This document shows, piece after piece, positions 1 through 64,000 of a stretch of 64,000 nucleotides of DNA (the stretch's first letter is position 1; each line of letters opens with the position of its first letter). The translations under genes and the position numbers were made by a program. The notes beneath the pieces were generated by a model. The model searched no databases. It was given only the letters and a program-made list of their open reading frames with translations, and was not told where the DNA came from. Origin of the DNA: a virus (lineage: Duplodnaviria > Caudoviricetes); the IMG/VR virus record IMGVR_UViG_3300025608_000722, positions 15,933 through 79,932 of that record. One strand, written 5' to 3'.

Positions 1-22
1 AAACACTAAACCTAAAATTAAC

Positions 23-1456
23 TTACGCATAATCTATTTTCCTTTTTGATGTTAGTCCCCAAATTAGTGTTACAATTATTGCAAAAACTAATCCTAGGAA
101 TATTGGTTTATCTAACAGTTTATCAACTGTATAAAGTCCAGACATTTGGACTGTAAGTGCCTCAATTCTATCAGATAGAATAAAAGCAAATAGCAGTGCA
201 GGTCTGCTAAATTTGTATTGCTTGGCTAGTAGTCCTATTACACTACACAATGCAAGCATTAAATAATCTTCCCAACCGCCTGTATATTGTACACAAGCAA
301 GTACTATAAAACCCAACAGCAACGGAAAGTAATATTTGTAGGGTATTTGTGCTATCCGGGCTATAAAAGGTGTCGTAAACAAGCATAGAGCGCCTACAAG
401 CACGGTTGCAAGCATAAAGCCGTATAACATACTATCAAAAAATTTAGCGTCATTAGCAAGCTCTAAAGTACCTAATTCAAAATTTAAGTATGCAAATAGA
501 GCCATTACAATAGCGGCAAAAGGTGCACCTGGAATACCAAACAATACTGTAGGAATCATGCTGGTTGCTTTTTGTGAATTGTTAGCACCCTCTGGTCCTA
601 TAACACCTTTAATGTTTCCGTTACCAAACTTGTCTTTAGGATGACTTGCAACAGTTGAACTATATGCCATCCAATCTGCAACTGCTCCTCCTAGTCCAGG
701 TAATAAGCCGACAAATGCGCCAATAATCCCTCCACGTAATGCATCCCATTTATTATTCCATACAGCAATTATTCCTTCTTTAGTTTGTATACTATTTGCA
801 ATTAATGGGTTACTGGTATTTGTACGTTGTGTAAGACCGCTTAATAATTCTGGAATGGCAAACAAACCAGCAACTAACGGCATTAATTGTATACCTGCGC
901 CTAAATATTCCCAACCGCCAGTCCAGCGGTCTGCGTTAGTTGCAGGATCAACTCCTATTAAACCTATGAACAAACCAAAGCACAATGCAACCATACTTCT
1001 AATCCAAAACTTATTTGTTACAAATGTCACACATACTAATGCTAGTAGTGTAAATGCCCATAGCTCTGGAACACCGAATATCATTATTAGATCAGTGTAA
1101 TAAGGCAACAGAAAGAATGTAAGAGATCCCCACAGTAATCCGTTTAGTGTACTTGTGGTTACTGCGGCACTGATAGCATACGTTGCTTTACCTTGTAATG
1201 CTAACGGAAAGCCATCTACCATAGTTGCCGCGGCTGAGTTTGCACCAGGTATTCCTAACAGTACACCTGTGTAAGTATCACCTGTTGTACTTGCGGCTAC
1301 TACTGCCATAACAAATATAACTGCTAGATAAGGATCTGGAAATAAAGTAATAAATGAAAATACAAATATTAAACCTGTAGTTGCTCCGGCACCGGGCAGG
1401 ATACCAATTATTAATCCATAAAATGTTCCTGCTAGTAGTGTCAATATTGAAGTCAC
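23..1456 (-). CDS. tctA: Tripartite tricarboxylate transporter large permease (TctA family)
   Basis: 477 aa, very hydrophobic. Two TctA-type G-x-x-PGxG repeats (GILPGAGATTG; GLLPGLGGAVA), plus GIPGANSAAATMVDGFPLA and GPEGANNS...IPTVLFGIPG. GTG start with AAGGAG RBS. Confidence 0.85.
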   Translation of the reverse strand: MTSILTLLAGTFYGLIIGILPGAGATTGLIFVFSFITLFPDPYLAVIFVMAVVAASTTGDTYTGVLLGIPGANSAAATMVDGFPLALQGKATYAISAAVTTSTLNGLLWGSLTFFLLPYYTDLIMIFGVPELWAFTLLALVCVTFVTNKFWIRSMVALCFGLFIGLIGVDPATNADRWTGGWEYLGAGIQLMPLVAGLFAIPELLSGLTQRTNTSNPLIANSIQTKEGIIAVWNNKWDALRGGIIGAFVGLLPGLGGAVADWMAYSSTVASHPKDKFGNGNIKGVIGPEGANNSQKATSMIPTVLFGIPGAPFAAIVMALFAYLNFELGTLELANDAKFFDSMLYGFMLATVLVGALCLFTTPFIARIAQIPYKYYFPLLLGFIVLACVQYTGGWEDYLMLALCSVIGLLAKQYKFSRPALLFAFILSDRIEALTVQMSGLYTVDKLLDKPIFLGLVFAIIVTLIWGLTSKRKIDYA

Positions 1457-1470
1457 TCTTTTCTCCTTGT

Positions 1471-1486
1471 ATATAATTAATTATAT
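1471..1486. promoter_or_regulatory. Perfect 16-bp palindrome between divergent genes (possible bidirectional late promoter or operator)
   Basis: ATATAATTAATTATAT is its own reverse complement and presents TATAATTA (one mismatch to T4 late TATAAATA) on both strands. Confidence 0.4.
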
Positions 1487-1524
1487 CAGAAGAACATTTT
1501 TTTGAAAAAATGTGGAGAAAAATT

Positions 1525-2250
1525 ATGAATACACGAATTTTTTCGTTAGTTATGAAAAATTTAGAACAAACCTTCAATTTACCTAAGTACAAAGGTTTAC
1601 AATTAACCAAAGATAGTGTAGTAGATGATCTACCATTTACACCTGTACGTAAAGAAAAATTCGCACAGAATATTATGCACGAGTTAGATATCGAACACTT
1701 AGATTTAACTGGAACTATTGAACAGTTTGTACAATCATTGGATACTTTTTATATGAAAAGATTCTTTGGCGAAATTTGGAAACCTAATACCGACAATCAT
1801 ACTTACAGCGGATGGAGTATTGTTGAGCGAATTAACAAACAAAATCCACGCAATGTGTTAGACTTCGGATGCGGATATAATCAATTTAAACCACGTATTG
1901 CTAATCTAACAGGTATTGATCCGTTTAATGACAATGCAGACTATATGGTAGACATCCTAGAGTTTAATGTAGATGAAAAATATGATCACATGATTGTATT
2001 CGGTAGTTTAAACTTTGGTGATGAAAACGATATCCGTACAAGATTTGATAAGTTGTATAATTTATTAGACACCGGTGGTAGAATGTACTTTAGAGTTAAT
2101 CCGGGAATATTATGGCCTAAAGGTCCGTATGTAGATATATTTCCTTGGACTTTTGAGTTTGCTTATAAACTGGCTAAAGAATATAACTGTAGTTTAGAAC
2201 AATACAAAAAAGATAATAGTCGACTTTATTTTGAATTACTAAAGATGTGA
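1525..2250 (+). CDS. Class I SAM-dependent methyltransferase with an N-terminal degenerate acyl-carrier-like domain
   Basis: VLDFGCG motif I, GIDP motif II, YDHMIVFGSLNF. Start moved from 1510 to ATG 1525 because GGAGA lies at 1514-1518. Confidence 0.7.
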   Translation: MNTRIFSLVMKNLEQTFNLPKYKGLQLTKDSVVDDLPFTPVRKEKFAQNIMHELDIEHLDLTGTIEQFVQSLDTFYMKRFFGEIWKPNTDNHTYSGWSIVERINKQNPRNVLDFGCGYNQFKPRIANLTGIDPFNDNADYMVDILEFNVDEKYDHMIVFGSLNFGDENDIRTRFDKLYNLLDTGGRMYFRVNPGILWPKGPYVDIFPWTFEFAYKLAKEYNCSLEQYKKDNSRLYFELLKM

Positions 2251-2967
2251 CACGTCTTTAGAAAACTTTACTGTTTTTCTAAATGCCATCTCATTAAACT
2301 CAAGATCAAATTTTTCACATAACGTCACAAAAAAATCCTTGTCGTATAATTGAGAAACTTCTTTGATAATAAAATCTTTATCATCTGTCTTTTGTTTATA
2401 ACCTTCTATTTGTGCAGTAAGATCGTTGACTAAACATTCTTTAAATGTTATTCCTTGTTCATTTGCTTTATCAGTATACAAATCTTTAAAAAGATAGTTT
2501 CTATTACGTGGATCAACATAATAATGACATGTACTGTTTATCCATCTAGTATATAATAATTCTATATCTTCAGGAATAATTACAAAATGTTTTGCAGGAT
2601 TAAAAAAATTCTTTACTCTATCTAAATCAGAATGTAGTGTATACACAAAATTATTAGGATAGAGACGTTGCTTCCATGTTTCAATTTCATCTTGTGAATA
2701 TTCTCTTCCTTGCTTTTCGGCCATATCTAATACAGGAGGAATAGTTTTATCACAAACTCCTTTACCTAATGCACCTCTAAATCTTTTATTAAAATGTAAT
2801 CTCGAAAAGTTAGCATCGTTTATAATATTAAAAGAGTCCCAAGGGTTGATTCCATTTTGTATATGATCGTACCAACTTACATTATTACAACTAGAAATAA
2901 TTCTTCCTGCAATATGTCCGCCTGATCCCATAGGAAAATTAATTGTAATTGCATTATTATACATCAA
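2239..2967 (-). CDS. Hypothetical protein, possibly sulfotransferase-like P-loop fold
   Basis: 242-aa ORF coupled to its neighbours. The N-terminal strand-loop-helix ITINFPMGSGGHIAGRII resembles a PAPS-binding loop. Weak similarity only. Confidence 0.4.
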   Translation of the reverse strand: MMYNNAITINFPMGSGGHIAGRIISSCNNVSWYDHIQNGINPWDSFNIINDANFSRLHFNKRFRGALGKGVCDKTIPPVLDMAEKQGREYSQDEIETWKQRLYPNNFVYTLHSDLDRVKNFFNPAKHFVIIPEDIELLYTRWINSTCHYYVDPRNRNYLFKDLYTDKANEQGITFKECLVNDLTAQIEGYKQKTDDKDFIIKEVSQLYDKDFFVTLCEKFDLEFNEMAFRKTVKFSKDVSHL

Positions 2968-3634
2968 GTCTTCCTAAATAATATAATCCCTTATTCCTGT
3001 ATGTTACAAGATCACCTGTTGCAAACCAATCGTCATGTATACACATCGGACTTTTTACATATAACTGGTTTTCTTTAACTCTATAATCACACCAAAATGT
3101 GTTGCCCAAAATATTATCTTCTGCTGTATCGCCAGGTTTATACAATTTATTAATAACACAAGGACCAATTTCACTCATACCCCAATTCGCCAAAACTGTT
3201 GCGCCACGGTCTATAAATGCTTGTATATGATGTTTTGGAATTGGATCACTGCCCATTGCAACAAATTTACCCGTTAAATCAGCTGTTTTAAAGCTCTTAG
3301 TGCTTAGTAGTGCTTCACACATAGCAGGAGCAATAAACGTGTGTGTATGACGCTTAAAACGCTTTAAAAAGCTATATGCATTGAACTTTTCAATTGTTAT
3401 ATCGCACCCTAGTGTATATGCCGGTAAACTTTGAAGTAATAATCCACCTGCATGAGTCATTCTAGTAACTGTATACACACTGCTATTTTTGGTTAGATTT
3501 TGGGCAGTAATTGCAGTATCGATACAGTGTTTTAAATTTTCAGGACTTCTATATATAGATTTTGGAGATCCTGTAGTACCACTACTGCTTATAGTGCATC
3601 CATTTTTAAGAACATCTTCAAAATTCAGTTCCAT
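2957..3634 (-). CDS. Minimal adenylate-forming (ANL/AMP-binding) enzyme
   Basis: SSSGTTGSPKS (A3), WGMSE (A5), WFATGDL (A7), YYLGRLD (A8). Only 225 aa. Confidence 0.8.
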   Translation of the reverse strand: MELNFEDVLKNGCTISSSGTTGSPKSIYRSPENLKHCIDTAITAQNLTKNSSVYTVTRMTHAGGLLLQSLPAYTLGCDITIEKFNAYSFLKRFKRHTHTFIAPAMCEALLSTKSFKTADLTGKFVAMGSDPIPKHHIQAFIDRGATVLANWGMSEIGPCVINKLYKPGDTAEDNILGNTFWCDYRVKENQLYVKSPMCIHDDWFATGDLVTYRNKGLYYLGRLDV

Positions 3635-4454
3635 ACTCTACCTTTTTCTTTTCGTATTCTTTAATAAGCATTTCGGTAATAGGTCCGGAGCGAACTGGCG
3701 TTACGCCGCCACTAGAACTTGTTAAAAAGATTTCGTCCATGTTGTCCCAATCTTCTGCTGATATGTCAGTTCGGTCGAAATCAATTTTTTGTTCTTTAGC
3801 AATATCTTCGACAACACTCATAGTAACACCTTTAAGACAATTCCTCGCAGGTGTACAAATTCCTATAGTATCAACAAATCCAATATTAAATCCCGGGCCT
3901 TCAGTAATATTATCATCGCTATCAACTAATACACAAGTATCGTATCCTTCAGGAACTTTACGCTGAGCCATTGTTAATTCAATCCAGCTCATGTTTTTAT
4001 ATTCTTGTCCAAAGTGTATATCGTCAACTCGGTAAGATTCTTTATCTAGATAAACATTAACAACGTCTTTATTAGCAAGTGGATAGCTAGGCTTAATATA
4101 CATTGCAAAATTTATTGGACAATTTTCTAAGTCTCTTGGATTACCACTGGGCGGAAAGCCTCTCCAGATCATAAACCATACAAACGCATTTTCAATTGGA
4201 TTGCGTCTAGCAAGTTCTTTAATGATCTCTAGAGGATCTACGTCTGGAATTGTAAGTCCATAGCGTTTAGCACTGTTCTTAAATCTTTGTAAATGTCGTT
4301 CATAACAGAATGCTTTGCCGTTATATACGGGCATAACATCATAAGTAGCATCACAGTGAATAAACCCAAAGTCTAAAACACTAGGTCCTATTTCTCCTAG
4401 CGGCTTATATTCACCATTCTTATATGCTATTAAATCTAATACGTTAGTCATCAA
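3618..4454 (-). CDS. PLP-dependent aminotransferase class IV, (R)-amine transaminase-like
   Basis: LDFGFIHCDATYDV, HLQRF, YKNMSW (PLP lysine), TEGPGFN, LKGVT, FLTSS. Confidence 0.85.
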   Translation of the reverse strand: MMTNVLDLIAYKNGEYKPLGEIGPSVLDFGFIHCDATYDVMPVYNGKAFCYERHLQRFKNSAKRYGLTIPDVDPLEIIKELARRNPIENAFVWFMIWRGFPPSGNPRDLENCPINFAMYIKPSYPLANKDVVNVYLDKESYRVDDIHFGQEYKNMSWIELTMAQRKVPEGYDTCVLVDSDDNITEGPGFNIGFVDTIGICTPARNCLKGVTMSVVEDIAKEQKIDFDRTDISAEDWDNMDEIFLTSSSGGVTPVRSGPITEMLIKEYEKKKVEYGTEF

Positions 4455-4701
4455 AATGTACCTTCTTTAATTGAGGATCATCAGGCAATTTTTCTTTGAG
4501 GACTTTTAAACGATTAATTCTCCATTCAAGGAGTTTAAAATCTAATACCCAAGGAAAAATTGCGTGAATCAAACTTCCTATAGTTACTGCTAACAAAAAG
4601 AAAAATTCGTTCATTGCTAAACGAAAATGCCACCAATAGCCTGCATCAGGCTTACCAGCTTTATTTTTTGCTTCGTCTAAGTGTTTAGGATTGTACCACA
4701 T
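4444..4701 (-). CDS. Small membrane protein, DUF6356-like
   Basis: YWWHFRLAM...GSLIHAIFPW pattern with one hydrophobic hairpin. Confidence 0.5.
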   Translation of the reverse strand: MWYNPKHLDEAKNKAGKPDAGYWWHFRLAMNEFFFLLAVTIGSLIHAIFPWVLDFKLLEWRINRLKVLKEKLPDDPQLKKVHFDD

Positions 4702-5242
4702 AGTTTCCTTTCAGCAAACTTCTACGTCTAGTGTATTCTTTAATGTTTAACTTCCAGACTGTTTGCTCAGTATAATATAACACCATTTCACTATGTTTGT
4801 CAAGTATTTTTTGCTTTGCTAGTAAGCCCATCAACTTATGATTACGAGCGGCTTTACCATTAGAATGTTCATGGTGTGTGTTTGTGCTAATATATAGTTG
4901 ATCAGTAGGACACCATTCTATGAAACGTGGAATCATTTCACGTTGTGTAATACTGTTCCAGTCGCCTTTGCCTAATCCTTGAAAGGTATCAGTTTGAGGC
5001 AGTTCACAACCTCTAAACATAATGCGCCATGCGTTATCATCAACCTCAGGTAACGGATGGCATCCGGCCACTGCTACTATTTCATTGTCTTTAATTGCAC
5101 AAAAAAATTCACCGTTTTCTTTGCACCAATCAAACTTCATTGCTTTTAAACTTGAATTATTCTCATAACCAAGTTGTTTTGCTTTAGAGCAAAATATTTC
5201 TAGTTTAGGTATGTGTTCATCAGTAATTGTTGTAACAATCAT
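4685..5242 (-). CDS. GNAT-like acyltransferase (putative)
   Basis: FFCAIKDNEIVAVAG strand pair and WRIMFRGC beta4-like segment. ATGA overlap with the upstream gene. Confidence 0.5.
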   Translation of the reverse strand: MIVTTITDEHIPKLEIFCSKAKQLGYENNSSLKAMKFDWCKENGEFFCAIKDNEIVAVAGCHPLPEVDDNAWRIMFRGCELPQTDTFQGLGKGDWNSITQREMIPRFIEWCPTDQLYISTNTHHEHSNGKAARNHKLMGLLAKQKILDKHSEMVLYYTEQTVWKLNIKEYTRRRSLLKGNYVVQS

Positions 5243-5871
5243 AAGTAGCTCAAGTTGTCTGAAATAATGTTTACAGTTTCTTCATTAAGATCTACATTTA
5301 CAACTATCATGTATGAAGGTTTAAAACTAGTATTGAATAGATAATGTGTTTTAAGAGTGTCTACAAAGTATACGCATCCATTATCCCAATTCTCAATTTT
5401 ACCATCAATTATAAAACTAAAATTTGGCGGGTTGACATTTCGTAATGGAATTAGTAATCTAAAACTATCTATTTTTGTAGTCTTGTTATCTCTATGAGGA
5501 GGAAAATATCCGCCTGGGTCGAGTTTTAAAATATGAGTTCTAAAAATATGTTTCTTTAATGGTTCTAGACATGTTTGTAATTCAGGAGATTTATTATACA
5601 CATCTGTGTATGTTTTAAAATCTCTTTCACTATAGTCTGTATTATTCTCTTTATTGTATTCAATTAAACTATCTAGATCAGGAATACCAGACACACCGCC
5701 ATCAAGACTTGTAATACTTAATCCATACCTATTAACAGACTTTCTTGGGTTGTATGGTACATACTCAAAGTCTTGTTCAGTAAGGTTAAGGAACTTATTA
5801 ACATCATTTAGAACAAGATTTAATTTAAACACTGTTCCGTATGCTGTTAAATGGTTGTAGAGGTTAATCAC
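5239..5871 (-). CDS. 2OG-Fe(II) oxygenase, aspartyl/asparaginyl beta-hydroxylase-like
   Basis: ILKLDPGGYFPPHRD (HxD), RLLIPL, YFVDTLKTHYLFN (distal His). GTG start. Confidence 0.75.
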   Translation of the reverse strand: MINLYNHLTAYGTVFKLNLVLNDVNKFLNLTEQDFEYVPYNPRKSVNRYGLSITSLDGGVSGIPDLDSLIEYNKENNTDYSERDFKTYTDVYNKSPELQTCLEPLKKHIFRTHILKLDPGGYFPPHRDNKTTKIDSFRLLIPLRNVNPPNFSFIIDGKIENWDNGCVYFVDTLKTHYLFNTSFKPSYMIVVNVDLNEETVNIISDNLSYL

Positions 5872-5898
5872 TTTCGCTAATCCATTCGATATCTTTTA

Positions 5899-5918
5899 GT
5901 AAATATATGTGTATTTAA
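5899..5918. promoter_or_regulatory. Pair of late-promoter-like TAAATA boxes serving divergent genes
   Basis: GTAAATA on + at 5899-5905 and TTAAATA on - at 5912-5918. Confidence 0.4.
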
Positions 5919-5945
5919 TAAGAAAAAAAGGATACACTTTACAAT

Positions 5946-6743
5946 ATGGCATATGTATACAGAAGCAAAGGTTCATATCCTCCTAAGAATCAAAAAATAA
6001 TAGAACATACTTACGCGGCTAAGAGCGGATTAGATGCTATAGTACCTATCAATCCAGAATGGGAGAATATAGGAGTTCAAATAAGCGGAGGTATGGACAG
6101 TGCTTTGCTACTCTATCTAGTAGCAAAGACAGTAAAAGACAACAATTATAATATTAAAGTAAGACCTATACACTTTGATATCCCTACTAAGTTACCTGTA
6201 CAGCCTCTTGCTATTATAAGCAAAGTAGAAGAATTACTAGATTTTAAATTTGGAGATATTATAGAATACGCTATTCCATTAGAGCAGTGTACAAAAGAAG
6301 CAACCATGTCGGGTGTTGGTAAGAAAGAATTTATTATACTTAAAATTAGAGAAATGTTAATGTCTAAAATTGTTAATTTTGAAGTTAACGGAAATACAAA
6401 AAATCCACCTGTTGAATTTAGAAAACATTTTCCAAATGATGAATTTAGACAAAAGAATAGAGATAGAACATTTGACATTTATACAGGACCGTATAATGCA
6501 TCTCCTCTTTCTCATTTAGATAAAGCAGATGTTGTAAGCCTGTATAAAAAATATAACCTAATTGACGAGTTAATGACATTAACATGTTCGTGTGATAACT
6601 GGAGAGATCAGATCATTGCAAAAAAATTAGATATTCCTTGTGGTCAATGTTGGTGGTGTCACGAACGAGCATACGGACTTAGTCAAAATAACATTCAAGA
6701 TCCTACACCTGTAAAGAAATTTGAAGATGAAAATTCCAAGTAA
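5946..6743 (+). CDS. QueC-like PP-loop ATP pyrophosphatase
   Basis: ISGGMDSALL PP-loop and C-terminal TCSC...CGQCWWCHER Zn-site pattern as in QueC. Confidence 0.7.
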   Translation: MAYVYRSKGSYPPKNQKIIEHTYAAKSGLDAIVPINPEWENIGVQISGGMDSALLLYLVAKTVKDNNYNIKVRPIHFDIPTKLPVQPLAIISKVEELLDFKFGDIIEYAIPLEQCTKEATMSGVGKKEFIILKIREMLMSKIVNFEVNGNTKNPPVEFRKHFPNDEFRQKNRDRTFDIYTGPYNASPLSHLDKADVVSLYKKYNLIDELMTLTCSCDNWRDQIIAKKLDIPCGQCWWCHERAYGLSQNNIQDPTPVKKFEDENSK

Positions 6744-7908
6744 AACATTTTGCAGTATGGCGTGGGACCATCAGTTTATCGATCCCACTGGACGTGTGAA
6801 ACCGTGCTGTAGGTTTGCTGAAAAGTTTAGACCCAATGAAAACAATCTCAAAGAAAAAACACTGAGTGAAGTGTTCTACGGAGATTGGATGAATGATATT
6901 CGTGACAAGATGATGAAGGGCGAACAAGTAGAAGGATGCATACGTTGCTATCAAGAAGAAGATGCAGGTAAGCGTAGTTTACGAGAACGTTATCATGATA
7001 ACAAAACATTGCCTATAGACAAGTTAGTCGATCTAGATAATCCTAAGATCGGATGGATCGAACTTGCCATTAGTAATGATTGCAACTTAGCGTGTCGTAT
7101 GTGTGACAGTCGTTATGCGTGGAAGTGGTTCAAAGAAGAACAAGCAATTTATGGCAAGACTTGGAACGAAGTCGAAAAAAGCAAAAGTGACATTGCTAAC
7201 ATATATCCTTTTATAAATGATCTAGTTCATATCAAGTTCACCGGCGGTGAGCCGTTATTAACAAAGGATCAATGGATAGTAGTTGACAAACTAATTGCGG
7301 AGAGAGACTGTAGCGAAATATTTTTAAATTATAGCACTAACTGTACTATTATGCCTAAAGATAGTTGGGTCAAAAAATGGGACAAATTTAAAACAGTCGA
7401 GTTTGCTCTTAGCTTTGATAGTTGTAACAAAGAAGAAAGCGAATATATACGTTGGCCTGCAAAATACGAACTTACTGAAGAAGTAACTAAACGCTTTTTA
7501 GAATTAAAACGTACAAACGGATATAATGTTCTATTACGTAGTACTATTAGTATTTTAAATGTATGGTATATGGCAGAAAGTATGGAGTGGTGGTTTAAAC
7601 ACGATAGCGGCAATGTTATTGTGAATCCAACACATTTAACATATCCAGAAATATTATGTGTTACAGTATTACCTAAACACATCAAGGAACGTGTAACTGC
7701 TAAATTTAACGAGTATCAGAAGAATTCAGATAACATAAAGATAATTAACTCGTTAGAATATATAAAAAATCTTATGAATAGCAAGGATGACAGTCATCTT
7801 CTACCACAGTTACAAACGTATTTAGAAGGCACTGATGCTTATAGAGATCAGGACTTTTACAAAAGTTATCCTCATTTTGCAGATATTTTTGCAACCATTA
7901 AAGATTAA
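6721..7908 (+). CDS. Radical SAM enzyme with N-terminal twitch/SPASM-like domain (subfamily A)
   Basis: CNLACRMC, FTGGEP; N-terminal FCSMAW...PCC...CIRC. Confidence 0.85.
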   Translation: MKMKIPSKTFCSMAWDHQFIDPTGRVKPCCRFAEKFRPNENNLKEKTLSEVFYGDWMNDIRDKMMKGEQVEGCIRCYQEEDAGKRSLRERYHDNKTLPIDKLVDLDNPKIGWIELAISNDCNLACRMCDSRYAWKWFKEEQAIYGKTWNEVEKSKSDIANIYPFINDLVHIKFTGGEPLLTKDQWIVVDKLIAERDCSEIFLNYSTNCTIMPKDSWVKKWDKFKTVEFALSFDSCNKEESEYIRWPAKYELTEEVTKRFLELKRTNGYNVLLRSTISILNVWYMAESMEWWFKHDSGNVIVNPTHLTYPEILCVTVLPKHIKERVTAKFNEYQKNSDNIKIINSLEYIKNLMNSKDDSHLLPQLQTYLEGTDAYRDQDFYKSYPHFADIFATIKD

Positions 7909-8221
7909 AAATAATATGTTCGTTGATTGTATGAGCGCCGCCTTCATTTTTTATGTCAGCAGGATTTTTACTACAAAACTTCTTACAAGCATAAAAGCAA
8001 TCTGATTTATCCCAACTATTTTCTAGTTTAATCAATGCTTTACTTTTTCTTAGATCCTGTATAGATTTATTTTGTGTATGCAATTCTTCTAAATCTTCTC
8101 CAAGAAATTCTTTTAGATCATCAACATAAGGTTGATTAGCTATCCAACAACAAGGATAATAATAACCGTCGCTATCGATATATTCTGCGGCTTTATTAAT
8201 TTTACAGCGTGGATAGATCAT
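7898..8221 (-). CDS. Stand-alone SPASM/twitch-like Fe-S domain, probably the separated C-terminus of the upstream radical SAM
   Basis: PRC...YIDSDGYYYPCCW...W...CKKFC matches the C-termini of the 313, 333 and 355-aa paralogs. Confidence 0.7.
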   Translation of the reverse strand: MIYPRCKINKAAEYIDSDGYYYPCCWIANQPYVDDLKEFLGEDLEELHTQNKSIQDLRKSKALIKLENSWDKSDCFYACKKFCSKNPADIKNEGGAHTINEHIIFNL

Positions 8222-8825
8222 TTTTTATATTTTCTTCAAGTTGATTAATCGTTATTGTAGGATTAAATTTATCACTGTTGCGATTGCTTTGCACTATCAT
8301 AAACTGATCAAATTTTAGTTGTTTAGCTATTGCTAGTGCTTGTGTAATAGTGTCCTGATTATATTTAAAAAGTATATGTTTCCATATCAACTTAGTTGAA
8401 CTATTATTTGTTCTAAATGCTTCTATACCTTTTACAATTAAATCCCATTTAGAATTTACTCGGTACATATGATTATTACTTTCAATGCCATCAATACTAA
8501 AATTAATTTCGTCGTTAGCATCAAACACTTTTGCTAGTCTGCTCCACCAATCTGAAGTTCTATAACTTCCATTAGTGTGTAAAATTAATTTAGCAGTATT
8601 GTTCTTTTCTTTAATCTTACGTATTAATCCAATAAAATCTTTATGATATATTGGATCACCATGATTTCCGCAGATAATAATTTCGTCAAATGTAGATGTC
8701 AAATTACTATAGTGTTCAATGTCACAATCTATATTTTGTATTTTATCTGAATATATTGTTCTTGGACACAAAGGACATTGTAGTGGACATCTCGAAGTTG
8801 GCTCGATATGAATTATTCCTGGCAC
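8202..8825 (-). CDS. Radical SAM enzyme lacking its C-terminal domain (subfamily C)
   Basis: EPTSRCPLQCPLCPR, CGNHGDP, FSIDG...YRVN..W. Confidence 0.85.
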   Translation of the reverse strand: MPGIIHIEPTSRCPLQCPLCPRTIYSDKIQNIDCDIEHYSNLTSTFDEIIICGNHGDPIYHKDFIGLIRKIKEKNNTAKLILHTNGSYRTSDWWSRLAKVFDANDEINFSIDGIESNNHMYRVNSKWDLIVKGIEAFRTNNSSTKLIWKHILFKYNQDTITQALAIAKQLKFDQFMIVQSNRNSDKFNPTITINQLEENIKNDLSTL

Positions 8826-9934
8826 ACTACTTTCCTTTTTGGTATTTTTGAATCTGCACTTGAGACACAGGAGTTTGTAATGCAGGGCATAGGGGTATCA
8901 AAGAGTTTAAATCCTGTTTCGATGTTTCCAAGCGGCACATCGTGACAGGAATAGGATCGCTTAACGGAACCGTCGGGCTCTCTAATAATGATTCCTTGGT
9001 ATCCGGCATTGCAATTCCAACCTTTAAACTTATTAAAATTAAAAGCGTTAAAACGCTCAGCTTGATCCATATACCATTTTTTGCCATCTTTATCCTCAAA
9101 TTCTACTTGCATATGCCAAGGTACACTAGCATCTGGCTTGCTCATTCCTGCAGGTACTTCAAACTTTGCTTTAGGACGTTCAGCCCATTTACGTTTACTT
9201 TCTGTGTATGCACGTTGCGGCATTCCGTTGTGCAAACGTTTTAGATCTTCCGGTTTATAACCATCAACCACTCTCGAGGCAGTTGGATCTGATTGCGGCT
9301 TAAGAGTAACATTGATTCCTTGTTCGTGGAAGAACAATGCATTTTCCCAATCTCTTTCGAACCAGTCCGGAACCATAACCATATTGATTGTAACTTGTAC
9401 ATCGTGTTCTTGACACAAGATCAGTTTGTTAGCGAAATCTTGCATCTTTTCTCGTGTATTAAGATGCTCTGTGTGTAAACTTGCTGTAATGCTTGCTCTA
9501 TGAAATGGCTTAACTGCTTCTACATACTGTTCAAACCACTTCATGTTGCGGCTACAGTTTGATGTCATGTGAACGCTAGTATAATTAGTATTATCAACAT
9601 CATCGGCAAGATGTTTGAGAATGTCCAAATAGCCAGGGTGAAAAGTAGGCTCACCACCAGATAAACTAAAATGAAAGCTATTAAAACCGTTATCACGAGC
9701 CTGTCGCTTTATCTCGTCAATTGTTCGTAGACATAGTACAGTTGGTCTATGATCTTTTCTGTCACTGCGAGCGTACGGCCAGCAGTAAGAGCATTTATAA
9801 TTACAAAAACGACCGAGCAACCAACTAACAGTAAAAAGATCCCTGTAGAGTAGAGTTCTTTGCCCCACAGAGACAATATCCTCAAAGGGGATTTTAGTAA
9901 AATCATAATTGCTCCATTTTAAATCTTCAGTCAT
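8813..9934 (-). CDS. Radical SAM enzyme (subfamily B)
   Basis: WLLGRFCNYKCSYC, LSGGEP; C-terminal WNCNAG...SC...PC...C. Confidence 0.85.
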   Translation of the reverse strand: MTEDLKWSNYDFTKIPFEDIVSVGQRTLLYRDLFTVSWLLGRFCNYKCSYCWPYARSDRKDHRPTVLCLRTIDEIKRQARDNGFNSFHFSLSGGEPTFHPGYLDILKHLADDVDNTNYTSVHMTSNCSRNMKWFEQYVEAVKPFHRASITASLHTEHLNTREKMQDFANKLILCQEHDVQVTINMVMVPDWFERDWENALFFHEQGINVTLKPQSDPTASRVVDGYKPEDLKRLHNGMPQRAYTESKRKWAERPKAKFEVPAGMSKPDASVPWHMQVEFEDKDGKKWYMDQAERFNAFNFNKFKGWNCNAGYQGIIIREPDGSVKRSYSCHDVPLGNIETGFKLFDTPMPCITNSCVSSADSKIPKRKVVCQE

Positions 9935-9940
9935 AATACT

Positions 9941-9969
9941 ATACTAACACACTTATTGATCTTTGTCAA
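9941..9969 (-). promoter_or_regulatory. Sigma70-type promoter
   Basis: Minus strand reads TTGACA (9969-9964), 17 nt, TAGTAT (9946-9941), with an extended -10 TG, just upstream of the 9934 start. Confidence 0.75.
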
Positions 9970-11137
9970 CCTTCCATTCAATCATATCTTTAATTAAATG
10001 GTAATGTTCCCAATCTTTAATCTTAGGAACTTTTAAATCTAAATTATCTGTGCATCTCCACTTAGGGCATCTAATAGGTTCCAATGGAAGATCAATTGAG
10101 TCTTTATCATAAATGTTTCCTCTCTTCCCTCCAACGTGACAACTGCCAATATAAATGTCTCCCGGAGGAGTTACTTTTAAATGTTTTACACCTGCCCAAC
10201 ATAGCCAGCCTTCATAATTATTTTTCTTGTCAAAATTAAGTTCGTTGTAATGAAAATCAATATCTTTGTATTGCTTTTCTTCATCCTGGAACCAAAACTT
10301 TAATTTACGTTTATCTGGAGTAACAGTGCTTTCGTAAATTCTCTTAATTTTATCTTCTTCGCCTTCTTTATAAAATTTCTTTTCTCTAGTTTCAATTACC
10401 TTAATTTCTACTTCGTCATCTGTAGACAATAGTATTTTAGGTTCCATTGTATCATTATTTTTTTCAAAGTCTAGTTTTGTTCTAGGTAATAGTTCATTAC
10501 TATTGCCGCCTGGTGGACGTATATATCTATGTTCAATATTAGTAATACCATGATTCCTAAATGCAGTTTCCATTTTTTCAATATTATTAAACTGCTCAGG
10601 ATAAACCATAAATCTTAATATTAAATTTTTTCGAGTATAACCGTTTTTAAAGTCTTTATGATCAAGTCCTTTTTCTTCTTGTTCTTTATTCCATGCCACA
10701 CGCCAATCATCTAGTTCAATAAACTTTTCAATAAATTCATCAACCTTATCTGCCATGTGTTCAAAATGAAAACTAACTGTAATACTGTCCAGATACTGGA
10801 ATAGCTCTTTTAAATAGTTTGCAGTCCTACTTCCATTAGTAGTAATACTAATGAATCTTGCACCTTTTTCTTCTTTAATATACTTACACAAATCCATAAA
10901 CTTTGGATTCACAGTAGGCTCGCCACCTGTCAAACTCCAAAATACATTAGTGCCATGTTCTTCATAAACTACATCAACAAGACGCTTCATGTTTTCTAAC
11001 GGAACGTGTGGACTATGATTGTCGTGCAAATAATCTACACAATAACTGCAATCATAATTACATCTTTTTCCAATATACCAATCAACACTAAATGCGCCAG
11101 TTGGATTAAACTTAAAATAACTTGCTACTGGTTCCAT
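9953..11137 (-). CDS. Radical SAM enzyme (subfamily B)
   Basis: WYIGKRCNYDCSYC, LTGGEP; C-terminal WLCWAG...SC...C...C. Confidence 0.85.
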   Translation of the reverse strand: MEPVASYFKFNPTGAFSVDWYIGKRCNYDCSYCVDYLHDNHSPHVPLENMKRLVDVVYEEHGTNVFWSLTGGEPTVNPKFMDLCKYIKEEKGARFISITTNGSRTANYLKELFQYLDSITVSFHFEHMADKVDEFIEKFIELDDWRVAWNKEQEEKGLDHKDFKNGYTRKNLILRFMVYPEQFNNIEKMETAFRNHGITNIEHRYIRPPGGNSNELLPRTKLDFEKNNDTMEPKILLSTDDEVEIKVIETREKKFYKEGEEDKIKRIYESTVTPDKRKLKFWFQDEEKQYKDIDFHYNELNFDKKNNYEGWLCWAGVKHLKVTPPGDIYIGSCHVGGKRGNIYDKDSIDLPLEPIRCPKWRCTDNLDLKVPKIKDWEHYHLIKDMIEWKVDKDQ

Positions 11138-12078
11138 TATAGTTTATCCTTTATAAACTTATCTCTTTTGTTTTCTTTACATACTTGTTCGCATCTTGGA
11201 ATTTTATTGTCTGATGTCCAACTATTTTTAATATCAGTCCAAACTTTTCCGTTAATTGCCTGTTCTAAGCTAACATTTTTTAAGTTAATATCTGTTAGAT
11301 AGTCTTGTTGTTCTAGTATGTCTTCAAATCTATCCTTTGGAATAGAAGATACAGAATATTCTAACATCTTTGCATTTAAATGACAGCATGGAATTACATT
11401 TCCCATATGATTTACAAAAATACGTTTTTGATTACCGTACTTGCAACTGATACAATTAGACTCTTCTACTTCAACTTTTTTATGTTTTACTCCACCAGTA
11501 TCTTTTCTATGACTAATGATCGTTTTAAATTCTTTAAAGCCTTCATCTGTTGCCATTTGTTTTGCAACTTCTAGTTGGTGTTCATTGTGTTCGAATACAA
11601 TAAACTGCCAATTGGCTTTGCCGCCTGCTCCAATAAATGCTCTATAATTTTGCTGTACTTTTTTAAAATTAGAGCCTTCTCTATAAACTTCACTTAGTTC
11701 GTCGCTACCATCAATGCCCCATGTTACCTTATGGCTCGGCGGCATAATCTTTGCTAGTTTTTCCCACCATTGTGTAGTACGCAAACTGCCGTTAGTTGCA
11801 ACATTAATATGACATCCCCATTCTGCAAAGTGTTCTACTATTTCATGAAATTGAGGATGACTGCAAGGTTCATCTACACTGCCACAAAAATTAATAATCT
11901 TAATATTAGGAAACATTTCCTTTTGAAATCTTTGCTTAATAACTTCAAGATCTAAATAAGTTTTATTTAAAATTTGATCTGCATGTTTAGATATCACTCT
12001 AAAACAACCTTTGCACTTAATATTACAAAAGCTAGTAAGTTCAATATCAATCCATTCTAGTGTATCAGTTGTCCACAT
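11137..12078 (-). CDS. Radical SAM/SPASM-like enzyme (subfamily C)
   Basis: ELTSFCNIKCKGC, CGSVDEP; C-terminal GNVIPCC...CEQVC. Confidence 0.85.
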   Translation of the reverse strand: MWTTDTLEWIDIELTSFCNIKCKGCFRVISKHADQILNKTYLDLEVIKQRFQKEMFPNIKIINFCGSVDEPCSHPQFHEIVEHFAEWGCHINVATNGSLRTTQWWEKLAKIMPPSHKVTWGIDGSDELSEVYREGSNFKKVQQNYRAFIGAGGKANWQFIVFEHNEHQLEVAKQMATDEGFKEFKTIISHRKDTGGVKHKKVEVEESNCISCKYGNQKRIFVNHMGNVIPCCHLNAKMLEYSVSSIPKDRFEDILEQQDYLTDINLKNVSLEQAINGKVWTDIKNSWTSDNKIPRCEQVCKENKRDKFIKDKL

Positions 12079-12096
12079 TATTCAAAGCACCACGGT

Positions 12097-13275
12097 TCAG
12101 ACATCTAAAATTTCCACATTAAAATGATTCTTTAGTGTGTCTACATAACTGTCTTTAAATTTACTTTTAGGCGCACATAATCCACAACTACATGTTTGTT
12201 TAGGACAAACAATTGTTGGCATTTTATTCATTGATAACTTTTCTTTAAGATCTGCAATAATCTTTTTACCTTCACTTATTTTACCTATTGGACCTCTTGT
12301 ACCATCAAATCGTGCTTGACATGTTTGATGATGGAATACCTGATCTGTTTGTTGTTCTAAATGTAGGAAAAACCAATTTACACTACAATGCCAACCTTTA
12401 AACTCTCGCATGTTAACAAAGGTACTCTTGCGACTTTCGCCGCCTGCACTACTTAGACACATCTCTCGCATACCACAACAAGGTCTTCCGATACTACTTC
12501 CTAAAACTTTTGTTGCTTCATTTTTCTTTTCGCCTGCGGCACTTAGTACCTTTGATACTTCTTCTTCATCATTTAGTTTAGCATTTTTATATTTCCAATA
12601 ATTTTTAATGTAATCTAATTGATCTGGTGTGTACTCATGAGCAAAAGTTGCTTTACTGTCAGGTTCTTCTCCAATGACTCTCGGAACATATTTACAGCCA
12701 AGTGTATCTAACCACTTGCACAAATCTTTACATTCGTCGAACTGTTGAGCATGAAACATAACATTAACATTCATTCGAAAGTCTTTAGGATATTTTATTT
12801 CTGCATCACGAAATTGTTTAATTCTATCTTTAACTTGCTGTCGTAATTTATCATCTGATTCAGTATGATAGCTAACTGTTACATGTTGTATATTATCGAT
12901 AACTGCCTCAGCCATTTTTTCACTCATAGCTCCGTTAGTAGTTAACCCTATATTAGCATCCCATTTATGAGAATACTTTTTATAATATTCATCATTTAAA
13001 TATTTTACAAAAGGAATAAAATTAGGATTTACTGTAGGCTCGCCACCTGTAAAGCTAATACTTGCTAATTTATTATTTCTATACTGCATATAAGTATCAA
13101 TATATTCAAACAAAAAATCAGTATTAGATTTAAGATCATCTAATGATGCATGAGGACTAAAATTGTCATGCCTATGAGCAGGGCAATAACTACAATCATA
13201 ATTGCAACGACGACCTAAATCCCAAGTAATTTGGAAAATATTTCCTGATAATAAATCTATAGTGTCAAAACTCAT
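12097..13275 (-). CDS. Radical SAM enzyme (subfamily B)
   Basis: WDLGRRCNYDCSYC, FTGGEP; C-terminal WHC...TC...CPKQTCSCGLC. Confidence 0.85.
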   Translation of the reverse strand: MSFDTIDLLSGNIFQITWDLGRRCNYDCSYCPAHRHDNFSPHASLDDLKSNTDFLFEYIDTYMQYRNNKLASISFTGGEPTVNPNFIPFVKYLNDEYYKKYSHKWDANIGLTTNGAMSEKMAEAVIDNIQHVTVSYHTESDDKLRQQVKDRIKQFRDAEIKYPKDFRMNVNVMFHAQQFDECKDLCKWLDTLGCKYVPRVIGEEPDSKATFAHEYTPDQLDYIKNYWKYKNAKLNDEEEVSKVLSAAGEKKNEATKVLGSSIGRPCCGMREMCLSSAGGESRKSTFVNMREFKGWHCSVNWFFLHLEQQTDQVFHHQTCQARFDGTRGPIGKISEGKKIIADLKEKLSMNKMPTIVCPKQTCSCGLCAPKSKFKDSYVDTLKNHFNVEILDV

Positions 13276-14677
13276 TAAAAATATCCTTCATTTCTGGAAA
13301 AGTTTCATCGAATGAAATTCTGCGCTGTTTATCGCACAATCCTAAAAATTCTTTCATTTCAGGTAACCGTTGACTCCAATCTTCACTTTCCATAAACTGT
13401 AACATACCGTCAAGACGCTTAATACCGTATTCTGCTTCTCGCCACTGCTCATATGTAACTTTACCCTTATGCCAACTAGGAATACACAATTCCCAATTTT
13501 CTTCTAACCACGGATAAAATTCTTCGTATTTTTTACGGCATTGTTCTTTAAACCATTTAGGCAAAGATCTAACATTAAGATGTGCCGGCCAATATACAAA
13601 ATGAAAGTTTACTGTGCCCGCACCAAATGGATACATATTAATCTTTTTAAATCCTTCTTGTAATTTCCATTTGATAAAATCAGGAAGATAATAAATGTTT
13701 AATGCTTGTACTGCACAAGCAATTGTAACTTCAACATTATCTGTAGTTTCTTTATCTAAAATATGAAATACTTCTTTTGTTCTATCCCATTTACTAGGAT
13801 AACGAATGTATTCATTCATTTGCTCAATGCTGTCTACGCTGTAATGGAATCTAACAAGTTTAAAATGACTCCATAATTCAAATAAATCGTCACGCCATTC
13901 AACACCATTTGAATTATAACGTAGTTCTAATTCTGGTGCAAGTCCTTGTCGTATTGCTTCCTCAAGTATTTCGTAGTGTTCTTCGATAATAAGACTTTCG
14001 CCGCCAGCAAAATAAATTTGCTTCATGTGTTTCATCTGTTCATAGAACTGTTCCCAAAATACAGGATTTTGTTTATGCCAGTTATAACTACTACCGTTGG
14101 TACTACCTTTGTTATCCCATTGCATAATCTCTTTAAGTGATTCATTTTTGACTTCTGGAAAAATTGCTTTGTAATCTTTGATCCAACCCGAACTATCATG
14201 CGGACTACACATAACACATGCTAACTGACACTTGGTTCCAAAGCGCAAATCAATGTATGCCAATTGCGGAGGAACACTACCATCCGGTTGTGTTTCTTGT
14301 AAAATTTGATCTAGGTCAACACGCTGACTCCAATATGCTGTTTCCCATTGACGTTTACTTCTATGTCCATTTTCTTCTTCGCGGAAACATTTCATACAGC
14401 TAGGAGGCTTTTCGCCTGCAAGCATTTGTTTACGTACATTCTTCATATACGTACTATTCCATGCTGTATTAAGGTCAGTAACATTTAAATTATTAGGACG
14501 ACCTTCTTCATCTTTAAGTATACCTACTTGTCCACCATATTCTTTATCATTTGTTGGGCCAACACTACTTGCATTTGCTGTACAACATACACGCATACTT
14601 CCGTCAGGTCTTGTGCTTAGATGCACCCATGGTAATAAACAAAATGTTTCTGATGGGTACTTAGTTTTTTCTGTCAT
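13265..14677 (-). CDS. Radical SAM enzyme with N-terminal twitch/SPASM-like domain (subfamily A)
   Basis: FCLLPW...VCC...CMKC, then CQLACVMC and FAGGES. Confidence 0.85.
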   Translation of the reverse strand: MTEKTKYPSETFCLLPWVHLSTRPDGSMRVCCTANASSVGPTNDKEYGGQVGILKDEEGRPNNLNVTDLNTAWNSTYMKNVRKQMLAGEKPPSCMKCFREEENGHRSKRQWETAYWSQRVDLDQILQETQPDGSVPPQLAYIDLRFGTKCQLACVMCSPHDSSGWIKDYKAIFPEVKNESLKEIMQWDNKGSTNGSSYNWHKQNPVFWEQFYEQMKHMKQIYFAGGESLIIEEHYEILEEAIRQGLAPELELRYNSNGVEWRDDLFELWSHFKLVRFHYSVDSIEQMNEYIRYPSKWDRTKEVFHILDKETTDNVEVTIACAVQALNIYYLPDFIKWKLQEGFKKINMYPFGAGTVNFHFVYWPAHLNVRSLPKWFKEQCRKKYEEFYPWLEENWELCIPSWHKGKVTYEQWREAEYGIKRLDGMLQFMESEDWSQRLPEMKEFLGLCDKQRRISFDETFPEMKDIFNEF

Positions 14678-15675
14678 TTTAATGCCTCAAATCGTTGTGT
14701 TGCAACTTTGTTTTCTTTACAGTTTTCTATACACTTAGGAAAAATACCGTCTTTAATTCCTGTATATAAATTAGTATACCATTCACTGTCGAAAATATCC
14801 TGTATACTATTTTGTCCATTAAGTCTATGATGTTCTGTTCCGTGATCTTTACTATAATGTTGCCATAAACCTCTAAATCCACTTTTAGTTCCCCACCAAC
14901 AACACGGAACAACATATCCATGATGTGTAACATAAAGTCCTTGATCTTCTATTTTAGAACTAATACATCTTGGAATAACTGTAGGAACTTCTTGCTTTTT
15001 CTCGACTTTGGGATCGCTCTTGTGTTGAGAATTTTTACCTAGGTCTGCTCGCGGACTTCCAATAAACTTTACTCTGCTAAATCCTTCTTTGGCAGCAATA
15101 TCTTCTATAAGATGTGCCTGATGTTCGTTATGAGAAAAATATATAAATTGCCATACAGCATCTCCGCCTGCGGCAATATAATTTCTAAAATTTCTTTGTA
15201 CTTTCTGCCAATCAACATTTACTCTATAAATGTGATTAGTATCTTCTAATCCATCTAATCCCCAATTTACTCTAACACGGCCATTTGATTCTTTTGAAAT
15301 TTCTCCTAATGTTGTCCAGAACTCATCATTACGTGTTCCGCCGTTAGTAGCAATAGAAATCTTAGGTTTGCTAGTAAACAATTCATCATTAGATAAAATC
15401 CATTTAACAATTTCAATTAAATCAGGATTAGTAGTTGCTTCGTCATAGTTACCACACATATGAATTAGGCGCAGATCAGTCCACTTATCTTTAGATACCC
15501 AACTTTTAAATTGTTCTAAACTTACATACATACTATTCACATCAAAGTGGTAATCCATATCAATAAGTTTATCATTAATAAATGCACGAGCACATGCAGG
15601 GCAGGCTGCGTTGCAATAATTTGACATTTCAATTTGCAGTTTAGTTTGTCGTTCTACTGGTACTTGCCAACTCAT
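14674..15675 (-). CDS. Radical SAM/SPASM-like enzyme (subfamily C)
   Basis: EMSNYCNAACPACAR, CGNYDE; C-terminal PRC...VPCCW...CIENC. Confidence 0.85.
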   Translation of the reverse strand: MSWQVPVERQTKLQIEMSNYCNAACPACARAFINDKLIDMDYHFDVNSMYVSLEQFKSWVSKDKWTDLRLIHMCGNYDEATTNPDLIEIVKWILSNDELFTSKPKISIATNGGTRNDEFWTTLGEISKESNGRVRVNWGLDGLEDTNHIYRVNVDWQKVQRNFRNYIAAGGDAVWQFIYFSHNEHQAHLIEDIAAKEGFSRVKFIGSPRADLGKNSQHKSDPKVEKKQEVPTVIPRCISSKIEDQGLYVTHHGYVVPCCWWGTKSGFRGLWQHYSKDHGTEHHRLNGQNSIQDIFDSEWYTNLYTGIKDGIFPKCIENCKENKVATQRFEALK

Positions 15676-16739
15676 TCTTGCTCCACCATAACATTTTGAT
15701 AGGCTTTATTAAAACCGCAACTAGCAACACATCGTTTCATGTGTTTATTATGTGACGGATTCCAGCTTTCTTCTAAAACCTTAGTATACCAAGGATGTTT
15801 CATAACTTCCTCAATACTGTGTGTTTTTAAACTATTCCATTCTGTAGGGTATTCAGATAATTTTTCTAAAAAGTTTTCTTTGTTCTTAAACGCACTGTCC
15901 CACAAAAAACAACAAGGCCACATCTCTTGTTTTGCATTAATAAAAATTTCGCCTTCATGAACATACTTACAAACAATAGATTTTACAACTTCTTCATCTA
16001 CTTGATTAGTTTGAATTTTATTCATCAACTCTAATACTTCGTCTTTGCGTGCATGTTCTTTGCTACCAGTAGTAGTAATAGTTTTTACTTCTTTAGTAAC
16101 TTTGCCTCGACCTTCTTTTTTTGCAATTTGAGCTGTCCACTCATTTAAACTATTACGCATTCCTGTTCTAATTACAAATTTCAATCCTAACTTTTTAGCA
16201 TGAGCCTTAGCTACTTCAATTTCGTGTTCGTTATGATCAAATACAATAAACACCCATTTAGATCTTGTGTCCTCACCTTTATAAGAATTTTCTGCAAACG
16301 CTTCAATGTTGCGCTGTACTACATCAAACTTTGTGTTTACACGATAAATGTGGTTAGTTTCTCTATGTCCGTCAATACAGAACATCATGATCAAGTCTCT
16401 TCCGTACTCCTTACTTAATTCACCTAATCTGTACCAACTCGATCTAGGTGCAACACCGCCATTAGTACTAATAGTAACATAAGCACCACCTTCTAATAAG
16501 TATTCCACTATTTCAACAAACTGTGGATGAATTGCAGGATCACCTAATACTCCGCACAGTCTAATATCTTTATCTTTAAGATGTGCTTCATCTGGTAATA
16601 TTCTTTTTAAGTCATCAAGTGAAAAACTTGTTACTTCTAAGATGTCTCGGTTAAGTGTTCTTGCACAACCTGGACATGCGGCATTACAATCACTTGTAAT
16701 TTCCAGTTCGATTTTGTGTACGTCAATTATGTTTATCAT
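15672..16739 (-). CDS. Radical SAM/SPASM-like enzyme (subfamily C)
   Basis: EITSDCNAACPGCAR, CGVLGDP; C-terminal WPCC...CVASC. Confidence 0.85.
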   Translation of the reverse strand: MINIIDVHKIELEITSDCNAACPGCARTLNRDILEVTSFSLDDLKRILPDEAHLKDKDIRLCGVLGDPAIHPQFVEIVEYLLEGGAYVTISTNGGVAPRSSWYRLGELSKEYGRDLIMMFCIDGHRETNHIYRVNTKFDVVQRNIEAFAENSYKGEDTRSKWVFIVFDHNEHEIEVAKAHAKKLGLKFVIRTGMRNSLNEWTAQIAKKEGRGKVTKEVKTITTTGSKEHARKDEVLELMNKIQTNQVDEEVVKSIVCKYVHEGEIFINAKQEMWPCCFLWDSAFKNKENFLEKLSEYPTEWNSLKTHSIEEVMKHPWYTKVLEESWNPSHNKHMKRCVASCGFNKAYQNVMVEQE

Positions 16740-16750
16740 TATATATGTAC

Positions 16751-17818
16751 TTATTTAAATTGTTCAGTGAAGGGATCAAACTCGGCGCCGCACTTTGTAG
16801 CACATACTTTTAGTTTGCCAGCGTCACAACTAGGTTTATTCCAACTATCTTGTATTTGGTCAAATACTCCTGTAGCAAAAACTTTATCAAGACCATTACG
16901 TGCGTCTAGTGCATTTTTATCAGGAATAAAATCCCATATCTGTTCTACTTTAGGATCTTTGTGCCACCATTTATACATACGCCCAGCAGTCCAGCAACAA
17001 GGCAATGCTAATCCTTCTGCGGTAATAAACAAACTATTTTCTTTCTTAACTTTACAAATAATAGGAGTAGCATTATAATATGCATCCATACTGCCGTATT
17101 TCTTCAATATTACTTCTTGTTTACTCAATGCTTTATTAAGGTATTTCTCATCGGGTTTTTTTAATTCAGCAGTATCATTTCCTTTACGGTCTTTGGACTG
17201 ATGTTTATCTTTAGGATCTACTTGTGCTGTTACAAATCTTCCAGTTTTCTTTTTCATAAATTTTTCACAGCCCCACTCTTTTGCAAGTGCCTCTGCTTCA
17301 TCAACTTGATGTTGATTATGTTCAAAGATTAAAAAGTCCCAACGTGCCCTGCCGCCGGCATCAATAAATGCTCGCATATTACGTTCTACGTTGTCCCAAT
17401 TTACCCCTTGTCTGTAAATATGATTCGTATCGCGAAGACCATCGACACTAAAAATAACAGCCCCCATTCTTCCAAAGACATAGGCCAATTCATTCCACCA
17501 TTCAACATTTTTTGCTCCTGCATTTGTATTCATGCTTAACCACATTGTCGGGTTATGTTCACGAAAGTATTTGAATATTTCTAATGTGTCACGAGCAACA
17601 ATAGGATCACCTAAGTTACCACACATATACATAGTATTAAGCTGTGCAATAAACTCTGGGAGGAATATTTTTTTACAATCTTCCAGTGTAAGTTCATCTA
17701 GATTAATATGAGGATTAATTCCTTCGCCATTCATATTACGGTCGCACATAGGACAACTGGCTTGACAGTTTTGTGTAACCTCTAAATGAATTGATCGTAT
17801 ATCGCTATAATTATACAT
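16751..17818 (-). CDS. Radical SAM/SPASM-like enzyme (subfamily C)
   Basis: EVTQNCQASCPMCDR, CGNLGDP; C-terminal LPCCW...CATKC. Confidence 0.85.
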   Translation of the reverse strand: MYNYSDIRSIHLEVTQNCQASCPMCDRNMNGEGINPHINLDELTLEDCKKIFLPEFIAQLNTMYMCGNLGDPIVARDTLEIFKYFREHNPTMWLSMNTNAGAKNVEWWNELAYVFGRMGAVIFSVDGLRDTNHIYRQGVNWDNVERNMRAFIDAGGRARWDFLIFEHNQHQVDEAEALAKEWGCEKFMKKKTGRFVTAQVDPKDKHQSKDRKGNDTAELKKPDEKYLNKALSKQEVILKKYGSMDAYYNATPIICKVKKENSLFITAEGLALPCCWTAGRMYKWWHKDPKVEQIWDFIPDKNALDARNGLDKVFATGVFDQIQDSWNKPSCDAGKLKVCATKCGAEFDPFTEQFK

Positions 17819-18062
17819 CCATTACCAACTTTATATCTTTACCTGGTCCAACTTTACTAGGTAAGTCTCCGTATTGATCTACATACCATTTAATAACTGC
17901 ACGATACCAATTTTGACTATCGTGATGTGCTTGTTTATTAAATTGCCAAATATTATTATTAGTAGCCTGCATTGTACTTAATGCCCTAGCACTTTCAGTT
18001 TGAAGTTGTCTAAGTGATAAATTACTTGTATCCAATTCGCATGTACCTTGTATATTTGTCAA
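17811..18062 (-). CDS. Small hypothetical protein (true start possibly an internal TTG near the upstream stop)
   Basis: Fills the gap between the methyltransferase and a radical SAM gene, overlapping both; protein-like composition. Confidence 0.55.
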   Translation of the reverse strand: MTNIQGTCELDTSNLSLRQLQTESARALSTMQATNNNIWQFNKQAHHDSQNWYRAVIKWYVDQYGDLPSKVGPGKDIKLVMDV

Positions 18063-18858
18063 GATTTAATTCTCCTTCATATAACAATGTTGTCATTGGG
18101 GCCATTCCGGCAAAGTCGTGCATACTAGTAGTGCAGTTAACATGTTCTTCAACTTCATAGAAATCATTACTTTGTAATATAACTAATTTTCCTGCCGGAA
18201 TTAAATCATACCATTCACTAAAATTTTTAATGTGTTCGCAACTTGTATTAATGATGGTGTTAGGAATATCACCTAAGTCGACTGTTGTTCCGTTAGCACG
18301 TAATACTGTGTATACTGCATTTTCGTAATTAATTTCTTTAATGTCTTTAGTGCAGGATTTGAACTTCCATCCGTCAAGCACCCAATCTTTATTAAATGCT
18401 TCTGCTACTTCTCTGCAAGTGTCGTCGATATCAAAACTTCTAAATTTTTCAATTTTTAAATTATTTTCAAACATCATAGTAGCTAATGTTGCATACCAAC
18501 CGGCACATAAAAATACAACACCTAAATCAAGATTTAAATTCTTTAGCTCTGCAACTAACCATTGTTTACTTTTTATCTGGCCTCGGCTAATACAATCCGT
18601 GTCAAAGTTTTCGTTTTTTTGCAACTTACGAATACCTTCAATAAAAGGCGTGTCTTTAATTTGTTTAACTGCACGAAATAAACTCCACACGTTATCTTGT
18701 AACAATGCCTTACGTAAATCATCTTTATTATCGTCTGTAACAATTCTAAAAATACTATTAAGATCTTTGTCAACATATGCTCTACGTAGATCTGCTAGTT
18801 TGCTACTAGTAGGATATAATAATTCTAGTCTATCTAAAATTTCATGAGTTTGCATCAA
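18022..18858 (-). CDS. Class I SAM-dependent methyltransferase-like protein
   Basis: VVFLCAGWYATL (motif I-like), RSFDID (motif II), IINTSCEH. Confidence 0.6.
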   Translation of the reverse strand: MMQTHEILDRLELLYPTSSKLADLRRAYVDKDLNSIFRIVTDDNKDDLRKALLQDNVWSLFRAVKQIKDTPFIEGIRKLQKNENFDTDCISRGQIKSKQWLVAELKNLNLDLGVVFLCAGWYATLATMMFENNLKIEKFRSFDIDDTCREVAEAFNKDWVLDGWKFKSCTKDIKEINYENAVYTVLRANGTTVDLGDIPNTIINTSCEHIKNFSEWYDLIPAGKLVILQSNDFYEVEEHVNCTTSMHDFAGMAPMTTLLYEGELNLDKYTRYMRIGYK

Positions 18859-19543
18859 ATTGCTCCTTTAACCATTCGAAGTTGTTAATATTTACTAGCT
18901 CATCAGGCCTGCAAGAAAGGCCAAAATCCATACCAGCATTAGCACCCGCCAGGGCATACTTACCAAAAGGTTTATCAACTCCCTTAGTAGTCCATATTTT
19001 AAGTCGTTCATCTGTTTCATCATTAATTTGTCTATCTATAATTTTACTTGATAATTTAGCACATTCTCTAAATGCACTTCTCCATGTACTAAATGCATCA
19101 GTATTAAATGCAGTAATATTAGATATCTCGTTAATTACTTTAAATTTAGTACTAATACTAGTTGTCATGTCAGTTGTCGTTGTATCCATATTTTTTGTTA
19201 ACTCTGTTGGAAACAACTTTACACCGCCGTAACCATAAATTAAATTGTTAATAGGATTCATGCTTCTATAAACATGTACTGTATCAGGTTCAGTTGTATA
19301 ATAATTAAAATCAAATTCATCAACTATTACTGCGTCACCGTCTACAGCAAAAAAATAATTAGTGGTTGCTAATTTAGCCGCTTCAATATGAGCATTGTGA
19401 ATACCCTTTACATTAGTAACACGCTTTACTCTGTCGTCTCCAAAGATCCCAACTGTATTAAATCTTTTATACAACTCGTTAAAATTTTGTTCTGCATTTG
19501 GTTCATGATAACTTATAAACACTATGTCGTACATTTTTTGCAC
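18842..19543 (-). CDS. GT-A (GT2-like) glycosyltransferase
   Basis: YDIVFISYHE, HNAHIEAA, FAVDGD (DxD), WRSAFRE. Paralog of 20870-21811. Confidence 0.7.
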   Translation of the reverse strand: MQKMYDIVFISYHEPNAEQNFNELYKRFNTVGIFGDDRVKRVTNVKGIHNAHIEAAKLATTNYFFAVDGDAVIVDEFDFNYYTTEPDTVHVYRSMNPINNLIYGYGGVKLFPTELTKNMDTTTTDMTTSISTKFKVINEISNITAFNTDAFSTWRSAFRECAKLSSKIIDRQINDETDERLKIWTTKGVDKPFGKYALAGANAGMDFGLSCRPDELVNINNFEWLKEQFDANS

Positions 19544-20868
19544 TCCTTGTAAAAATCTTTTAATTCAGGAAATACAGTTAAAAAATCAGTACCTCGACGT
19601 TTATCAAACTGGGTGATAAATTCATAAAACATAAATCTACGTTCTTTAGCAAGACTACCAAATTCTTCTGGGTTTTTAAAACGTTTGTTTAGATCTTGTA
19701 CAATTCTTTTTAAATCATTTGTTTCGTGCTCATCAAAATGTTCTTCCATAAACTCTACACAAGGAATTAAATATTTTTCAATCATGTCTTCAGTTGCGAT
19801 CATTGCATCGAGAAACCCAGGATTTCTTACATACGGGATTGCAATTCTTACTCTATCTTTAAACCCATTACGCAATCTTAACACAATTCCAAGAAACGGT
19901 CTGAATGTAGGAAAACTTAGGATATTAAATGCCGACATAAAACTTAGTTTTCCATTAGTATTTTTTAGATAATACAATACATTGTCGTAGAATTGTTGCC
20001 AGTTTAGTCCTGTTCTACTGTACTCTGCTTGTGCTCCTTTGCTTTCTGCACTTACATGCAAAGTAAATCCTTTGATACAATTGTTACGCTCAAGGTGTTG
20101 TATCTTTTTAATAAATTTATTCCATAACTTTCCTGGCGGACATGCATTTGTATTAATAGAAAATTCCAACTGAGGCTGAGGATTGTCAATTAAATGTTGC
20201 AGAACTTTGTCAGTATGTTTACTTAAGAGGGGTTCGCCTCCTGTAATACGAAAAGTGTGCATATGTTTAACTGCTTCCGGAAACCATTTCCAAAAAGCAT
20301 TAATATACGGATTTTCTTCTCTTTCAGGAATTTGCTTTTGATATTCATCTAGTTGATTATAAAACCAATTAATTGTACTAAATTTATAGTGGCCGTGTTC
20401 TTTAATTTCTTCAGTCCATTTACTACTAAATGCCGGTCCACAATAACTACATTTAAAGTTACATACGTTAGAAAAACTTACTTCAACATATCTAGGATAA
20501 AAATCATCGTAAGCATTAGAATTTACAATTTTATGATAGTCCGGCCAACTCCAATAATTTCTACTTTTCCATATTCTATCACTGTAATGATCTGTGTTAT
20601 CTTCAATACGCCAGCAATAGTCACACTCGCCGGGTCGCTCACCGTTTTTCATTTGCTGGCGGGTGTTCTTTTTAAACATTGTATTGTGTAGCAATTGCGG
20701 ATTTTCTTCAACTTCGTTGATTGGAATCGTGTGTGCTTTTACGTGATGACAACTATGATTTAATCCTGATCCTAAATGTATAGTAACCTGTGTCCATTTA
20801 GCCAAGCAGAATCCACATCCTACTTGGTTTAATTTTTCTTTAACTTTTTTAGGATCTGTTAATTCCAT
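19522..20868 (-). CDS. Radical SAM enzyme with N-terminal twitch/SPASM-like domain (subfamily A)
   Basis: FCLAKW...SCHH...CDYCW, then CNFKCSYC and ITGGEP. Confidence 0.85.
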   Translation of the reverse strand: MELTDPKKVKEKLNQVGCGFCLAKWTQVTIHLGSGLNHSCHHVKAHTIPINEVEENPQLLHNTMFKKNTRQQMKNGERPGECDYCWRIEDNTDHYSDRIWKSRNYWSWPDYHKIVNSNAYDDFYPRYVEVSFSNVCNFKCSYCGPAFSSKWTEEIKEHGHYKFSTINWFYNQLDEYQKQIPEREENPYINAFWKWFPEAVKHMHTFRITGGEPLLSKHTDKVLQHLIDNPQPQLEFSINTNACPPGKLWNKFIKKIQHLERNNCIKGFTLHVSAESKGAQAEYSRTGLNWQQFYDNVLYYLKNTNGKLSFMSAFNILSFPTFRPFLGIVLRLRNGFKDRVRIAIPYVRNPGFLDAMIATEDMIEKYLIPCVEFMEEHFDEHETNDLKRIVQDLNKRFKNPEEFGSLAKERRFMFYEFITQFDKRRGTDFLTVFPELKDFYKECKKCTT

Positions 20869-20869
20869 T

Positions 20870-21811
20870 TTATTCCTTGTCTATAATAAACTGCTGGGCA
20901 CTGTTTCTACTAGGGTTTTGATAAACAGTTTTAAAGAAAGCACTTTGTTCTTGTGTAAATGGTTGAATAGCAATTGGACATTCTAGTTCATTAATTAGAC
21001 GGGCACCTAATATAAAAATTTCGTCATGTAGTACCTCTAGTGGTAAAGCATCTCGACCGCCCCAGAGATCATTCAAATATTTAAAATCTCTTACATTTAC
21101 ATAATCCCAGTCATCTAACATTGTAGCAACTAGGCCTTCACGTGCTCCGTAAATTGCCCAATCACCATTTTGAACGTCTGACCCAACCATTAGCCAGATC
21201 CACAGTCTATGTAAATTTTTCCAATGACCATTTAAGAAGTCTTCTTTAGTAGGTTTAATTCCTCGATCCAATGCCATCTTTACACCTTCACGATAGCCAG
21301 CACGCCATGCTTGCTGTGGCGTAGCATTATTATATACATCACTATAACAACTATTTTGTTGAATATATTGTAAGTCCCAGCAAAAATCTACTTGAGCAGA
21401 CTTATTATCTGGATCGGCATTTTCGTGTGTACGCATATTAAGAACGTATTCTTTTGGCCAACATTTTAAACCGCCATTACCGTACATAAGTCCATTGATA
21501 GCATTTTTTCCGCACCAACTAATAACACTATTTTCTAAATCAGTATGTTCATCAAAATCTAATACTTGATTAATAAAGTCTGGACGAATTTTGTTGTCAC
21601 CGTCAACTGTAATAAATCGATCAGTTTCACTTAATTCGGCGCATGCTTTGTGTGCGGCATCACTGCCTTCTACTCCGTGTACTCGTTTTGCCCACGGTGC
21701 CTTGGTGAGTAGATCAGCATAATTTTCTTCTGCATTTGGTTCGTCATATGATAGATATATAATGTCTTGCTCTGCAATCTTTAACTTCATTTCTTTTCCT
21801 CGTACACGCAT
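20870..21811 (-). CDS. GT-A (GT2-like) glycosyltransferase
   Basis: DIIYLSYDE, DAAHKACA, ITVDGD (DxD), WRAGYRE. Confidence 0.7.
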   Translation of the reverse strand: MRVRGKEMKLKIAEQDIIYLSYDEPNAEENYADLLTKAPWAKRVHGVEGSDAAHKACAELSETDRFITVDGDNKIRPDFINQVLDFDEHTDLENSVISWCGKNAINGLMYGNGGLKCWPKEYVLNMRTHENADPDNKSAQVDFCWDLQYIQQNSCYSDVYNNATPQQAWRAGYREGVKMALDRGIKPTKEDFLNGHWKNLHRLWIWLMVGSDVQNGDWAIYGAREGLVATMLDDWDYVNVRDFKYLNDLWGGRDALPLEVLHDEIFILGARLINELECPIAIQPFTQEQSAFFKTVYQNPSRNSAQQFIIDKE

Positions 21812-22308
21812 CTGGTTATTTTACTATCTGAATAAATGCTATATTCATCAGGTACATTTAACTCTACATGCTGTGTGTCACTTAAATTAAACTTAATTGT
21901 CTTGTACAAAAAATGCGGATCATCTTTTTTTGTTACACTAAACAATATTTCTTCTTCTAGTTTAGAATCTATAAGACTCTGATTTGTATTAATATAACAT
22001 AAATTGTATTGCTTGTCAACTGTAAAAACTAGATCATGTAAATTATCATCGGATATATGTAGCAATTTATTGAATACAAATTTATCATTTATAGATATAT
22101 TCTTTTTTAACTTGTATGTCTTAGTCGTGATATCAAACAATACTCTGTAATCTTCCATCTTGTCTTCATAGGATTGAATAGGTGCTATTTCTTTTTCAGT
22201 AACTTCGATGTATTCATACCCGTCCTCAATAGATGGTCCTACGCTGTACAGTTCGCCAGTCTCTTTAACAAAGCACACATATTGTTTTCCATCCCAACTA
22301 GCGTACAT
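21787..22308 (-). CDS. Hypothetical protein
   Basis: 173-aa ORF overlapping both neighbours in the same operon. Confidence 0.6.
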   Translation of the reverse strand: MYASWDGKQYVCFVKETGELYSVGPSIEDGYEYIEVTEKEIAPIQSYEDKMEDYRVLFDITTKTYKLKKNISINDKFVFNKLLHISDDNLHDLVFTVDKQYNLCYINTNQSLIDSKLEEEILFSVTKKDDPHFLYKTIKFNLSDTQHVELNVPDEYSIYSDSKITRCVYEEKK

Positions 22309-23098
22309 TGTACTTCTCCATAATTTGATTACAAAATTTATCTTCAGTATAATGAAATACGCCTAGCTGGCTATAATTTCCTATTTTTAAATTGCAGTCG
22401 TCGTCCATATAATACGGAATATCATCTAACCAATTATCGTTTGGTGCTGTCCAGTCTTGTACTTTTGACTTCATATGAACAAATGAAAGTAAATTACAGG
22501 AATATTTTTCTAAATCAGTGTTTAACACTGCTATTGCATGATTGATATCCATACTACTTAATCTAGGTTTTAATTTTTTTAAATAGATATCATAAAATTC
22601 TTCGTGGTTTTTACAAATTAATTCCAACTGTTTATAATACTGTAAACCAATATCATTCTTTTTAAAATAGTGAAATGCACAATAGATGTTTGGTAAATTA
22701 TTTTTTGCAAAAGCCTGTCTATAGTAACTATCTTTAACTGTAGTACCTTTATATGTTTGAACGTTTGTAGTAAAGCATACGTCATATTTTTCTAAATATA
22801 TCCAAACGTAATCTATGTTAGATAAAAATATCATATCAGTATCTAAAACAATAGTTTCTGTATAAGGTGTTACATGAAAAATTTTCCAACGGTCCTCAGT
22901 ACGATAAAAATCAGTACCAGTTTGCCAAGGTATTTCAATTACATTATCAAAGACACTGTGATATTCGTCAGGAAGCTCGTCGTTAGTAATAATAGAAACA
23001 CTATTAATTTCTTGCGTTTTCTTAATACTTAACGCACAAAGATATGCCTGTTTTACATACTCTTTGCCCGATGCCATCATTACATATCCTTTAGACAT
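22298..23098 (-). CDS. GT-A nucleotide-diphospho-sugar transferase (GT8-like)
   Basis: KGYVMMA...YVKQAYLCALS, TPYTETIVLDTDM (DxD), FVHMK. Confidence 0.7.
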   Translation of the reverse strand: MSKGYVMMASGKEYVKQAYLCALSIKKTQEINSVSIITNDELPDEYHSVFDNVIEIPWQTGTDFYRTEDRWKIFHVTPYTETIVLDTDMIFLSNIDYVWIYLEKYDVCFTTNVQTYKGTTVKDSYYRQAFAKNNLPNIYCAFHYFKKNDIGLQYYKQLELICKNHEEFYDIYLKKLKPRLSSMDINHAIAVLNTDLEKYSCNLLSFVHMKSKVQDWTAPNDNWLDDIPYYMDDDCNLKIGNYSQLGVFHYTEDKFCNQIMEKYNVR

Positions 23099-23921
23099 TT
23101 ATCAACCTATCTAAGCTAAATTTATTCATTACATGTACATTCATGTTATTTGTTGAGGCTAGTGTATATTCGCCATGAATGTTTTCTTTTTCAAGAAGGA
23201 ACGTTAATTGTTCATTTTGCATTTTACTTAATATATCTCTATCTAAAGAATAATATAATTTTCCAGGCAACGTCTTAGCCCAGTCTAAATCTTTAAATCC
23301 ATTCATTATATGTATTGCAATGCTAAACGCATGATCATTCCTAAAGTTTCGAGATCCTAGATCATACACATATTGATAATGTTCCCAGTTGTCTACAACA
23401 TAATTTAATATTGTAAAAAATGTTTTAACTTCTGGAGTATTTTTAAAATAAAATATTGAAGCCCAGTAGAACGGAATTCCTTTGTCGTTAATATAATCAA
23501 ATTCTTTATGTTTACGCCAAGGTGCTAAGTCAGTACATTCTTTATAAATTTGAAATTCATGAGAGGTATCAAAAGCATACTTTAGTGTATTATTACAAAT
23601 AATAATATCTGTATCTAAAACTAGTGTTTCCTCATAAGGTGTTAGCTCATAACTATTAGATCTGCCGAAATTTTTAAAATGAAGAGTTTTATGACTTTCT
23701 TGGCCGTTTCGATAACGTTTAAAGTTATTATCTAAGTCATTAATAGTAATAACATTATCAAACACTTTTCTATAATTACTATTAATAGCATCTGGTGTCG
23801 AAGTTACAACAGTAGTGGGCAAGTCTAAATGCTTGCTAATCTGATTAGCAAGTAAAACTGCTTGCTTTACATAATTGATTTCACCATTATTATTTGCAAA
23901 GCATAATACCCCTTTACTCAT
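23091..23921 (-). CDS. GT-A nucleotide-diphospho-sugar transferase (GT8-like)
   Basis: KGVLCFA...YVKQAVLLA, TPYEETLVLDTDI, RNDHAFS, VHVMNK. Paralog of the adjacent gene. Confidence 0.7.
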   Translation of the reverse strand: MSKGVLCFANNNGEINYVKQAVLLANQISKHLDLPTTVVTSTPDAINSNYRKVFDNVITINDLDNNFKRYRNGQESHKTLHFKNFGRSNSYELTPYEETLVLDTDIIICNNTLKYAFDTSHEFQIYKECTDLAPWRKHKEFDYINDKGIPFYWASIFYFKNTPEVKTFFTILNYVVDNWEHYQYVYDLGSRNFRNDHAFSIAIHIMNGFKDLDWAKTLPGKLYYSLDRDILSKMQNEQLTFLLEKENIHGEYTLASTNNMNVHVMNKFSLDRLINV

Positions 23922-24261
23922 TAACTAAGCCTTCAACGTTTCTTTTAGTTGTAAGGGCTTTGTATTCAGAATAGTATCTATTAGATGCTGTAATGTATTG
24001 TTGCTTTACTAAACTGACAAACTGTGCTAGATCTTCAACTAATATCGGTGTATTGTTATCATCCGTAATTACTGTTTTCTTAACATCAAGCATTACTAAA
24101 TTAGAAACAAAAGAAAAGAACTCTTTAGAAACAGTAAATCTTCCGCCTAAATGATATAACACTAAGTCTTCTTGATATTTTTGTTGCAATAATCGCTTTT
24201 GTGTGCTAAGTGTAGCAGAAAAATTAGCGAACTCTAGTGCTTTCTCTAGATCTTTATCCAT
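23914..24261 (-). CDS. Hypothetical protein, possibly a tail-fibre assembly factor (DUF4376-like)
   Basis: Directly follows the fibre genes; GGRFTV...ITDDNNTPILV...L.QF pattern. AGGAG RBS. Confidence 0.4.
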   Translation of the reverse strand: MDKDLEKALEFANFSATLSTQKRLLQQKYQEDLVLYHLGGRFTVSKEFFSFVSNLVMLDVKKTVITDDNNTPILVEDLAQFVSLVKQQYITASNRYYSEYKALTTKRNVEGLVNE

Positions 24262-24296
24262 AGTTATACTCCTAGTTAAGTATAAACTATTTAATC

Positions 24297-25211
24297 TTAT
24301 AGAGCGTTGGTTGTGTTGAAAGTTGGCGCTGGAATATTAACGCTACTTGCGTTGTTTGGCCTTCTTTGCTGGATTGTGCTTGTTGTTGTAGCTGTTACTG
24401 CTTCGTCAAAGTTTGGATTAGGACCTTTATCTTCGTTAAATGTAACACGGAATGTTAAAACTGCTCCATTTTTTTGTGCTTCGATTAAGTAATCGTTAGC
24501 ACCGTAAGCACTTGCTGTCTTATTAAAAACTGTTGTATACGTAGAAGGAAGGTTTGAATAACCGTAGTTTGTACCTGTTGACCCATTACTTGTAGTACTT
24601 CTGCCAAAAATCACAGTTCCAACACTAGTCATCAAATTTCTCCAGTCGTTATTGATAGGAGTATTACCTGAACCAATAGTACCACTTAGATTGATTGTTC
24701 CGCCTGCATTAAAAAATACACGCATATGTTCTGCACCGCTAATAGTAGTAGTTGACCCGTCACCGTTTGTAACTGCATATCCCGGAAATGTTACTGTAAA
24801 AATATGGTTAATATCAGTTGACCAACTAGCAGTTCTTGAACTAGATGTGCCTGCTTGTAATCCTGTTTGATTTGCATTAACATTGAGTCTTGCACCTTGA
24901 CATGTAATACTTAAAGATTCATATTGTGCATATCCTTCTTTTGAAGTAGTGTTGCTATCTTCAACAGTATCTCCTACTGATGGTTGTGCAATTTCTGTAG
25001 GTATTGAGCCAGTTTGGTGAAGTCTAATTTTATACATGTCATTATAAAGTTTGACCATGTCTGCCGCAGTAATTGTTGCGCCAGAAGAAATTGTGGAACT
25101 TTCAATTGCTTGTCCGTATCCTTCGTCACCTGAACCGAGCCCTAAGACTGCGGCAATTCTTGCTCGAATAATGTTGTACCTTGCCGCGGTAATTGTATCG
25201 CCTACTGCCAT
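24297..25211 (-). CDS. Virion structural protein, possibly a fibre/tip protein
   Basis: Rich in Thr, Ser and Gly with beta-strand character; last gene of the fibre group; TATAAGTA box upstream. Confidence 0.55.
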   Translation of the reverse strand: MAVGDTITAARYNIIRARIAAVLGLGSGDEGYGQAIESSTISSGATITAADMVKLYNDMYKIRLHQTGSIPTEIAQPSVGDTVEDSNTTSKEGYAQYESLSITCQGARLNVNANQTGLQAGTSSSRTASWSTDINHIFTVTFPGYAVTNGDGSTTTISGAEHMRVFFNAGGTINLSGTIGSGNTPINNDWRNLMTSVGTVIFGRSTTSNGSTGTNYGYSNLPSTYTTVFNKTASAYGANDYLIEAQKNGAVLTFRVTFNEDKGPNPNFDEAVTATTTSTIQQRRPNNASSVNIPAPTFNTTNAL

Positions 25212-25232
25212 AATATGTTTCCTCTTCTATAC

Positions 25233-26711
25233 TTATACTTTAAGTACGCACTCAACTAATTTTTCTGACTCTTCAGTGTTTGATTCTAATGCAATACCAA
25301 CTAAGCTACCGCCATTGATTATTGTATTTGCTGTACCATTATCTCCAACATATACTGGTTGTCCTTTTTTAACTGGACCAACTACACGAACCGGAACGCG
25401 ACCTTTCAAACCAATGTATTGACCTTCTGCATCACTGTTCATCATAAGAGCAGGAGCTGTTGATACAACACCGATTGCAATGTCACCTACTTTAGTAGGT
25501 TCTACTTCGTGATCTTCGTGATCACAAACTGTTACTACTGTACCAAATGGTAATTCTTCACCTGTTGAATACTTTTCTGCCAAGTCAGCATATCTAGCAC
25601 TAGTAGAAATACCATTAAACACATTAGCAGATAAGTTGCCTGAACTGTCTCTAACTGCTACAGTATTATTTGTTGCATTTACATCGCCAGTTCTATAGTT
25701 TGCTCCAACTTGTAAGTTAATTGCATTTGTAGCAAGACCGTTAAACGTAGTTGCATACATGTTTCTGAATTTAAAGTTTGAACTACCAACATCATATGTT
25801 GTTGTAGTAGTTGGAATTAGTCCAACAGCCGAAACATGGAACGGTTCTGTTGTTACACCACCAACCGATTTTACTTTAAATCTAATTTTTTGTCCGGTTG
25901 TGTTTTCAATAACACCTTCGTCACCGGTATTTGCTTGATCAATATATACTGCTAAGTCGTTTGCCGCGCCTACAGTGTATCCAACATCACCAAATCTAAC
26001 AACACTAGTGAAGTTTGCGTTACCTGAAAGTGCATAAGCCGATGCTGGTTGGCCATTTAAGCGGTCCGCATCAGTTGCAGTTCCCCAAAATCTATGACTG
26101 CTTGATGTAACACCAGTTGATCCAGTGTTTCTTAAAGTAACACCTTGTCTAATTACATCAAAACCTGTAATTACATTTGAAGGATCTGTTTGATCAATAG
26201 TAAATTCAGCATTACTGATAATAAATTGTACACCGTCTTCAACTGTACCTTTAATAATAGTTCTATTTGTTAGGGTAGTATCTCTTACTTGAGCAGTAAC
26301 CATTGCTGTTACTGTATCGCCGATGGATTGTGGACCAATTAGGACAAATCCGCCATCGCTGTTCTGTGCATATAGTTGGTTATTTGATGTATCCCACCAA
26401 AAATCACCAGTAGTTAATCCAACTGGTTGTGTGCTTGATACTTCTGCTCCACCAGTTGTTCTAAATTTTGTGCCGTCGTAAAACTTGAGCTTCTTTAAAC
26501 TACTATCAAACCAAATCTGACCGCTTAATGGGTTAGCAGGTGAATTGCCGCTAGAGAAGTTTTCAAGTAAATGTACAAAGTTTTCGTTTTGAATTTCACC
26601 ATAACCGGCATAGTTTTTACCTACAAGTTTAATTGTAGTACTTTGGTCAATGGTTCCATCCTCAACAGTGGCTAACTGTTGTCCATTTGTTAAATTAATT
26701 ATATATGCCAT
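25233..26711 (-). CDS. Tail fibre/spike protein with shared N-terminal anchor and C-terminal peptidase G2-like intramolecular chaperone
   Basis: N-terminus MAYIINLTNG...GKNYAGYGE..NENFVHLLENF; C-terminus SARYADLAEKY...GVVS..P...GRVPV. Confidence 0.7.
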   Translation of the reverse strand: MAYIINLTNGQQLATVEDGTIDQSTTIKLVGKNYAGYGEIQNENFVHLLENFSSGNSPANPLSGQIWFDSSLKKLKFYDGTKFRTTGGAEVSSTQPVGLTTGDFWWDTSNNQLYAQNSDGGFVLIGPQSIGDTVTAMVTAQVRDTTLTNRTIIKGTVEDGVQFIISNAEFTIDQTDPSNVITGFDVIRQGVTLRNTGSTGVTSSSHRFWGTATDADRLNGQPASAYALSGNANFTSVVRFGDVGYTVGAANDLAVYIDQANTGDEGVIENTTGQKIRFKVKSVGGVTTEPFHVSAVGLIPTTTTTYDVGSSNFKFRNMYATTFNGLATNAINLQVGANYRTGDVNATNNTVAVRDSSGNLSANVFNGISTSARYADLAEKYSTGEELPFGTVVTVCDHEDHEVEPTKVGDIAIGVVSTAPALMMNSDAEGQYIGLKGRVPVRVVGPVKKGQPVYVGDNGTANTIINGGSLVGIALESNTEESEKLVECVLKV

Positions 26712-26739
26712 TTACTAATACCCCTAATTGTGTTATATG

Positions 26740-26747
26740 TATTTATA
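26740..26747 (-). promoter_or_regulatory. T4-type late promoter overlapping the upstream stop codon
   Basis: Exact TATAAATA on the minus strand, about 30 nt before the 26711 start. Variant boxes occur at 16752, 24288, 25230, 31292, 49782, 50256, 58112, 63221 and 63909. Confidence 0.7.
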
Positions 26748-28578
26748 CTAAAACGCCCGGAGTTAGGTCTTGCACATATGTCCATACTCCTCCTACTACT
26801 CTATACAGTTTTAACGAACGCTGTACAGTTGAACTAATCGAACCAGTAGCATCGTTAAACGTTGCACTGTTGATTACACTTACCGATCCGTTATCATTTC
26901 CGCCAATATCTAGTGCTTGTACAATAGTTGTTGATTCATTAAACGCTGTATCTAGCGCAGAACCGGTCAATGTAGCTGTAGCACCTGTTGTGGTTGTGCA
27001 GTGTATTCTTGCTTCCGTATTGTTTTGTTTATTTGCTGCCGGTGCAATATCATTTAAGATAATACCAACATTAGTATTAAGTTGTGCGCCTGATCCTAAT
27101 CCAGTAATATCAAGTGTTAACGGAATTACTTCTAAATTAATCTGGCTATCAACATAATTTTTTGTAGCAACGTCTTGTGGTGCAACTGGTTCTGCTACAT
27201 TTCTAATTTTTCTACTAGTAACAAGATTTAAATCGCCAGCAAGTGTTATATTTAAACCATTACCGCTACCGTCAACTGCATTAGTAACAACAGAAATGCC
27301 GCCTGGGAAACTAATATTTCCGATTGCAGCCGAAGTTAGTGTACCTAACTGTGTAATACCACTTGCATTAGAGCCAGTAATAATATCAACACCATTAAAT
27401 TTAAGTGATCCTGCGCCTGTAATATCAATACTTGTATTTGATGTCCATGCATTAGTTGCATTGCGCCATAAAAATTCTTTATTACCATTTAATGATTTAA
27501 CAATAATACCAGCTTGATCAACTTGTGCATCTGTTAGTAGTGTACTATCACCTGCATCGGCAAGTGTAATACTTTTATCTTTAACAACAAGTTCTTCAGT
27601 TCCAATAGTAACTGTATCGCCATCTACTATAAGACTTCCGGATACTCTCATGTCGCCGCCAACATCTAATGTATATGCCGGTGCATCATTGTAGATACCA
27701 ACACGACTAGTTTGTGATTTAACGCTTATTGCATTTTGAATACCTGCACTATTACGCATTTGAATAGTATAGTTTTGATTCGAAATTTCATTTAGTGCAA
27801 CTACACCTTGGCTAGTTACTTTTAAAACATGGTTTTCTGATAATCCAACAGTAAGTCCGCCGTTATTTCTAACAATTAATGATCCAGTAGTTGTATCATC
27901 ACTATCACTTGCTAAGAACTGACCTGCTCCGCGTTCTACTCCTGCATCATCAACTAGTCTTCTAGTATTGTTTGCTGTGCCAGCAAAAACAAAATCACTA
28001 TCAACTACGTTAAATCCTTTAACTACGTTTCCGCTAAACCCAGGAATTGTATCTACGTTTTGCGGAGTGAATCCAATTTTACTCCATAGTCCAACTAGTG
28101 AGCCGCCAACCCAATACTTAACAATAGTTCTACTTGTACCTGTGTTATCAAGTACAGTAATAACCTGTGGACCCGAACGTCCTTGGAAAGCGTTATAAAT
28201 CGGTCCTGCTAATTCTAAATCAGTACCGTCAAAAAAGTAGAGTTGGTTAGAATCGTTGTTAATCCAAAGATCACCTGCAACCATTACTGGCTGGGTAGGT
28301 TGTACAATCGGGCCGCCGCCTGTTGTCCAAGCAGTTCCTGTGTAAACTTTTAATCTTGAAACAGATGAATCCCACCATATTTGCCCTGATAGCGGATTAA
28401 CAGGTGCCGATGAACCTGAAAAGTTTTCTAATAGTCTTACAAAGTTTTCATTAAACGCTTCACCAAATCCTGAATAGCCTTTTCCTACTAATGTAATATC
28501 AGTAGTCGAAGCGTCAATTTGACCGTCTGCAAGATTAACTAATAATGCTCCGTTTGTTTTATTAATTTGATATGCCAT
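26743..28578 (-). CDS. Tail fibre protein with shared N-terminal anchor
   Basis: Same N-terminal domain (MAYQINKTNG...NENFVRLLENF); IRNVAEPVAPQDVATKNYVD trimeric stalk motif. Confidence 0.7.
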   Translation of the reverse strand: MAYQINKTNGALLVNLADGQIDASTTDITLVGKGYSGFGEAFNENFVRLLENFSGSSAPVNPLSGQIWWDSSVSRLKVYTGTAWTTGGGPIVQPTQPVMVAGDLWINNDSNQLYFFDGTDLELAGPIYNAFQGRSGPQVITVLDNTGTSRTIVKYWVGGSLVGLWSKIGFTPQNVDTIPGFSGNVVKGFNVVDSDFVFAGTANNTRRLVDDAGVERGAGQFLASDSDDTTTGSLIVRNNGGLTVGLSENHVLKVTSQGVVALNEISNQNYTIQMRNSAGIQNAISVKSQTSRVGIYNDAPAYTLDVGGDMRVSGSLIVDGDTVTIGTEELVVKDKSITLADAGDSTLLTDAQVDQAGIIVKSLNGNKEFLWRNATNAWTSNTSIDITGAGSLKFNGVDIITGSNASGITQLGTLTSAAIGNISFPGGISVVTNAVDGSGNGLNITLAGDLNLVTSRKIRNVAEPVAPQDVATKNYVDSQINLEVIPLTLDITGLGSGAQLNTNVGIILNDIAPAANKQNNTEARIHCTTTTGATATLTGSALDTAFNESTTIVQALDIGGNDNGSVSVINSATFNDATGSISSTVQRSLKLYRVVGGVWTYVQDLTPGVLV

Positions 28579-28581
28579 TTA

Positions 28582-30663
28582 TTAGCCCCCAACTCCTGTA
28601 TAGATAATATATTTGACTGTTAGGAACGGGTTCATAACATTGTATGGCGTACCTAGTTCAGTAACATCGAATGTTTCGTACTCTTCAAGTCCTGTGTTTG
28701 CATTATAAGTAATGTTTCTTCTGTTTAGAACACCGCCTGATGAAGTACGTGCCTGACCCGCTTGCGATCCAGTTGGAGCATCATAAGGAATAGTATCAGC
28801 ATCCTGTTGTACACCACTATCGTCAAGTATTACATAGAACTGAGCACCTTTTGGTGATCTTAAGTCATGTTCGTGTTCTGGTAAGTTTTTAACATCAATA
28901 ACTCTGCTTTCAACACCTGAACCAAGACCAACTGTATCAGCGTTAACGTCTGAAACTCTATTAGCACTTGTGCCGCCCATGTTGTCAGCACCAAGCGGGA
29001 ATCTACCTCTTAAATCAGGTAGTCCAAAAAAGCCTGACGTAACCTGACTTTGATCTTTGAATTGATAAAGAACTGTGTTGTACAGTGTTAAATAATCTGA
29101 AATTCTAACTTCAGAGCCGTCACACAATAACCATCCAGTTGGCACATTAATACCTGCAAACGGCACAATAGTAGCAACTGGAATAACCGGAACACTACTT
29201 ACTAGTGCTTGTTGACTGATTTTAAACACGCCAGTATTATCACCAGAGATTCTGTTAATAATAATTTCATCGTCTGCATTTGGTACTGTCGTTAATTGCT
29301 TATTAGCAATAAAGGTATTACTAATTGATGTTGTAAATGTTTTAGATGTTCCGCCTACTTGTCCGTCAAATGTAATTTGATTAGAACTTACATCTCCGGA
29401 AATTTGGAAAGTTGTAGCACTAGTTAATTTGTTTGCGTTTGTAGCGCCGCCTGTTACTGTACCAGTAATGTTACCAATTAAATTTCCTCTAAATTCAACA
29501 GCATTTACAGATGCCCATCGTTTTTCGGAACTGCCCAGTGAATATGTTTGTGTTGCGGCAGGTAAAATTGATCCTGTTGTACTATTGCCAGCAACATTTA
29601 AATCTGTTCCAACAAATAGCTTTTTAGCAATACCAACGCCGCCGCTGATCTTAACAGCACCTGTTCCAATACTAGCACTGTCAGTAGTACCTTGAACAAT
29701 TAAGTTTGCACTTGTTTGGATTGATCCTGCTACATCTAATGCTTCTGCAGGACTTAATGTATTAATACCTACTTTTTCTGTTGAGTCAATTCTAATTACG
29801 TTTTTCTGCACACCCAAATTATTAACTTTAAAATCAATCGGTGCACCTGATGTTAAGTTTGTAATGACTCCTGAAGTACCTTGTACATCAAAAGTTACAC
29901 TTGCTGTCTGTCCGACTTGTAAACCTTTGTTATTACTAATAATAATTTGTTGATCTGATGTACTTGTTTTATCACTTCTTAAAAACTTAGTAGCATTAAC
30001 TACTTCTCCGCTTACAATAAGATTTTCAGCTTTCTCACTTACACCTAAATATTTGCCGATGCCGGAGCCGCCAATATTTGCAGATGAAAGATTTAGTCCT
30101 GGCTGAATAATTGTAAATCCTGCGATTGTACTTTTTGGTTGGAAGGTTTTAGTACTATAAATTGCTACAGGTTGCCCTGCTACTTCGATTTGCAAAATAG
30201 TATATAATACTTCGTCTTTACCTGTTACTACTACTGGCTTCGCACCTGTTAGCAAACCATCACTGTATTCTGGTCCAACTAGTGTCCAACCCGAGCCTGT
30301 AAAAATATACAGCTGATTGTTATCAGTATCTGACCATAAATCTCCAGTTAATGCATTTGCAACATCTGGTGCGGTATTTCCTTTTTTCAATCCACTTGCA
30401 TTAACCCATCCAGTACCATCGTAAATTTTAAGAGTATCGATACCTACTGAAGTGTCATACCATAGTTGTCCCTGAATTGGACTTCTAGGTTCATTAGCGT
30501 TTGCAAAGTTTTCTAATAATTTTAAAAAGTTTTCTGAAATAACAGAACCATAACTAGTTGTATTACGACCTGGAAGATCTAAACTAGTTTGCTGATTAAT
30601 TGTACTATCTTCAATTGAAATAGTACCTTTGTTAGAATCTGAATAGTTAATTGTATATGCCAT
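28582..30663 (-). CDS. Tail fibre protein with shared N-terminal anchor and C-terminal tail-collar domain
   Basis: MAYTINYS...ENFLKLLENF; IPVATIVPFAG...GWLLCDG...LPDLRGRF collar; HEH motif; NPFLTVKYII C-terminus. Confidence 0.8.
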   Translation of the reverse strand: MAYTINYSDSNKGTISIEDSTINQQTSLDLPGRNTTSYGSVISENFLKLLENFANANEPRSPIQGQLWYDTSVGIDTLKIYDGTGWVNASGLKKGNTAPDVANALTGDLWSDTDNNQLYIFTGSGWTLVGPEYSDGLLTGAKPVVVTGKDEVLYTILQIEVAGQPVAIYSTKTFQPKSTIAGFTIIQPGLNLSSANIGGSGIGKYLGVSEKAENLIVSGEVVNATKFLRSDKTSTSDQQIIISNNKGLQVGQTASVTFDVQGTSGVITNLTSGAPIDFKVNNLGVQKNVIRIDSTEKVGINTLSPAEALDVAGSIQTSANLIVQGTTDSASIGTGAVKISGGVGIAKKLFVGTDLNVAGNSTTGSILPAATQTYSLGSSEKRWASVNAVEFRGNLIGNITGTVTGGATNANKLTSATTFQISGDVSSNQITFDGQVGGTSKTFTTSISNTFIANKQLTTVPNADDEIIINRISGDNTGVFKISQQALVSSVPVIPVATIVPFAGINVPTGWLLCDGSEVRISDYLTLYNTVLYQFKDQSQVTSGFFGLPDLRGRFPLGADNMGGTSANRVSDVNADTVGLGSGVESRVIDVKNLPEHEHDLRSPKGAQFYVILDDSGVQQDADTIPYDAPTGSQAGQARTSSGGVLNRRNITYNANTGLEEYETFDVTELGTPYNVMNPFLTVKYIIYTGVGG

Positions 30664-31274
30664 TATTCATTAAACCCCGATAAACTTTGTACACGCACAG
30701 TGTAATCAATTTGAATCAGTCTATTCAAACTTTTTTGTACTGGGTGGAAAATAACATGTGTTAATAGCCTACCTTGTCCTGTCGAATTATAACTTACTAA
30801 GCCTAATTCATCAAATACATATAAACTATCTGCATTAGTAGCATTATCTACAGCATCTTGACCACTTGGTTCACCGTAGTCTAACAAACAGGTTACAAGA
30901 ATATCTGTGTAATTTGTACCACTAACGTGTCTTGATTCAATTTTGTTACGAGCAGGGTCGGTGTTGTTTACACTTCTATCATCAACTACTTTAATAAATG
31001 TTTGGTTATAAAGACTAGCATTAGTACCCGTACTGTTAGGTGTAAGGTATGTAATAATTCCAGTTGGGTCAATGCTTGTGCCGCCGTTGCCAAATGCCAT
31101 TTGGTATATAAATCCCTGTCCTGCATTAGCTAAACTTTCTGCAAGTGAGATACTCATATTTTCGTAATGGATTGCATTACGCTTATCTACAATGACCTCG
31201 CCCGTTTCTGGATTAGAAATTTTAATGTGTCCTTGGAGCATAACTCCGTTATCTTCTTTTATGTTATCCATCAT
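30663..31274 (-). CDS. Baseplate/tail-fibre attachment structural protein (putative)
   Basis: GHIKI...NAI, FGNGG, FDELGL, THVIFHPVQKS..R...IDY pattern; lies between the giant baseplate gene and the fibre genes. Confidence 0.55.
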   Translation of the reverse strand: MMDNIKEDNGVMLQGHIKISNPETGEVIVDKRNAIHYENMSISLAESLANAGQGFIYQMAFGNGGTSIDPTGIITYLTPNSTGTNASLYNQTFIKVVDDRSVNNTDPARNKIESRHVSGTNYTDILVTCLLDYGEPSGQDAVDNATNADSLYVFDELGLVSYNSTGQGRLLTHVIFHPVQKSLNRLIQIDYTVRVQSLSGFNE

Positions 31275-31294
31275 ACCTTTTTCCTATACTGTAT

Positions 31295-34200
31295 TTATTT
31301 GGGTAGCTCCACCTTTTCCGCCTTAAAGAAACGTGCTACTAAAGTTTCTGAATCAAATAGTGTAATTCCAGGTGTTTCTGTCCAAAGAGTACCTTGACGT
31401 CTTACAATTTGAATTTTAATTCCTTCTGCTGGTGTATTTAACATACTTACAAAAGGTGTTGTACCGTCTACACTATATTCTGCTGTTAATGTAACATCTG
31501 CTTCTGGACTATCTTGATCGCGTGTGTGGTCAAAACTTTGTATTGAATTCTTACGCAATCTACGGCCGCCTACAAATACTTCAAACTCGTTAACATTTGT
31601 TGGTGTAAATCCAAGTTCAAATGTATTAGTTGTACCGTCTGCTACAATTTCATCAATGATAGTTTTATCAGCATACGGTGCTGTTTGCAATTGACTTGCA
31701 TTGTATACGTCACTACCAATTAAATGTTCTGTCGGAACTCCGGTACCTAATGTACCTCTTTGAATTTGTTTTAACGTATTGCCGTCTTTGATTAGATATT
31801 CAATTCTTTCGCCGTTAACAAAAATAATTCCTGGAATCTTACTATTCTTATCTGGTGCGCTTAGGCCGTCTGCATTATCTAATACAATTTGTTTATCAAA
31901 TGTAAGTAATGGTTCTGCAAGTTTATAAGATTGAACATCACCTAGGCGCTTATAAATGTTTCTATTAAGAATATCTTTAAACTGGCTGAATCCAAACTTA
32001 GGTGTAATTTGTCCTGTTGCACTAAACTGTATTACTTCAACAACATCGTTGTCTACAAAACTTTGCTTATATCTTATATACTGCTTGTCTGTAGTTAATG
32101 TGTAGTCTACACTAGGTGTTTGTAAAACACCATTTACTGTTAACCAAACATACTGTACTTCTACTGCTGGATATCTAAGTTTAATTAAACCATTCTTAAC
32201 ATGGTTAAATTGGATATAATCTTCAGTGCCAACAACTAAAGTTTCTCTTGCAACGATGTCGTAATTAATTCTTTCAAAGCCCATGCTATCGTGTTTGTTA
32301 AATGTATACACAGTTAATTTTTCACCTATCTCAGGAGCAACTTTAAGCTGTAATGTATTACCGCTGTCAACCCAAGTATTTTGATTATTAATTTGTTGTA
32401 TACTTCCGAACGCATAATCGCCGTCAGTAACAATATATGCTTCAAGTATGTCGCCATCATTACCAATGCCTGGTTCTAGGATAACACTACTATTTGAAGG
32501 TCTAATATTATATTCAACTGCAATCGTTAATTCTCTACCGTTTAACACAAATAATACGTCTGATGCATCAAAACTACCAACCGGAGTTTGCCATATTTCT
32601 AAGAAGTATTCTCTTTGTGCTGTTCTAACATTAAACTGCTGATTGAATCCTGGATTTAATAGCCTGTTTCCTTGCTTTACAATAACATTGTGACTATTTG
32701 GAATAGCACTATATGGAGTTTTTGTTAAATCAAACAACTTAGTACTTCCGTCACCTGTAAATTCTTCAACTGCAATTTTACTAAACGAATCTGTCGTACT
32801 GTATACAAAGTAACTAACAAGGCTTTGATCCTTTGGAGCAGAACCAAATAGTATTTGAGCCTTTTCATTGTCGTCAATGAGTACAGCCTCTACTTCTTTT
32901 CCGTCAACTGTTACATAAAAATCTAAATCTTTAGTGTATTTTGCTTTAGTTGTAAATGCAGTAGTACTACCATCTGCAACATACTGGCCTTCTTCTAATA
33001 AATCTTGTCCGTTTCCACTGATACTTACAATGTTTACTAATGTTCCAATAGTAGGCACACTGCTAAACGTAACTGTCTTGTTTTTATAATTTACAGTGTA
33101 ATTAGTTGAAGATTGTATTACCGAATCAAGTTTTACAATTAGTCCTTGACTATTTTGTGGTTGGATTCCAAAGTCAAACATAGAATTAATTCCGTCAGCT
33201 CTATAAGAATTACTAGATAGTACACTTCCTCCAGCTTCTGGTCTATGGAATACTCTGATATCAACAGCATCTAAAATCTGCCCAGGTACTTGTTCCTCAG
33301 TACCTTTACTTGTTGTAGGTGTTACAAAACTGTCACCATCAACAATAATTTCTTCAGGATTAAATCCTCTTGCAGTATTAAACTGTAAGTCTCCACCGCT
33401 TAAAATAGTATCATAAGATCTCGGATCTGGTAAGAAACTTCCGTCTGAAGTTGTTTTTCTAAATACTAAAATATCGCCGGAACTTAATGGGATAATGTCC
33501 TCATCAAATACAATAATAGTATCTTCTACTACATCACCGTCATCTGTTATAGCAATGCCTGTTTGTCCTGCTCCAGTAATACTTGCAATCAAAGCATTTG
33601 GATTAGTTGGATTGCTTGGATAGTTAGGATCATCAATTCTTACACCATTTTTATAAACATTATAAACTATTCCTGTTTCTAGCGGAGAAGCAAAAGTTAA
33701 TATTCTTGTGCTATCGTCGCCGAACTGGAATATTTCATCTTCGAACGTTGTATCAAATGTATCGTATGTTGATGTAAACCAACCATCGGAATCCCAACCT
33801 GATCCGCCGCCAAAATCAAAGCTAGTTACTTCAACTCCGCCGTAATCAACGCCTTGCAATAATTGTCCTAGATCATTGCCGTACATTCCTGTATTTGGAT
33901 TGTAATACAAATTAATTCTATCTTGTGCTTGCAATAAGTCAGGTGCTTTATTATATTTTACAACCACTTCTCTGTTAGCAGCCAATGCATTTGTAAATGT
34001 AATTCTACCAAAGTATCTTGTATATCCCTTTGTAGTATCCTTAACATTAGAGAAAGAATACTCACTACGTAGTGATTCAAGTCCATCAATGGTAACTGTA
34101 ATTTGTGTAGTTTTTAATTCCATTGGCCATTTTAAATCAATTGTTAACTGATCTAATGTAGTTGCAAATGTTTCTGTCTCATTTAGCGTCTGGAATAAGT

Positions 34201-37200
34201 ATGTTTTTGTTACTCTATCAAACTTACATCTAATGTGTGCAGACCTTGCTTTACCATTTCCTAATACCGGACTTAGTCTTGCCGCTGTACCGTCATCTTC
34301 CAACGATCCAATTACTTCAATTGTTGGCTGTGACAGATATCCGCTACCTGGATTGGTTACTAATACACTTGTAATCTTTCCATCGCCGACAAATGCCTGA
34401 GCTGTTGCGCCTGTGCCGCCGCCGCCAGTAATTAATAGTTTAGGAGCACCTGTATAACCGCTACCAGATTCAGCAATATTAATTTGTGTTACTTCAAATC
34501 CAACATTATCTAGCCAATGTTTGCTAGGATAAACTGCTGTATTAGAAACACCTGCTATAATCTCATTATTAACAACTTGAACACTTTGCGGAATAATTCT
34601 TCCTTCTGCTTCATTATATACTGGTGCTAAATCAAAATCAGTAACTACGTTGTTAGCAGGATCAATCTTTTCGTATGATGAAATATATTCTCTAATTTTA
34701 GTTTTATAAGGCTTCATTTCTTCAACATAAGATTCATAACTAGATAAGTTGTCATTTTGGAAAGTAACTTTTTGTTCTAGTTCACCAACATTGTGTTTTG
34801 CTTTTACAAAACTTGTTTTGAATGCCCAATCAACATTTGGTTGTTCGCTGAATACATATCTCAAACCTGCAAAGAACATTTCGTTCCAATGTATCTGTAA
34901 TTGATCAATAAAGATACTGTCTCTAAGAATAGTAATTATTTTTCTAAATTCAGCAACAGGTTCTGTATCATAGAATATTTTATCAAAACTTGCACCATCA
35001 TATGCAACATTATCACTTGTTACATCATAGAGGGAATCAAGCAACTCAATTGTACCACGCTCTCTACCAATAGTTTTATAGTTAACACTATAATCAACAC
35101 TATCTTGATTATCAACTTTTTCTAATAACAACCAGCCGCCTGATCCTACGTTACTGATTTTAATTACATCGCCTATATTATCTTCAAGACCATAAATCTG
35201 ATAACTTCCGTCGAGGGTATAATTAATTAATGTAAACTGATTGTATCCACTAGCATACCAATCTTTATATGTCCAATAAAGATTTACATCATAGCTTTGA
35301 GTAAGTACTCTCTGCCAATCGCCTGATATGTATTGATATACACTCCATTTTCCATTAATAGTTTCGTCACTCTTAACCAATACTGCAAAATTCCTAACAG
35401 AAATTTTAACATTATTTGTATAGTTTTTGCCAGCATTAATAATTCTAACATCACTGATGCCGCCATTAGCATTTAGAGTAAATTCTAACTCGCCTTCAGT
35501 TCCTAATGTATCTGTAATATTATACGTTGGTGGATTGATATATCCTTGACCTGCATCATTAATTAATACATTAATAATTGTACCATTTTCAATTTCAAGT
35601 TGCAAACTAGCAGGTCTAACTTTAGCAATACTTACAAATCTTAATTCTGCATATGAGTCTGAAGTAGTATCATATATGCCAGTTGCAATAGTTGGCAATG
35701 GATCGCTGTCTGTTAATTTTGATAAATCAAATTCGTCAACAATTAAATTTTCTGCTAATACTTTATTTGCACGTTCAACAAATTGTTTTCTTGCTTCAGT
35801 TTTATTAATAAACCAACTCTGTCTAGGCTCATTAAGAGATCCGTATTTTTGCTTAACCGGAAGATTAATATCAGGTACCGGTCTGTCGTTAATATCAAAT
35901 CCTACTAAACTATCAATCCATTTTTGTTCAATAACACTATTCGGACGACTTGTTTCCAATCCGTCACTAATTAATTGATATTGAATGTGTGTATTTTGCT
36001 CTTGATTATCAATAGTCCACCAGTTAAAGCTGATTGCTACATCTTTATCTTCGATTAATGATTCACAGTTATAAATTGCAAATCTATTATTTCCTAAGAT
36101 TGCAACAAATTTAATATTTGAATTTTCTGGATTAGCAATTATTCTTGAAACAGATCTTGCTGACAATTTTCTAGTTTCGATTGCTGGTATTGTTGCTTTA
36201 TCTTTTACCCAGTAATAATAATAAGTTGTGAATGTTTGCGATGAACTATTATACTTACGTCTAACAGAATATACAGCATCTCCATATTTACTTGTGCCAC
36301 TAATACCTTTAGCAAGACCTGCTTCTGTCTCTGCTTGTCTATCCCACTCGCTTGGTCTTAGTGTAGTTTCAACCCATTCGTATACATCAACAGTAGTACC
36401 AGTATATAATTTGTTAAAGTTTGCAGTTGCTTCTGTGATATCTCCTTGATGGTGATTAATAAATCTAGCACTATCAATGTCCCACCACAATTTACCAACC
36501 CACTTTGTGCTTGTGTAATCTAATGCTTGCGCTGTTACATCTGTATTAGTTGATATAGAATACCTTGCAGGATCGTAACTAGTTTTAAAAGATATTTCCT
36601 GTTCAGCTACACCTGCAATTTTTCCTTGAATAGGATCAATATAGTCAAGGTATGCAACCAAACTGTTATCTATTTTATTATAAAGATACACACCTTTAAA
36701 CTTACTAAGGTCTGCAGGTAGTACAGGTGATGATACAATTGTCCAGCTTGTTGAATTTGCCGGTTTTCTAAATTCTGCAACTACGCCTTTATCGACAGTA
36801 TTATTTGTTGTAACTGTTTGATCTGGTAATCCAAGATATATATGGTTATTACTAACTTTAACAATATTTCCAAAATTTTCAGTATCTCTATCATATGAAA
36901 AGTCTTGTCCATATAGTAGCGTATCATTTATTGTTTCATATATTGATACTAATCCGCTATCATTATCAACAGTATTAAATTTAGTTGCATCGCCGTCAAA
37001 TGTTGTTACTTGAATATCAAATGTAGTATACTTAACAATGTCGCCGCCTTTAGAAGTAATAGCAAGAGTATTACCATCAAAATCTAGTTTAAATCCAAAT
37101 TGTGTATTAGCTGTTAAATCTTTAGGACGAAGTGTTTGACTAAAAGTGTATGTACCATCTTTTAATATGTAAATGTAAACTGCTCCACCATTAAGTGAAA

Positions 37201-40200
37201 TGTCGCTGTTAAGAGGTGCACCGACTGCAATTTTTTTACCATCGTTCGAAACTGCTATTGAATTTCCGAAATTTTCAGTTAAGTTAAACGGCTCTAATAA
37301 CTGACTGTACACATACTGATCATTTACTAGTTTGTAAACTACAACTTTTCTATTAGGAATACTACTATCGTCTGGATTTGTGTATCTAGCAGTTAATACT
37401 AATACTTCGCCCACTGAACTAGTATCAAACTCTTCGCCAATTTCTTCTAAAAATTGTTGTTCTAATGTACTTTCTGTAATAGAATAATTAGTATCATTAG
37501 GAACATAACCTAATAAGTCTACTCCTGAATTAATCTCTGTCCATTGTGATAGACTAAATGCTCCAGGTGTTATATTAGTTTTGGCTTCGTAAATAGAATC
37601 TCCAAATCTTACATACTCGCCGTCAAAGTAAGTAGCATTAACACTATGCATGCCTCTATACAAAGGCTCAATACCTAAATTCCAATCTTCATTGTCGTTC
37701 TTATCAAAGAAATATATCCTACCTTGGTTAGTTTCGGTGTTATCTCCTTTAGCAAGAACAAATAATCTGTATGACGTAGGTGATTTTTGTACAATTTTAC
37801 AAGTTGCTCCTAATCTTCTAAAGTGATCAGAATTTGGAACAGTGTAATAACTAACAAGTTCATATATAGATCCTGTTTTTTTGTAAATTGCAAAAGTACC
37901 TTCAGAATCATTTCCACTACTGTATCCTGATGTTGTTACAGGAATATTATAAACTCTTGTCCAATCTAAGTTTAATGAAGACGGACTTTCTGCTGTTTCT
38001 AAAATACCGTCGATTGTATTTGAACTATATTGCCAGTATTCTAAATCTCTCAAATATGTTTGATTAGCCGGAACTGGAATATTAGCACCTGTGTCAATAA
38101 CAATTAATCCACCGTTGATTGAATTTTCAAGATGGCATGCATTAATAGGTCCAATTGTTCTTAATGTTGAATCGTTTTCAATAAACTGTGCTGAAGAGTT
38201 TTGACCATAATCGCTACCAAACGCCCATTGTCCTGATTTATTCTTTAAGTAAATCTTTGCTACACCAAACGCACGTTCAATCCAAGCAACTTCTGCGGTT
38301 TCGCCAGTTGCGCTATCAATAAGTTCTGTACCTACTACTGGAATAAAAGGATTACCCGACAAGTCAAAATTTGTTAATCTAACTTCGAGCCAACCGTTCC
38401 ACTTGTCAACTACAGTGTGTGTTGAATTATTAAGATAGTTAAAGCTCAAACCTAATACAGGTTCCGGATCTTGAACTGCACCATTTACTCTAATTTGGTT
38501 TAGCCAAAATCTAACTTCGTCATTAACTGAAGTATTAGTATAATGTGATGCAGATGTTCTAAACCACCATCTACTATCAATTAAATTTGTGCCGGTTTGC
38601 CCTTGTTGATGAGAAAGTACACCAATCTCTGAAGGGAATGTAGGTGTAGTAATATTCGCTAGTTGTTTAACATCTAAAATGTTTGTAAAAATTGAATTAG
38701 CTCTTAATTCGTTTTCTAGTTTAATATCAGTAACTACTAAATTTGCGTTTGTTTCTACAAGTTCAGTTGTACTAAATTCCGAACCTACATTAATATGCCA
38801 CCATCCTGAATGATAGTTGTCTGTAATTTTTAATTGTCTTTCATAATCACCAACTAGCACACCGTTTTGGTAAATTGATCCTGTATCTAAAAATGATCCG
38901 TTTAGATTATTTAAATAGATAGTCATTTGATTTTCATCATTTACATAACGATAAACAATTGTAGCTTTTGCAGTATCGGTTGTAATATCGCTTCCGGCTG
39001 ATGGAATAGATAATGCACTTTGAATATGTACAACAGCTTCTACTTTATGAACAATTTCGTGGCTACCATTAATAAATGCTTCATTTAAAACTGCATCTCC
39101 ATTAAATGGTGCAATACCTGCGGCTGTTGCTGTTGTATACCTATTCCATTTTAATTCAAGAACGTCTCCGGGCTTAGTTCCTTCAAACTGCTCAGTTTGC
39201 GCTCTAATTAGAATGTGATCAGCTGGTGCATCTTCAATAGTATAATTTCCTCTGACCATATATTCAACATCAGGATAAGATTGATCATTACTGTCGTATT
39301 CATCAATTTTACTCTGTTGATTTGATGCATGGCTCAAGAATTGTTGTATTGTATCAGCATCTTGAACTTTTCTAGATTTCCATAACTGTGATCTATACAA
39401 CACAATATCATTAATATTGTATGCTACAGTATTTTTATAATCACCTCTAAATTTACTTTTTACATTAGATGCGTTAGGCGATCCTACAGCAATATATTGA
39501 CCGTCTGGTGATATTGAAACACTTGATCCAAATCCGCCACCAGAATCAAATAGTCCTGTAAATTCGTCAATTTGTTGTCTAAGACCAAAGTCTGTATTAT
39601 CGCTAGGTCTAGCAAATACATAAACACTACCATTTAGGTCTTTAGGTGCCGAAATTGCTATTGTATTATTGTTAGTCGAAACACTAATGTCAGAACCAAA
39701 ATCTTTGTCAGTACTATCCAATAGGCCGGCTGTAACATTCTTAATATCTGGTTTTAATTCATATACTTGTTTATTCTTTAAAACAATCCACTGACCTGTA
39801 TCATCGTCATCTACCCAGATAGTATCAGTAATAGATGTTTCACCTGTTAGCGAGAATGTTGCAGGAGCATCAATAATAGCGTTTGCGTCGGAAAGTCTTG
39901 ACAATCTAACTGGTTTAAAGAATGTAACATATCCTTTAATATCATCTAACTCTGTTGATTCGCCTTCAGTTGACAATACAATTTTATTAAGATTAATTTC
40001 TGCAATTTTATAAAAGCCGTCTGTAGTTGCGTCAGTATCGACAATACCGATAATATCTCCAACAGCAAATTTTGTTTTACGGTTAAGAGTAATAGTAAAC
40101 TGGCCGCTTGAAGTTGCAGTTACACTTTTAATTACAAAGTTTGTTGTATCGTGTTTATACACTCCCCATGTTTGCTGACTTTTATCGTTAGCTGTCCAAA

Positions 40201-43200
40201 CAAACTCACCTGTATCGATTGCTGAAAGAGGTTGTGTTAATAAATCATCATAGTTTAATAATGATAGTTTTACATCGTTTGTATTTACATAACCTGCTGT
40301 TTTTGTATAACTGTTATCATCATTAAAATATTTTACTGGAAATGGCTTATGATCATAATTTTTAGATTTTACATAGATGTTATTTCTATTTAATCTATAT
40401 ACAAGACTTGTATCTTGCGGGTCAATCTCATTAACAAGTTCCACTGTTTGCGGTTCTTGTCTATACTTAGATTCGTCAAGAATAATGTCAAACTGGTCGT
40501 CACCAGATGTTGCTCCGTAACGCCCAAGTCTTACTGCCCATTCTTCAAAAAATTCTAAACTGTCTTTATTTGCACTACCTAATTTATCAAATAACTTAGT
40601 AAGTACATTTTTAGTTCCTTTATCCTGAATTGCTCCTTGGAAGAATTTAAACTGACTTACATCGTCATTAATAATATTTTCTAAATAACGGCGTTTCTGA
40701 TATCCAATTAAATGCTGTGCTAAACGCTGTTGCTCTGTATCAAAGTTATCTGAATCGAGATCATAGAAATCTGTAAACTGTTTTGCTTTATAATCCCAGT
40801 TAGGTAGCAAACGCTGTTCTGGTTTTTCATTTAACTTAACAAAACTTCTTTCGTTAAAAATTTCTGTTCCAACAACATTAACTTTTGCAACATAATAATA
40901 TTGTTTATGTTTTACTAATGCTCCAATAGAATAGTCTTGCCATGATGTCCAGTCTTCGATTTTAGCATCATCAAATATAAAGCCAGGAATATTATAAGAA
41001 CCATTCCAGTCATCTGAGCGATAACCTTTAACTTTGATTCGTTCTTGTCTGTATCCTTGGGCTCTATTATAGATAACATCATTAAAGACTGTTTTGTTGT
41101 CAATAATAACTGCATGTTCGTGTTGTACAACAGGAACTTTTAAATGGAATATTCCATCTTCAGTGTTTTTAACATAAATGCCAAATGTATTAGTATTGTC
41201 TCTTTCTGTAGTTGCAAAATCAGCAAGCAATCTTTTACCATCAGCTTTTAACAAACTATAATCATAAAAATTATTATAAATGTCGTCGACTACAGTGTAT
41301 GGTTCTTCGAACTTAACTTGTCTTGCACTCGGACTTAATGTAATAACAGTTCCGCTATCCCAATTCTGAGTAGTCCAGAACATAAATTCTTTTGCAGATA
41401 ATGTCCAGTTTTCAATTTCTTCTATATTTTGATTGAAAAGATCAAATTTAAATCCTTTACTATCTAAAAACTTTTCGTAACCAAGAATAATATCAACTAC
41501 ACCTTGAATATCAGTTACTAATGTTCCGTAAGGAACTTCAACAACAGTTCTAGTATCAAAATTCTTAGAGAAAAATGCTTGTGCGCCGCCTTCTTGCGGA
41601 AGTTCAGCTAATTTCTGAAAATTATCTAAATTAAATGAAGCTCCAGAAGTATGACCAACTTTTACTCGGTAGTATACATTATTGTTTTCTACAATTTGTC
41701 CAACTTCATAAAACTTACCACTATCCCAAGTTAGGAAAGATTCGCTTACTCCGCCAACACGCACTAATCTGTCGTTGTTTTTTCTTGTAACAGCATATGT
41801 TTTAAAGAGCGGTAAATCTCTATCGTATCCTCTAATTACAAAACCTTGAGGTACAATTTCTATAATCATTCCACTGTATGAATATACATCAAGTGGTATA
41901 CTCTTTGTTAGCTGAATTTTATAGTTTTCGTCTGGTACAAAAACATTTCCTTCATTAGTAGGAGTTCTAGCATCAAGAATTAATCTAAATTTAGACTTCT
42001 GTGTAAAGCCTCCAATTTTAGATGCTAACTTGTTTTGTAAGGAAGTTAATTCCTGTTGATATACTCCAAATTTTAGTGTTTCATTTTGGGCCAAATAGCC
42101 TTGGATATGATTTATTATACCTGCTGTAAACACTCTTGAATTATCAGATGCACTGTTTGGAAATTTTAGTTTATCTAATTTAATTCTTTTACTAGTTTCG
42201 GTATAAACTAATTCACCAGCGGCATTACGTTTAATTCTACTTACATCAAATGCAATACCAAAAAACTGTGCTGGATTATTAATTGCCCATGATGCCATTA
42301 GCGCAAAAGGATAATGTGAACTGCGGCGCCATGCTGTTTCAACTGGACCTTCGTCTCCAAATATATATCCATCACTATAACTTGAATCAAGTCCAGACAA
42401 TGCTATTCCAGATAAGTTTGGCGGTAGCAAGTTTCCTTGGTCGTCAGTTGGAATATAATTAGCAATTTCTAGATTTTTAAATTTATTTCTATAAACAATT
42501 TTTGTATTTGGAGCTCTAACAACACCGTTGGCCATATCTTTCCACAATAGTAAATTATTTCTTGTGTATGGCGCTGTTCCGTATTCATTATCGAACCAAG
42601 AAGGTTTTTCAGTTAGTCCTAAAATTTCCCAAGGATGGCTATGTGGTCTGTCTGTATTGTAGAAATCTTTATAAATTGCTCTCCAGAAGCCTGGAAGAGA
42701 TTGATCATCAATGTCAGCCCATTTACTATAGCTAAATGTAAATCCGTTAGTTCTATCAAATCGAGTATTTGCAGAATAATCAGGAGTTCCAACTGTTTCT
42801 AACCACCTATTAAATTCAGAAATTAATGTTCTAGCAGTACCGTAACGAGTAAATCCTGTTTTGCGAGATTTTGTTTCAATAAAATCAGCAATATCAAATA
42901 CGTCTTCGTTGTATTGCTGTTTTAAGTTAGCATAGATTCTTCTTTCAAAATCTAATAGTAATCTGTCTCTGTAGTCGCCAAAGCACTTCCACAACGAACC
43001 ATCGTGACCTTGTAACATTGGCTGTGCGCCTGGCCATGCTTCAAATGTATTAACATCGTTTGTAGCATGATTTGCAGAACTTGCAGGCATAAAGAATAAT
43101 TGATTACATCCTGCAAACAAATGATCGTGAGCAACACCTGCTCCACCATTTGCAGTATCGTATGCAATTGCATCTGCTTCTGATGTAAACACTGGATAGA

Positions 43201-46200
43201 ACCAACCAACTTTGCCTTTAAAATTTTGCGTAGTAGTTTCGTCTCGTCCATATACCTTATAGGGCCCAGTAACTTCAGTTACAACATTGATATATGTATC
43301 GTCTAAAAATATTTCAGGTGTATACTTAGGATATAATCCTAACTTAGTAGGTGTTGGAGGTACCCAACAACCATCTGTTGATTCAAATTCATATACGTCT
43401 AAAATATCATTATTAGCAACAGTTATATTAAGTGTTAAGAAGCCGTCAGTAGTTACAGTATAATCTCTATCTTTAACTAATAAACTTCCATTAAAGTATG
43501 GAAGAACTGCATACTGATTTAATTTTGTAAAATCAATGCCGCGCTTCAATGAAAACACAGTCTGTGACTGATCTTCAATCACATGTCGAGTTACTGTGTC
43601 ACTACTAAACGGAACCATATCACTAAAGTAAAACGGATCTTTATTAGTTTTTACTTCAGTGATAGATTGTAAAATTTTATCAACGTGTATTTTAGTTTCG
43701 CCTTCGAATCCTAATTCATTTGCTACACGCAAAAACTCTCTTTTAAATTTGATGTACTCTAGTCCAGAATAGCGAATAGCTCTAATTGCATCAAAATCTT
43801 TGTTTGTAGTATTATACAATGCAAGGTTAATTGGTCCACTATGTTGTACAAACTTTAGTCCTAATGGAGTAATATCGCCTAGATCTTTTAAATTACTTGT
43901 TCCTGGAAATATTCCATTAAAATCTTTTGCATTGTCAACAATACTGCCTACATGATCTAAGACTTCGCCTAATGTAAAAGTTTCAACATTTTCGTTTAGT
44001 GGATTCTTTTCAAAGTTAGTTGGAAACTCGTAGTATCCTCTAGAATTCTTTGTAGTCTTTGTATAAGTTTTTATAACCAACTTATCGCCAACGGTAAGAT
44101 CAGTATTAAAATTAATGTAGCAATACCCGTTAAATCTATCAACTATGTAATCAGTATTTTCTTTTTTGCGAACATTATTAACGTAGACTCTAATTTCTAA
44201 ATCAGGAATAGTTGCACTATTATCATAAACATCAATAATAAAGTTATTTGTTCTAGTGTCGACTGTTGGTTGCTGAACAACCGGTTGTACTGATTTAGTA
44301 GCCGCTTTAGTCCATGCTGACACGCTGTTATATGTAGTTCTATTAGAATATTTTCTTAACAGTCCTGTGTCAGTGCTTACGTTTAATACATCAGTTAAAA
44401 CATCATACCGGTATGTATCTGATAACAAATTAAAGTCAAATACAATGTCACCACTATTTTCAATTGTTCTATATGATAGTGGAAAACCTAATTCAGTATC
44501 AGCAGTTCCTGTTCCTACTTTATAACTAAAAATTTTGTTACCAACAAAAGAACTTCCATCTAATGTTGAAAGTGCTATACCTTGGTCGTTATAAAGATCA
44601 AATAATGGTTGCTGATTTACAGAAATTTTATCTTGTGCTTGCTTCCATACTAAACCAGTATAGTAAAAAACTTTACCTTTAAACTTCACACCTGCTTTAA
44701 CTAATACTGTTTCATTTTCCAACGGAGTAGTATCAGTAGTTTCAACTAGTGTAATTTGTCTACTACCGTTATGAGAGATAAATTTAACTTCATAAATTTT
44801 ACCATTAACTAACGAATCAGGATCTGCTGTAAACAACACCCTCATACCGTTTACAAGTTCAATGCCGTCAACAAAATAACCTACTTGACCTTCAATATCT
44901 GAAAATACATCCTTTGTTACAGTATCAACTAAGTCAACAGAACCTTTTGCTTCGGTTCCATAATTGAACAGTTTTAAACCCGCTTCAAATTCAATGATAG
45001 GTCTTGTAGCTCTATAATTTTGATCAAGTTCAACTGGAACATTATTAATTAATGCAGTAGTTTCAATAACACTTTTATGCGTCCACTTATTGTAACGAGA
45101 CCATTGGTTTCTATCTTTGGCTGCTCTGTTGATAACAATATAATCTTTAAGAGTAGCATATGATGTTGCTTCGTCAAACGGTAAATCAGCAAAGCCTTGC
45201 ATATCGTATTCTACACCTTGGTCTAACAAGTAATCTGCTGTAATAACCAAATCAGATTCTGAAATTAGTTTAATACTACTACCAACACCTTCAACATACC
45301 ATGTTCCGGTTGCATAAATTTCAGGAGTTACTTTTCCGTAAAAGTTAACTCGCATACCATTGGATAATTCATATCCGTTTTGCATAGTATACGTTTTTTT
45401 ACCTAAAATTTCTGTGCCAACATTAATTTCTGTAGCATCTATAATATCCTTAATGATAATTAATCCTGATGCTTCGATGTCATTGTCATTTGTATAATAC
45501 AAATAATCAGGTGATTCTAAATCTACAACAAATGTAAATTGACCTTGTTCTACACTCTGTTGACTTACTCCAACGTTATATAAATTAGTATTGTCTTTAA
45601 CAGATCTACTTGTTCTAATTGACAACGGCATGTCAAGTGTATTAATATCAAATGTATAAGTTTGACCTCTATACAATGTTAGTGTAGGATTACTAGTCGG
45701 TACATCCGGATTAAACGTATATGCAAAGTTATCAGTATTATCTTGTTTACCTACTGAGAACGTACTAACAATATCAGTTGAACTTCCGTACACTGGAATG
45801 GAATCAGGTCCTGATGGTAGCCAGTAGTATTCTCTAAAGTTTACAAACTTGTCCCAATCAATATGTGGATTCCAAGCATAATATTCTTGACTGTTTAGTA
45901 AACTATGATTACTTGCTTCGCCATTTCTAATTTTACTAGCATTTACATAGTCTCTGTAATCTCTATAAAACGTAGTATTTCCGATTGCATCTTCAACAAG
46001 TGCAACTGGCTCTAGCTGATAGTTACGTCTGTCTCCAGCTAATTCTGCAAGATAGTTGTCTCCTGCTTTATAGGCTTTTGCATTTTTTCTTCCAATAAAG
46101 CCGTCAGTTTTTTGTACAACACCAGGTTGCATTAACTGATCTAATGTACTACTTAAAAACTTTTTATTTGCTGTTGTTCTAAAATAGCGAGGCAACATAT

Positions 46201-46258
46201 CAGCAGTATGTCTTTTAGAGTTCTCATCGATTGGAATACCATTTTCATCTTGCGCCAT
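31295..46258 (-). CDS. Giant 4987-aa baseplate wedge/structural protein
   Basis: 14,964-bp uninterrupted ORF next to the gp6-like gene. Contains FG-GAP-like propeller repeats, CBM5/12-like repeats, GxGY...GGGGTGATA repeats and DGxTxxF repeats. Confidence 0.75.
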   Translation of the reverse strand: MAQDENGIPIDENSKRHTADMLPRYFRTTANKKFLSSTLDQLMQPGVVQKTDGFIGRKNAKAYKAGDNYLAELAGDRRNYQLEPVALVEDAIGNTTFYRDYRDYVNASKIRNGEASNHSLLNSQEYYAWNPHIDWDKFVNFREYYWLPSGPDSIPVYGSSTDIVSTFSVGKQDNTDNFAYTFNPDVPTSNPTLTLYRGQTYTFDINTLDMPLSIRTSRSVKDNTNLYNVGVSQQSVEQGQFTFVVDLESPDYLYYTNDNDIEASGLIIIKDIIDATEINVGTEILGKKTYTMQNGYELSNGMRVNFYGKVTPEIYATGTWYVEGVGSSIKLISESDLVITADYLLDQGVEYDMQGFADLPFDEATSYATLKDYIVINRAAKDRNQWSRYNKWTHKSVIETTALINNVPVELDQNYRATRPIIEFEAGLKLFNYGTEAKGSVDLVDTVTKDVFSDIEGQVGYFVDGIELVNGMRVLFTADPDSLVNGKIYEVKFISHNGSRQITLVETTDTTPLENETVLVKAGVKFKGKVFYYTGLVWKQAQDKISVNQQPLFDLYNDQGIALSTLDGSSFVGNKIFSYKVGTGTADTELGFPLSYRTIENSGDIVFDFNLLSDTYRYDVLTDVLNVSTDTGLLRKYSNRTTYNSVSAWTKAATKSVQPVVQQPTVDTRTNNFIIDVYDNSATIPDLEIRVYVNNVRKKENTDYIVDRFNGYCYINFNTDLTVGDKLVIKTYTKTTKNSRGYYEFPTNFEKNPLNENVETFTLGEVLDHVGSIVDNAKDFNGIFPGTSNLKDLGDITPLGLKFVQHSGPINLALYNTTNKDFDAIRAIRYSGLEYIKFKREFLRVANELGFEGETKIHVDKILQSITEVKTNKDPFYFSDMVPFSSDTVTRHVIEDQSQTVFSLKRGIDFTKLNQYAVLPYFNGSLLVKDRDYTVTTDGFLTLNITVANNDILDVYEFESTDGCWVPPTPTKLGLYPKYTPEIFLDDTYINVVTEVTGPYKVYGRDETTTQNFKGKVGWFYPVFTSEADAIAYDTANGGAGVAHDHLFAGCNQLFFMPASSANHATNDVNTFEAWPGAQPMLQGHDGSLWKCFGDYRDRLLLDFERRIYANLKQQYNEDVFDIADFIETKSRKTGFTRYGTARTLISEFNRWLETVGTPDYSANTRFDRTNGFTFSYSKWADIDDQSLPGFWRAIYKDFYNTDRPHSHPWEILGLTEKPSWFDNEYGTAPYTRNNLLLWKDMANGVVRAPNTKIVYRNKFKNLEIANYIPTDDQGNLLPPNLSGIALSGLDSSYSDGYIFGDEGPVETAWRRSSHYPFALMASWAINNPAQFFGIAFDVSRIKRNAAGELVYTETSKRIKLDKLKFPNSASDNSRVFTAGIINHIQGYLAQNETLKFGVYQQELTSLQNKLASKIGGFTQKSKFRLILDARTPTNEGNVFVPDENYKIQLTKSIPLDVYSYSGMIIEIVPQGFVIRGYDRDLPLFKTYAVTRKNNDRLVRVGGVSESFLTWDSGKFYEVGQIVENNNVYYRVKVGHTSGASFNLDNFQKLAELPQEGGAQAFFSKNFDTRTVVEVPYGTLVTDIQGVVDIILGYEKFLDSKGFKFDLFNQNIEEIENWTLSAKEFMFWTTQNWDSGTVITLSPSARQVKFEEPYTVVDDIYNNFYDYSLLKADGKRLLADFATTERDNTNTFGIYVKNTEDGIFHLKVPVVQHEHAVIIDNKTVFNDVIYNRAQGYRQERIKVKGYRSDDWNGSYNIPGFIFDDAKIEDWTSWQDYSIGALVKHKQYYYVAKVNVVGTEIFNERSFVKLNEKPEQRLLPNWDYKAKQFTDFYDLDSDNFDTEQQRLAQHLIGYQKRRYLENIINDDVSQFKFFQGAIQDKGTKNVLTKLFDKLGSANKDSLEFFEEWAVRLGRYGATSGDDQFDIILDESKYRQEPQTVELVNEIDPQDTSLVYRLNRNNIYVKSKNYDHKPFPVKYFNDDNSYTKTAGYVNTNDVKLSLLNYDDLLTQPLSAIDTGEFVWTANDKSQQTWGVYKHDTTNFVIKSVTATSSGQFTITLNRKTKFAVGDIIGIVDTDATTDGFYKIAEINLNKIVLSTEGESTELDDIKGYVTFFKPVRLSRLSDANAIIDAPATFSLTGETSITDTIWVDDDDTGQWIVLKNKQVYELKPDIKNVTAGLLDSTDKDFGSDISVSTNNNTIAISAPKDLNGSVYVFARPSDNTDFGLRQQIDEFTGLFDSGGGFGSSVSISPDGQYIAVGSPNASNVKSKFRGDYKNTVAYNINDIVLYRSQLWKSRKVQDADTIQQFLSHASNQQSKIDEYDSNDQSYPDVEYMVRGNYTIEDAPADHILIRAQTEQFEGTKPGDVLELKWNRYTTATAAGIAPFNGDAVLNEAFINGSHEIVHKVEAVVHIQSALSIPSAGSDITTDTAKATIVYRYVNDENQMTIYLNNLNGSFLDTGSIYQNGVLVGDYERQLKITDNYHSGWWHINVGSEFSTTELVETNANLVVTDIKLENELRANSIFTNILDVKQLANITTPTFPSEIGVLSHQQGQTGTNLIDSRWWFRTSASHYTNTSVNDEVRFWLNQIRVNGAVQDPEPVLGLSFNYLNNSTHTVVDKWNGWLEVRLTNFDLSGNPFIPVVGTELIDSATGETAEVAWIERAFGVAKIYLKNKSGQWAFGSDYGQNSSAQFIENDSTLRTIGPINACHLENSINGGLIVIDTGANIPVPANQTYLRDLEYWQYSSNTIDGILETAESPSSLNLDWTRVYNIPVTTSGYSSGNDSEGTFAIYKKTGSIYELVSYYTVPNSDHFRRLGATCKIVQKSPTSYRLFVLAKGDNTETNQGRIYFFDKNDNEDWNLGIEPLYRGMHSVNATYFDGEYVRFGDSIYEAKTNITPGAFSLSQWTEINSGVDLLGYVPNDTNYSITESTLEQQFLEEIGEEFDTSSVGEVLVLTARYTNPDDSSIPNRKVVVYKLVNDQYVYSQLLEPFNLTENFGNSIAVSNDGKKIAVGAPLNSDISLNGGAVYIYILKDGTYTFSQTLRPKDLTANTQFGFKLDFDGNTLAITSKGGDIVKYTTFDIQVTTFDGDATKFNTVDNDSGLVSIYETINDTLLYGQDFSYDRDTENFGNIVKVSNNHIYLGLPDQTVTTNNTVDKGVVAEFRKPANSTSWTIVSSPVLPADLSKFKGVYLYNKIDNSLVAYLDYIDPIQGKIAGVAEQEISFKTSYDPARYSISTNTDVTAQALDYTSTKWVGKLWWDIDSARFINHHQGDITEATANFNKLYTGTTVDVYEWVETTLRPSEWDRQAETEAGLAKGISGTSKYGDAVYSVRRKYNSSSQTFTTYYYYWVKDKATIPAIETRKLSARSVSRIIANPENSNIKFVAILGNNRFAIYNCESLIEDKDVAISFNWWTIDNQEQNTHIQYQLISDGLETSRPNSVIEQKWIDSLVGFDINDRPVPDINLPVKQKYGSLNEPRQSWFINKTEARKQFVERANKVLAENLIVDEFDLSKLTDSDPLPTIATGIYDTTSDSYAELRFVSIAKVRPASLQLEIENGTIINVLINDAGQGYINPPTYNITDTLGTEGELEFTLNANGGISDVRIINAGKNYTNNVKISVRNFAVLVKSDETINGKWSVYQYISGDWQRVLTQSYDVNLYWTYKDWYASGYNQFTLINYTLDGSYQIYGLEDNIGDVIKISNVGSGGWLLLEKVDNQDSVDYSVNYKTIGRERGTIELLDSLYDVTSDNVAYDGASFDKIFYDTEPVAEFRKIITILRDSIFIDQLQIHWNEMFFAGLRYVFSEQPNVDWAFKTSFVKAKHNVGELEQKVTFQNDNLSSYESYVEEMKPYKTKIREYISSYEKIDPANNVVTDFDLAPVYNEAEGRIIPQSVQVVNNEIIAGVSNTAVYPSKHWLDNVGFEVTQINIAESGSGYTGAPKLLITGGGGTGATAQAFVGDGKITSVLVTNPGSGYLSQPTIEVIGSLEDDGTAARLSPVLGNGKARSAHIRCKFDRVTKTYLFQTLNETETFATTLDQLTIDLKWPMELKTTQITVTIDGLESLRSEYSFSNVKDTTKGYTRYFGRITFTNALAANREVVVKYNKAPDLLQAQDRINLYYNPNTGMYGNDLGQLLQGVDYGGVEVTSFDFGGGSGWDSDGWFTSTYDTFDTTFEDEIFQFGDDSTRILTFASPLETGIVYNVYKNGVRIDDPNYPSNPTNPNALIASITGAGQTGIAITDDGDVVEDTIIVFDEDIIPLSSGDILVFRKTTSDGSFLPDPRSYDTILSGGDLQFNTARGFNPEEIIVDGDSFVTPTTSKGTEEQVPGQILDAVDIRVFHRPEAGGSVLSSNSYRADGINSMFDFGIQPQNSQGLIVKLDSVIQSSTNYTVNYKNKTVTFSSVPTIGTLVNIVSISGNGQDLLEEGQYVADGSTTAFTTKAKYTKDLDFYVTVDGKEVEAVLIDDNEKAQILFGSAPKDQSLVSYFVYSTTDSFSKIAVEEFTGDGSTKLFDLTKTPYSAIPNSHNVIVKQGNRLLNPGFNQQFNVRTAQREYFLEIWQTPVGSFDASDVLFVLNGRELTIAVEYNIRPSNSSVILEPGIGNDGDILEAYIVTDGDYAFGSIQQINNQNTWVDSGNTLQLKVAPEIGEKLTVYTFNKHDSMGFERINYDIVARETLVVGTEDYIQFNHVKNGLIKLRYPAVEVQYVWLTVNGVLQTPSVDYTLTTDKQYIRYKQSFVDNDVVEVIQFSATGQITPKFGFSQFKDILNRNIYKRLGDVQSYKLAEPLLTFDKQIVLDNADGLSAPDKNSKIPGIIFVNGERIEYLIKDGNTLKQIQRGTLGTGVPTEHLIGSDVYNASQLQTAPYADKTIIDEIVADGTTNTFELGFTPTNVNEFEVFVGGRRLRKNSIQSFDHTRDQDSPEADVTLTAEYSVDGTTPFVSMLNTPAEGIKIQIVRRQGTLWTETPGITLFDSETLVARFFKAEKVELPK

Positions 46259-49200
46259 TAGTAACTACTGCCTCCACTACTATTACTACTATTACTACTA
46301 TTACTGCTCGAACTGCTCGAGTTATTTGCTGTTGTGCTTGTTAACGGTTGACTTTGTATTCCAACATTGTTTGTACCGGTACTAGAAACAACTGCGCCAC
46401 TTGCTTGAATTTTAGATGCTGTAACTGAATCGATTATTTCTACATCAGCTACGGTTGCATCGCTTACAAATAGTTCATCATTTTCACACTTAATTTCGTA
46501 TAAACTACCAAATGCTTGTGTTCCTTGTTTAGGAACAATTAGCATGTTCGAAATATCTGGTGCGTTTTGATTCATTACATATGTTACTAATTCGGAAAAA
46601 TGGAATGTCTCTCCAAAATCCCAATTAGACAATGCAAAAAATTTATTAATTGATGAAATAATTCTCGATTTTAAATCATTATCATTTACTACTTCACCTG
46701 TATTTTTTACAATTTTAAATGTTGCTTGCAAAGATGGTTGAGCATGAACACCAAACAACGGCTTATACCTAACTGGATGATAAATTACTTCGTCACTGAT
46801 TGATTTATATTGATTAATCAATACTCCATAATTTTGATATAATTCGTCCGAGCTTGGTGGTAACGGCTGTGTTTCAATTGTTCCTGCAAGATATTGTCTA
46901 TAAAGATTATCGTATGATCTTGTTAACATATGTACATCAATAATATTTGAAACACTAGGGTCAATTCTATTACCTTCATCTGCACTGTGTACATACTGGA
47001 ATCTCAAATTATCTCTACCTACATACGCTTGATAGTCTGAAGTTAGTGTTAATAAATTGTTTGTTAAAACTTTAAAGTTTTTATTGTTTACAATATAAAA
47101 AACTTGTCCTTCGGGATAATCTACATAAGATCCTATTTCAGTTTCAGTGTTAACTACAATAATACTGCTACCTTCTGCATAGTAATTGTATTTGTAAAAT
47201 CCTTGATCTGTTTCAACACGCTTTAAGAAAATATATTTTGTAAGAGGTAATGTTAAAGGTGCAACAATATTATCAAAAATATCCGGATCATCTACACTTC
47301 CGTCATCATTAACATCAAAGAAACTTACTTCAACTTTTTTGCTGTTAACATATCCGTCTTGGTTTCTATACTCGTTTACAATTTCCCAAGGAATGTCATT
47401 ATTAAATGCTATTAGCTGATCAGGTTTTGTATTATAATTAAGAATTGAAACTTTGTCTTTAACTAATTGACCTGTTGCAGAATCATAAATCTTATTTTGT
47501 CCGTCAAAGTAAAAAGATAATTCTTTATCACTTTCAAAAATGTATTTTAATCCTCTATTAGTAACTGTATACTTTTCTCCATTTGTTTGGAAAAGGATGA
47601 TCCAACTAGCATCAAGTTGGTTGTTGGTAACATCACCTGTCTTACCATTACTAAACGCAGATGCAACATTTAAGTTTTCATTAATAATAACACGCCAAAT
47701 TCTATTAACTTGATCGTATCTTAAACCAAATGTTTTATAAGAAAACACTTGATCAATAATTTGCGATCTAACATCGCTTGTAATATCTTTTACTAGTTTT
47801 GGTTTTACTTCTTCAAGAATACTGTTAGCCGGAAGTGTTTCGTTGAATACAATTGGACCAACTCCGGTAACACTATCAACAGTTGTGCCTGCGCCATTAA
47901 CGCTGATAACTTTAACCCATTTATATGTGCTTGCACCTTTTGCACTAGCATCGCTAGTTAATCCTGTACCTAAAAAGTAAAAACCCGCTGGTGGTTTAAA
48001 TTTAAGCAATGCACCTGCTTCTAAGAACTTTAATGAACCGCCAGTAAATGTACCTGTTTGATATGGAATATCAGAACTATTAACAAGATATCCTGTACTA
48101 ATATTCGTGCCTTTAGTTGATTGCACCCATCTAGCATTCAAGTCACTGACAATAATTTTTGCATAATTTGAAAAGTAAAAATTACTAACTGATCTACTTT
48201 TAATAATAGGTAAAATTAAATTTTCAATAGTTCCTTCGATATCTGTTTGATTACTAAATGTAAAAGATTGTTTATCTTCAAATTCTTGTCTATATATAAT
48301 ACCATCTGATGCAAATAAGTTTGTACTAGAATACTTTCCAGTTACATCTTTTAAATCAAAATAGCGACTTATTCCACTACTAATTCTGTTAGTTGATTTA
48401 ACTTTAACAATTTCTTGGTTAACAGTTAACGGAATAATATTATAGTCTTCACCTGTAACCATTCTATTTTGTGTATAATAAGTCTGAGGTGCGTTTTGTC
48501 TAATTGAAGGTGTACTTTCGCTAGTAGTAGCGTTAGTAACGTTTTCTTTAAGTTCAAGCCCAAGGGTTAATGTTTCAATAGTACCTGCTTTTGAAATATA
48601 ATCTAAACTAATGTTAATACTTGTAAGCTCTTCAGGCTTAATTTTCATTGCTCTATTTGCACTAGTTCTATAAAATATTCTAAAGTTGCCTCCTGGAAGG
48701 TTTCCAAAAGTACCGTCAGCAAATATTAAACTAATTTCATCATTAGCACGAGTCTGTACAACATAAAAATTTCTAGTACCTTTAGCAACACTATTATAGA
48801 TTGCATTGTTACCTTCAATTGAACTAACTTTTGTCCAAAGTGATGTTGGAACTCCGCTTGAATTAACTTGATATAACCAAACGTCAGTGTTATTAATATT
48901 TTCAGCTTCGATTGCTATTTTTTGATTAGCACTTGGATTATCAACTGTAAACTGTGACGAGCTTAATGCGCCTTGTCTAAAATGTAAAAAGTATCCTGTA
49001 TTTGAACTTGCTGTTCCACGACCGTCTTCTCTGTAAAGAAATGCTAAACTGTTCCCTGCAACAGGAGGTTCTTCGATCAATTTACTATTGATCAAATCAA
49101 TATCAGTTGAAACAACTTCAAATTGGGTTGATAAGCCGTTAACAGCCTTGCTAAATCCGAACACAGGTACGTCAACATTATTAGACTTAAATCTATACTG

Positions 49201-49755
49201 TTGGGTCAATACACCGTTGATGCTTGCTGTTTTAGCAGGCTTTCCAATTGTGTTATTTTGTGGTAGAGCCGCATTAAGGACTCTTCTAAACTGCTCTGGC
49301 CAGTTTGAGTTACTCGGATCATTCCAAATAACTGTTTGGTCAGCAAGATTAAATCCGTTACTATCAAAAATCTCTTCAGTAGTCGATACAGTATCAAATT
49401 TAATTAGCCCGTTTGCCGCTTGATTTCTTTTTGGGTTGTATGATAGCATACGTGCAAGACGCAATACACTGTCACGACGTTCTGCTAATTCTAAAAAGTT
49501 CTCTCTTGCATTTAAGTCAACACGATAACTAATATTCTGACCTAAAAATGCAATAGTATCAATGAGTGCAAGATATTCCGAAGTATCAATATAGTCGTTA
49601 AAATCTTCAGGATAGTTTGTTCTTAGATAGTTAATCATAGAACGTCTTAGTGTGTCAAAGTCGTAACTACGGAATTCCGCATTGCGATAACTTTGGTATA
49701 CTTTTTTCCAATCTTCTGAAAGAAGTAATCTATTTTGGCGGTCGGTTGATGACAT
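46258..49755 (-). CDS. gp6: Baseplate wedge subunit, T4 gp6/gpJ-like
   Basis: YDFDTLR..MINYLR..YPEDFND, FLELAERRDSVLRLARMLSYNP, QNRMVTGEDY. Confidence 0.8.
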   Translation of the reverse strand: MSSTDRQNRLLLSEDWKKVYQSYRNAEFRSYDFDTLRRSMINYLRTNYPEDFNDYIDTSEYLALIDTIAFLGQNISYRVDLNARENFLELAERRDSVLRLARMLSYNPKRNQAANGLIKFDTVSTTEEIFDSNGFNLADQTVIWNDPSNSNWPEQFRRVLNAALPQNNTIGKPAKTASINGVLTQQYRFKSNNVDVPVFGFSKAVNGLSTQFEVVSTDIDLINSKLIEEPPVAGNSLAFLYREDGRGTASSNTGYFLHFRQGALSSSQFTVDNPSANQKIAIEAENINNTDVWLYQVNSSGVPTSLWTKVSSIEGNNAIYNSVAKGTRNFYVVQTRANDEISLIFADGTFGNLPGGNFRIFYRTSANRAMKIKPEELTSINISLDYISKAGTIETLTLGLELKENVTNATTSESTPSIRQNAPQTYYTQNRMVTGEDYNIIPLTVNQEIVKVKSTNRISSGISRYFDLKDVTGKYSSTNLFASDGIIYRQEFEDKQSFTFSNQTDIEGTIENLILPIIKSRSVSNFYFSNYAKIIVSDLNARWVQSTKGTNISTGYLVNSSDIPYQTGTFTGGSLKFLEAGALLKFKPPAGFYFLGTGLTSDASAKGASTYKWVKVISVNGAGTTVDSVTGVGPIVFNETLPANSILEEVKPKLVKDITSDVRSQIIDQVFSYKTFGLRYDQVNRIWRVIINENLNVASAFSNGKTGDVTNNQLDASWIILFQTNGEKYTVTNRGLKYIFESDKELSFYFDGQNKIYDSATGQLVKDKVSILNYNTKPDQLIAFNNDIPWEIVNEYRNQDGYVNSKKVEVSFFDVNDDGSVDDPDIFDNIVAPLTLPLTKYIFLKRVETDQGFYKYNYYAEGSSIIVVNTETEIGSYVDYPEGQVFYIVNNKNFKVLTNNLLTLTSDYQAYVGRDNLRFQYVHSADEGNRIDPSVSNIIDVHMLTRSYDNLYRQYLAGTIETQPLPPSSDELYQNYGVLINQYKSISDEVIYHPVRYKPLFGVHAQPSLQATFKIVKNTGEVVNDNDLKSRIISSINKFFALSNWDFGETFHFSELVTYVMNQNAPDISNMLIVPKQGTQAFGSLYEIKCENDELFVSDATVADVEIIDSVTASKIQASGAVVSSTGTNNVGIQSQPLTSTTANNSSSSSSNSSNSSNSSGGSSY
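46276..46305. repeat. 9-bp tandem repeat (ACTACTATT x3) encoding the Ser/Asn-rich gp6 C-terminus
   Basis: Units at 46276, 46285 and 46294; the protein ends SNSSNSSNSSGGSSY. Confidence 0.85.
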
Positions 49756-49818
49756 CGGCGTTCCTCTATCTTTTGCTACAGTATTTATTATATTGAATTA
49801 TAACGGTACTTAATTGTG

Positions 49819-50250
49819 TCACAAAAGTCCAATATTTTTATCAAACTGTAGTCTTAGATTTTCACTAATATTGTACTGCAAATATGATATTGTACATTCA
49901 ATCTGTAGTCCTTGTTCGTACTCCGAAACTTGTACAGCTTCAGCCGATGTTCTTGGATCATAATTTACAATATTAGTAACATTTGTAGTAATGGCTTGTT
50001 TTAATTCTTCTGTTAGAGGTTCGTATAGTGCGTCCCAAATAATACAACCAAACGTAGGCATTGAAAGTTTTTCTCCTTGCCTAATATTAAAATGATTGAT
50101 TAAATCTTGTTTAATTAATTCAAAATCATAAAGTTGAAATGAATTAGATTCAGGATTTACTGTGCTAAATCCCCTATATGCCTTTTGTTTTACAGGCGAT
50201 TTAGGAGCTTTTTGCGATTTAATTTTAATTTGTTTGTATAAGTCTGCCAT
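49819..50250 (-). CDS. gp25: Baseplate wedge subunit/sheath initiator, gp25-like
   Basis: YRGFST...LYDFELIKQDLINHFNIRQGEKL..PTFG..IWDALYEP...YDPR. Start moved to ATG 50250 (MADLYKQ). Confidence 0.8.
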   Translation of the reverse strand: MADLYKQIKIKSQKAPKSPVKQKAYRGFSTVNPESNSFQLYDFELIKQDLINHFNIRQGEKLSMPTFGCIIWDALYEPLTEELKQAITTNVTNIVNYDPRTSAEAVQVSEYEQGLQIECTISYLQYNISENLRLQFDKNIGLL

Positions 50251-50264
50251 GCTAGTATTTACCT

Positions 50265-51218
50265 TTAATAAGGATACCCGTTTGCACGAAGTGTTTCTAA
50301 TGCCCAAGGATAGTTTGGCAGTGTAGTTCTACTACCGTTGCTTCCCCATGCAACCCTTGCTCCACGAATGTCTACATGAGTAAAAGTATTATAAACACCA
50401 ATAGCAGTAAATCCATTGTCAATTGCCGCTTGTATAAATGCTTGTCGTTGTGCATTTGATAAACCAGTTTGTACAATATCAACAGCATTGCCTTGAACAT
50501 GCTGACTGTTTCTTGCTCCGCCAACACTTCGGTTATATTCTGGACTTCTGTAAGCACTAGTAACTTGTAATTGATATCCAACTGCTTGCGATATGCCTTC
50601 TAATCCTGTAACAACTTGCGGCTTTACTCTACTATCTACATGTGATAGCCATTTAATATATTGTCCGTCGGCATTGCTAGGTTGGGGGCTAGGATTCTGT
50701 TCATTAACTACCTGTGAAGGTTGTGCTCCGGATACTCCGTTTACAGGACTAGTATTATTATATCTATTAGCACTGCCTCCTGAAACTGTTGCGATACCAC
50801 CATCACCATATTCTGTTGATTCTGTTGTATCTGGATCAACGCCGGCAGCTCTCTCTGCTTCTCTACCTGCTAAAATATCTAATGCCTCAGATTCTGGTCG
50901 ACTAAAGTTACTAGCACCAATTGCTATTGCAACTGCGTCTGCGGCATCACCTACAATAACTGTACTTTCTCCTTGCGCAGTATCAGTGGTCGGATGTCCT
51001 AATAAATCGGGACCTCCTGCATCTGGAGTATTGTTTACAACTGCTTTGCCATTTATAAAAACACCATTGCTTCCTGCACTTAGAGCACCTTCATCGTGGC
51101 TGTTTTTATCGCCGTCAACAGCTACTAATTGTCCTGCAACATAAACATCACTTTGTCCGCTGACAACTGTTGTTGCTCCGCAAGACCTAAGATGACCGTT
51201 TATATGTACAGCTGGCAT
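50265..51218 (-). CDS. PAAR-like spike tip fused to a C-terminal peptidase M15 domain
   Basis: N-terminal C/H-bearing PAAR pattern (RSCGAT...DVYVAG..VAVDGD..SH...VFING); C-terminal TSAYRS...SQHVQGNAVD...THVD. Confidence 0.8.
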   Translation of the reverse strand: MPAVHINGHLRSCGATTVVSGQSDVYVAGQLVAVDGDKNSHDEGALSAGSNGVFINGKAVVNNTPDAGGPDLLGHPTTDTAQGESTVIVGDAADAVAIAIGASNFSRPESEALDILAGREAERAAGVDPDTTESTEYGDGGIATVSGGSANRYNNTSPVNGVSGAQPSQVVNEQNPSPQPSNADGQYIKWLSHVDSRVKPQVVTGLEGISQAVGYQLQVTSAYRSPEYNRSVGGARNSQHVQGNAVDIVQTGLSNAQRQAFIQAAIDNGFTAIGVYNTFTHVDIRGARVAWGSNGSRTTLPNYPWALETLRANGYPY

Positions 51219-53782
51219 TACGTATTTTCTCCTGGTCTGTCAGGTGATCTTTCATCAACTACTGTTGATTCGCCTGACGCTACAGGAGGAGTCGATGTTA
51301 ATGATGCCAATGGTAGTATTTCACCATTTCTTAATCTAGAGAAAAAGCCTCTTGCACTTGCAATACGCTGAGGTGTTTCTGCGGCTTCGTTTCCGTATCC
51401 AACTGCATCTTCAAATGCTTGACCTAATTGGTTAAAGTTATACATACTCCAGTTTCCTCCGCCTCGGCTAGGGAAAGTTTGTATTAGATACGCAACTGCA
51501 ACTGCTGTAGCAATTTCTGGATCATTTAAAAGGTCAGGATTTTCTACAATTTCAGGATGTCCGGCTAAGCCGCCAAAATCTCTATAATTGTCTCTAAATG
51601 TAAGTTGGATAAGTCCTCTGCCTCGATATTTGTAACCTTCATCTGGAGCGTTGCCGTTTCTTCCACCGTATAAGGTATTAGCAATCGCCGCTGGACCTGC
51701 GGCAGCAAGTTGTTGTGCAAATTCATCACTTCGAACACGGCTTGGAAATACTTGGCGTAATCGACTTGCAGAATAATTTAGATTTTCACTGTGTGGTTCA
51801 AATCCACATTCTCGTTGAATTTGTGCAAGTGCTGACGCTAATGCTTCGGCGTTACCCGGAGTTTGGCCTGCGGCAAGTAATTCTGGATTAGCAGGATTTA
51901 GGCACGTAGCCGGATCTAATCCAATTTCTTGTATTAACACATGTAAGAAGTAACGTTGCATATCGTTTACTGGTACAGGCTCTGCAGGTTGCTGGCCTAT
52001 CGGTCCTGCTTGACCTGGAACTACTGTCTGCGGTGCAGGAACTCTTTGTCCTGTTACAGGATCAATAACTGTTGATTGATTTGCAACATTAGGTCCTGAA
52101 GTTGAAGTGTACTGTGGTTGGTTTGCAGGTGAATCAATTAGTGATTGTGCATCTCTGCCTTGACGTGACGGAGCCGGTCTAGCTTGGCTTAGTCCGGGAG
52201 TATGCCCTTCTGGATTTAGATTTTCATGTCCATTCCACGGTTCGCGTTCAGGAACACGAATTGGTTGGTTAGCAGGAGTAGCAGTAGAAGCAGTACTTGC
52301 TCCAGATGCTTCGTCAGCTTGTGTAGCAGGGCTTGCCGCAGTGTTCATATGGATAGCCGGAGCTGTTTCTCTATGTTCACTACCACTTAAAATACTTGTT
52401 CTAAAGCCTGCGGTTAAATTTGTATTACCTTGTGAAGCAATATGCATACTTGCTTGTTTAAATTTTGCTGCCGAGCCTGTAAGAACATCTAGTGTAGTTT
52501 GACTCGTAATGCTGTGTGCGCCTGCAACATTAATATGTCCGTCAGCACCAACAAATATCTTAGATGTTGCGCCAACATAAAGATCAAAATTTGCACCGAT
52601 ATCTATTTTTCCGTTTGTTCCGGCTTTAAGATCAAAATTATTTCCTGCGGTTGTTTTCCAATCTCTACCAGCAGTAATGTTTACATCACGCATTGCCTTC
52701 ATATTAATATCTCTATCTGCATGTACGTTTACGTCATTGGCAGTTCTTAAGCTGATACTATCATCTGCGTAAACATCAATTTTTCCGTTTGCAGTTAGTT
52801 CTATCCATGCACTTCCTTGAGCATTGGCAATATAAATTAGATCTTCAGTATTGTGTAATAATATTTGATGACCTGTTCTAGTTCTTAATCTAATATGCTC
52901 GTTGTATGGCAAGGTCTGATTTGCTTGAGAAACATTTTCTGGAACAGCATTAATATCATAATATGTTGCTCCGACAGATTTTGCAAATCCAGCACGTAAG
53001 ACTGTAGGGTCGCCGTCGTCCATTACAAAACTACTTCCGCCTAATCTACTGCGAAAATATTCGATCTGTTCACCTGATGGACCATATCGACCTTTTGGAG
53101 ATCCGTCTCTTTTATCTAACGGTCCTGGAGTATTCATTCCAAAGACCATGCTAGGAATTTCTCGACGTGCTGTAGAAGAAGTTAATCCTCTAGCTATATC
53201 ATCAATAAGTCCTTGTCTTGATAATACTTCTAACATCATCGGATTGTGTGGCTTTAAAAACTGTTCAGGATCATTTCCTTGATCACCATGAATTGCTTTA
53301 TTATATTCGCCTGTTGGTAATGGTCTATTCTTAAATTCGTCAGTTAAATTAGCTTGAACAACTTTATCTGATTTAGTTGTAGGGGTTCCGCTTGGAACCA
53401 TATAATTCATATATGCATCTTGTACACAACCGATCCAATACCCCTGATTAGATTGTCCTTCTGCAAAAATAACAAGAACTTTAGTACCCGGATCAGGCGG
53501 AACTGCCCAGAATCCGTAACTTTGTTGGGTACTGTAATAGGTGTCGTTTCTTCTATTACTACTAACATCATTTACGCCATAAAACGGCATACAATAATCT
53601 ACAGTGTAGAGTTGTCCTGCTTCATTATCAGCATCTTGCCCTGAAGTTGTATTTGTAAGTAATTGTACCTGCAATGCTCCGCTTCGTTTAGGATCAAGAT
53701 GACTAATTACTTTGGCCAAAAACGGACCTGGCGGCATTTCTCTTGGTGGTGCACCTGATGATCGTCTATGTCTATTGCTCAT
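51218..53782 (-). CDS. Central spike (gp5/VgrG-like) with C-terminal GH19 muramidase/chitinase-like domain
   Basis: OB fold (AKVISHLDPKRSG...PPDPGTKVLV.F...GYWIG); beta-helix repeats; AQIQRECGF...ENLNYS and YKYRGRGLIQLT. Confidence 0.8.
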   Translation of the reverse strand: MSNRHRRSSGAPPREMPPGPFLAKVISHLDPKRSGALQVQLLTNTTSGQDADNEAGQLYTVDYCMPFYGVNDVSSNRRNDTYYSTQQSYGFWAVPPDPGTKVLVIFAEGQSNQGYWIGCVQDAYMNYMVPSGTPTTKSDKVVQANLTDEFKNRPLPTGEYNKAIHGDQGNDPEQFLKPHNPMMLEVLSRQGLIDDIARGLTSSTARREIPSMVFGMNTPGPLDKRDGSPKGRYGPSGEQIEYFRSRLGGSSFVMDDGDPTVLRAGFAKSVGATYYDINAVPENVSQANQTLPYNEHIRLRTRTGHQILLHNTEDLIYIANAQGSAWIELTANGKIDVYADDSISLRTANDVNVHADRDINMKAMRDVNITAGRDWKTTAGNNFDLKAGTNGKIDIGANFDLYVGATSKIFVGADGHINVAGAHSITSQTTLDVLTGSAAKFKQASMHIASQGNTNLTAGFRTSILSGSEHRETAPAIHMNTAASPATQADEASGASTASTATPANQPIRVPEREPWNGHENLNPEGHTPGLSQARPAPSRQGRDAQSLIDSPANQPQYTSTSGPNVANQSTVIDPVTGQRVPAPQTVVPGQAGPIGQQPAEPVPVNDMQRYFLHVLIQEIGLDPATCLNPANPELLAAGQTPGNAEALASALAQIQRECGFEPHSENLNYSASRLRQVFPSRVRSDEFAQQLAAAGPAAIANTLYGGRNGNAPDEGYKYRGRGLIQLTFRDNYRDFGGLAGHPEIVENPDLLNDPEIATAVAVAYLIQTFPSRGGGNWSMYNFNQLGQAFEDAVGYGNEAAETPQRIASARGFFSRLRNGEILPLASLTSTPPVASGESTVVDERSPDRPGENT

Positions 53783-56700
53783 TACAAACCGCCTCTAATT
53801 CTTCCTGATTGGTCGACATCATTTAAATTACGTTCCGGAACTGTTGTTTCGTTAGTCGGTGTAGGTGAAGGTTCTACTCCTTGATTATTAGAAGGTGCAT
53901 TAGAAGTTCTAGCACTAGAAGAATAATCAAAATAAACATCAAGAGGACTAAAGACTCCAGGTTGTACTGTAACTGGAGCAGGCGGTGATGCCGGTTGATC
54001 TGTAGTACTAGTAGTGCCATCGCCAGTTGTGGTTGGAGTTGTAGTCGGAGTTGTGGTTGTAGTACCGGATCCTCTTAGTCCGTCGCCGGTTGCACCTGAT
54101 GCGGTTGCGCCGCCTGGTGTAGTACCTGCTGTCGGATTGTTAGTAGGACGCCTATTTTCGTTTCTAGCAGTAGTAATTCTAGTAGCTTCGTCCAAATCAG
54201 GAACTTCCCAGTATTGTAGTACTCCGTCACCGTTAACATCTGCTCTAGCAAATGCAACTTCTTCCGGAGTTCCATTAAGTTCTGCTTCTGCAATTCTTCT
54301 TTGATGACGCTGTTCTTCTTCTAACATTGCGTCAGTTACTTGTGCACCTGCTCTTGCATTTTGCTGATTTCTTCTTCGCACTGCTTGAATAGTTTGTGTA
54401 AACACATTGCCGCTAAATCTATTTGTTACTTCAATAATTTTATATAATCCGCTATAATCTTGTAAACCAATTGACGCACCGTCCATTAAATATCCGCCAT
54501 TGTCAGGATCTAAATCAATTGGTGTTCTAAAGTTAATTATGATATCTACTTCGCCATTTTGGTGATTCATGGTACCGTCACTGTTGACGTTAAAACTTGG
54601 CGATGCGGCTGAATTATAATTGCCTGTGCCACTATCAGCAATGTAGAAAGGATCTCCTAAAACTTCTAATTCAATAGATATCAAATCGCCGCCACTATTT
54701 ACGATGGCTTCATTAAATGATCGTGCTAATCGCAATCGGGGATCTTCAGTTGTTGCGCCGCCTGTGACGGTATTTAAATTTTGTGGTTCTTCAACTACAG
54801 TAGTACCATCACCTTGCGGTGCTCTTGAATTTCCTTGTAGAGCAAGATTTGGTGTTGTATTAGTATTAGATTGCTCGCTTGGTTGGTTTGATCCGCTTCT
54901 ATTACCTCTGTCAAGCGATATTGATTCATAAAATGCATTATCAAATTTAATATCAAAATTTAATACATCGGTATTTTTACCAGTAAACATATAATTGTAT
55001 ACTTTAGGTGCCTGGGAGTAAAGTTTATCATATCCAGGCGGCACATCGTTCGGCATTTGAAATGCACTTCTGTGAACTCGATATGGTACAACTCTATACA
55101 AATAAATTCTTGGCATTCTTCCCATTACTTTTTCGGCAGCGGCATCATTAACAAGATATACTTGAGCTTCAATTTTAAACCAGTCAACCATTCCGTCAGG
55201 ACGATTAAGTTGCTGTGTAACAGATTTTCCAAATTCGCTTAACAGTACAAGTTCTTCTAATATTTTTTGTAGTTTTGTACCTGCTCTAAATGTAATAGTT
55301 CTAAGATTAGGGTCAATAGTTACGCCGCCTCTTTTTAATAATCCGGATTCTGGATCCCAAGCAAAATTTGCAATACCAAATGGTGATCTTCCAGATCCTA
55401 ACGGGCCTGCTGTTAAAATCGGTGATGAACCAATTCTATTAGGTGTAATGTCACGCCCTGCAATTGTTGCTTTAATGCTTTCGCTTAGTCGACCACGTCT
55501 TACTGAATATCCTAATCTATCGTCAATAAATGCTCGTTGTTGTTCAATAATTCTTGCGCCAAAATCTGAATTATCCTGTTGATACCCTGCGGCAGCTAAT
55601 GTAGTATCAACTGTTGCGAATGCCGTTTGAATAGCTTCTTCGTCAAATTCTATTCTTTCTAATTCACCAGTTGTAGCGGCGCCCGGAATTAAGGATCCAC
55701 TTGCAATTAAAGAATTTAATCTTGCACTTGTTCCGTCGCCCGGAAATGCAATAATATATTCATCAACTTCAGTTTTTTCTCTAGTTTCATTTCTTCTATT
55801 AAGAAGATGTGTATTCCAATGGGTAGCAATACTGTTTAATCCTGTTTGACATATTTCTTGCAAGGTTGATCCTGACACAGACATATTAACAGGAATGCTT
55901 TGATTTGCATCTAAAAATGCATCATCGTTAAAAACAGAACATGTAATATCGTACTTGCTACCTTCGCCGTTAACTGTAAAATTACAAGTTACTAATTTTA
56001 ATGGAAACATTCTTCTTATTGGTCTTGAAGGACTAACTTGATTTCCGTCATTATCCCAACCAACAAAATCAAGTGTTAACAAATATGGTGCTTCTAGATA
56101 GTTATTGTAACCGGCATTTTTAGCGGCTAGTTGAAGTGTTTGCAAAAACTGGCCCATACTGTAAGGTTCATATACTTGGAATGATAGTCCATAAAAGTTA
56201 GTTGATCTACTTCTTGGATTAGGAGCAACAGTAGTGTCTATATTAACTTCGTCAATATAATAAGCACCATTTACTCGGTGATATTTTTCAGCGTATGTTT
56301 GTGGTTTTCCTAAAGGAGTTTTTCCAGACTTTAATACCACTTGTCCATTGTTTACGATACCCGACTTTCTATATGATCTATCAGGAAAATTTAATTCGTT
56401 CGGACTTATGCAACCTAATCCAAAAATACAATTCATTGATGCAAATTGTTCTAGTTCGTTTGGCATAGGCAAACTATGTGATCCAAAAAGTCCGCCGCCC
56501 CCAAATAGTCCTAATAATTTATTTTGTGCAACATTCTTTATTGCGCCTGTTATAAACCCAGGATCAGTAGGTAATTGATCAGTAAAGTCTGTAACTGCTT
56601 CATTCGCTAAATCACCTATAGTACTAGCAATTTGTCGAGGATCTGAAATTCCTTCAGCAAGTGCAGTTATATTTGAACTAATTTCACCTGCACTTTGGAA

Positions 56701-56883
56701 TTGATCAACTAGATTAGCTAGGCCAGGCATACCTAGCATATTAGCAATTTCTTTAACTTGTTCCGGATCGCCTTCTACTTGAGGAGCTAAAGATTCTTGA
56801 CCCGGCGGTGTATATGTGCCGCCTAACAACTCTCCGTTTGGTCCTGTTCTTATAGGTTGCCCCGATGGGAACGTATATGGCAT
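53782..56883 (-). CDS. Baseplate hub (gp27-like) protein with low-complexity C-terminal extension
   Basis: Position upstream of the spike gene; FTGKNTDVLNFDI, IELEVLGDP, YKIIEVTNRFSGNVFTQTI hub-type motifs. Confidence 0.6.
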   Translation of the reverse strand: MPYTFPSGQPIRTGPNGELLGGTYTPPGQESLAPQVEGDPEQVKEIANMLGMPGLANLVDQFQSAGEISSNITALAEGISDPRQIASTIGDLANEAVTDFTDQLPTDPGFITGAIKNVAQNKLLGLFGGGGLFGSHSLPMPNELEQFASMNCIFGLGCISPNELNFPDRSYRKSGIVNNGQVVLKSGKTPLGKPQTYAEKYHRVNGAYYIDEVNIDTTVAPNPRSRSTNFYGLSFQVYEPYSMGQFLQTLQLAAKNAGYNNYLEAPYLLTLDFVGWDNDGNQVSPSRPIRRMFPLKLVTCNFTVNGEGSKYDITCSVFNDDAFLDANQSIPVNMSVSGSTLQEICQTGLNSIATHWNTHLLNRRNETREKTEVDEYIIAFPGDGTSARLNSLIASGSLIPGAATTGELERIEFDEEAIQTAFATVDTTLAAAGYQQDNSDFGARIIEQQRAFIDDRLGYSVRRGRLSESIKATIAGRDITPNRIGSSPILTAGPLGSGRSPFGIANFAWDPESGLLKRGGVTIDPNLRTITFRAGTKLQKILEELVLLSEFGKSVTQQLNRPDGMVDWFKIEAQVYLVNDAAAEKVMGRMPRIYLYRVVPYRVHRSAFQMPNDVPPGYDKLYSQAPKVYNYMFTGKNTDVLNFDIKFDNAFYESISLDRGNRSGSNQPSEQSNTNTTPNLALQGNSRAPQGDGTTVVEEPQNLNTVTGGATTEDPRLRLARSFNEAIVNSGGDLISIELEVLGDPFYIADSGTGNYNSAASPSFNVNSDGTMNHQNGEVDIIINFRTPIDLDPDNGGYLMDGASIGLQDYSGLYKIIEVTNRFSGNVFTQTIQAVRRRNQQNARAGAQVTDAMLEEEQRHQRRIAEAELNGTPEEVAFARADVNGDGVLQYWEVPDLDEATRITTARNENRRPTNNPTAGTTPGGATASGATGDGLRGSGTTTTTPTTTPTTTGDGTTSTTDQPASPPAPVTVQPGVFSPLDVYFDYSSSARTSNAPSNNQGVEPSPTPTNETTVPERNLNDVDQSGRIRGGL

Positions 56884-56886
56884 AAT

Positions 56887-57177
56887 TTATGCTCCTAGTG
56901 TATCTTTAACATGTTGAGGCGATGGTAGATATATTTGTACTCCGGCTTTTAAATCATAAATTGGGTCTTCAAGCACATTTAAATTACGCTGTGTAAAAAT
57001 CCACCATAACGAATAATCTCCATACAAATCATGTGCTAATAAATCTGGACGATTGCTGTATTGAGGTTCAACTGTATATAACACATCATCTGTGTATGCA
57101 GGAACAGGTCTGATATTCCAAAGTTCAAGTGTTCCATCAGAACCAATTGCAGTGTCTCGGTATGGATGATTTGCCAT
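56887..57177 (-). CDS. gp53/LysM-like baseplate subunit
   Basis: RPDLLAHDLYGDYSLWWIF..RN...GVQIYLP. Confidence 0.75.
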   Translation of the reverse strand: MANHPYRDTAIGSDGTLELWNIRPVPAYTDDVLYTVEPQYSNRPDLLAHDLYGDYSLWWIFTQRNLNVLEDPIYDLKAGVQIYLPSPQHVKDTLGA

Positions 57178-58088
57178 TAGATATATCCTCTTCCAATATC
57201 ATGCCCGCCAACAAACATATTATAATTAAATTGTGTTTGTTTTTGTCTGCTGTAGATCGGTTGACATGATACACTAAACTGTGATTCAGCTGGTGCCCAA
57301 CTTATTTCGTTGGCTGCACTTAGTGACTGTCCTTTTAGTCCTGTTGCAATATAATCTACTTCAGGAGGCATATCAACAGAAAATGTTGTAATAACTACAG
57401 GAACATTATTAAACACATAATCACCGTATCCATTTAATTTTACAATAGGTGGCGGACCGCCAGTTTCTGCAAATGTACCATAATCCATTTTTGTTACTGA
57501 TCTTAAATAATGTAAGCAAGCCATCCAATATTGTGCTTCTAATTCGTTTTGTACATAAAATTGACCAGTTACTACAATCTCGTTCACACTTGAATTTCTA
57601 TATGCATAAGCAGGATAATTAGTATGTACAGGTTCAACATTACTATAGTTTGCACTGTGTTGCAAAAGTATTGTTGGCGTAAATGGAAAGACCATACTAT
57701 TTTTAGTAGACCTTAATAATTGAAACATTGGAGACTTAGAAAATGCACTCGGAGTATTTGGCAACGACAACGAAACTCGCCAATCTTTTTCTTCAACATT
57801 TCCGCCTGTAGTGAAAGATGCTTGTCCGCCTAAATTGCCGCCAGCATTACCAAGGGTAGGAGTTGGAATATTTCTAGAACGCAATGCACTCATGAAATTT
57901 AATGAACTTCCTAGCCCACCGCTAAACAATTGCTGTCCGATATCTTGGACTTCACCTAAGGCATTGTTAATTGCAGTAGGGATACTACCAGAAAACGGAC
58001 TTTGTCCAGGAGCACCTGTTCCTGTTGGAAGGGAGGATCTAAACTGGTTTACGCTATCGCGCAGACCTCTAAAAAGTGTTGTTGCCAT
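57177..58088 (-). CDS. Tail tube initiator/baseplate cap (gp48/gp54-like)
   Basis: MVFPFTPTI, GPPPIVKLNGYG.YVF.NVPVVITTFSV, typical of contractile-system tube initiators. Confidence 0.65.
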   Translation of the reverse strand: MATTLFRGLRDSVNQFRSSLPTGTGAPGQSPFSGSIPTAINNALGEVQDIGQQLFSGGLGSSLNFMSALRSRNIPTPTLGNAGGNLGGQASFTTGGNVEEKDWRVSLSLPNTPSAFSKSPMFQLLRSTKNSMVFPFTPTILLQHSANYSNVEPVHTNYPAYAYRNSSVNEIVVTGQFYVQNELEAQYWMACLHYLRSVTKMDYGTFAETGGPPPIVKLNGYGDYVFNNVPVVITTFSVDMPPEVDYIATGLKGQSLSAANEISWAPAESQFSVSCQPIYSRQKQTQFNYNMFVGGHDIGRGYI

Positions 58089-58118
58089 AATTATTTGTCT
58101 CCTATATACATTATTTAG

Positions 58119-58147
58119 TTGACAAAGTTATCTACATAGTTTATAAT
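58119..58147 (+). promoter_or_regulatory. Consensus sigma70 promoter for the late sigma factor gene
   Basis: TTGACA (58119-58124), 17 nt, TATAAT (58142-58147); AGGAGA RBS at 58161-58166. Confidence 0.9.
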
Positions 58148-58170
58148 ATGACTAATAATCAGGAGAGTTC

Positions 58171-59001
58171 ATGAATAAAAGAGTAAATTACCTCAACAAT
58201 AAAGATATTTTGAAAGAAATACACAAATCAAAGAGTACATTCTGTAGTTATACTGCACCTGAATACTCTCAGTATGATTTAATTTTGCCTAGTATTGAAA
58301 AAATTAATATTCGTACTATAGCAGAAGCTAAAAGAGCACAAGCAAAACGCTTGCAACAGGAAGCGTTTGAAAAAGCCAAAGAAGCTGGAAGAAAAGTAAA
58401 ACTAGCAGAATTTGAAGTTGATTATAAAAAGATACAAAAAGAAGACCTAGTGTTTCGCATTATGACTTTTGATCATATTCCGGAAGAACCAGGACGTAAG
58501 AAAAATCCTAAAACAGTAGCCGACTATAAAATTAAATTAAATTTTCCTCCTTTTCAACATTATAAATTTGACGAAAACGACGAACTAGTATGCGTAGGTA
58601 AAAGTCATTGGGAAGGCGGCATGCAAAACGGCTTCTTTAATAAAGACCACGGCAAGGCAACTAACAAACTTGCACTAATGTGGATGAAGCTATGCGATCG
58701 TTATGCTACCCGTGGCAATGTACGAGGTTACACCTACAATGACGAAATGCGTGGACAAGCTATCTTACAATTAGCACAGATCGGACTACAGTTTGACGAG
58801 TCAAAATCAAACAATCCGTTTGCATACTATACAGCGGCAGTTACTAACTCATTTGTACGTGTTATTAACATTGAAAAGCGCAATCAAAACATCCGTGACG
58901 ACATCTTGGAAATGAACGATATGAGCCCGTCATATACTAGACAATCACAAGGAGAATGGGAGAGAAACCTAGAAAGATCAAAAAATGATGCGTCAAAGTA
59001 A
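58171..59001 (+). CDS. gp55: T4 gp55-like late-transcription sigma factor
   Basis: NYLNNKDILKEI; RGYTYNDEMRGQAIL; FDESKSNNPFAYYT...NSFVRVINIEKR; located directly upstream of gp47/gp46. Confidence 0.85.
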   Translation: MNKRVNYLNNKDILKEIHKSKSTFCSYTAPEYSQYDLILPSIEKINIRTIAEAKRAQAKRLQQEAFEKAKEAGRKVKLAEFEVDYKKIQKEDLVFRIMTFDHIPEEPGRKKNPKTVADYKIKLNFPPFQHYKFDENDELVCVGKSHWEGGMQNGFFNKDHGKATNKLALMWMKLCDRYATRGNVRGYTYNDEMRGQAILQLAQIGLQFDESKSNNPFAYYTAAVTNSFVRVINIEKRNQNIRDDILEMNDMSPSYTRQSQGEWERNLERSKNDASK

Positions 59002-59010
59002 AAAAATCGG

Positions 59011-59039
59011 TTGACCTTGTTACAAAACTCAGTTATAAT
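59011..59039 (+). promoter_or_regulatory. Sigma70 promoter for gp47-gp46
   Basis: TTGACC (59011-59016), 17 nt, TATAAT (59034-59039); GAGGA RBS; TTG start at 59060. Confidence 0.85.
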
Positions 59040-59059
59040 AACGAGAAGAGGATTAAAAT

Positions 59060-60070
59060 TTGTTTAAAAAAGCGGCAGTCTTTACAGACATACATTTCGG
59101 CTTGAAAGGTAACAGCAAAGTTCACAACGACGATTGTGAAGAATTTGTAGATTGGTTTATCGAACAAGCAAAAGCTAACGGTTGCGAAACTGGCATTTTC
59201 TGCGGAGATTGGCACCATAACCGAAATAGTCTTAACCTAACAACTATGGATGCTACTATTCGCAGTTTAGAAAAGCTAGGTGCGGCATTTGATAAGTTTT
59301 ATATGTTTGTAGGTAACCACGACTTGTATTATAAAGACAAGCGAGATGTAAGTTCTACAATCTTTGGTAGGCATATTCCTGGGGTTACATTAGTTGACGA
59401 AATCACTGAAATTGAAGATGTTGCACTTGTTCCTTGGTTAGTAGGCGAAGAATGGAAGAAGATCGAAAATATTAAATCTAAATATATGTTTGGACACTTT
59501 GAACTTCCTAGCTTTTACATGAACGCCATGGTACAAATGCCTGATCACGGCGACTTGCGGCCAAGCCACTTTCAGCACCAAGAGTATGTGTTTAGTGGAC
59601 ATTTTCACAAACGTCAAGTACAAGGTAAAATTCATTATATCGGTAATGCGTTTCCGCACAACTATGCAGATGCAGGAGATGATGAACGCGGTATGATGAT
59701 TCTTGATCGTGAAAATAACAAAGAACCTGAATATATCAATTGGTGGAATTGTCCTAAGTATCGTACAACTACATTAAGCAAGTTGTTAGATCCTAATTCA
59801 GATATCATTAAACCTAAAATGTATTTGCGTGTTACTATTGACTTGCCTATTAGTTACGAAGAAGCACAATTTATTAAGGAAACATACATCTCACAACATG
59901 GTTGTAGAGAAATTACACTTATTCCGCAAAAGCAAATTGAAGAAATTACTACAGACTTAGACATTAGTACTTTTGAAACAGTTGACGAAATTGTATCTAA
60001 GGAAATTGCAGAATTAGATACTGAAAACTTTAACAAAAAGATGCTACTAGACATCTATAACGAGCTATAA
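59060..60070 (+). CDS. gp47: Recombination endonuclease subunit (Mre11/SbcD-like)
   Basis: FTDIHFG, CGDWHH, VGNHD, FGHFE, SGHFH metallophosphoesterase motifs. Confidence 0.92.
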   Translation: MFKKAAVFTDIHFGLKGNSKVHNDDCEEFVDWFIEQAKANGCETGIFCGDWHHNRNSLNLTTMDATIRSLEKLGAAFDKFYMFVGNHDLYYKDKRDVSSTIFGRHIPGVTLVDEITEIEDVALVPWLVGEEWKKIENIKSKYMFGHFELPSFYMNAMVQMPDHGDLRPSHFQHQEYVFSGHFHKRQVQGKIHYIGNAFPHNYADAGDDERGMMILDRENNKEPEYINWWNCPKYRTTTLSKLLDPNSDIIKPKMYLRVTIDLPISYEEAQFIKETYISQHGCREITLIPQKQIEEITTDLDISTFETVDEIVSKEIAELDTENFNKKMLLDIYNEL

Positions 60071-60071
60071 A

Positions 60072-61844
60072 ATGATCCGCATAAAAGATTTAACAGTAAA
60101 GAACTTCATGAGCGTGGGCAATCAAACCCAGGCGATTGATTTTAGCAAAGAAAAGTTAACATTAGTTCTTGGTGAAAACTTAGATCAAGGTGGAGACGAT
60201 GCTGGTAGTAGAAACGGAACCGGAAAAACTACTATCATTAATGCTCTTTCATATGCATTGTATGGAACTGCATTAACTAATATTAAACGCAATAACCTTA
60301 TTAATAAAACAAATAGTAAAGGTATGGTTGTATCTTTAGACTTTGAAAAAGATGGTACAACTTATAAAATTGAAAGAGGACGCTCACCTACATTTTTAAA
60401 ATTTTATATTAATAATCAGGAACAAGAAGTATCCGACGAGTCACAAGGTGATTCACGTAAGACTCAAGAGTTTATTAATGATATGCTTGGCATGTCGCAC
60501 GACATGTTTAAACATATTGTTGCACTTAATACCTACTCAGAACCGTTTCTAGCAATGCGGACAAATGATCAACGTGCAATCATTGAGCAATTGTTAGGTA
60601 TTACTATTTTGTCAGAAAAAGCAGATGCCCTTAAAGAGCAAGTTCGACAAACTAAAGAAGCAATTACACAAGAGACTCTTAAAATCGAAGCAATCCAGAC
60701 TGCAAATGAAAAAATTAGTTCAACAATTGAAAGTCTAAAAAGTACTCAACGTGCTTGGCTTGCTAAAAAAGAACAAGACTGTACAAGATTACAACAAGGT
60801 ATTACAGAATTAGAACATTTAGATGTAGAGTCTGAACTAGAAGCGCATGAAAAACTAGCTAATTGGACTGAACATAACAACGCCATTTTGGCTCTTAAAA
60901 AAGAATTAAGCACACTGGAGCCGGCACTACAACGTGCAGACAAGGCTGTTGAAAAGGCTGTTAAAGATATCGCAGAATTAGAAGATGCAGTGTGTTATAC
61001 ATGTGGTCAGGAGCTACATGAAGATAAAAAAGCAGAAATTGCAGAGCGTAAAACAAAAGAATTTGATGATGCAAACTCTTATCAAAACGAAATTGCAAAC
61101 AAACTTGCCGATGTATTAAAGGCGCTTGATAATATCGGTGACATCAATGGTAAGCCTACAACATTCTATGAAAGTGCTAAAGAGGCATACGACCATAGAC
61201 AAAACGTTGATAGTTTGAAGCAAACACTTGCTAACAAACAACAAGAAATCGATCCGTATCAGACACAAATTGATGAACTAAGCAATAGTGCTATACAACA
61301 GATTGATTGGAGTGCAGTTAATGATCTTACAAGTTACAAAGAACATCAAGAGTTTTTGTTAAAACTGCTTACAAACAAAGACAGTTTTATTCGCAAGAAA
61401 ATTATTGAACAAAATCTAGCATATCTTAATAACAGACTTACATATTATCTTGATCGCTTAGGATTGCCGCACCAAGTTGTATTCCAAAACGATTTGAATG
61501 TTGAGATTACACAGCTAGGACAAGATCTAGACTTTGATAACTTATCACGTGGTGAGCGCAACAGACTTATCTTGGGTATGAGTTTTGCATTCCGCGATGT
61601 TTGGGAAAGTTTATATCAGAATATCAACTTGTTGTTCATTGACGAGTTGATTGATAGTGGTATGGACACTGCTGGTGTTGAAGGATCACTTGCTGTTCTT
61701 AAAAAGATTGCACGAGAACGCGAAAAGAATATTTTCTTAATTTCGCATAAAGATGAACTAGTAGGAAGAGTGAACACTATTCTTAAAGTTGTAAAAGAGA
61801 ACGGATTTACAAGTTACGAGAATGATGTTGAAGTAGTAGAATGA
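60072..61844 (+). CDS. gp46: Recombination endonuclease ATPase subunit (Rad50/SbcC-like)
   Basis: NGTGKT Walker A, CYTC Zn hook, LSRGE signature, LLFIDE Walker B, ISH. Confidence 0.92.
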   Translation: MIRIKDLTVKNFMSVGNQTQAIDFSKEKLTLVLGENLDQGGDDAGSRNGTGKTTIINALSYALYGTALTNIKRNNLINKTNSKGMVVSLDFEKDGTTYKIERGRSPTFLKFYINNQEQEVSDESQGDSRKTQEFINDMLGMSHDMFKHIVALNTYSEPFLAMRTNDQRAIIEQLLGITILSEKADALKEQVRQTKEAITQETLKIEAIQTANEKISSTIESLKSTQRAWLAKKEQDCTRLQQGITELEHLDVESELEAHEKLANWTEHNNAILALKKELSTLEPALQRADKAVEKAVKDIAELEDAVCYTCGQELHEDKKAEIAERKTKEFDDANSYQNEIANKLADVLKALDNIGDINGKPTTFYESAKEAYDHRQNVDSLKQTLANKQQEIDPYQTQIDELSNSAIQQIDWSAVNDLTSYKEHQEFLLKLLTNKDSFIRKKIIEQNLAYLNNRLTYYLDRLGLPHQVVFQNDLNVEITQLGQDLDFDNLSRGERNRLILGMSFAFRDVWESLYQNINLLFIDELIDSGMDTAGVEGSLAVLKKIAREREKNIFLISHKDELVGRVNTILKVVKENGFTSYENDVEVVE

Positions 61845-62041
61845 ATGACGACACTCACGATTTATTAACTAAAGCCTATATGGCGTATTTTAAAGCAAAC
61901 GAAAAGTTTGAAGCTAGAAACTCTACACGAACACATCGAGAAAGTAGAAAATGGCTAAGAGAAATACGTACTTTAGCAAAATTACGGATGGACGAAATAC
62001 ACGAAAAACATCAAACCAAAAATGAAGGCAAAGACGAATAG
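61841..62041 (+). CDS. Small helical protein, Hc1/histone-H1-like family (putative)
   Basis: 66 aa. EKFEARNSTRTHRESRKWLREIRTLAKLRMDEI resembles the EKF..GNKAAG.R.RK.L.EI...A...R.EI pattern. Confidence 0.5.
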   Translation: MNDDTHDLLTKAYMAYFKANEKFEARNSTRTHRESRKWLREIRTLAKLRMDEIHEKHQTKNEGKDE

Positions 62042-62059
62042 GCACACATATATAAGTTC

Positions 62060-62509
62060 ATGCAGTGGACTTATCAAGGAAAAACAATTGACGAAATACC
62101 AGACGAATATGAAGGCTTTGTTTACCTTATTACCAACACCACTACAGGCCAAAAATACATAGGCAAAAAACTAGCCAAATTTAAAACTACTAAGCCACCA
62201 CTCAAAGGCAAGAAGAATAAGAGACGCGGCACTAAGGAAAGCGATTGGCGTGATTACTGGGGTTCTAGTGATAGACTCAATGCAGATGTAGCCGCACTAG
62301 GCGAAGATAAGTTTACAAGAGAAATATTATACCTATGTAAAGGTAGAGGCGAAATGTCCTATATAGAGGCAAGAGAGCAATTTGACCGCCGTGTATTAGA
62401 GAGCGACGAGTATTACAATGGAATTATTAATGTTAGAGTTGGCGGTTCCGATAAATTGCGACAGGCATTGTTAGAGCATCAAATTAAGGCAAAACAATCC
62501 AACACTTAA
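62060..62509 (+). CDS. Small GIY-YIG family nuclease-like protein
   Basis: GFVYLITN...KYIGKK, DYWGSS, conserved Glu (YIEARE) and YYN. Confidence 0.8.
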   Translation: MQWTYQGKTIDEIPDEYEGFVYLITNTTTGQKYIGKKLAKFKTTKPPLKGKKNKRRGTKESDWRDYWGSSDRLNADVAALGEDKFTREILYLCKGRGEMSYIEAREQFDRRVLESDEYYNGIINVRVGGSDKLRQALLEHQIKAKQSNT

Positions 62510-62940
62510 GGTTGGCGGGCCAGTTTGCAAATACCGCTGTGGAAAAAGCTCTCGTATAGAAGCACACGTACATATTGATCGACGCACCAGAGTGCGGAAG
62601 CCATCAGACAAATTGGGCTACTGGTTGATATAGATAGATTGTTGGCTGTCGAAAAACTGCACATTACACATAAAAACCGTATGCATAGGAACGAAGCAAC
62701 GGGTATTATACGGTGTAGCGTATATTTTAAGAATATACGGTATAGCGTATAAGATGTCGACGTAGGTTGGGAAAGGTCAGAGCCCATTGTGTAGCAGATA
62801 AACACCTACTTCCAAGTCTCGGCTGTGACGAACTCACATGAAGTTTTGAGATTAGATGGAACCGTAACAGGTTCCGTCTGACTGAAACAATCTACATGAA
62901 GCAATTACATTATTGCTATCGCAATAATGCTTTAATTCAT
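62499..62940 (+). ncRNA. Candidate large structured non-coding RNA or structured cis-element; strand inferred from the upstream gene
   Basis: About 43% GC by hand count over 62521-62880, in a non-coding gap. More than 10 hand-found helices, including a 12-bp stem (62852-62863/62870-62881) and a 9-bp stem (62908-62916/62921-62929). Confidence 0.6.
62706..62752. repeat. Two tandem 18-bp quasi-palindromic units
   Basis: TATACG-GTGTAG-CGTATA (62707-62724) and TATACG-GTATAG-CGTATA (62734-62751). Confidence 0.85.
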
Positions 62941-62995
62941 ATCTATTACTTCTATCAACAAACGAAGTGTTATAGTTTGAGCGTTAGCGAAAACT

Positions 62996-63015
62996 AAATG
63001 AGCGTTAGCTCATTT
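62996..63015 (-). terminator. Probable intrinsic terminator for the convergent minus-strand genes, possibly bidirectional
   Basis: AAATGAGC-4 nt-GCTCATTT stem; on the minus strand the stem is followed by TTTAGTTTT. Confidence 0.5.
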
Positions 63016-63027
63016 CAATCATATAGA

Positions 63028-63213
63028 TTAATGTAAATCAGGATCTCTTCCAAAACCCGACTTTACTAAACTGATTTTAATTTCTTGATATGTTAAGACT
63101 ATTTCAGGTAAAATAGATTTCATATGACTGATATACTCATCTGCTTCATTTAATGAATTGACAGTTTCGTATACATGATCGTTTCGATCAATAATATTAT
63201 ATCTTGTAATCAT
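63028..63213 (-). CDS. Small hypothetical protein
   Basis: 61-aa ORF with TTAAATA box at 63221-63227. Confidence 0.55.
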   Translation of the reverse strand: MITRYNIIDRNDHVYETVNSLNEADEYISHMKSILPEIVLTYQEIKISLVKSGFGRDPDLH

Positions 63214-63264
63214 AGTTGATTATTTAATATCATATAAAATTTAAAAAAATACAAACTTAATAGA

Positions 63265-63900
63265 TTAGAGGTTAAGAAACTCTTTTGTTTTTATTCTTTC
63301 TATGCACTGATCGTAATCATCATAGATACTAAACTGCAATTGCACCCTAACATCGTTTGTGTCATTTCTAACACCATGAGGAACTTCTGTATTTGTAATT
63401 GTAGGATGTTTTAAAGAATAAAAATGAGATCCTAAATATAGATCGTCGTTATGGTCAGCATCATTACCGTGAATGTCTAATCCTTCTAGAATTTTCTGTT
63501 CGTAAAAATCAATAGGAGCATCTTTGCCCGCTGGGCAAATAGGAAACATAATACATGCTTTGCGAGAAAAGTCGATATGCGGTCTAAAAACAAATCCCGG
63601 TTTGTATACAACTATTGCAATATTTCCACTTCCAATTTTTTTAGTAAGTGGGTTAAACATTTTTACTAGATTTTTAATGACAGGGTACGTTAAGTAGTCG
63701 TCAGATTTAATTGAACTAAACAGACCGTGTGTAGCACGATCGCGTATCGTACTATAATCAATTTCTTGATCTTTAATCTCGTTATAGAGTTCTTGTAATT
63801 CTCTTAACGGATATTCAATGTCGGTAATAGTATATGCGTATTTTTCTGTATTAGATGTTATTTCTCTTCTATCAGTGAACATCTTCTCTCCAATCATCAT
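63265..63900 (-). CDS. 2OG-Fe(II) oxygenase-like protein
   Basis: YKPGFVFRPHID (HxD), CIMFPI, NTEVPHGVRN...RVQLQFS. Start may be ATG 63882 (GGAGAG RBS). Confidence 0.7.
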   Translation of the reverse strand: MMIGEKMFTDRREITSNTEKYAYTITDIEYPLRELQELYNEIKDQEIDYSTIRDRATHGLFSSIKSDDYLTYPVIKNLVKMFNPLTKKIGSGNIAIVVYKPGFVFRPHIDFSRKACIMFPICPAGKDAPIDFYEQKILEGLDIHGNDADHNDDLYLGSHFYSLKHPTITNTEVPHGVRNDTNDVRVQLQFSIYDDYDQCIERIKTKEFLNL

Positions 63901-63946
63901 TATATAGGTATTTATTAAGAGTAAATAAGTAAAATTGTTTTAAGAG

Positions 63947-63954
63947 TATAAATA
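63947..63954 (+). promoter_or_regulatory. T4-type late promoter
   Basis: Exact TATAAATA, followed by AGGAG RBS and ATG at 63976. Confidence 0.7.
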
Positions 63955-63975
63955 TTACTGACAGGAGTATACAAT

Positions 63976-64000
63976 ATGAAAGTATTTGACATTTTAACAG
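63976..64000 (+). CDS. 5' fragment of a late gene (MKVFDILT...), truncated by the window edge
   Basis: ATG with RBS and late promoter upstream. Confidence 0.6.

Follow-up and report, generated by a model that had tools for sequence, protein, structure and literature searches.

Eleven radical SAM enzymes and sugar transferases encoded behind the tail-fibre genes of an uncultured marine jumbo phage

Gene content and layout of the array

Behind the tail-fibre genes in the genome of an uncultured marine jumbo phage lie genes for eleven intact radical SAM enzymes and for sugar transferases. The window, the whole stretch of 64,000 nucleotides that was analysed, belongs to a 79.9-kb IMG/VR contig whose genes for tail fibres, for the wedge and hub of the baseplate and for a gp55-like late sigma factor confirm the phage origin claimed in the original prediction, and every radical SAM match found in a genome scan of the contig falls within the array stretch. 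The genes are listed below with dN/dS values where these are given gene by gene; in the text they are called by their lower coordinate, whereas the original prediction named minus-strand genes by the upper one.

5239..5871, minus: Asp/Arg-hydroxylase-like 2OG oxygenase accompanying the cassette (Pfam PF05118)
5946..6743, plus: QueC-like PP-loop ATP pyrophosphatase (Pfam QueC and PP-loop matches)
6721..7908, plus: radical SAM, group A, convergent with the operon (NF033640)
7898..8221, minus: twitch/SPASM-like domain on its own, completing the split enzyme whose core is 8202 (SPASM E 0.0096); dN/dS 0.044
8202..8825, minus: radical SAM, group C, supplying the core of the split enzyme (Pfam 34.6 bits); dN/dS 0.059
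8813..9934, minus: radical SAM, group B, anchor at the far array end (Pfam 56 bits)
9953..11137, minus: radical SAM, group B (Pfam 60 bits); dN/dS 0.043
11137..12078, minus: radical SAM, group C (Pfam Radical_SAM and SPASM 29.5 bits); dN/dS 0.08
12097..13275, minus: radical SAM, group B, with a C-terminal C..C..CxxxxC domain (Pfam 52 bits); dN/dS 0.04-0.15
13265..14677, minus: radical SAM, group A, most conserved anchor (NF033640)
14674..15675, minus: radical SAM, group C (Pfam Radical_SAM and a weak SPASM match); dN/dS 0.010
15672..16739, minus: radical SAM, group C (Pfam 36 bits); dN/dS 0.056
16751..17818, minus: radical SAM, group C, C-terminal twitch, conserved anchor (Pfam)
17811..18062, minus: small phage-specific protein of about 74-83 aa, usually preceding 16751; dN/dS 0.10
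18022..18858, minus: class I SAM-dependent methyltransferase, helical in its N-terminal region (AF2 pLDDT 93)
18842..19543, minus: GT-A-fold glycosyltransferase, family A1, short form (AF2 pLDDT 88 and Foldseek)
19522..20868, minus: radical SAM, group A, N-terminal twitch, the one that the minimal cassette retains (NF033640); dN/dS 0.025
20870..21811, minus: GT-A-fold glycosyltransferase, family A1, long form, 30% identical to 18842-19543
21787..22308, minus: 173-aa protein (sub-threshold PRORP match only); dN/dS 0.05
22298..23098, minus: GT8 (glycogenin-like) glycosyltransferase, paralog 2; dN/dS 0.06
23091..23921, minus: GT8 (glycogenin-like) glycosyltransferase, paralog 1 (profile A3 against glycogenin chains, E 7e-5); dN/dS 0.07
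23914..24261, minus: first gene of the putative glycan operon, 115 aa (positional ortholog in phage RsoM2USA)
24297..25211, minus: last gene of the fibre module, 304 aa, upstream operon boundary (family alignment A8)

The minus-strand unit from 24261 to 7898 begins directly behind the tail-fibre genes, and the junctions between genes from 7898 to 25211 measured -41 to +35 nt, in line with the predicted stop/start overlaps of most ORFs. Besides radical SAM proteins, its enzymes are two GT8-like and two GT-A-fold transferases and one class I methyltransferase. The convergent plus-strand pair (5946-7908) consists of the PP-loop ATPase gene and, overlapping it at its own start, the last of the eleven radical SAM genes. 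At the upstream boundary, the 24297 protein carries a repeated ITAxx(Y/W)NNLR motif in its N-terminus and gave no match in PDB and Pfam searches; its homologs precede the GT8 pair in relatives and are often duplicated. A late-promoter-like box, (A/T)TAAATA, lies at 24294, 33 nt upstream of the start of 23914, and, as judged solely from this short motif and the tight spacing, the operon may be co-transcribed late with the fibre genes. Elsewhere, an adjacent cassette in the window encodes a class IV aminotransferase, AMP-binding enzymes and a TctA transporter, and about 13 kb upstream the contig carries genes for GTP cyclohydrolase I, a phosphoribosyltransferase and a 2OG oxygenase.

The DxD motif was invariant in 23091 (D86/D88), in 18842 (D68/D70) and in 20870, the clusters of which are called 'glycosyltransferase 2-like' in the Atlas. 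The top Foldseek PDB matches of the 18842 model were all GT-A glycosyltransferases, and those of the methyltransferase were small-molecule and sugar methyltransferases (E about 1e-7). The PP-loop enzyme has an SGGMDS motif and a C-terminal Cys cluster. The 17811 gene was present in 66 of 80 viral loci (median identity 76%), its product being conserved over its full length with one Cys; the cellular loci gave no match to it except L134, which looks like a phage contig.

Radical SAM groups, cysteine clusters and selection

All eleven ORFs named in the original prediction were found, each encoding a radical SAM protein with an auxiliary Cys domain and exactly one CX3CX2C motif. The gathering score of Pfam Radical_SAM (PF04055) was exceeded by ten of them; the exception, 19522, reached 25.8 bits, 27.7 in the genome scan and 29.6 with neighbouring in-frame matches. 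The division into paralog groups of three, three and five also held, and the groups are deeply diverged, with 23-35% identity within each. The auxiliary cluster is N-terminal in group A (C-x17-CC ... C-x2-C; variant C-x2-C-x18-C ... C-x2-C in 19522) and C-terminal in group C (C-x18-20-CC ... C-x3-C) and group B (C-x19-21-C ... C-x4-C), the catalytic motif of groups B and C beginning at residues 13-44. The Cys count fits one auxiliary cluster per enzyme. Invariant Cys were C13/31/32/94/97 and C150/154/157 in 13265, C308/330/351/356 in 8813, and twitch residues 255/274/275/339/343 in 16751, and the SPASM/twitch match of 11137 exceeded the cut-off. As foreseen, the auxiliary domain of 8202 is encoded in a separate ORF, 7898, which matched the C-termini of 14674 and 16751 (blastp 7.5e-6 and 2.4e-5, respectively); this core/twitch split recurs in relatives just 37-39% identical.

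Orthologs of 13265 were found in 80 viral loci at 74-99% identity and in Bdellovibrionota at 58-61%. The corresponding figures were 76 of 80 viral loci and 44-51% for 16751 and about 40 viral loci and 59-68% for 8813, while 15672 occurred in 37 viral loci at at least 40% identity. Furthermore, 12097 has orthologs in Bdellovibrionota at 45-46%, 9953 has a 53% ortholog in a Pseudobdellovibrionaceae MAG, and 6721 has 556 homologs at E<=1e-10, its cellular orthologs (up to 70% identity) being nearly all from Bdellovibrionota.

The dN/dS values were 0.01-0.15 across all members, including both halves of the split gene, indicating strong purifying selection and ruling out the relaxed selection (dN/dS near 1) that the original prediction had named as evidence against itself. 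Seven of the eleven have Bdellovibrionota orthologs (37-70% identity) nearer than any paralog in the window (25-35%), and the array is thus old and maintained, as had been proposed. A recent tandem amplification, leaving redundant or decaying paralogs with overlapping or absent function, would fit the range of 6 to 12 copies among full-length relatives; however, it is contradicted by the paralog divergence, the dN/dS of each member and the closer bacterial orthologs, and all catalytic and auxiliary Cys are retained, so that we consider it highly improbable.

Relatives in Bdellovibrionota and in a Ralstonia phage

The cultured Bdellovibrio sp. HCB2-146 has orthologs of 13265 (58%), 8813 (59%), 16751 (44%), 19522 (41%) and 18022 (34%), neighboured by genes for two UDP-Glc/GDP-Man dehydrogenases, an NAD epimerase/dehydratase, a DegT aminotransferase and a polysaccharide lyase. 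The locus also holds five GT2 genes and a sixth GT-like ORF (Glyco_transf_7C match), and at its flank is the gene of a 1965-aa fibre protein that contains a Peptidase_S74 domain. Among the genes of bacterial cassettes are a B12-binding radical SAM gene, an SDR-like gene and those of PP-loop enzymes, and PP-loop paralogs, up to three per array, are interleaved with group A genes in relatives. Asp/Arg-hydroxylase-like oxygenases (orthologs of 5239 at 32-46% within Bdellovibrionota cassettes), a fatty-acid desaturase and a fatty-acid hydroxylase accompany some cassettes, for which the target could be protein or lipid.

In the cultured Ralstonia phage RsoM2USA, the gene order is the same with a single radical SAM gene: a fibre-like gene, a 23914-like gene, GT8, GT8, an unmatched ORF at the 21787 position, GT-A, N-twitch radical SAM, GT-A and methyltransferase. 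Its orthologs of 20870, 19522 and 23914 are 45%, 39% and 27% identical, respectively, the last in the same position. Immediately upstream of the RsoM2USA cassette are genes whose products mass spectrometry detected in virions (PMC8504454). Position and orientation behind fibre genes are maintained from the marine phages to RsoM2USA, and both this culturable phage and Bdellovibrio strains share the core genes of the array. In Bdellovibrionota the gene set resides on the chromosome, so the predicted phage modification system stands as a tailoring set and not as a phage-specific one.

In three relatives (L016, L026 and L027), two GT-A domains, about ten 23-aa repeats and a methyltransferase form a single 1008-1222-aa protein in that order, and in L008 (12568-15060) an NF033640 radical SAM is fused to a PP-loop ATPase. 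These Rosetta-stone fusions point to a putative glycan-building function.

Candidate functions and comparison with known systems

The observed gene content and protein folds, the fusions, the conservation, the purifying selection and the polysaccharide setting of the orthologs in bacteria lead us to propose, at a probability of roughly 55%, that the array encodes a soluble pathway in the cytoplasm by which a glycan is built and edited; we infer sugars as substrates, each individual reaction and the acceptor. The two GT8-like and two GT-A-fold transferases would assemble a sugar chain, which the class I methyltransferase would methylate. Each of the eleven twitch-type enzymes would cleave SAM at its CX3CX2C [4Fe-4S] cluster, and the 5'-deoxyadenosyl radical would abstract one particular sugar C-H, the auxiliary cluster accepting or returning an electron as in BtrN. 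Depending on the position, the sugar could be oxidised, epimerised, dehydrated/deoxygenated or joined through a new C-C bond. The PP-loop enzyme may adenylate a carboxylate (e.g. of a uronic acid) or an amide to give an amide or amidine. The only hydrophobic segment in the operon proteins was a Rossmann strand, and the operon encodes neither a protein with a membrane segment nor a flippase, polymerase or exporter; within the phage, a virion fibre or another cytoplasmic protein would therefore be the likeliest acceptor. Counting against the glycan reading are the lack of an NDP-sugar synthesis gene in the window, the modest Foldseek TM-scores of the GT-A model (0.35-0.5) and two Bdellovibrionota MAG islands (L161 and L162) made up almost entirely of radical SAM, PP-loop and unknown genes, with few transferases.

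The original prediction left sugar and peptide substrates side by side, and the context favours sugar, given the GT8, GT-A and methyltransferase genes, the GT-GT-methyltransferase fusions and the Bdellovibrio polysaccharide locus. The radical SAM enzymes might instead act on residues of virion fibres or of an unrecognised precursor peptide, producing thioether or C-C cross-links or epimerised or beta-hydroxylated residues, with sugars as a side decoration. Peptide maturases are common among SPASM/twitch enzymes, weak NCBIfam matches to PapB, StsB, WgkB and anSME were obtained, the accompanying Asp/Arg-hydroxylase-like oxygenase would suit a protein target, and fibre genes precede the operon and, as the S74 protein, adjoin the Bdellovibrio cluster. 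However, all peptide-maturase models scored 15-60 bits against cut-offs of 300-850, and one auxiliary cluster suits the Cys count, against two in SPASM maturases. RiPP hallmarks were not seen either: neither an RRE domain nor a precursor-like gene was found, PqqD/RRE matches were absent, groups B and C leave no room for such a domain ahead of the catalytic motif, and the sole small conserved ORF, 17811, is conserved throughout with one Cys and missing from bacterial cassettes. Peptide or protein modification is thus unlikely.

Somewhat less likely again is a cassette of metabolic or weapon genes, not of surface or virion decoration, that makes a soluble pseudo-oligosaccharide or nucleoside-type natural product or remodels lipid or lipid A. 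Aminoglycoside pathways combine transferases and methyltransferases with twitch or B12 radical SAM enzymes, and the B12-binding, SDR-like, PP-loop and fatty-acid genes of bacterial cassettes, like the aminotransferase cassette adjacent in the window, could be read this way; yet the placement behind fibre genes is kept through to RsoM2USA, the GT-GT-repeat-methyltransferase proteins resemble polymer builders, and the operon showed no gene for a carrier protein, a synthase or an exporter. We regard DNA or nucleotide hypermodification as improbable. The C-terminus of the PP-loop enzyme resembles QueC, the GTP cyclohydrolase I group lies upstream, and glycosylation of DNA by phage transferases is known from work cited in PMC12619734. 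Against this, QueC scored 24 bits versus a cut-off of 150 and QueE models 19-33 bits versus 206-260, PP-loop paralogs number up to three per array, the cellular orthologs reside in a chromosomal polysaccharide locus, and no TGT/DpdA-like gene was seen in 80 kb.

Many radical SAM genes had already been reported in passing for the marine T4-like viral genome TARA_ERS488813_N000010, with 12 such genes and Fe-S cluster genes (Nishimura 2017, PMC5332604); that paper gives the gene count, without families, context or function. The proteins do not fall into one characterised family, which the original prediction had named as counting against it, and the predicted multi-enzyme tailoring set without a characterised product was upheld, as no PDB relative extended past the generic core and equivalog models fell far below cut-off. 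The three group A proteins matched NCBIfam NF033640 (N_Twi_rSAM) over the full model length at 300 (6721), 424 (13265) and 300.6 bits (19522) against a cut-off of 170, sharing its Cys-rich twitch domain ahead of the CX3CX2C core; a literature search found neither a tested member nor a paper on this family. It covers three of the eleven, and for groups B and C no curated family scored above cut-off.

Single-auxiliary-cluster twitch enzymes such as BtrN and the related sugar/cyclitol enzymes NeoN, AprD4 and BlsE act on sugars and small molecules. We propose BtrN-type enzymes as a possible mechanistic template, the likeness lying in the core, one fully Cys-ligated auxiliary motif and the sugar-handling context. 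No sequence relation to them was detectable: PDB profile searches with group A were empty, those with groups B and C matched the generic N-terminal core only (NifB, anSME and viperin), the BlsE model scored 31 bits against a cut-off of 400, and the domain order is inverted in group A. We know of no described pathway with ten or more twitch-type radical SAM enzymes.

Virion glycosylation is exemplified by the capsid and tail-tube glycans of mycobacteriophages (Freeman 2023, cited in PMC12619734). In such systems soluble transferases are encoded beside structural genes, as are the transferases of this phage, for which a virion target would be a candidate, and the structural matches to the GT-A model included the PBCV-1 capsid glycosyltransferase A64R (2p72). 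To our knowledge, the virion glycosylation systems of mycobacteriophages and chlorovirus PBCV-1 contain no radical SAM enzymes. Proteins of the WbdA/WbdD and WbbB type are multi-domain O-antigen polymerases/terminators with a coiled-coil ruler. Although the corresponding domains are separate genes in the window and no ABC exporter was seen in the phage, the single-chain proteins of relatives, with two GT-A domains, a variable run of helical 23-aa repeats and a methyltransferase, show a similar layout.

Radical SAM families, architecture, and age

The eleven ORFs between 6721 and 20868 all match Pfam Radical_SAM, each with a single CX3CX2C motif, and stand with the following neighbours (ORFs are named by their lower window coordinate):

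5946 (+), predicted PP-loop ATPase
6721-7908 (+), radical SAM, group A
7898 (−), separate twitch-motif ORF, group C
8202-8825 (−), radical SAM, group C, split from 7898
8813-9934 (−), radical SAM, group B
9953-11137 (−), radical SAM, group B
11137-12078 (−), radical SAM, group C
12097-13275 (−), radical SAM, group B
13265-14677 (−), radical SAM, group A
14674-15675 (−), radical SAM, group C
15672-16739 (−), radical SAM, group C
16751-17818 (−), radical SAM, group C
17811 (−), small protein
18022 (−), predicted methyltransferase
18842 and 20870 (−), predicted GT-A glycosyltransferases
19522-20868 (−), radical SAM, group A
22298 and 23091 (−), GT8-like
23914 (−), first operon gene

Membership in the superfamily was judged by the CX3CX2C motif for the SAM-binding [4Fe-4S] cluster together with a PF04055 score above the 29.5-bit gathering score. 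Ten of the eleven ORFs scored 31-60 bits; 19522-20868 scored 25.8 bits (27.7 in a genome scan and 29.6 with neighbouring matches) and passes NCBIfam NF033640. The original prediction had sorted these ORFs into groups of 3 + 3 + 5, with one split gene and overlapping junctions, and ORF, motif, and junction analysis confirmed all of this, including the coordinates. In group A (6721, 13265, and 19522), a Cys-rich twitch domain lies N-terminal to the catalytic core, the arrangement of NF033640 (N_Twi_rSAM), for which at least 170 bits to the whole-protein HMM are required with the twitch domain in that position. The three proteins scored 300, 424, and 300.6 bits, respectively, covering model positions 1-398 in all cases, and the other eight, at 25-52 bits, fall below the 170-bit cut-off and are non-members. 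Group B (8813, 9953, and 12097) carries a C-terminal four-Cys motif unlike that of group C (11137, 14674, 15672, 16751, and 8202 with 7898), in which the twitch motif is C-terminal and, in 8202/7898, encoded in a separate ORF.

Identity among the window paralogs within a group is 23-35%. Group-against-group profile-profile comparison aligned the core region alone (probability 74% in one comparison and 5% in the other), and twitch identity of the group B C-terminal domain and a profile-level permutation thus have no support. Proteins of the SPASM/twitch subgroup have an auxiliary Cys-rich domain binding one (twitch) or two (SPASM) extra [4Fe-4S] clusters. Pfam SPASM scored above its cut-off in 6721, 11137, and 13265 and below it in 14674 and 7898, with no match in 15672, 16751, 19522, or any member of group B. 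In groups A, B, and C, conserved sets of four to five auxiliary Cys are compatible with one putative cluster, and every catalytic and auxiliary cysteine is invariant in the ortholog alignments. PDB profile searches with the three groups, the GT-A family (A1), and two further alignment sets (A2, and A8 for 24297, the last fibre-module gene) found nothing past the generic N-terminal radical SAM core, and the matches of groups A, B, and C included no BtrN chain.

The radical SAM array is real, ancient, and under selection. Scanning IMG/VR with 13265 gave 80 loci, with orthologs 74-99% identical, and the full-length viral loci hold 6-12 radical SAM ORFs each, at most 10 kb from this anchor. Near-universal across the viral loci are 13265, 16751, the small gene 17811, 18842/18022, and, at the far end, 8813; the middle of the array is variable, with strongly diverged group A paralogs alternating with QueC-like PP-loop genes. 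As had been predicted, the array is old and maintained: dN/dS (Nei-Gojobori, against viral orthologs) lies between 0.01 and 0.15 throughout, for the eleven genes as for each half of the split gene, and seven of the eleven have cellular orthologs at 37-70% identity, each closer than the window paralogs (maximum 25-35%), which places paralog divergence before the exchange of the set between phages and bacteria. The 8202/7898 split is also present in relatives of only 37-39% identity and is thus probably a real two-subunit form, a programmed frameshift over the 20-nt overlap being the alternative. One homologous locus (L134), on a 161-kb contig with GC 0.28 and 11 radical SAM ORFs in a 'Chloroflexota' MAG, holds the sole non-viral match to 17811 and resembles a phage contig placed in a bacterial MAG by binning.

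Operon layout, partner enzymes, and related phages

From the fibre genes down to 7898, all minus-strand junctions lie between -41 and +35 nt. Besides the radical SAM genes, the operon contains, in order, the GT8-like pair, the GT-A pair, and the class I methyltransferase, and no membrane segment was found in the operon proteins. Convergent with it are the PP-loop ATPase gene 5946 and, overlapping the end of 5946 with its start, the eleventh radical SAM gene, 6721. Terminator and sigma-70-type promoter scans remained at chance level. A late-promoter-like (A/T)TAAATA box stands 33 nt upstream of 23914, and similar boxes precede one fibre gene, 31274, and the baseplate wedge gene. Of the T4 late consensus TATAAATA, the 64-kb window has two copies (12.3 expected by chance), one of them (26740-26747) 36 nt upstream of the fibre gene starting at 26711; this rarity and placement would fit a T4-type late promoter avoided elsewhere, a fit that is suggestive only.

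GT8 membership was taken to mean a GT-A fold with DxD and a relation to glycogenin/LgtC. The family profile of 22298/23091 (A3) matched glycogenin-1 and -2 chains with E = 7e-5 over ~100 residues, the DxD motif (D86/D88) is invariant, and neither protein has a Pfam or NCBIfam match. The 18842/20870 pair are predicted glycosyltransferases, with a Rossmann-like GT-A fold in the AF2 model (pLDDT 88) and a DxD motif (D68/D70) invariant in the family alignment; all 46 Foldseek matches listed at E ≤ 1e-3 were GT-A enzymes, including ppGalNAc-transferases, the chlorovirus capsid transferase A64R, and SunS. The AF2 model of 18022 (pLDDT 93) has the seven-stranded Rossmann fold of class I SAM-dependent methyltransferases, and its best Foldseek matches (SibL, PsoF, NodS, MtmC, and KijD1; E 1e-7 to 1e-6) place the predicted structure close to small-molecule and sugar methyltransferases. 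Some matches are aminopropyl or nicotianamine synthases, and the transferred group is thus uncertain. ORF 5946 has the SGGxDS motif of PP-loop ATP pyrophosphatases (SGGMDS at residues 47-52).

In three relatives (L016:1300-4968, L026:5671-8697, and L027:3913-7089), single proteins of 1008-1222 aa, differing in length, comprise a 20870-type GT-A, an 18842-type GT-A, about ten 23-aa helical repeats, and a methyltransferase, in this order. The repeat also forms the N-terminus of 18022, and its run in the fusions may serve as a spacer or ruler. In other relatives, two to four GT-A domains are joined in a row, and an 830-aa protein (L008:12568-15060) joins an NF033640 radical SAM to a PP-loop ATPase. 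The GT-GT-methyltransferase and radical SAM/PP-loop fusions suggest that the transferases and the methyltransferase, as well as the group A and PP-loop enzymes, belong to one process.

The final 64 kb of an IMG/VR virus contig of 79.9 kb (completeness 16%, CheckV) make up the window, whose products include a T4-type baseplate wedge and hub, a late sigma factor resembling gp55, a gp46-like nuclease, and tail-fibre proteins; jumbo myoviruses such as Atu_ph07, SCTP-2, and the Rak2-like phages share 34-37% identity with its wedge protein. Ralstonia phage RsoM2USA (343.8 kb) carries the proximal half of the operon in identical order: a fibre-like gene that shares the N-terminus comes first, followed by a 23914-like gene, a pair of GT8 genes, an unmatched ORF at the 21787 position, a GT-A (45%), one N-twitch radical SAM (locus tag RsoM2USA_349, in block 346-353; 39% to 19522), a GT-A (42%), and a methyltransferase (30%). 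The genes of this block are all annotated as hypothetical, and the block lies directly downstream of genes for virion proteins identified by mass spectrometry (PMC8504454). Because RsoM2USA has the core with one radical SAM, the window array appears to be a one-enzyme core enlarged by ten further radical SAM genes. Against cultured phages, the 15-kb stretch gave no megablast match, and in tblastn 13265, 16751, and 8813 matched, at only ~22%, unrelated radical SAM genes from phages of Vibrio, Pelagibacter, and Campylobacter.

The window also contains the following regions:

23-5871, second metabolic block: TctA with a TctC-sized ORF upstream, two short AMP-binding enzymes, a class IV aminotransferase, an Asp/Arg-hydroxylase-like oxygenase, and a weak methyltransferase match
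25233-30663 (−), three successive fibre-like proteins with a common ~85-aa N-terminal module (phrog_14394/15511) and different C-termini
31295-46258 (−), one 4987-aa ORF with fibre genes on one side and the baseplate wedge gene on the other
50265-51218 (−), PAAR-like N-terminus and peptidase/endolysin-like C-terminus in one protein, adjoining the baseplate hub-lysozyme gene

RsoM2USA ORF355 carries the ~85-aa module at 40% identity, and its ORF361, a virion protein of >288 kDa, lies in a region comparable to that of the 4987-aa ORF (PMC8504454). Upstream of the second metabolic block, locus L083 (G000:C1:1-16500) encodes GTP cyclohydrolase I, a phosphoribosyltransferase, and a 2OG oxygenase; it also has a MoxR AAA ATPase along with a DUF2201 VWA-like protein, and another protein whose N-terminal domain is of the major-tropism-determinant type.

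Cellular counterparts in Bdellovibrionota

Homologs of 6721 are numerous in metagenomes, and its closest relatives in one-genome-per-species collections are almost all Bdellovibrionota, at up to 70% identity. The loci led to five Bdellovibrionota genomes (G001-G005), among them those of Halobacteriovorax marinus and the cultured Bdellovibrio sp. HCB2-146; each has 6-13 clustered NF033640 genes above the cut-off, and none was found in 14 control genomes. In a Bdellovibrionota sample, 26 of 121 genomes had at least one such gene, some up to 11, and ~79% had none; the distribution is patchy and island-like. The bacterial islands mirror the phage set, with orthologs of groups A, B, and C, PP-loop paralogs, an Asp/Arg-hydroxylase-like oxygenase, GT-A, and methyltransferase, and carry an extra B12-binding radical SAM. 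At one locus (L081), the cassette has integrase genes no more than a few kb away.

The HCB2-146 locus has orthologs of 13265, 8813, 16751, 19522, and 18022. These lie beside genes for two UDP-glucose/GDP-mannose dehydrogenases, an NAD epimerase/dehydratase, and a DegT-type aminotransferase, as well as five GT2 genes and a sixth GT-like ORF. The same neighbourhood encodes a polysaccharide lyase and a fatty-acid hydroxylase, together with a membrane protein of eight helices and a 1965-aa fibre protein bearing a Peptidase_S74 chaperone domain. This gene context is the strongest evidence that the enzymes may act on sugars. The 1965-aa protein showed no similarity to the phage proteins compared, and there is thus no evidence of joint transfer of fibre and cassette. 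The Bdellovibrionota link was dropped as a host clue because Ralstonia phage RsoM2USA shares the same core.

Proposed glycan editing and its alternatives

Given the cost and oxygen sensitivity of radical SAM enzymes, eleven of them, each conserved separately, imply a strong benefit in a phage of oxic marine/saline waters. The system is widespread and common to jumbo phages and predatory bacteria, and is probably a glycan-tailoring cluster, with unusually rich radical chemistry. We propose, with a probability of roughly 0.55, that it is a soluble line building and editing a glycan. Each radical SAM enzyme would functionalise one specific sugar C-H by BtrN-type logic, that is, radical initiation with an auxiliary cluster handling the electron, and uronic acids from UDP-sugar-type dehydrogenases would, we infer, supply the carboxylate for the PP-loop enzyme to activate. 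The phage operon encodes no membrane, flippase, polymerase, or export function, which together with its fibre-module position favours a cytoplasmic protein as the putative acceptor; such a protein, for example a virion fibre, is the most attractive option. A more doubtful extension is that a heavily radical-SAM-edited glycan is attached in the cytoplasm to trimeric fibres, namely the tail fibres of jumbo phages and phage-like prey-recognition fibres of predatory Bdellovibrionota, with a variable 1-14 enzymes diversifying the fibre coat, a diversity that would either protect against hydrolases or contribute to receptor recognition. If this were true, radical SAM chemistry would add a new level of glycan diversification after assembly, and NF033640, group B, and group C would each represent a new class of sugar-editing enzyme.

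Direct modification of a protein or peptide is unlikely. A RiPP maturase was taken to require an equivalog-level match, or an RRE (PqqD-like) domain with an adjacent precursor peptide; the best peptide-maturase scores were 15-43 bits against cut-offs of 300-850, there was no PqqD match, and no precursor-like ORF was seen. ORF 17811 (83 aa) was rejected as a precursor peptide or RRE on its whole-length conservation, its single Cys, and its absence from the bacterial cassettes. A small molecule or lipid as the product, to which the fatty-acid hydroxylase of HCB2-146 might point, is still less probable beside the fibre-module position. DNA hypermodification is highly improbable. ORF 5946 has a QueC-like C-terminal Cys cluster and scores 30.4 bits to Pfam QueC (cut-off 22); the QueC equivalog was rejected at 24 bits versus a cut-off of 150, confined to its C-terminal 50 residues, as was the 7-deazaguanine pathway, with QueE models at 19-33 bits versus cut-offs of 206-260. 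That the copies, paralogous as they are within each group, are redundant or decaying is scarcely credible given the dN/dS values.

Returning to the glycan-editing line, a virion or cell-surface glycan as its product would bear on the building, protection, and diversification of phage fibres and predator surfaces. To our knowledge, groups A, B, and C have no tested member, and new chemistry is thus possible in each. The system is accessible at the bench, with the one-enzyme core in the culturable RsoM2USA and multi-copy sets in the culturable HCB2-146 and Halobacteriovorax marinus. No functional study on NF033640, Bdellovibrio radical SAM clusters, or phage radical SAM arrays was found in the literature; a 183-kb T4-like marine viral genome with 12 radical SAM genes has been discussed in terms of Fe-S metabolism, with no function proposed (Nishimura et al., 2017; PMC5332604). 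Compared with BtrN-type sugar/cyclitol dehydrogenases, which act on a 2-deoxy-scyllo-inosamine-type substrate, the window enzymes would show a resemblance in the proposed mechanism only.

What the first reader, a model, noticed from the sequence alone, without database searches (positions are those of the whole stretch)
62060..62940. Small GIY-YIG nuclease gene whose stop codon sits inside a ~440-nt densely structured element: candidate nuclease-RNA system
Seen: the only large non-coding gap in the window (62510-63027) is GC-enriched (about 43% by hand count) and packed with helices. CCAAC/GTTGG (62499-62503/62511-62515) has the GIY-YIG TAA in its loop. Other helices: GCGG/CCGC (62515-18/62534-37); CGCAC/GTGCG (62583-87/62592-96); ATTGATC/GGTTGAT (62574-80/62623-29); a long-range ACGTACAT/ATGT(CG)ACGT (62566-73/62754-63); GTAGGT/ACCTAC (62762-67/62804-09); TGTGA/TCACA (62824-28/62834-38); a 12-bp stem at 62852-62881; and a long bulged hairpin at 62896-62940. 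Several helices use G-U pairs, which suits RNA. Established: TnpB reRNA overlaps the 3' end of its nuclease ORF, HEARO RNAs accompany HNH nucleases, and group I introns embed GIY-YIG ORFs. Inference: this 149-aa protein has only a catalytic domain and no obvious DNA-recognition domain, so it may work with this RNA as an RNP, guide scaffold or ribozyme. A structured replication origin is the alternative. I do not recognise it as a named Rfam family.
Basis: partly seen in the sequence, partly recalled or inferred. Interest (0 to 1): 0.85.

Follow-up and report, generated by a model that had tools for sequence, protein, structure and literature searches.

The report
Twin-box phage RNA beside homing nuclease
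The gene-free stretch behind a small DNA-cutting enzyme gene of this uncultured marine T4-like phage is a real gene for a large, knotted non-coding RNA of about 520 bases that shows the same short word twice; the RNA and the enzyme each occur without the other elsewhere, and what the RNA does is still unknown.

Summary
The structured element is real. About 62490-63015 (+ strand) is conserved in more than 250 IMG/VR contigs. It has no conserved ORF. On 18 diverse sequences 93.7% of cells pair (31-39% when partners are slid) and 23 of 61 pairs show compensatory changes.

- The stop codon does not sit in a local hairpin loop. CCAACA (62499-62504) pairs long-range with UGUUGG (62640-62645), inside the loop of another hairpin.
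- The RNA runs on to about 63015.

The nuclease-RNA partnership is not supported:
- The same RNA sits in podophage-like and other tailed-phage contigs, and a structurally similar RNA sits in Polynucleobacter chromosomes, all without any GIY-YIG gene.
- The 149-aa nuclease family (Pfam SegE_GIY-YIG, phrog_447) sits in five cultured phage genomes that lack the RNA.
- Against this, every T4-like locus with the RNA has the nuclease directly upstream.

The RNA carries two boxes, ACUCA-CAUGAAG and AUCUA-CAUGAAG. Their word exists in 12 versions across relatives, and the two copies almost always match. I found no complementary partner in cis.

No Rfam family hits. The closest known relative is the orphan Polynucleobacter-1 motif (RF01718), and that link rests on shared architecture only.

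Earlier agents of this scan found this family many times on other DNA. Function is unknown.

The parts
62060..62509 (+). 149-aa free-standing GIY-YIG nuclease gene (Seg-like, phrog_447). Its last codons (TCC AAC ACT TAA) contain the 5' strand of the RNA's closing helix.
   Evidence: Pfam SegE_GIY-YIG E 7.4e-36, residues 3-123. phrog_447 E 1e-39 plus homing-endonuclease phrogs. 808 phage records hold homologues.
62490..63015 (+). Whole non-coding RNA gene, about 520 nt. Both ends are inferred from conservation, not mapped.
   Evidence: Conserved at about 75-80% nt in 80 of 80 loci up to about 62995-63015. No conserved ORF. Covariation.
62482..62492 (+). Conserved (T)AGGCAA motif about 10-20 nt upstream of the closing helix; possible promoter element or 5' leader (inference).
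   Evidence: Seen by eye in T4-like and podophage-like relatives, whatever ORF lies upstream.
62499..62504 (+). Pa 5' strand, CCAACA. It pairs with 62640-62645 to form pseudoknot 1.
   Evidence: 97% of cells paired, 4 of 6 pairs compensatory.
62514..62538 (+). Hairpin Hx (GGCGG/CCGCT).
   Evidence: Invariant in T4-like members; replaced by GTCC...GGAC in the podophage type.
62539..62567 (+). Hairpin Hb (GTG...CAC enclosing GCTCTC-GTATA-GAAGC), preceded by the conserved GGAAAAA junction.
   Evidence: 62540-62566 UA 85/AU 19; 62548-62563; 62549-62562.
62573..62630 (+). Long variable hairpin Hc.
   Evidence: 62573-62630 UA 65/CG 38; 62574-62629 AU 63/GC 38.
62633..62650 (+). Hairpin Hp (GATAG/CTGTC). 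Its loop holds the Pa 3' strand, TGTTGG 62640-62645.
   Evidence: UA/UG/CG/AU types.
62664..62670 (+). Hd 5' strand. It pairs with 62788-62794 over 120 nt.
   Evidence: 62666-62792 GC 67/AU 36; 62667-62791 UA 69/CG 35; 62668-62790 AU 89/UA 15.
62677..62702 (+). Hairpin He, with the near-invariant loop AGGAACGAAGC (62687-62697).
   Evidence: 62678-62701 UA 58/CG 42; 62679-62700 CG 77/GC 24.
62706..62752 (+). Optional hairpin Hv, made of two copies of TATACGGTNTAGCGTATA.
   Evidence: Present in some relatives, replaced or absent in others. Repeats.
62753..62787 (+). Ultra-conserved core GATGTCGACGTAGGTTGGGAAAGGTCAGAGCCCATTG. GTAGGT (62762-67) pairs with ACCTAC (62804-09), crossing Hd, to form pseudoknot 2.
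   Evidence: Invariant blocks. GTAGGT/ACCTAC 100% paired with 2 compensatory pairs. GCAGGT/ACCTGT and ACAGGT/ACCTGT variants.
62832..62843 (+). Box 1: prefix ACTCA plus word CATGAAG.
62854..62879 (+). Hairpin H12 (AGATGGAACC/GGTTCCGTCT), followed by invariant GACTGAAAC.
   Evidence: 99% of cells paired, with U-G to C-G and A-U to G-U changes. Kept in unseeded relatives.
62890..62901 (+). Box 2: prefix ATCTA plus word CATGAAG.
62899..62933 (+). Bulged hairpin. Its base uses the last bases of box 2. It is terminator-like in some relatives.
62973..63013 (+). 3' module: TAGTTT-GAGCGTTAGCGA-AAACTA (62973-62996), then terminal hairpin ATGAGC-GTTA-GCTCAT (62998-63013), which may serve as terminator for both strands.
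   Evidence: Conserved in relatives and by eye in the Polynucleobacter copies. Terminator scan.

Best explanation
This is an independent gene for a non-coding RNA of about 520 nt with several pseudoknots. It is a marine branch of a widespread family carried by mobile elements, which earlier agents of this scan called 'twin-box RNA'. Its 5' third resembles the orphan Polynucleobacter-1 motif in architecture.

The RNA is made from the + strand. It starts in or just before the last codons of the GIY-YIG gene and ends at the hairpins at 62933-63013.

The GIY-YIG gene is a free-standing, Seg-like homing-type nuclease gene lodged at the 5' edge of this highly conserved RNA gene. It acts on DNA on its own and travels with the RNA as one cassette between T4-like phages. 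It is not an RNA-guided enzyme.

The RNA folds into two parts:
- a 5' domain in which three hairpins are closed by a pseudoknotted helix;
- a 3' domain in which an invariant core (GUAGGUUGGGAAAGGUCAGAGCCC) is knotted to flanking strands.

The 3' domain presents the same word of 6-7 nt twice, each time after a fixed prefix (ACUCA, AUCUA) and before a hairpin. I infer that these two words dock two copies, or two sites, of one outside partner. That partner is most likely a nucleic acid read by base pairing, so the RNA would act as a scaffold or decoy with a programmable address.

Shown here: the RNA, its fold, its independence from the nuclease, and the twin-word rule. Inferred: the transcript ends, the homing role of the nuclease, and everything about the partner.
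For: RNA and fold:
- Conservation without an ORF.
- 93.7% of cells paired against 31-39% for slid partners; 23 of 61 pairs compensatory; 0 of 500 shuffles reach this.
- G-U pairs on the + strand.
- My 3'-domain model R1 hits the window once (62631-62901, 218 bits) and hits unseeded relatives at 107-186 bits.

Independence from the nuclease:
- RNA without GIY-YIG in L253/L261, between the tail adaptor Gp77 and TerL.
- RNA without GIY-YIG in L301/L317, behind a tail protein.
- A look-alike RNA without GIY-YIG in Polynucleobacter loci.
- GIY-YIG without RNA in five whole cultured phage genomes.
- An 81-aa ORF between the two in L227.

Mobile cassette: nucleotide identity to the window averages 74% for gp46, 81% for GIY-YIG and 78% for the RNA, and these correlate weakly (r 0.39 and 0.20). 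The phages closest by gp46 are not closest in the cassette.

Twin words:
- The first 6 letters are identical in 205 of 211 loci.
- 12 word versions: CATGAA, CATGAT, CATGAG, CATAAT, CATAAA, CGTGAA, TATGAA, CAGAAA, ACTGAA, AATCAA, GCGAAA, GAGAAA.
- All 17 true RNA loci picked for CGTGAA in box 2 also have it in box 1, in several RNA backgrounds.
- Two copies in one Polynucleobacter genome carry GCGAAAG twice and GAGAAAG twice.
- No complementary stretch in cis.
Against: - In every T4-like locus with the RNA the nuclease gene is directly upstream, or one ORF away, on the same strand. It is intact and well conserved. A purely selfish homing gene should be patchy.
- The ORF and the RNA overlap, so they may be one transcript.
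- No expression data could be obtained, so the transcript and its ends are unproven.
- The outside partner is hypothetical. Nothing complementary was enriched in the window. A protein reader or a role at the DNA level would also fit identical words.
- The nuclease lacks a recognisable DNA-binding domain, so its homing activity is unproven.
Confidence: 0.6

Rival explanations
1. Nuclease-RNA system. The minimal GIY-YIG protein, which lacks a DNA-binding domain, binds this RNA. The RNA supplies target recognition or regulation, perhaps with the twin words as guides.
For: - Strict adjacency on one strand in all T4-like loci with the RNA, across gp46 identity 42-91%.
- The stop codon lies within the RNA's 5' helix region.
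- Nuclease and RNA move together as a cassette.
- Weinberg et al. 2010 noted that most Polynucleobacter-1 RNAs lie downstream of one gene family, GOS11034 (PMC2864571 supplement). I did not test whether that family is this nuclease.
- The protein is only a catalytic domain.
Against: - The RNA occurs without any GIY-YIG gene in podophage-like and other phage contigs, and a look-alike occurs in Polynucleobacter chromosomes.
- Homologues 47-70% identical sit in five cultured phages with no such RNA anywhere in the genome.
- Another ORF separates the two in L227/L267.
- The twin words match nothing in the flanks.
Confidence: 0.12
2. A ribozyme or self-processing RNA, group-I-like or of a new class, in which the two identical words mark two equivalent reaction sites, for example excision or circularisation of the roughly 58-nt segment between them.
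For: - Invariant unpaired or junction stretches and nested pseudoknots are typical of catalytic cores.
- The Hd/GTAGGT-ACCTAC arrangement recalls the P3/P7 knot in topology.
- GIY-YIG genes often accompany group I introns (general knowledge).
Against: - No Rfam ribozyme or intron family hits, even at E<=10.
- No interrupted host gene or exons: gp46 is complete, and the next genes are on the other strand or start with their own ribosome-binding site.
- About 20 nt and a mini-hairpin lie where P7 and P3 should abut, and there is no P8.
- No internal guide complementary to the words.
Confidence: 0.1
3. An element acting at the DNA level, or as DNA plus transcript: a structured or RNA-primed replication origin, or a packaging or recombination site, with the twin words as identical core sites.
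For: - Identical short direct repeats are typical of recombination cores and iterons.
- In small phages the element lies between the tail and terminase modules.
- Earlier scan agents proposed an origin (e1-5804443).
Against: - Compensatory changes with many G-U pairs on one strand show selection on a folded single strand.
- Its position differs between phage types.
- Look-alike copies sit sporadically in Polynucleobacter chromosomes, sometimes twice.
- No AT-rich unwinding region is conserved next to it.
Confidence: 0.07
4. A long structured 3' UTR that only stabilises or terminates the gp47-gp46-nuclease transcript.
For: - It lies at the end of a + strand gene block before convergent genes.
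- Hairpins with weak U-tracts at 62908-62929 and 62998-63013.
Against: - About 500 nt of invariant junctions, pseudoknots and the twin-word rule is far more than a terminator needs.
- The same RNA follows unrelated genes in other phages, and a look-alike stands alone between opposite-strand genes in Polynucleobacter.
Confidence: 0.05

Closest known systems
Polynucleobacter-1 RNA motif (Rfam RF01718; Weinberg et al. 2010, Genome Biol 11:R31, PMC2864571)
   Same: - Orphan structured RNA from Polynucleobacter and aquatic metagenomes, reported as mostly downstream of one phage-like gene family.
- In 12 of 13 genome loci RF01718 (70-104 bits) lies about 250 nt upstream, on the same strand, of a 3' part with the same layout as here: GAACUCA + word, hairpin, GAAUCUA + the same word, then a stem-GAGCG..GCGAA-stem module and a terminal hairpin.
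- The 5' part has the same order of elements (UAAAG/UAAGG, hairpin, UGGAAA junction, hairpin).
   Different: - RF01718 does not hit this window or any marine relative, even at E<=10.
- My marine 3'-domain model does not hit the Polynucleobacter loci, and nhmmer finds nothing.
- The link therefore rests on shared architecture only.
- The catalogued motif covers only the first 141 nt. The twin-box part is not described in the paper.
Free-standing GIY-YIG homing endonuclease genes of T4-type phages (Seg family, e.g. SegE, and SegB in the T4 tRNA gene cluster)
   Same: - GIY-YIG catalytic domain of the SegE type.
- A small stand-alone gene wedged between conserved genes, in different places in different phages.
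- It sits beside a highly conserved RNA gene, as SegB sits among tRNA genes (general knowledge).
- The cassette's ancestry is uncoupled from its neighbour gp46.
   Different: - Only 149 aa, with no C-terminal DNA-binding domain. The family profile phrog_447 is itself only 148 positions.
- Present in every T4-like locus that has the RNA, rather than patchily.
- Cleavage activity is untested.
Large ornate non-coding RNAs of phages and bacteria (GOLLD RF01998, ROOL RF03087, HEARO/IscB omega-RNA)
   Same: - Several hundred nt long, with many helices and pseudoknots and invariant junctions.
- Carried by phages and mobile DNA; no known function when first found.
   Different: - No Rfam match to any of them.
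- Not near tRNA genes here.
- No IscB or TnpB gene.
- The twin identical words have no counterpart that I know of in those families.

Membership tests
Polynucleobacter-1 RNA (RF01718) | Match to the Rfam covariance model at or above its 37-bit gathering score | tested here: not met
   No hit in the window at gathering score or at E<=10, even with only 181 nt searched. None in 25 related marine or freshwater loci.
Polynucleobacter-1 RNA (RF01718) | True RF01718 loci continue into a 3' domain with the same layout as this RNA (ACUCA-word, hairpin, AUCUA-same word, GAGCG..GCGAA module) | tested here: met
   Published alignment flanks. 12 of 13 genome loci have RF01718 plus twin boxes. A second copy in one genome carries another word.
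Polynucleobacter-1 RNA (RF01718) | Reciprocal detection: a model of this RNA's 3' domain finds the RF01718 loci | tested here: not met
   R1 with filters off gives only chance-level hits (E 0.2 or worse) and none at the right place. nhmmer gives none.
Polynucleobacter-1 RNA (RF01718) | Lies downstream of genes of family GOS11034 (possible homology to PSSM2_218) | not tested
   Stated in the paper's supplement. I did not check whether GOS11034 is this GIY-YIG family.
Group I intron | Match to Rfam group I intron models; interrupts a gene, with exons on both sides | tested here: not met
   No hit at E<=10. gp46 and the nuclease ORF are complete, and no + strand exon follows.
Group I intron | P3-P7 pseudoknot with P4-P6 and P8 and a guanosine-binding site | tested here: inconclusive
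   Hd with GTAGGT/ACCTAC forms a P3/P7-like knot. However, about 20 nt lie between the strands that should abut, there is no P8, and no G-site can be named.
RNA-guided nuclease RNAs (TnpB reRNA, IscB omega-RNA/HEARO) | RuvC-type TnpB or IscB nuclease gene overlapped by the RNA; RNA and nuclease always together; guide at the element's edge | tested here: not met
   The nuclease is GIY-YIG. No HEARO hit. RNA and nuclease occur apart. The words match no flank.
Seg-type free-standing GIY-YIG homing endonuclease | SegE-type GIY-YIG catalytic domain in a stand-alone gene found at different genome sites | tested here: met
   Pfam PF19835 E 7.4e-36. Five different contexts in cultured phages.
Seg-type free-standing GIY-YIG homing endonuclease | C-terminal DNA-binding domain and patchy presence among close relatives | tested here: not met
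   149 aa, with the domain covering residues 3-123 and no further Pfam hit. Present in all T4-like loci that hold the RNA.
Seg-type free-standing GIY-YIG homing endonuclease | Site-specific DNA cleavage that drives its own spread | not testable with these tools
   Only indirect evidence: the cassette's ancestry is uncoupled from gp46.

The most novel reading that the evidence does not exclude
The RNA is a programmable reader. Its knotted core holds two identical 6-7-nt address words side by side to capture two copies or two sites of one nucleic-acid partner. The partner could be two anticodon loops: read from the word's second letter, every version is a triplet followed by an invariant A, as in T-box specifiers. 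It could instead be both arms of a DNA or RNA target. That would make this a new class of address-carrying RNA machine on mobile elements. In T4-like phages the adjacent GIY-YIG nuclease might act on whatever it captures.
Probability: 0.12. Interest if true: 0.9.

Novelty: new variant of a known kind. Interest (0 to 1): 0.6.

Why it matters
Large, intricately folded RNAs with no known job are rare. Past examples (IscB/TnpB RNAs, ROOL, GOLLD, OLE) led to new biology.

This family is abundant: hundreds of contigs from uncultured marine and freshwater phages, and a look-alike sits patchily in a cultivable bacterium, Polynucleobacter. Only the first third of that bacterial relative was ever catalogued, in 2010, and I found no follow-up paper in the library searched.

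The twin-word rule is a sharp, testable handle: two copies of a fast-changing word that stay identical, with no partner in cis. Whatever reads the word can be fished out.

For this window the practical result is a correction. The small nuclease is most likely a mobile neighbour of the RNA gene, not its protein partner.

Tried and rejected
I built only the 3' domain model R1.
- Link to RF01718 by models: RF01718 against the window and 25 relatives gave nothing. R1 against the Polynucleobacter loci gave nothing. nhmmer gave nothing. I found no intermediate that hits both.
- Box-to-box pairing through the CAUG palindrome: rejected. The G-to-A version (CAUAAA, CAUAAU) would give two C-A mismatches, yet both boxes carry it.
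- Partner in cis: no consistent complementary 4- to 6-mer within the RNA or within 1.5 kb on either side, with or without G-U pairs.
- Enrichment of the word or its complement in the window: none.
- Small basic ORF in front of the RNA in L227/L261 as a universal protein partner: absent from the window and from the other loci.
- Coding reading: no conserved ORF on either strand, and the 99-aa minus-strand ORF is not kept.
- tRNA or tmRNA: none found.
- GGUCAGA/UCUGACU as a third pseudoknot: invariant in the marine clade but not kept in L291/L301 by eye. I leave it open.
- Hammerhead-like reading of UGAG-stem-CGAAAC at 62976-62994: the CUGA half is missing, the flanks pair with each other, and there is no Rfam hit.
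Full report
**Context.** The window is part of a 79.9-kb IMG/VR record of an uncultured T4-like phage. Upstream on the + strand lie a gp47-like phosphoesterase, a gp46-like SbcC/Rad50 ATPase (590 aa) and a 66-aa ORF. Then comes the 149-aa ORF 62060-62509. That ORF is a SegE-type GIY-YIG domain (PF19835, E 7.4e-36, residues 3-123). It belongs to phrog_447, a family whose profile is itself only 148 positions long. Downstream genes are on the minus strand.

- ORFs: the only stretch of 200 nt or more in the window without an ORF of 60 aa or more is 62806-63027. The rest of the gap is covered only by a 99-aa minus-strand ORF that relatives do not keep.
- GC content: 40.5% for 62510-63027 and 42.1% for 62499-62940, against 34.9% for the window.
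- Folding: the + strand folds better than shuffles (z -3.6) and the minus strand less so (z -1.75).
- Rfam: nothing at gathering score or at E<=10. There are no tRNAs.

**Conservation.** A protein-seeded scan gave 80 IMG/VR loci with the same nuclease (89-95% identity). In all that extend far enough, the DNA after the stop codon is conserved at about 75-80%, as well as the coding neighbours, up to about 62995-63015. Synteny ends there. No ORF is conserved in it on either strand. Invariant blocks alternate with helices that change in a compensatory way.

**Structure.** Pairwise covariation was measured on 104 non-redundant sequences. A named structure was then counted on 18 diverse sequences, including podophage-type members. 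Result: 93.7% of cells form standard pairs, against 31-39% when the partners are slid. 23 of 61 pairs have compensatory changes, and 0 of 500 shuffles reach any measure.

The supported helices are:
- Pa, 62499-504/62640-645;
- Hx, 62514-18/62534-38;
- Hb, 62539-41/62565-67, with an inner stem;
- Hc, 62573-80/62623-30;
- Hp, 62633-37/62646-50, whose loop holds the Pa 3' strand, making a pseudoknot;
- Hd, 62664-70/62788-94;
- He, 62677-80/62699-702, with the loop AGGAACGAAGC;
- the optional hairpin Hv, 62706-52;
- GTAGGT/ACCTAC, 62762-67/62804-09, which crosses Hd and makes a second pseudoknot;
- the 10-bp hairpin 62854-63/62870-79.

Many pairs are G-U on the + strand, so the folded molecule is the + strand.

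- Most of the hairpins stand.
- The local CCAAC/GTTGG hairpin around the stop codon does not. Its 3' arm is GTTAG in many relatives, and the 5' arm covaries with 62640-645 instead.
- The proposed 62566-73/62754-63 helix has no support.
- The RNA continues past 62940. A small hairpin (62948-68), a stem-GAGCGTTAGCGA-stem module (62973-96) and a terminal hairpin (62998-63013) are conserved too.

**Twin boxes.** ACTCA-CATGAAG (62832-43) and ATCTA-CATGAAG (62890-901) each stand before a hairpin.
- Across 211 loci the first six letters of the two words are identical in 205. Three differ at letter 6, two at letters 6-7, and my pattern mis-set one.
- The word exists as CATGAA, CATGAT, CATGAG, CATAAT, CATAAA, CGTGAA, TATGAA, CAGAAA, ACTGAA and AATCAA in phages.
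- It exists as GCGAAA and GAGAAA in Polynucleobacter.
- A scan that selected loci only by CGTGAA in box 2 returned 17 true RNA loci in several sequence backgrounds. All 17 have CGTGAA in box 1.
- In the sequences that carry a variant word, no other conserved column changes with it.
- The boxes cannot pair with each other, because the G-to-A version would give two C-A mismatches.
- No complementary stretch exists in the RNA or within 1.5 kb. The word is not enriched in the window.
- Letter 5 is A in all twelve versions. The variable part is letters 1-4.

**Does the RNA belong to the nuclease?**

*Evidence for linkage.* In every locus found with the RNA's 22-nt core and enough upstream DNA, the nuclease lies directly 5' and gp46 further 5'. 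The same holds for more distant T4-like relatives, down to 42% gp46 identity.

*Evidence against linkage.*
- L253 and L261 are podophage-like: tail fibre, Gp77 adaptor, small ORFs, then the RNA, small ORFs and TerL. They have no GIY-YIG or gp46.
- L301/L317 carry the RNA behind a tail protein and also lack the nuclease.
- All of these match my 3'-domain model R1 at 107-155 bits. L301/L317 were not in its seed.
- In L227/L267 an 81-aa ORF separates the nuclease gene and the RNA.
- Conversely, the closest cultured homologues lie in five different gene neighbourhoods with at most 148 nt of spacer after them. These are Methylophilales phage Melnitz (70%), Synechococcus phages S-SRM01 and B23 (about 50%), Sinorhizobium phage phiM12 and Acidovorax phage ACP17.
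- R1 finds nothing anywhere in those five genomes. It scores 218 bits, once, in the window's own record.
- Nucleotide identity to the window averages 74% for gp46, 81% for the nuclease and 78% for the RNA, with weak correlation (r 0.39 and 0.20). The cassette's history is uncoupled from its neighbour.

I read this as a Seg-like mobile nuclease gene that has settled at the edge of a very conserved RNA gene and moves with it. Its constant presence in T4-like carriers is the one fact that keeps a functional tie possible.

**Relation to known families.** Earlier agents of this scan had named the family and pointed to Rfam RF01718. I tested this.
- RF01718 does not hit this window or 25 related loci.
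- The authors' own supplement says the motif is mostly downstream of one phage-like gene family and that its 3' half is not always detected.
- Their alignment flanks for Polynucleobacter show ACUCA-GCGAAAG and AUCUA-GCGAAAG downstream.
- A scan of one genome per species found 13 loci with that box-2 string. Twelve carry RF01718 (70-104 bits) about 250 nt upstream on the same strand. They have no GIY-YIG gene nearby.
- The order of elements in both domains matches the marine RNA by eye.
- Neither nhmmer nor R1 links the two sets.

I therefore file this RNA as a divergent relative by architecture, not as a demonstrated member.

RF01718 is present in only 9-10 of 81 sampled Polynucleobacter genomes, sometimes twice. 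It is accessory there. The neighbours in one genome are DUF genes on the other strand, not a clear prophage. One genome has two copies 18 kb apart with different words, each word repeated faithfully within its own RNA.

**Other families.** Group I intron, TnpB/IscB RNAs, GOLLD and ROOL all fail their tests (see the membership table). The only paper in the library that names Polynucleobacter-1 is the 2010 survey.

**Mechanism.**
- Shown: a folded + strand RNA with at least two pseudoknots, an invariant core, and two identical address-like words.
- Inferred: it is a scaffold or decoy that docks two copies or sites of one outside partner through these words.

The partner's specificity differs between close relatives and between two copies in one cell. 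This argues for an address rather than a fixed host site. I could not identify the partner and could not obtain expression data.

**Verdict.** The element is real and unusual. The nuclease-guide reading is unlikely (about 0.12). The family is largely uncatalogued but was found repeatedly by this scan. Function is unknown.

Noticed in passing
window 62706-62752; L002 3001-3047 (Caulobacter phage CcrBL9, MH588546.1 89284-89330): The optional hairpin Hv consists of two copies of the imperfect palindrome TATACGGTNTAGCGTATA. The same pair, plus a third perfect palindrome ATACGGAATTCCGTAT, sits at 87% identity in a spacer of the tRNA gene cluster of an unrelated giant Caulobacter phage. It could be a mobile hairpin or a shared protein-binding site.
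   Followed up: partly
window about 62526-62705 (loci L010-L013, L018, L021, L034, L043, L059, L064 and others): Many metagenome contigs end, and others begin, within the first 200 nt of the RNA. This probably reflects assembly breaks at the two alternative forms of hairpin Hc and at the optional Hv.
   Followed up: no
window 61841-62041: A 66-aa ORF between gp46 and the nuclease gene (MNDDTHDLLTKAYMAYFKANE...) is conserved in the same place in distant T4-like relatives (L207, L214, L248). It has no Pfam or PHROG match.
   Followed up: partly
L227 8064-8306; L261 2548-2673: A small basic ORF with the shared motif TPAQxEAWxTKATKI...NYxxxTG ends about 10 nt before the RNA, in one T4-like lineage and one podophage-like lineage. 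It is absent from the window.
   Followed up: partly
L177 12765-12835: A related viral contig carries a freshwater-2 RNA (RF02980, 52.1 bits) about 10 kb from its twin-box RNA.
   Followed up: no
G001:C1 401229-401366 and 419563-419698 (L319, L320): One Polynucleobacter chromosome holds two copies of the RF01718-type RNA 18 kb apart, on the same strand. Their twin words are GCGAAAG and GAGAAAG. The genes in between are mostly DUF families.
   Followed up: partly
window 62978-62988 and 62999-63009: Exact 11-nt direct repeat TGAGCGTTAGC. One copy lies in the stem-GAGCG..GCGA-stem module and the other forms the terminal hairpin. The same pairing of modules is seen in the Polynucleobacter copies.
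   Followed up: no
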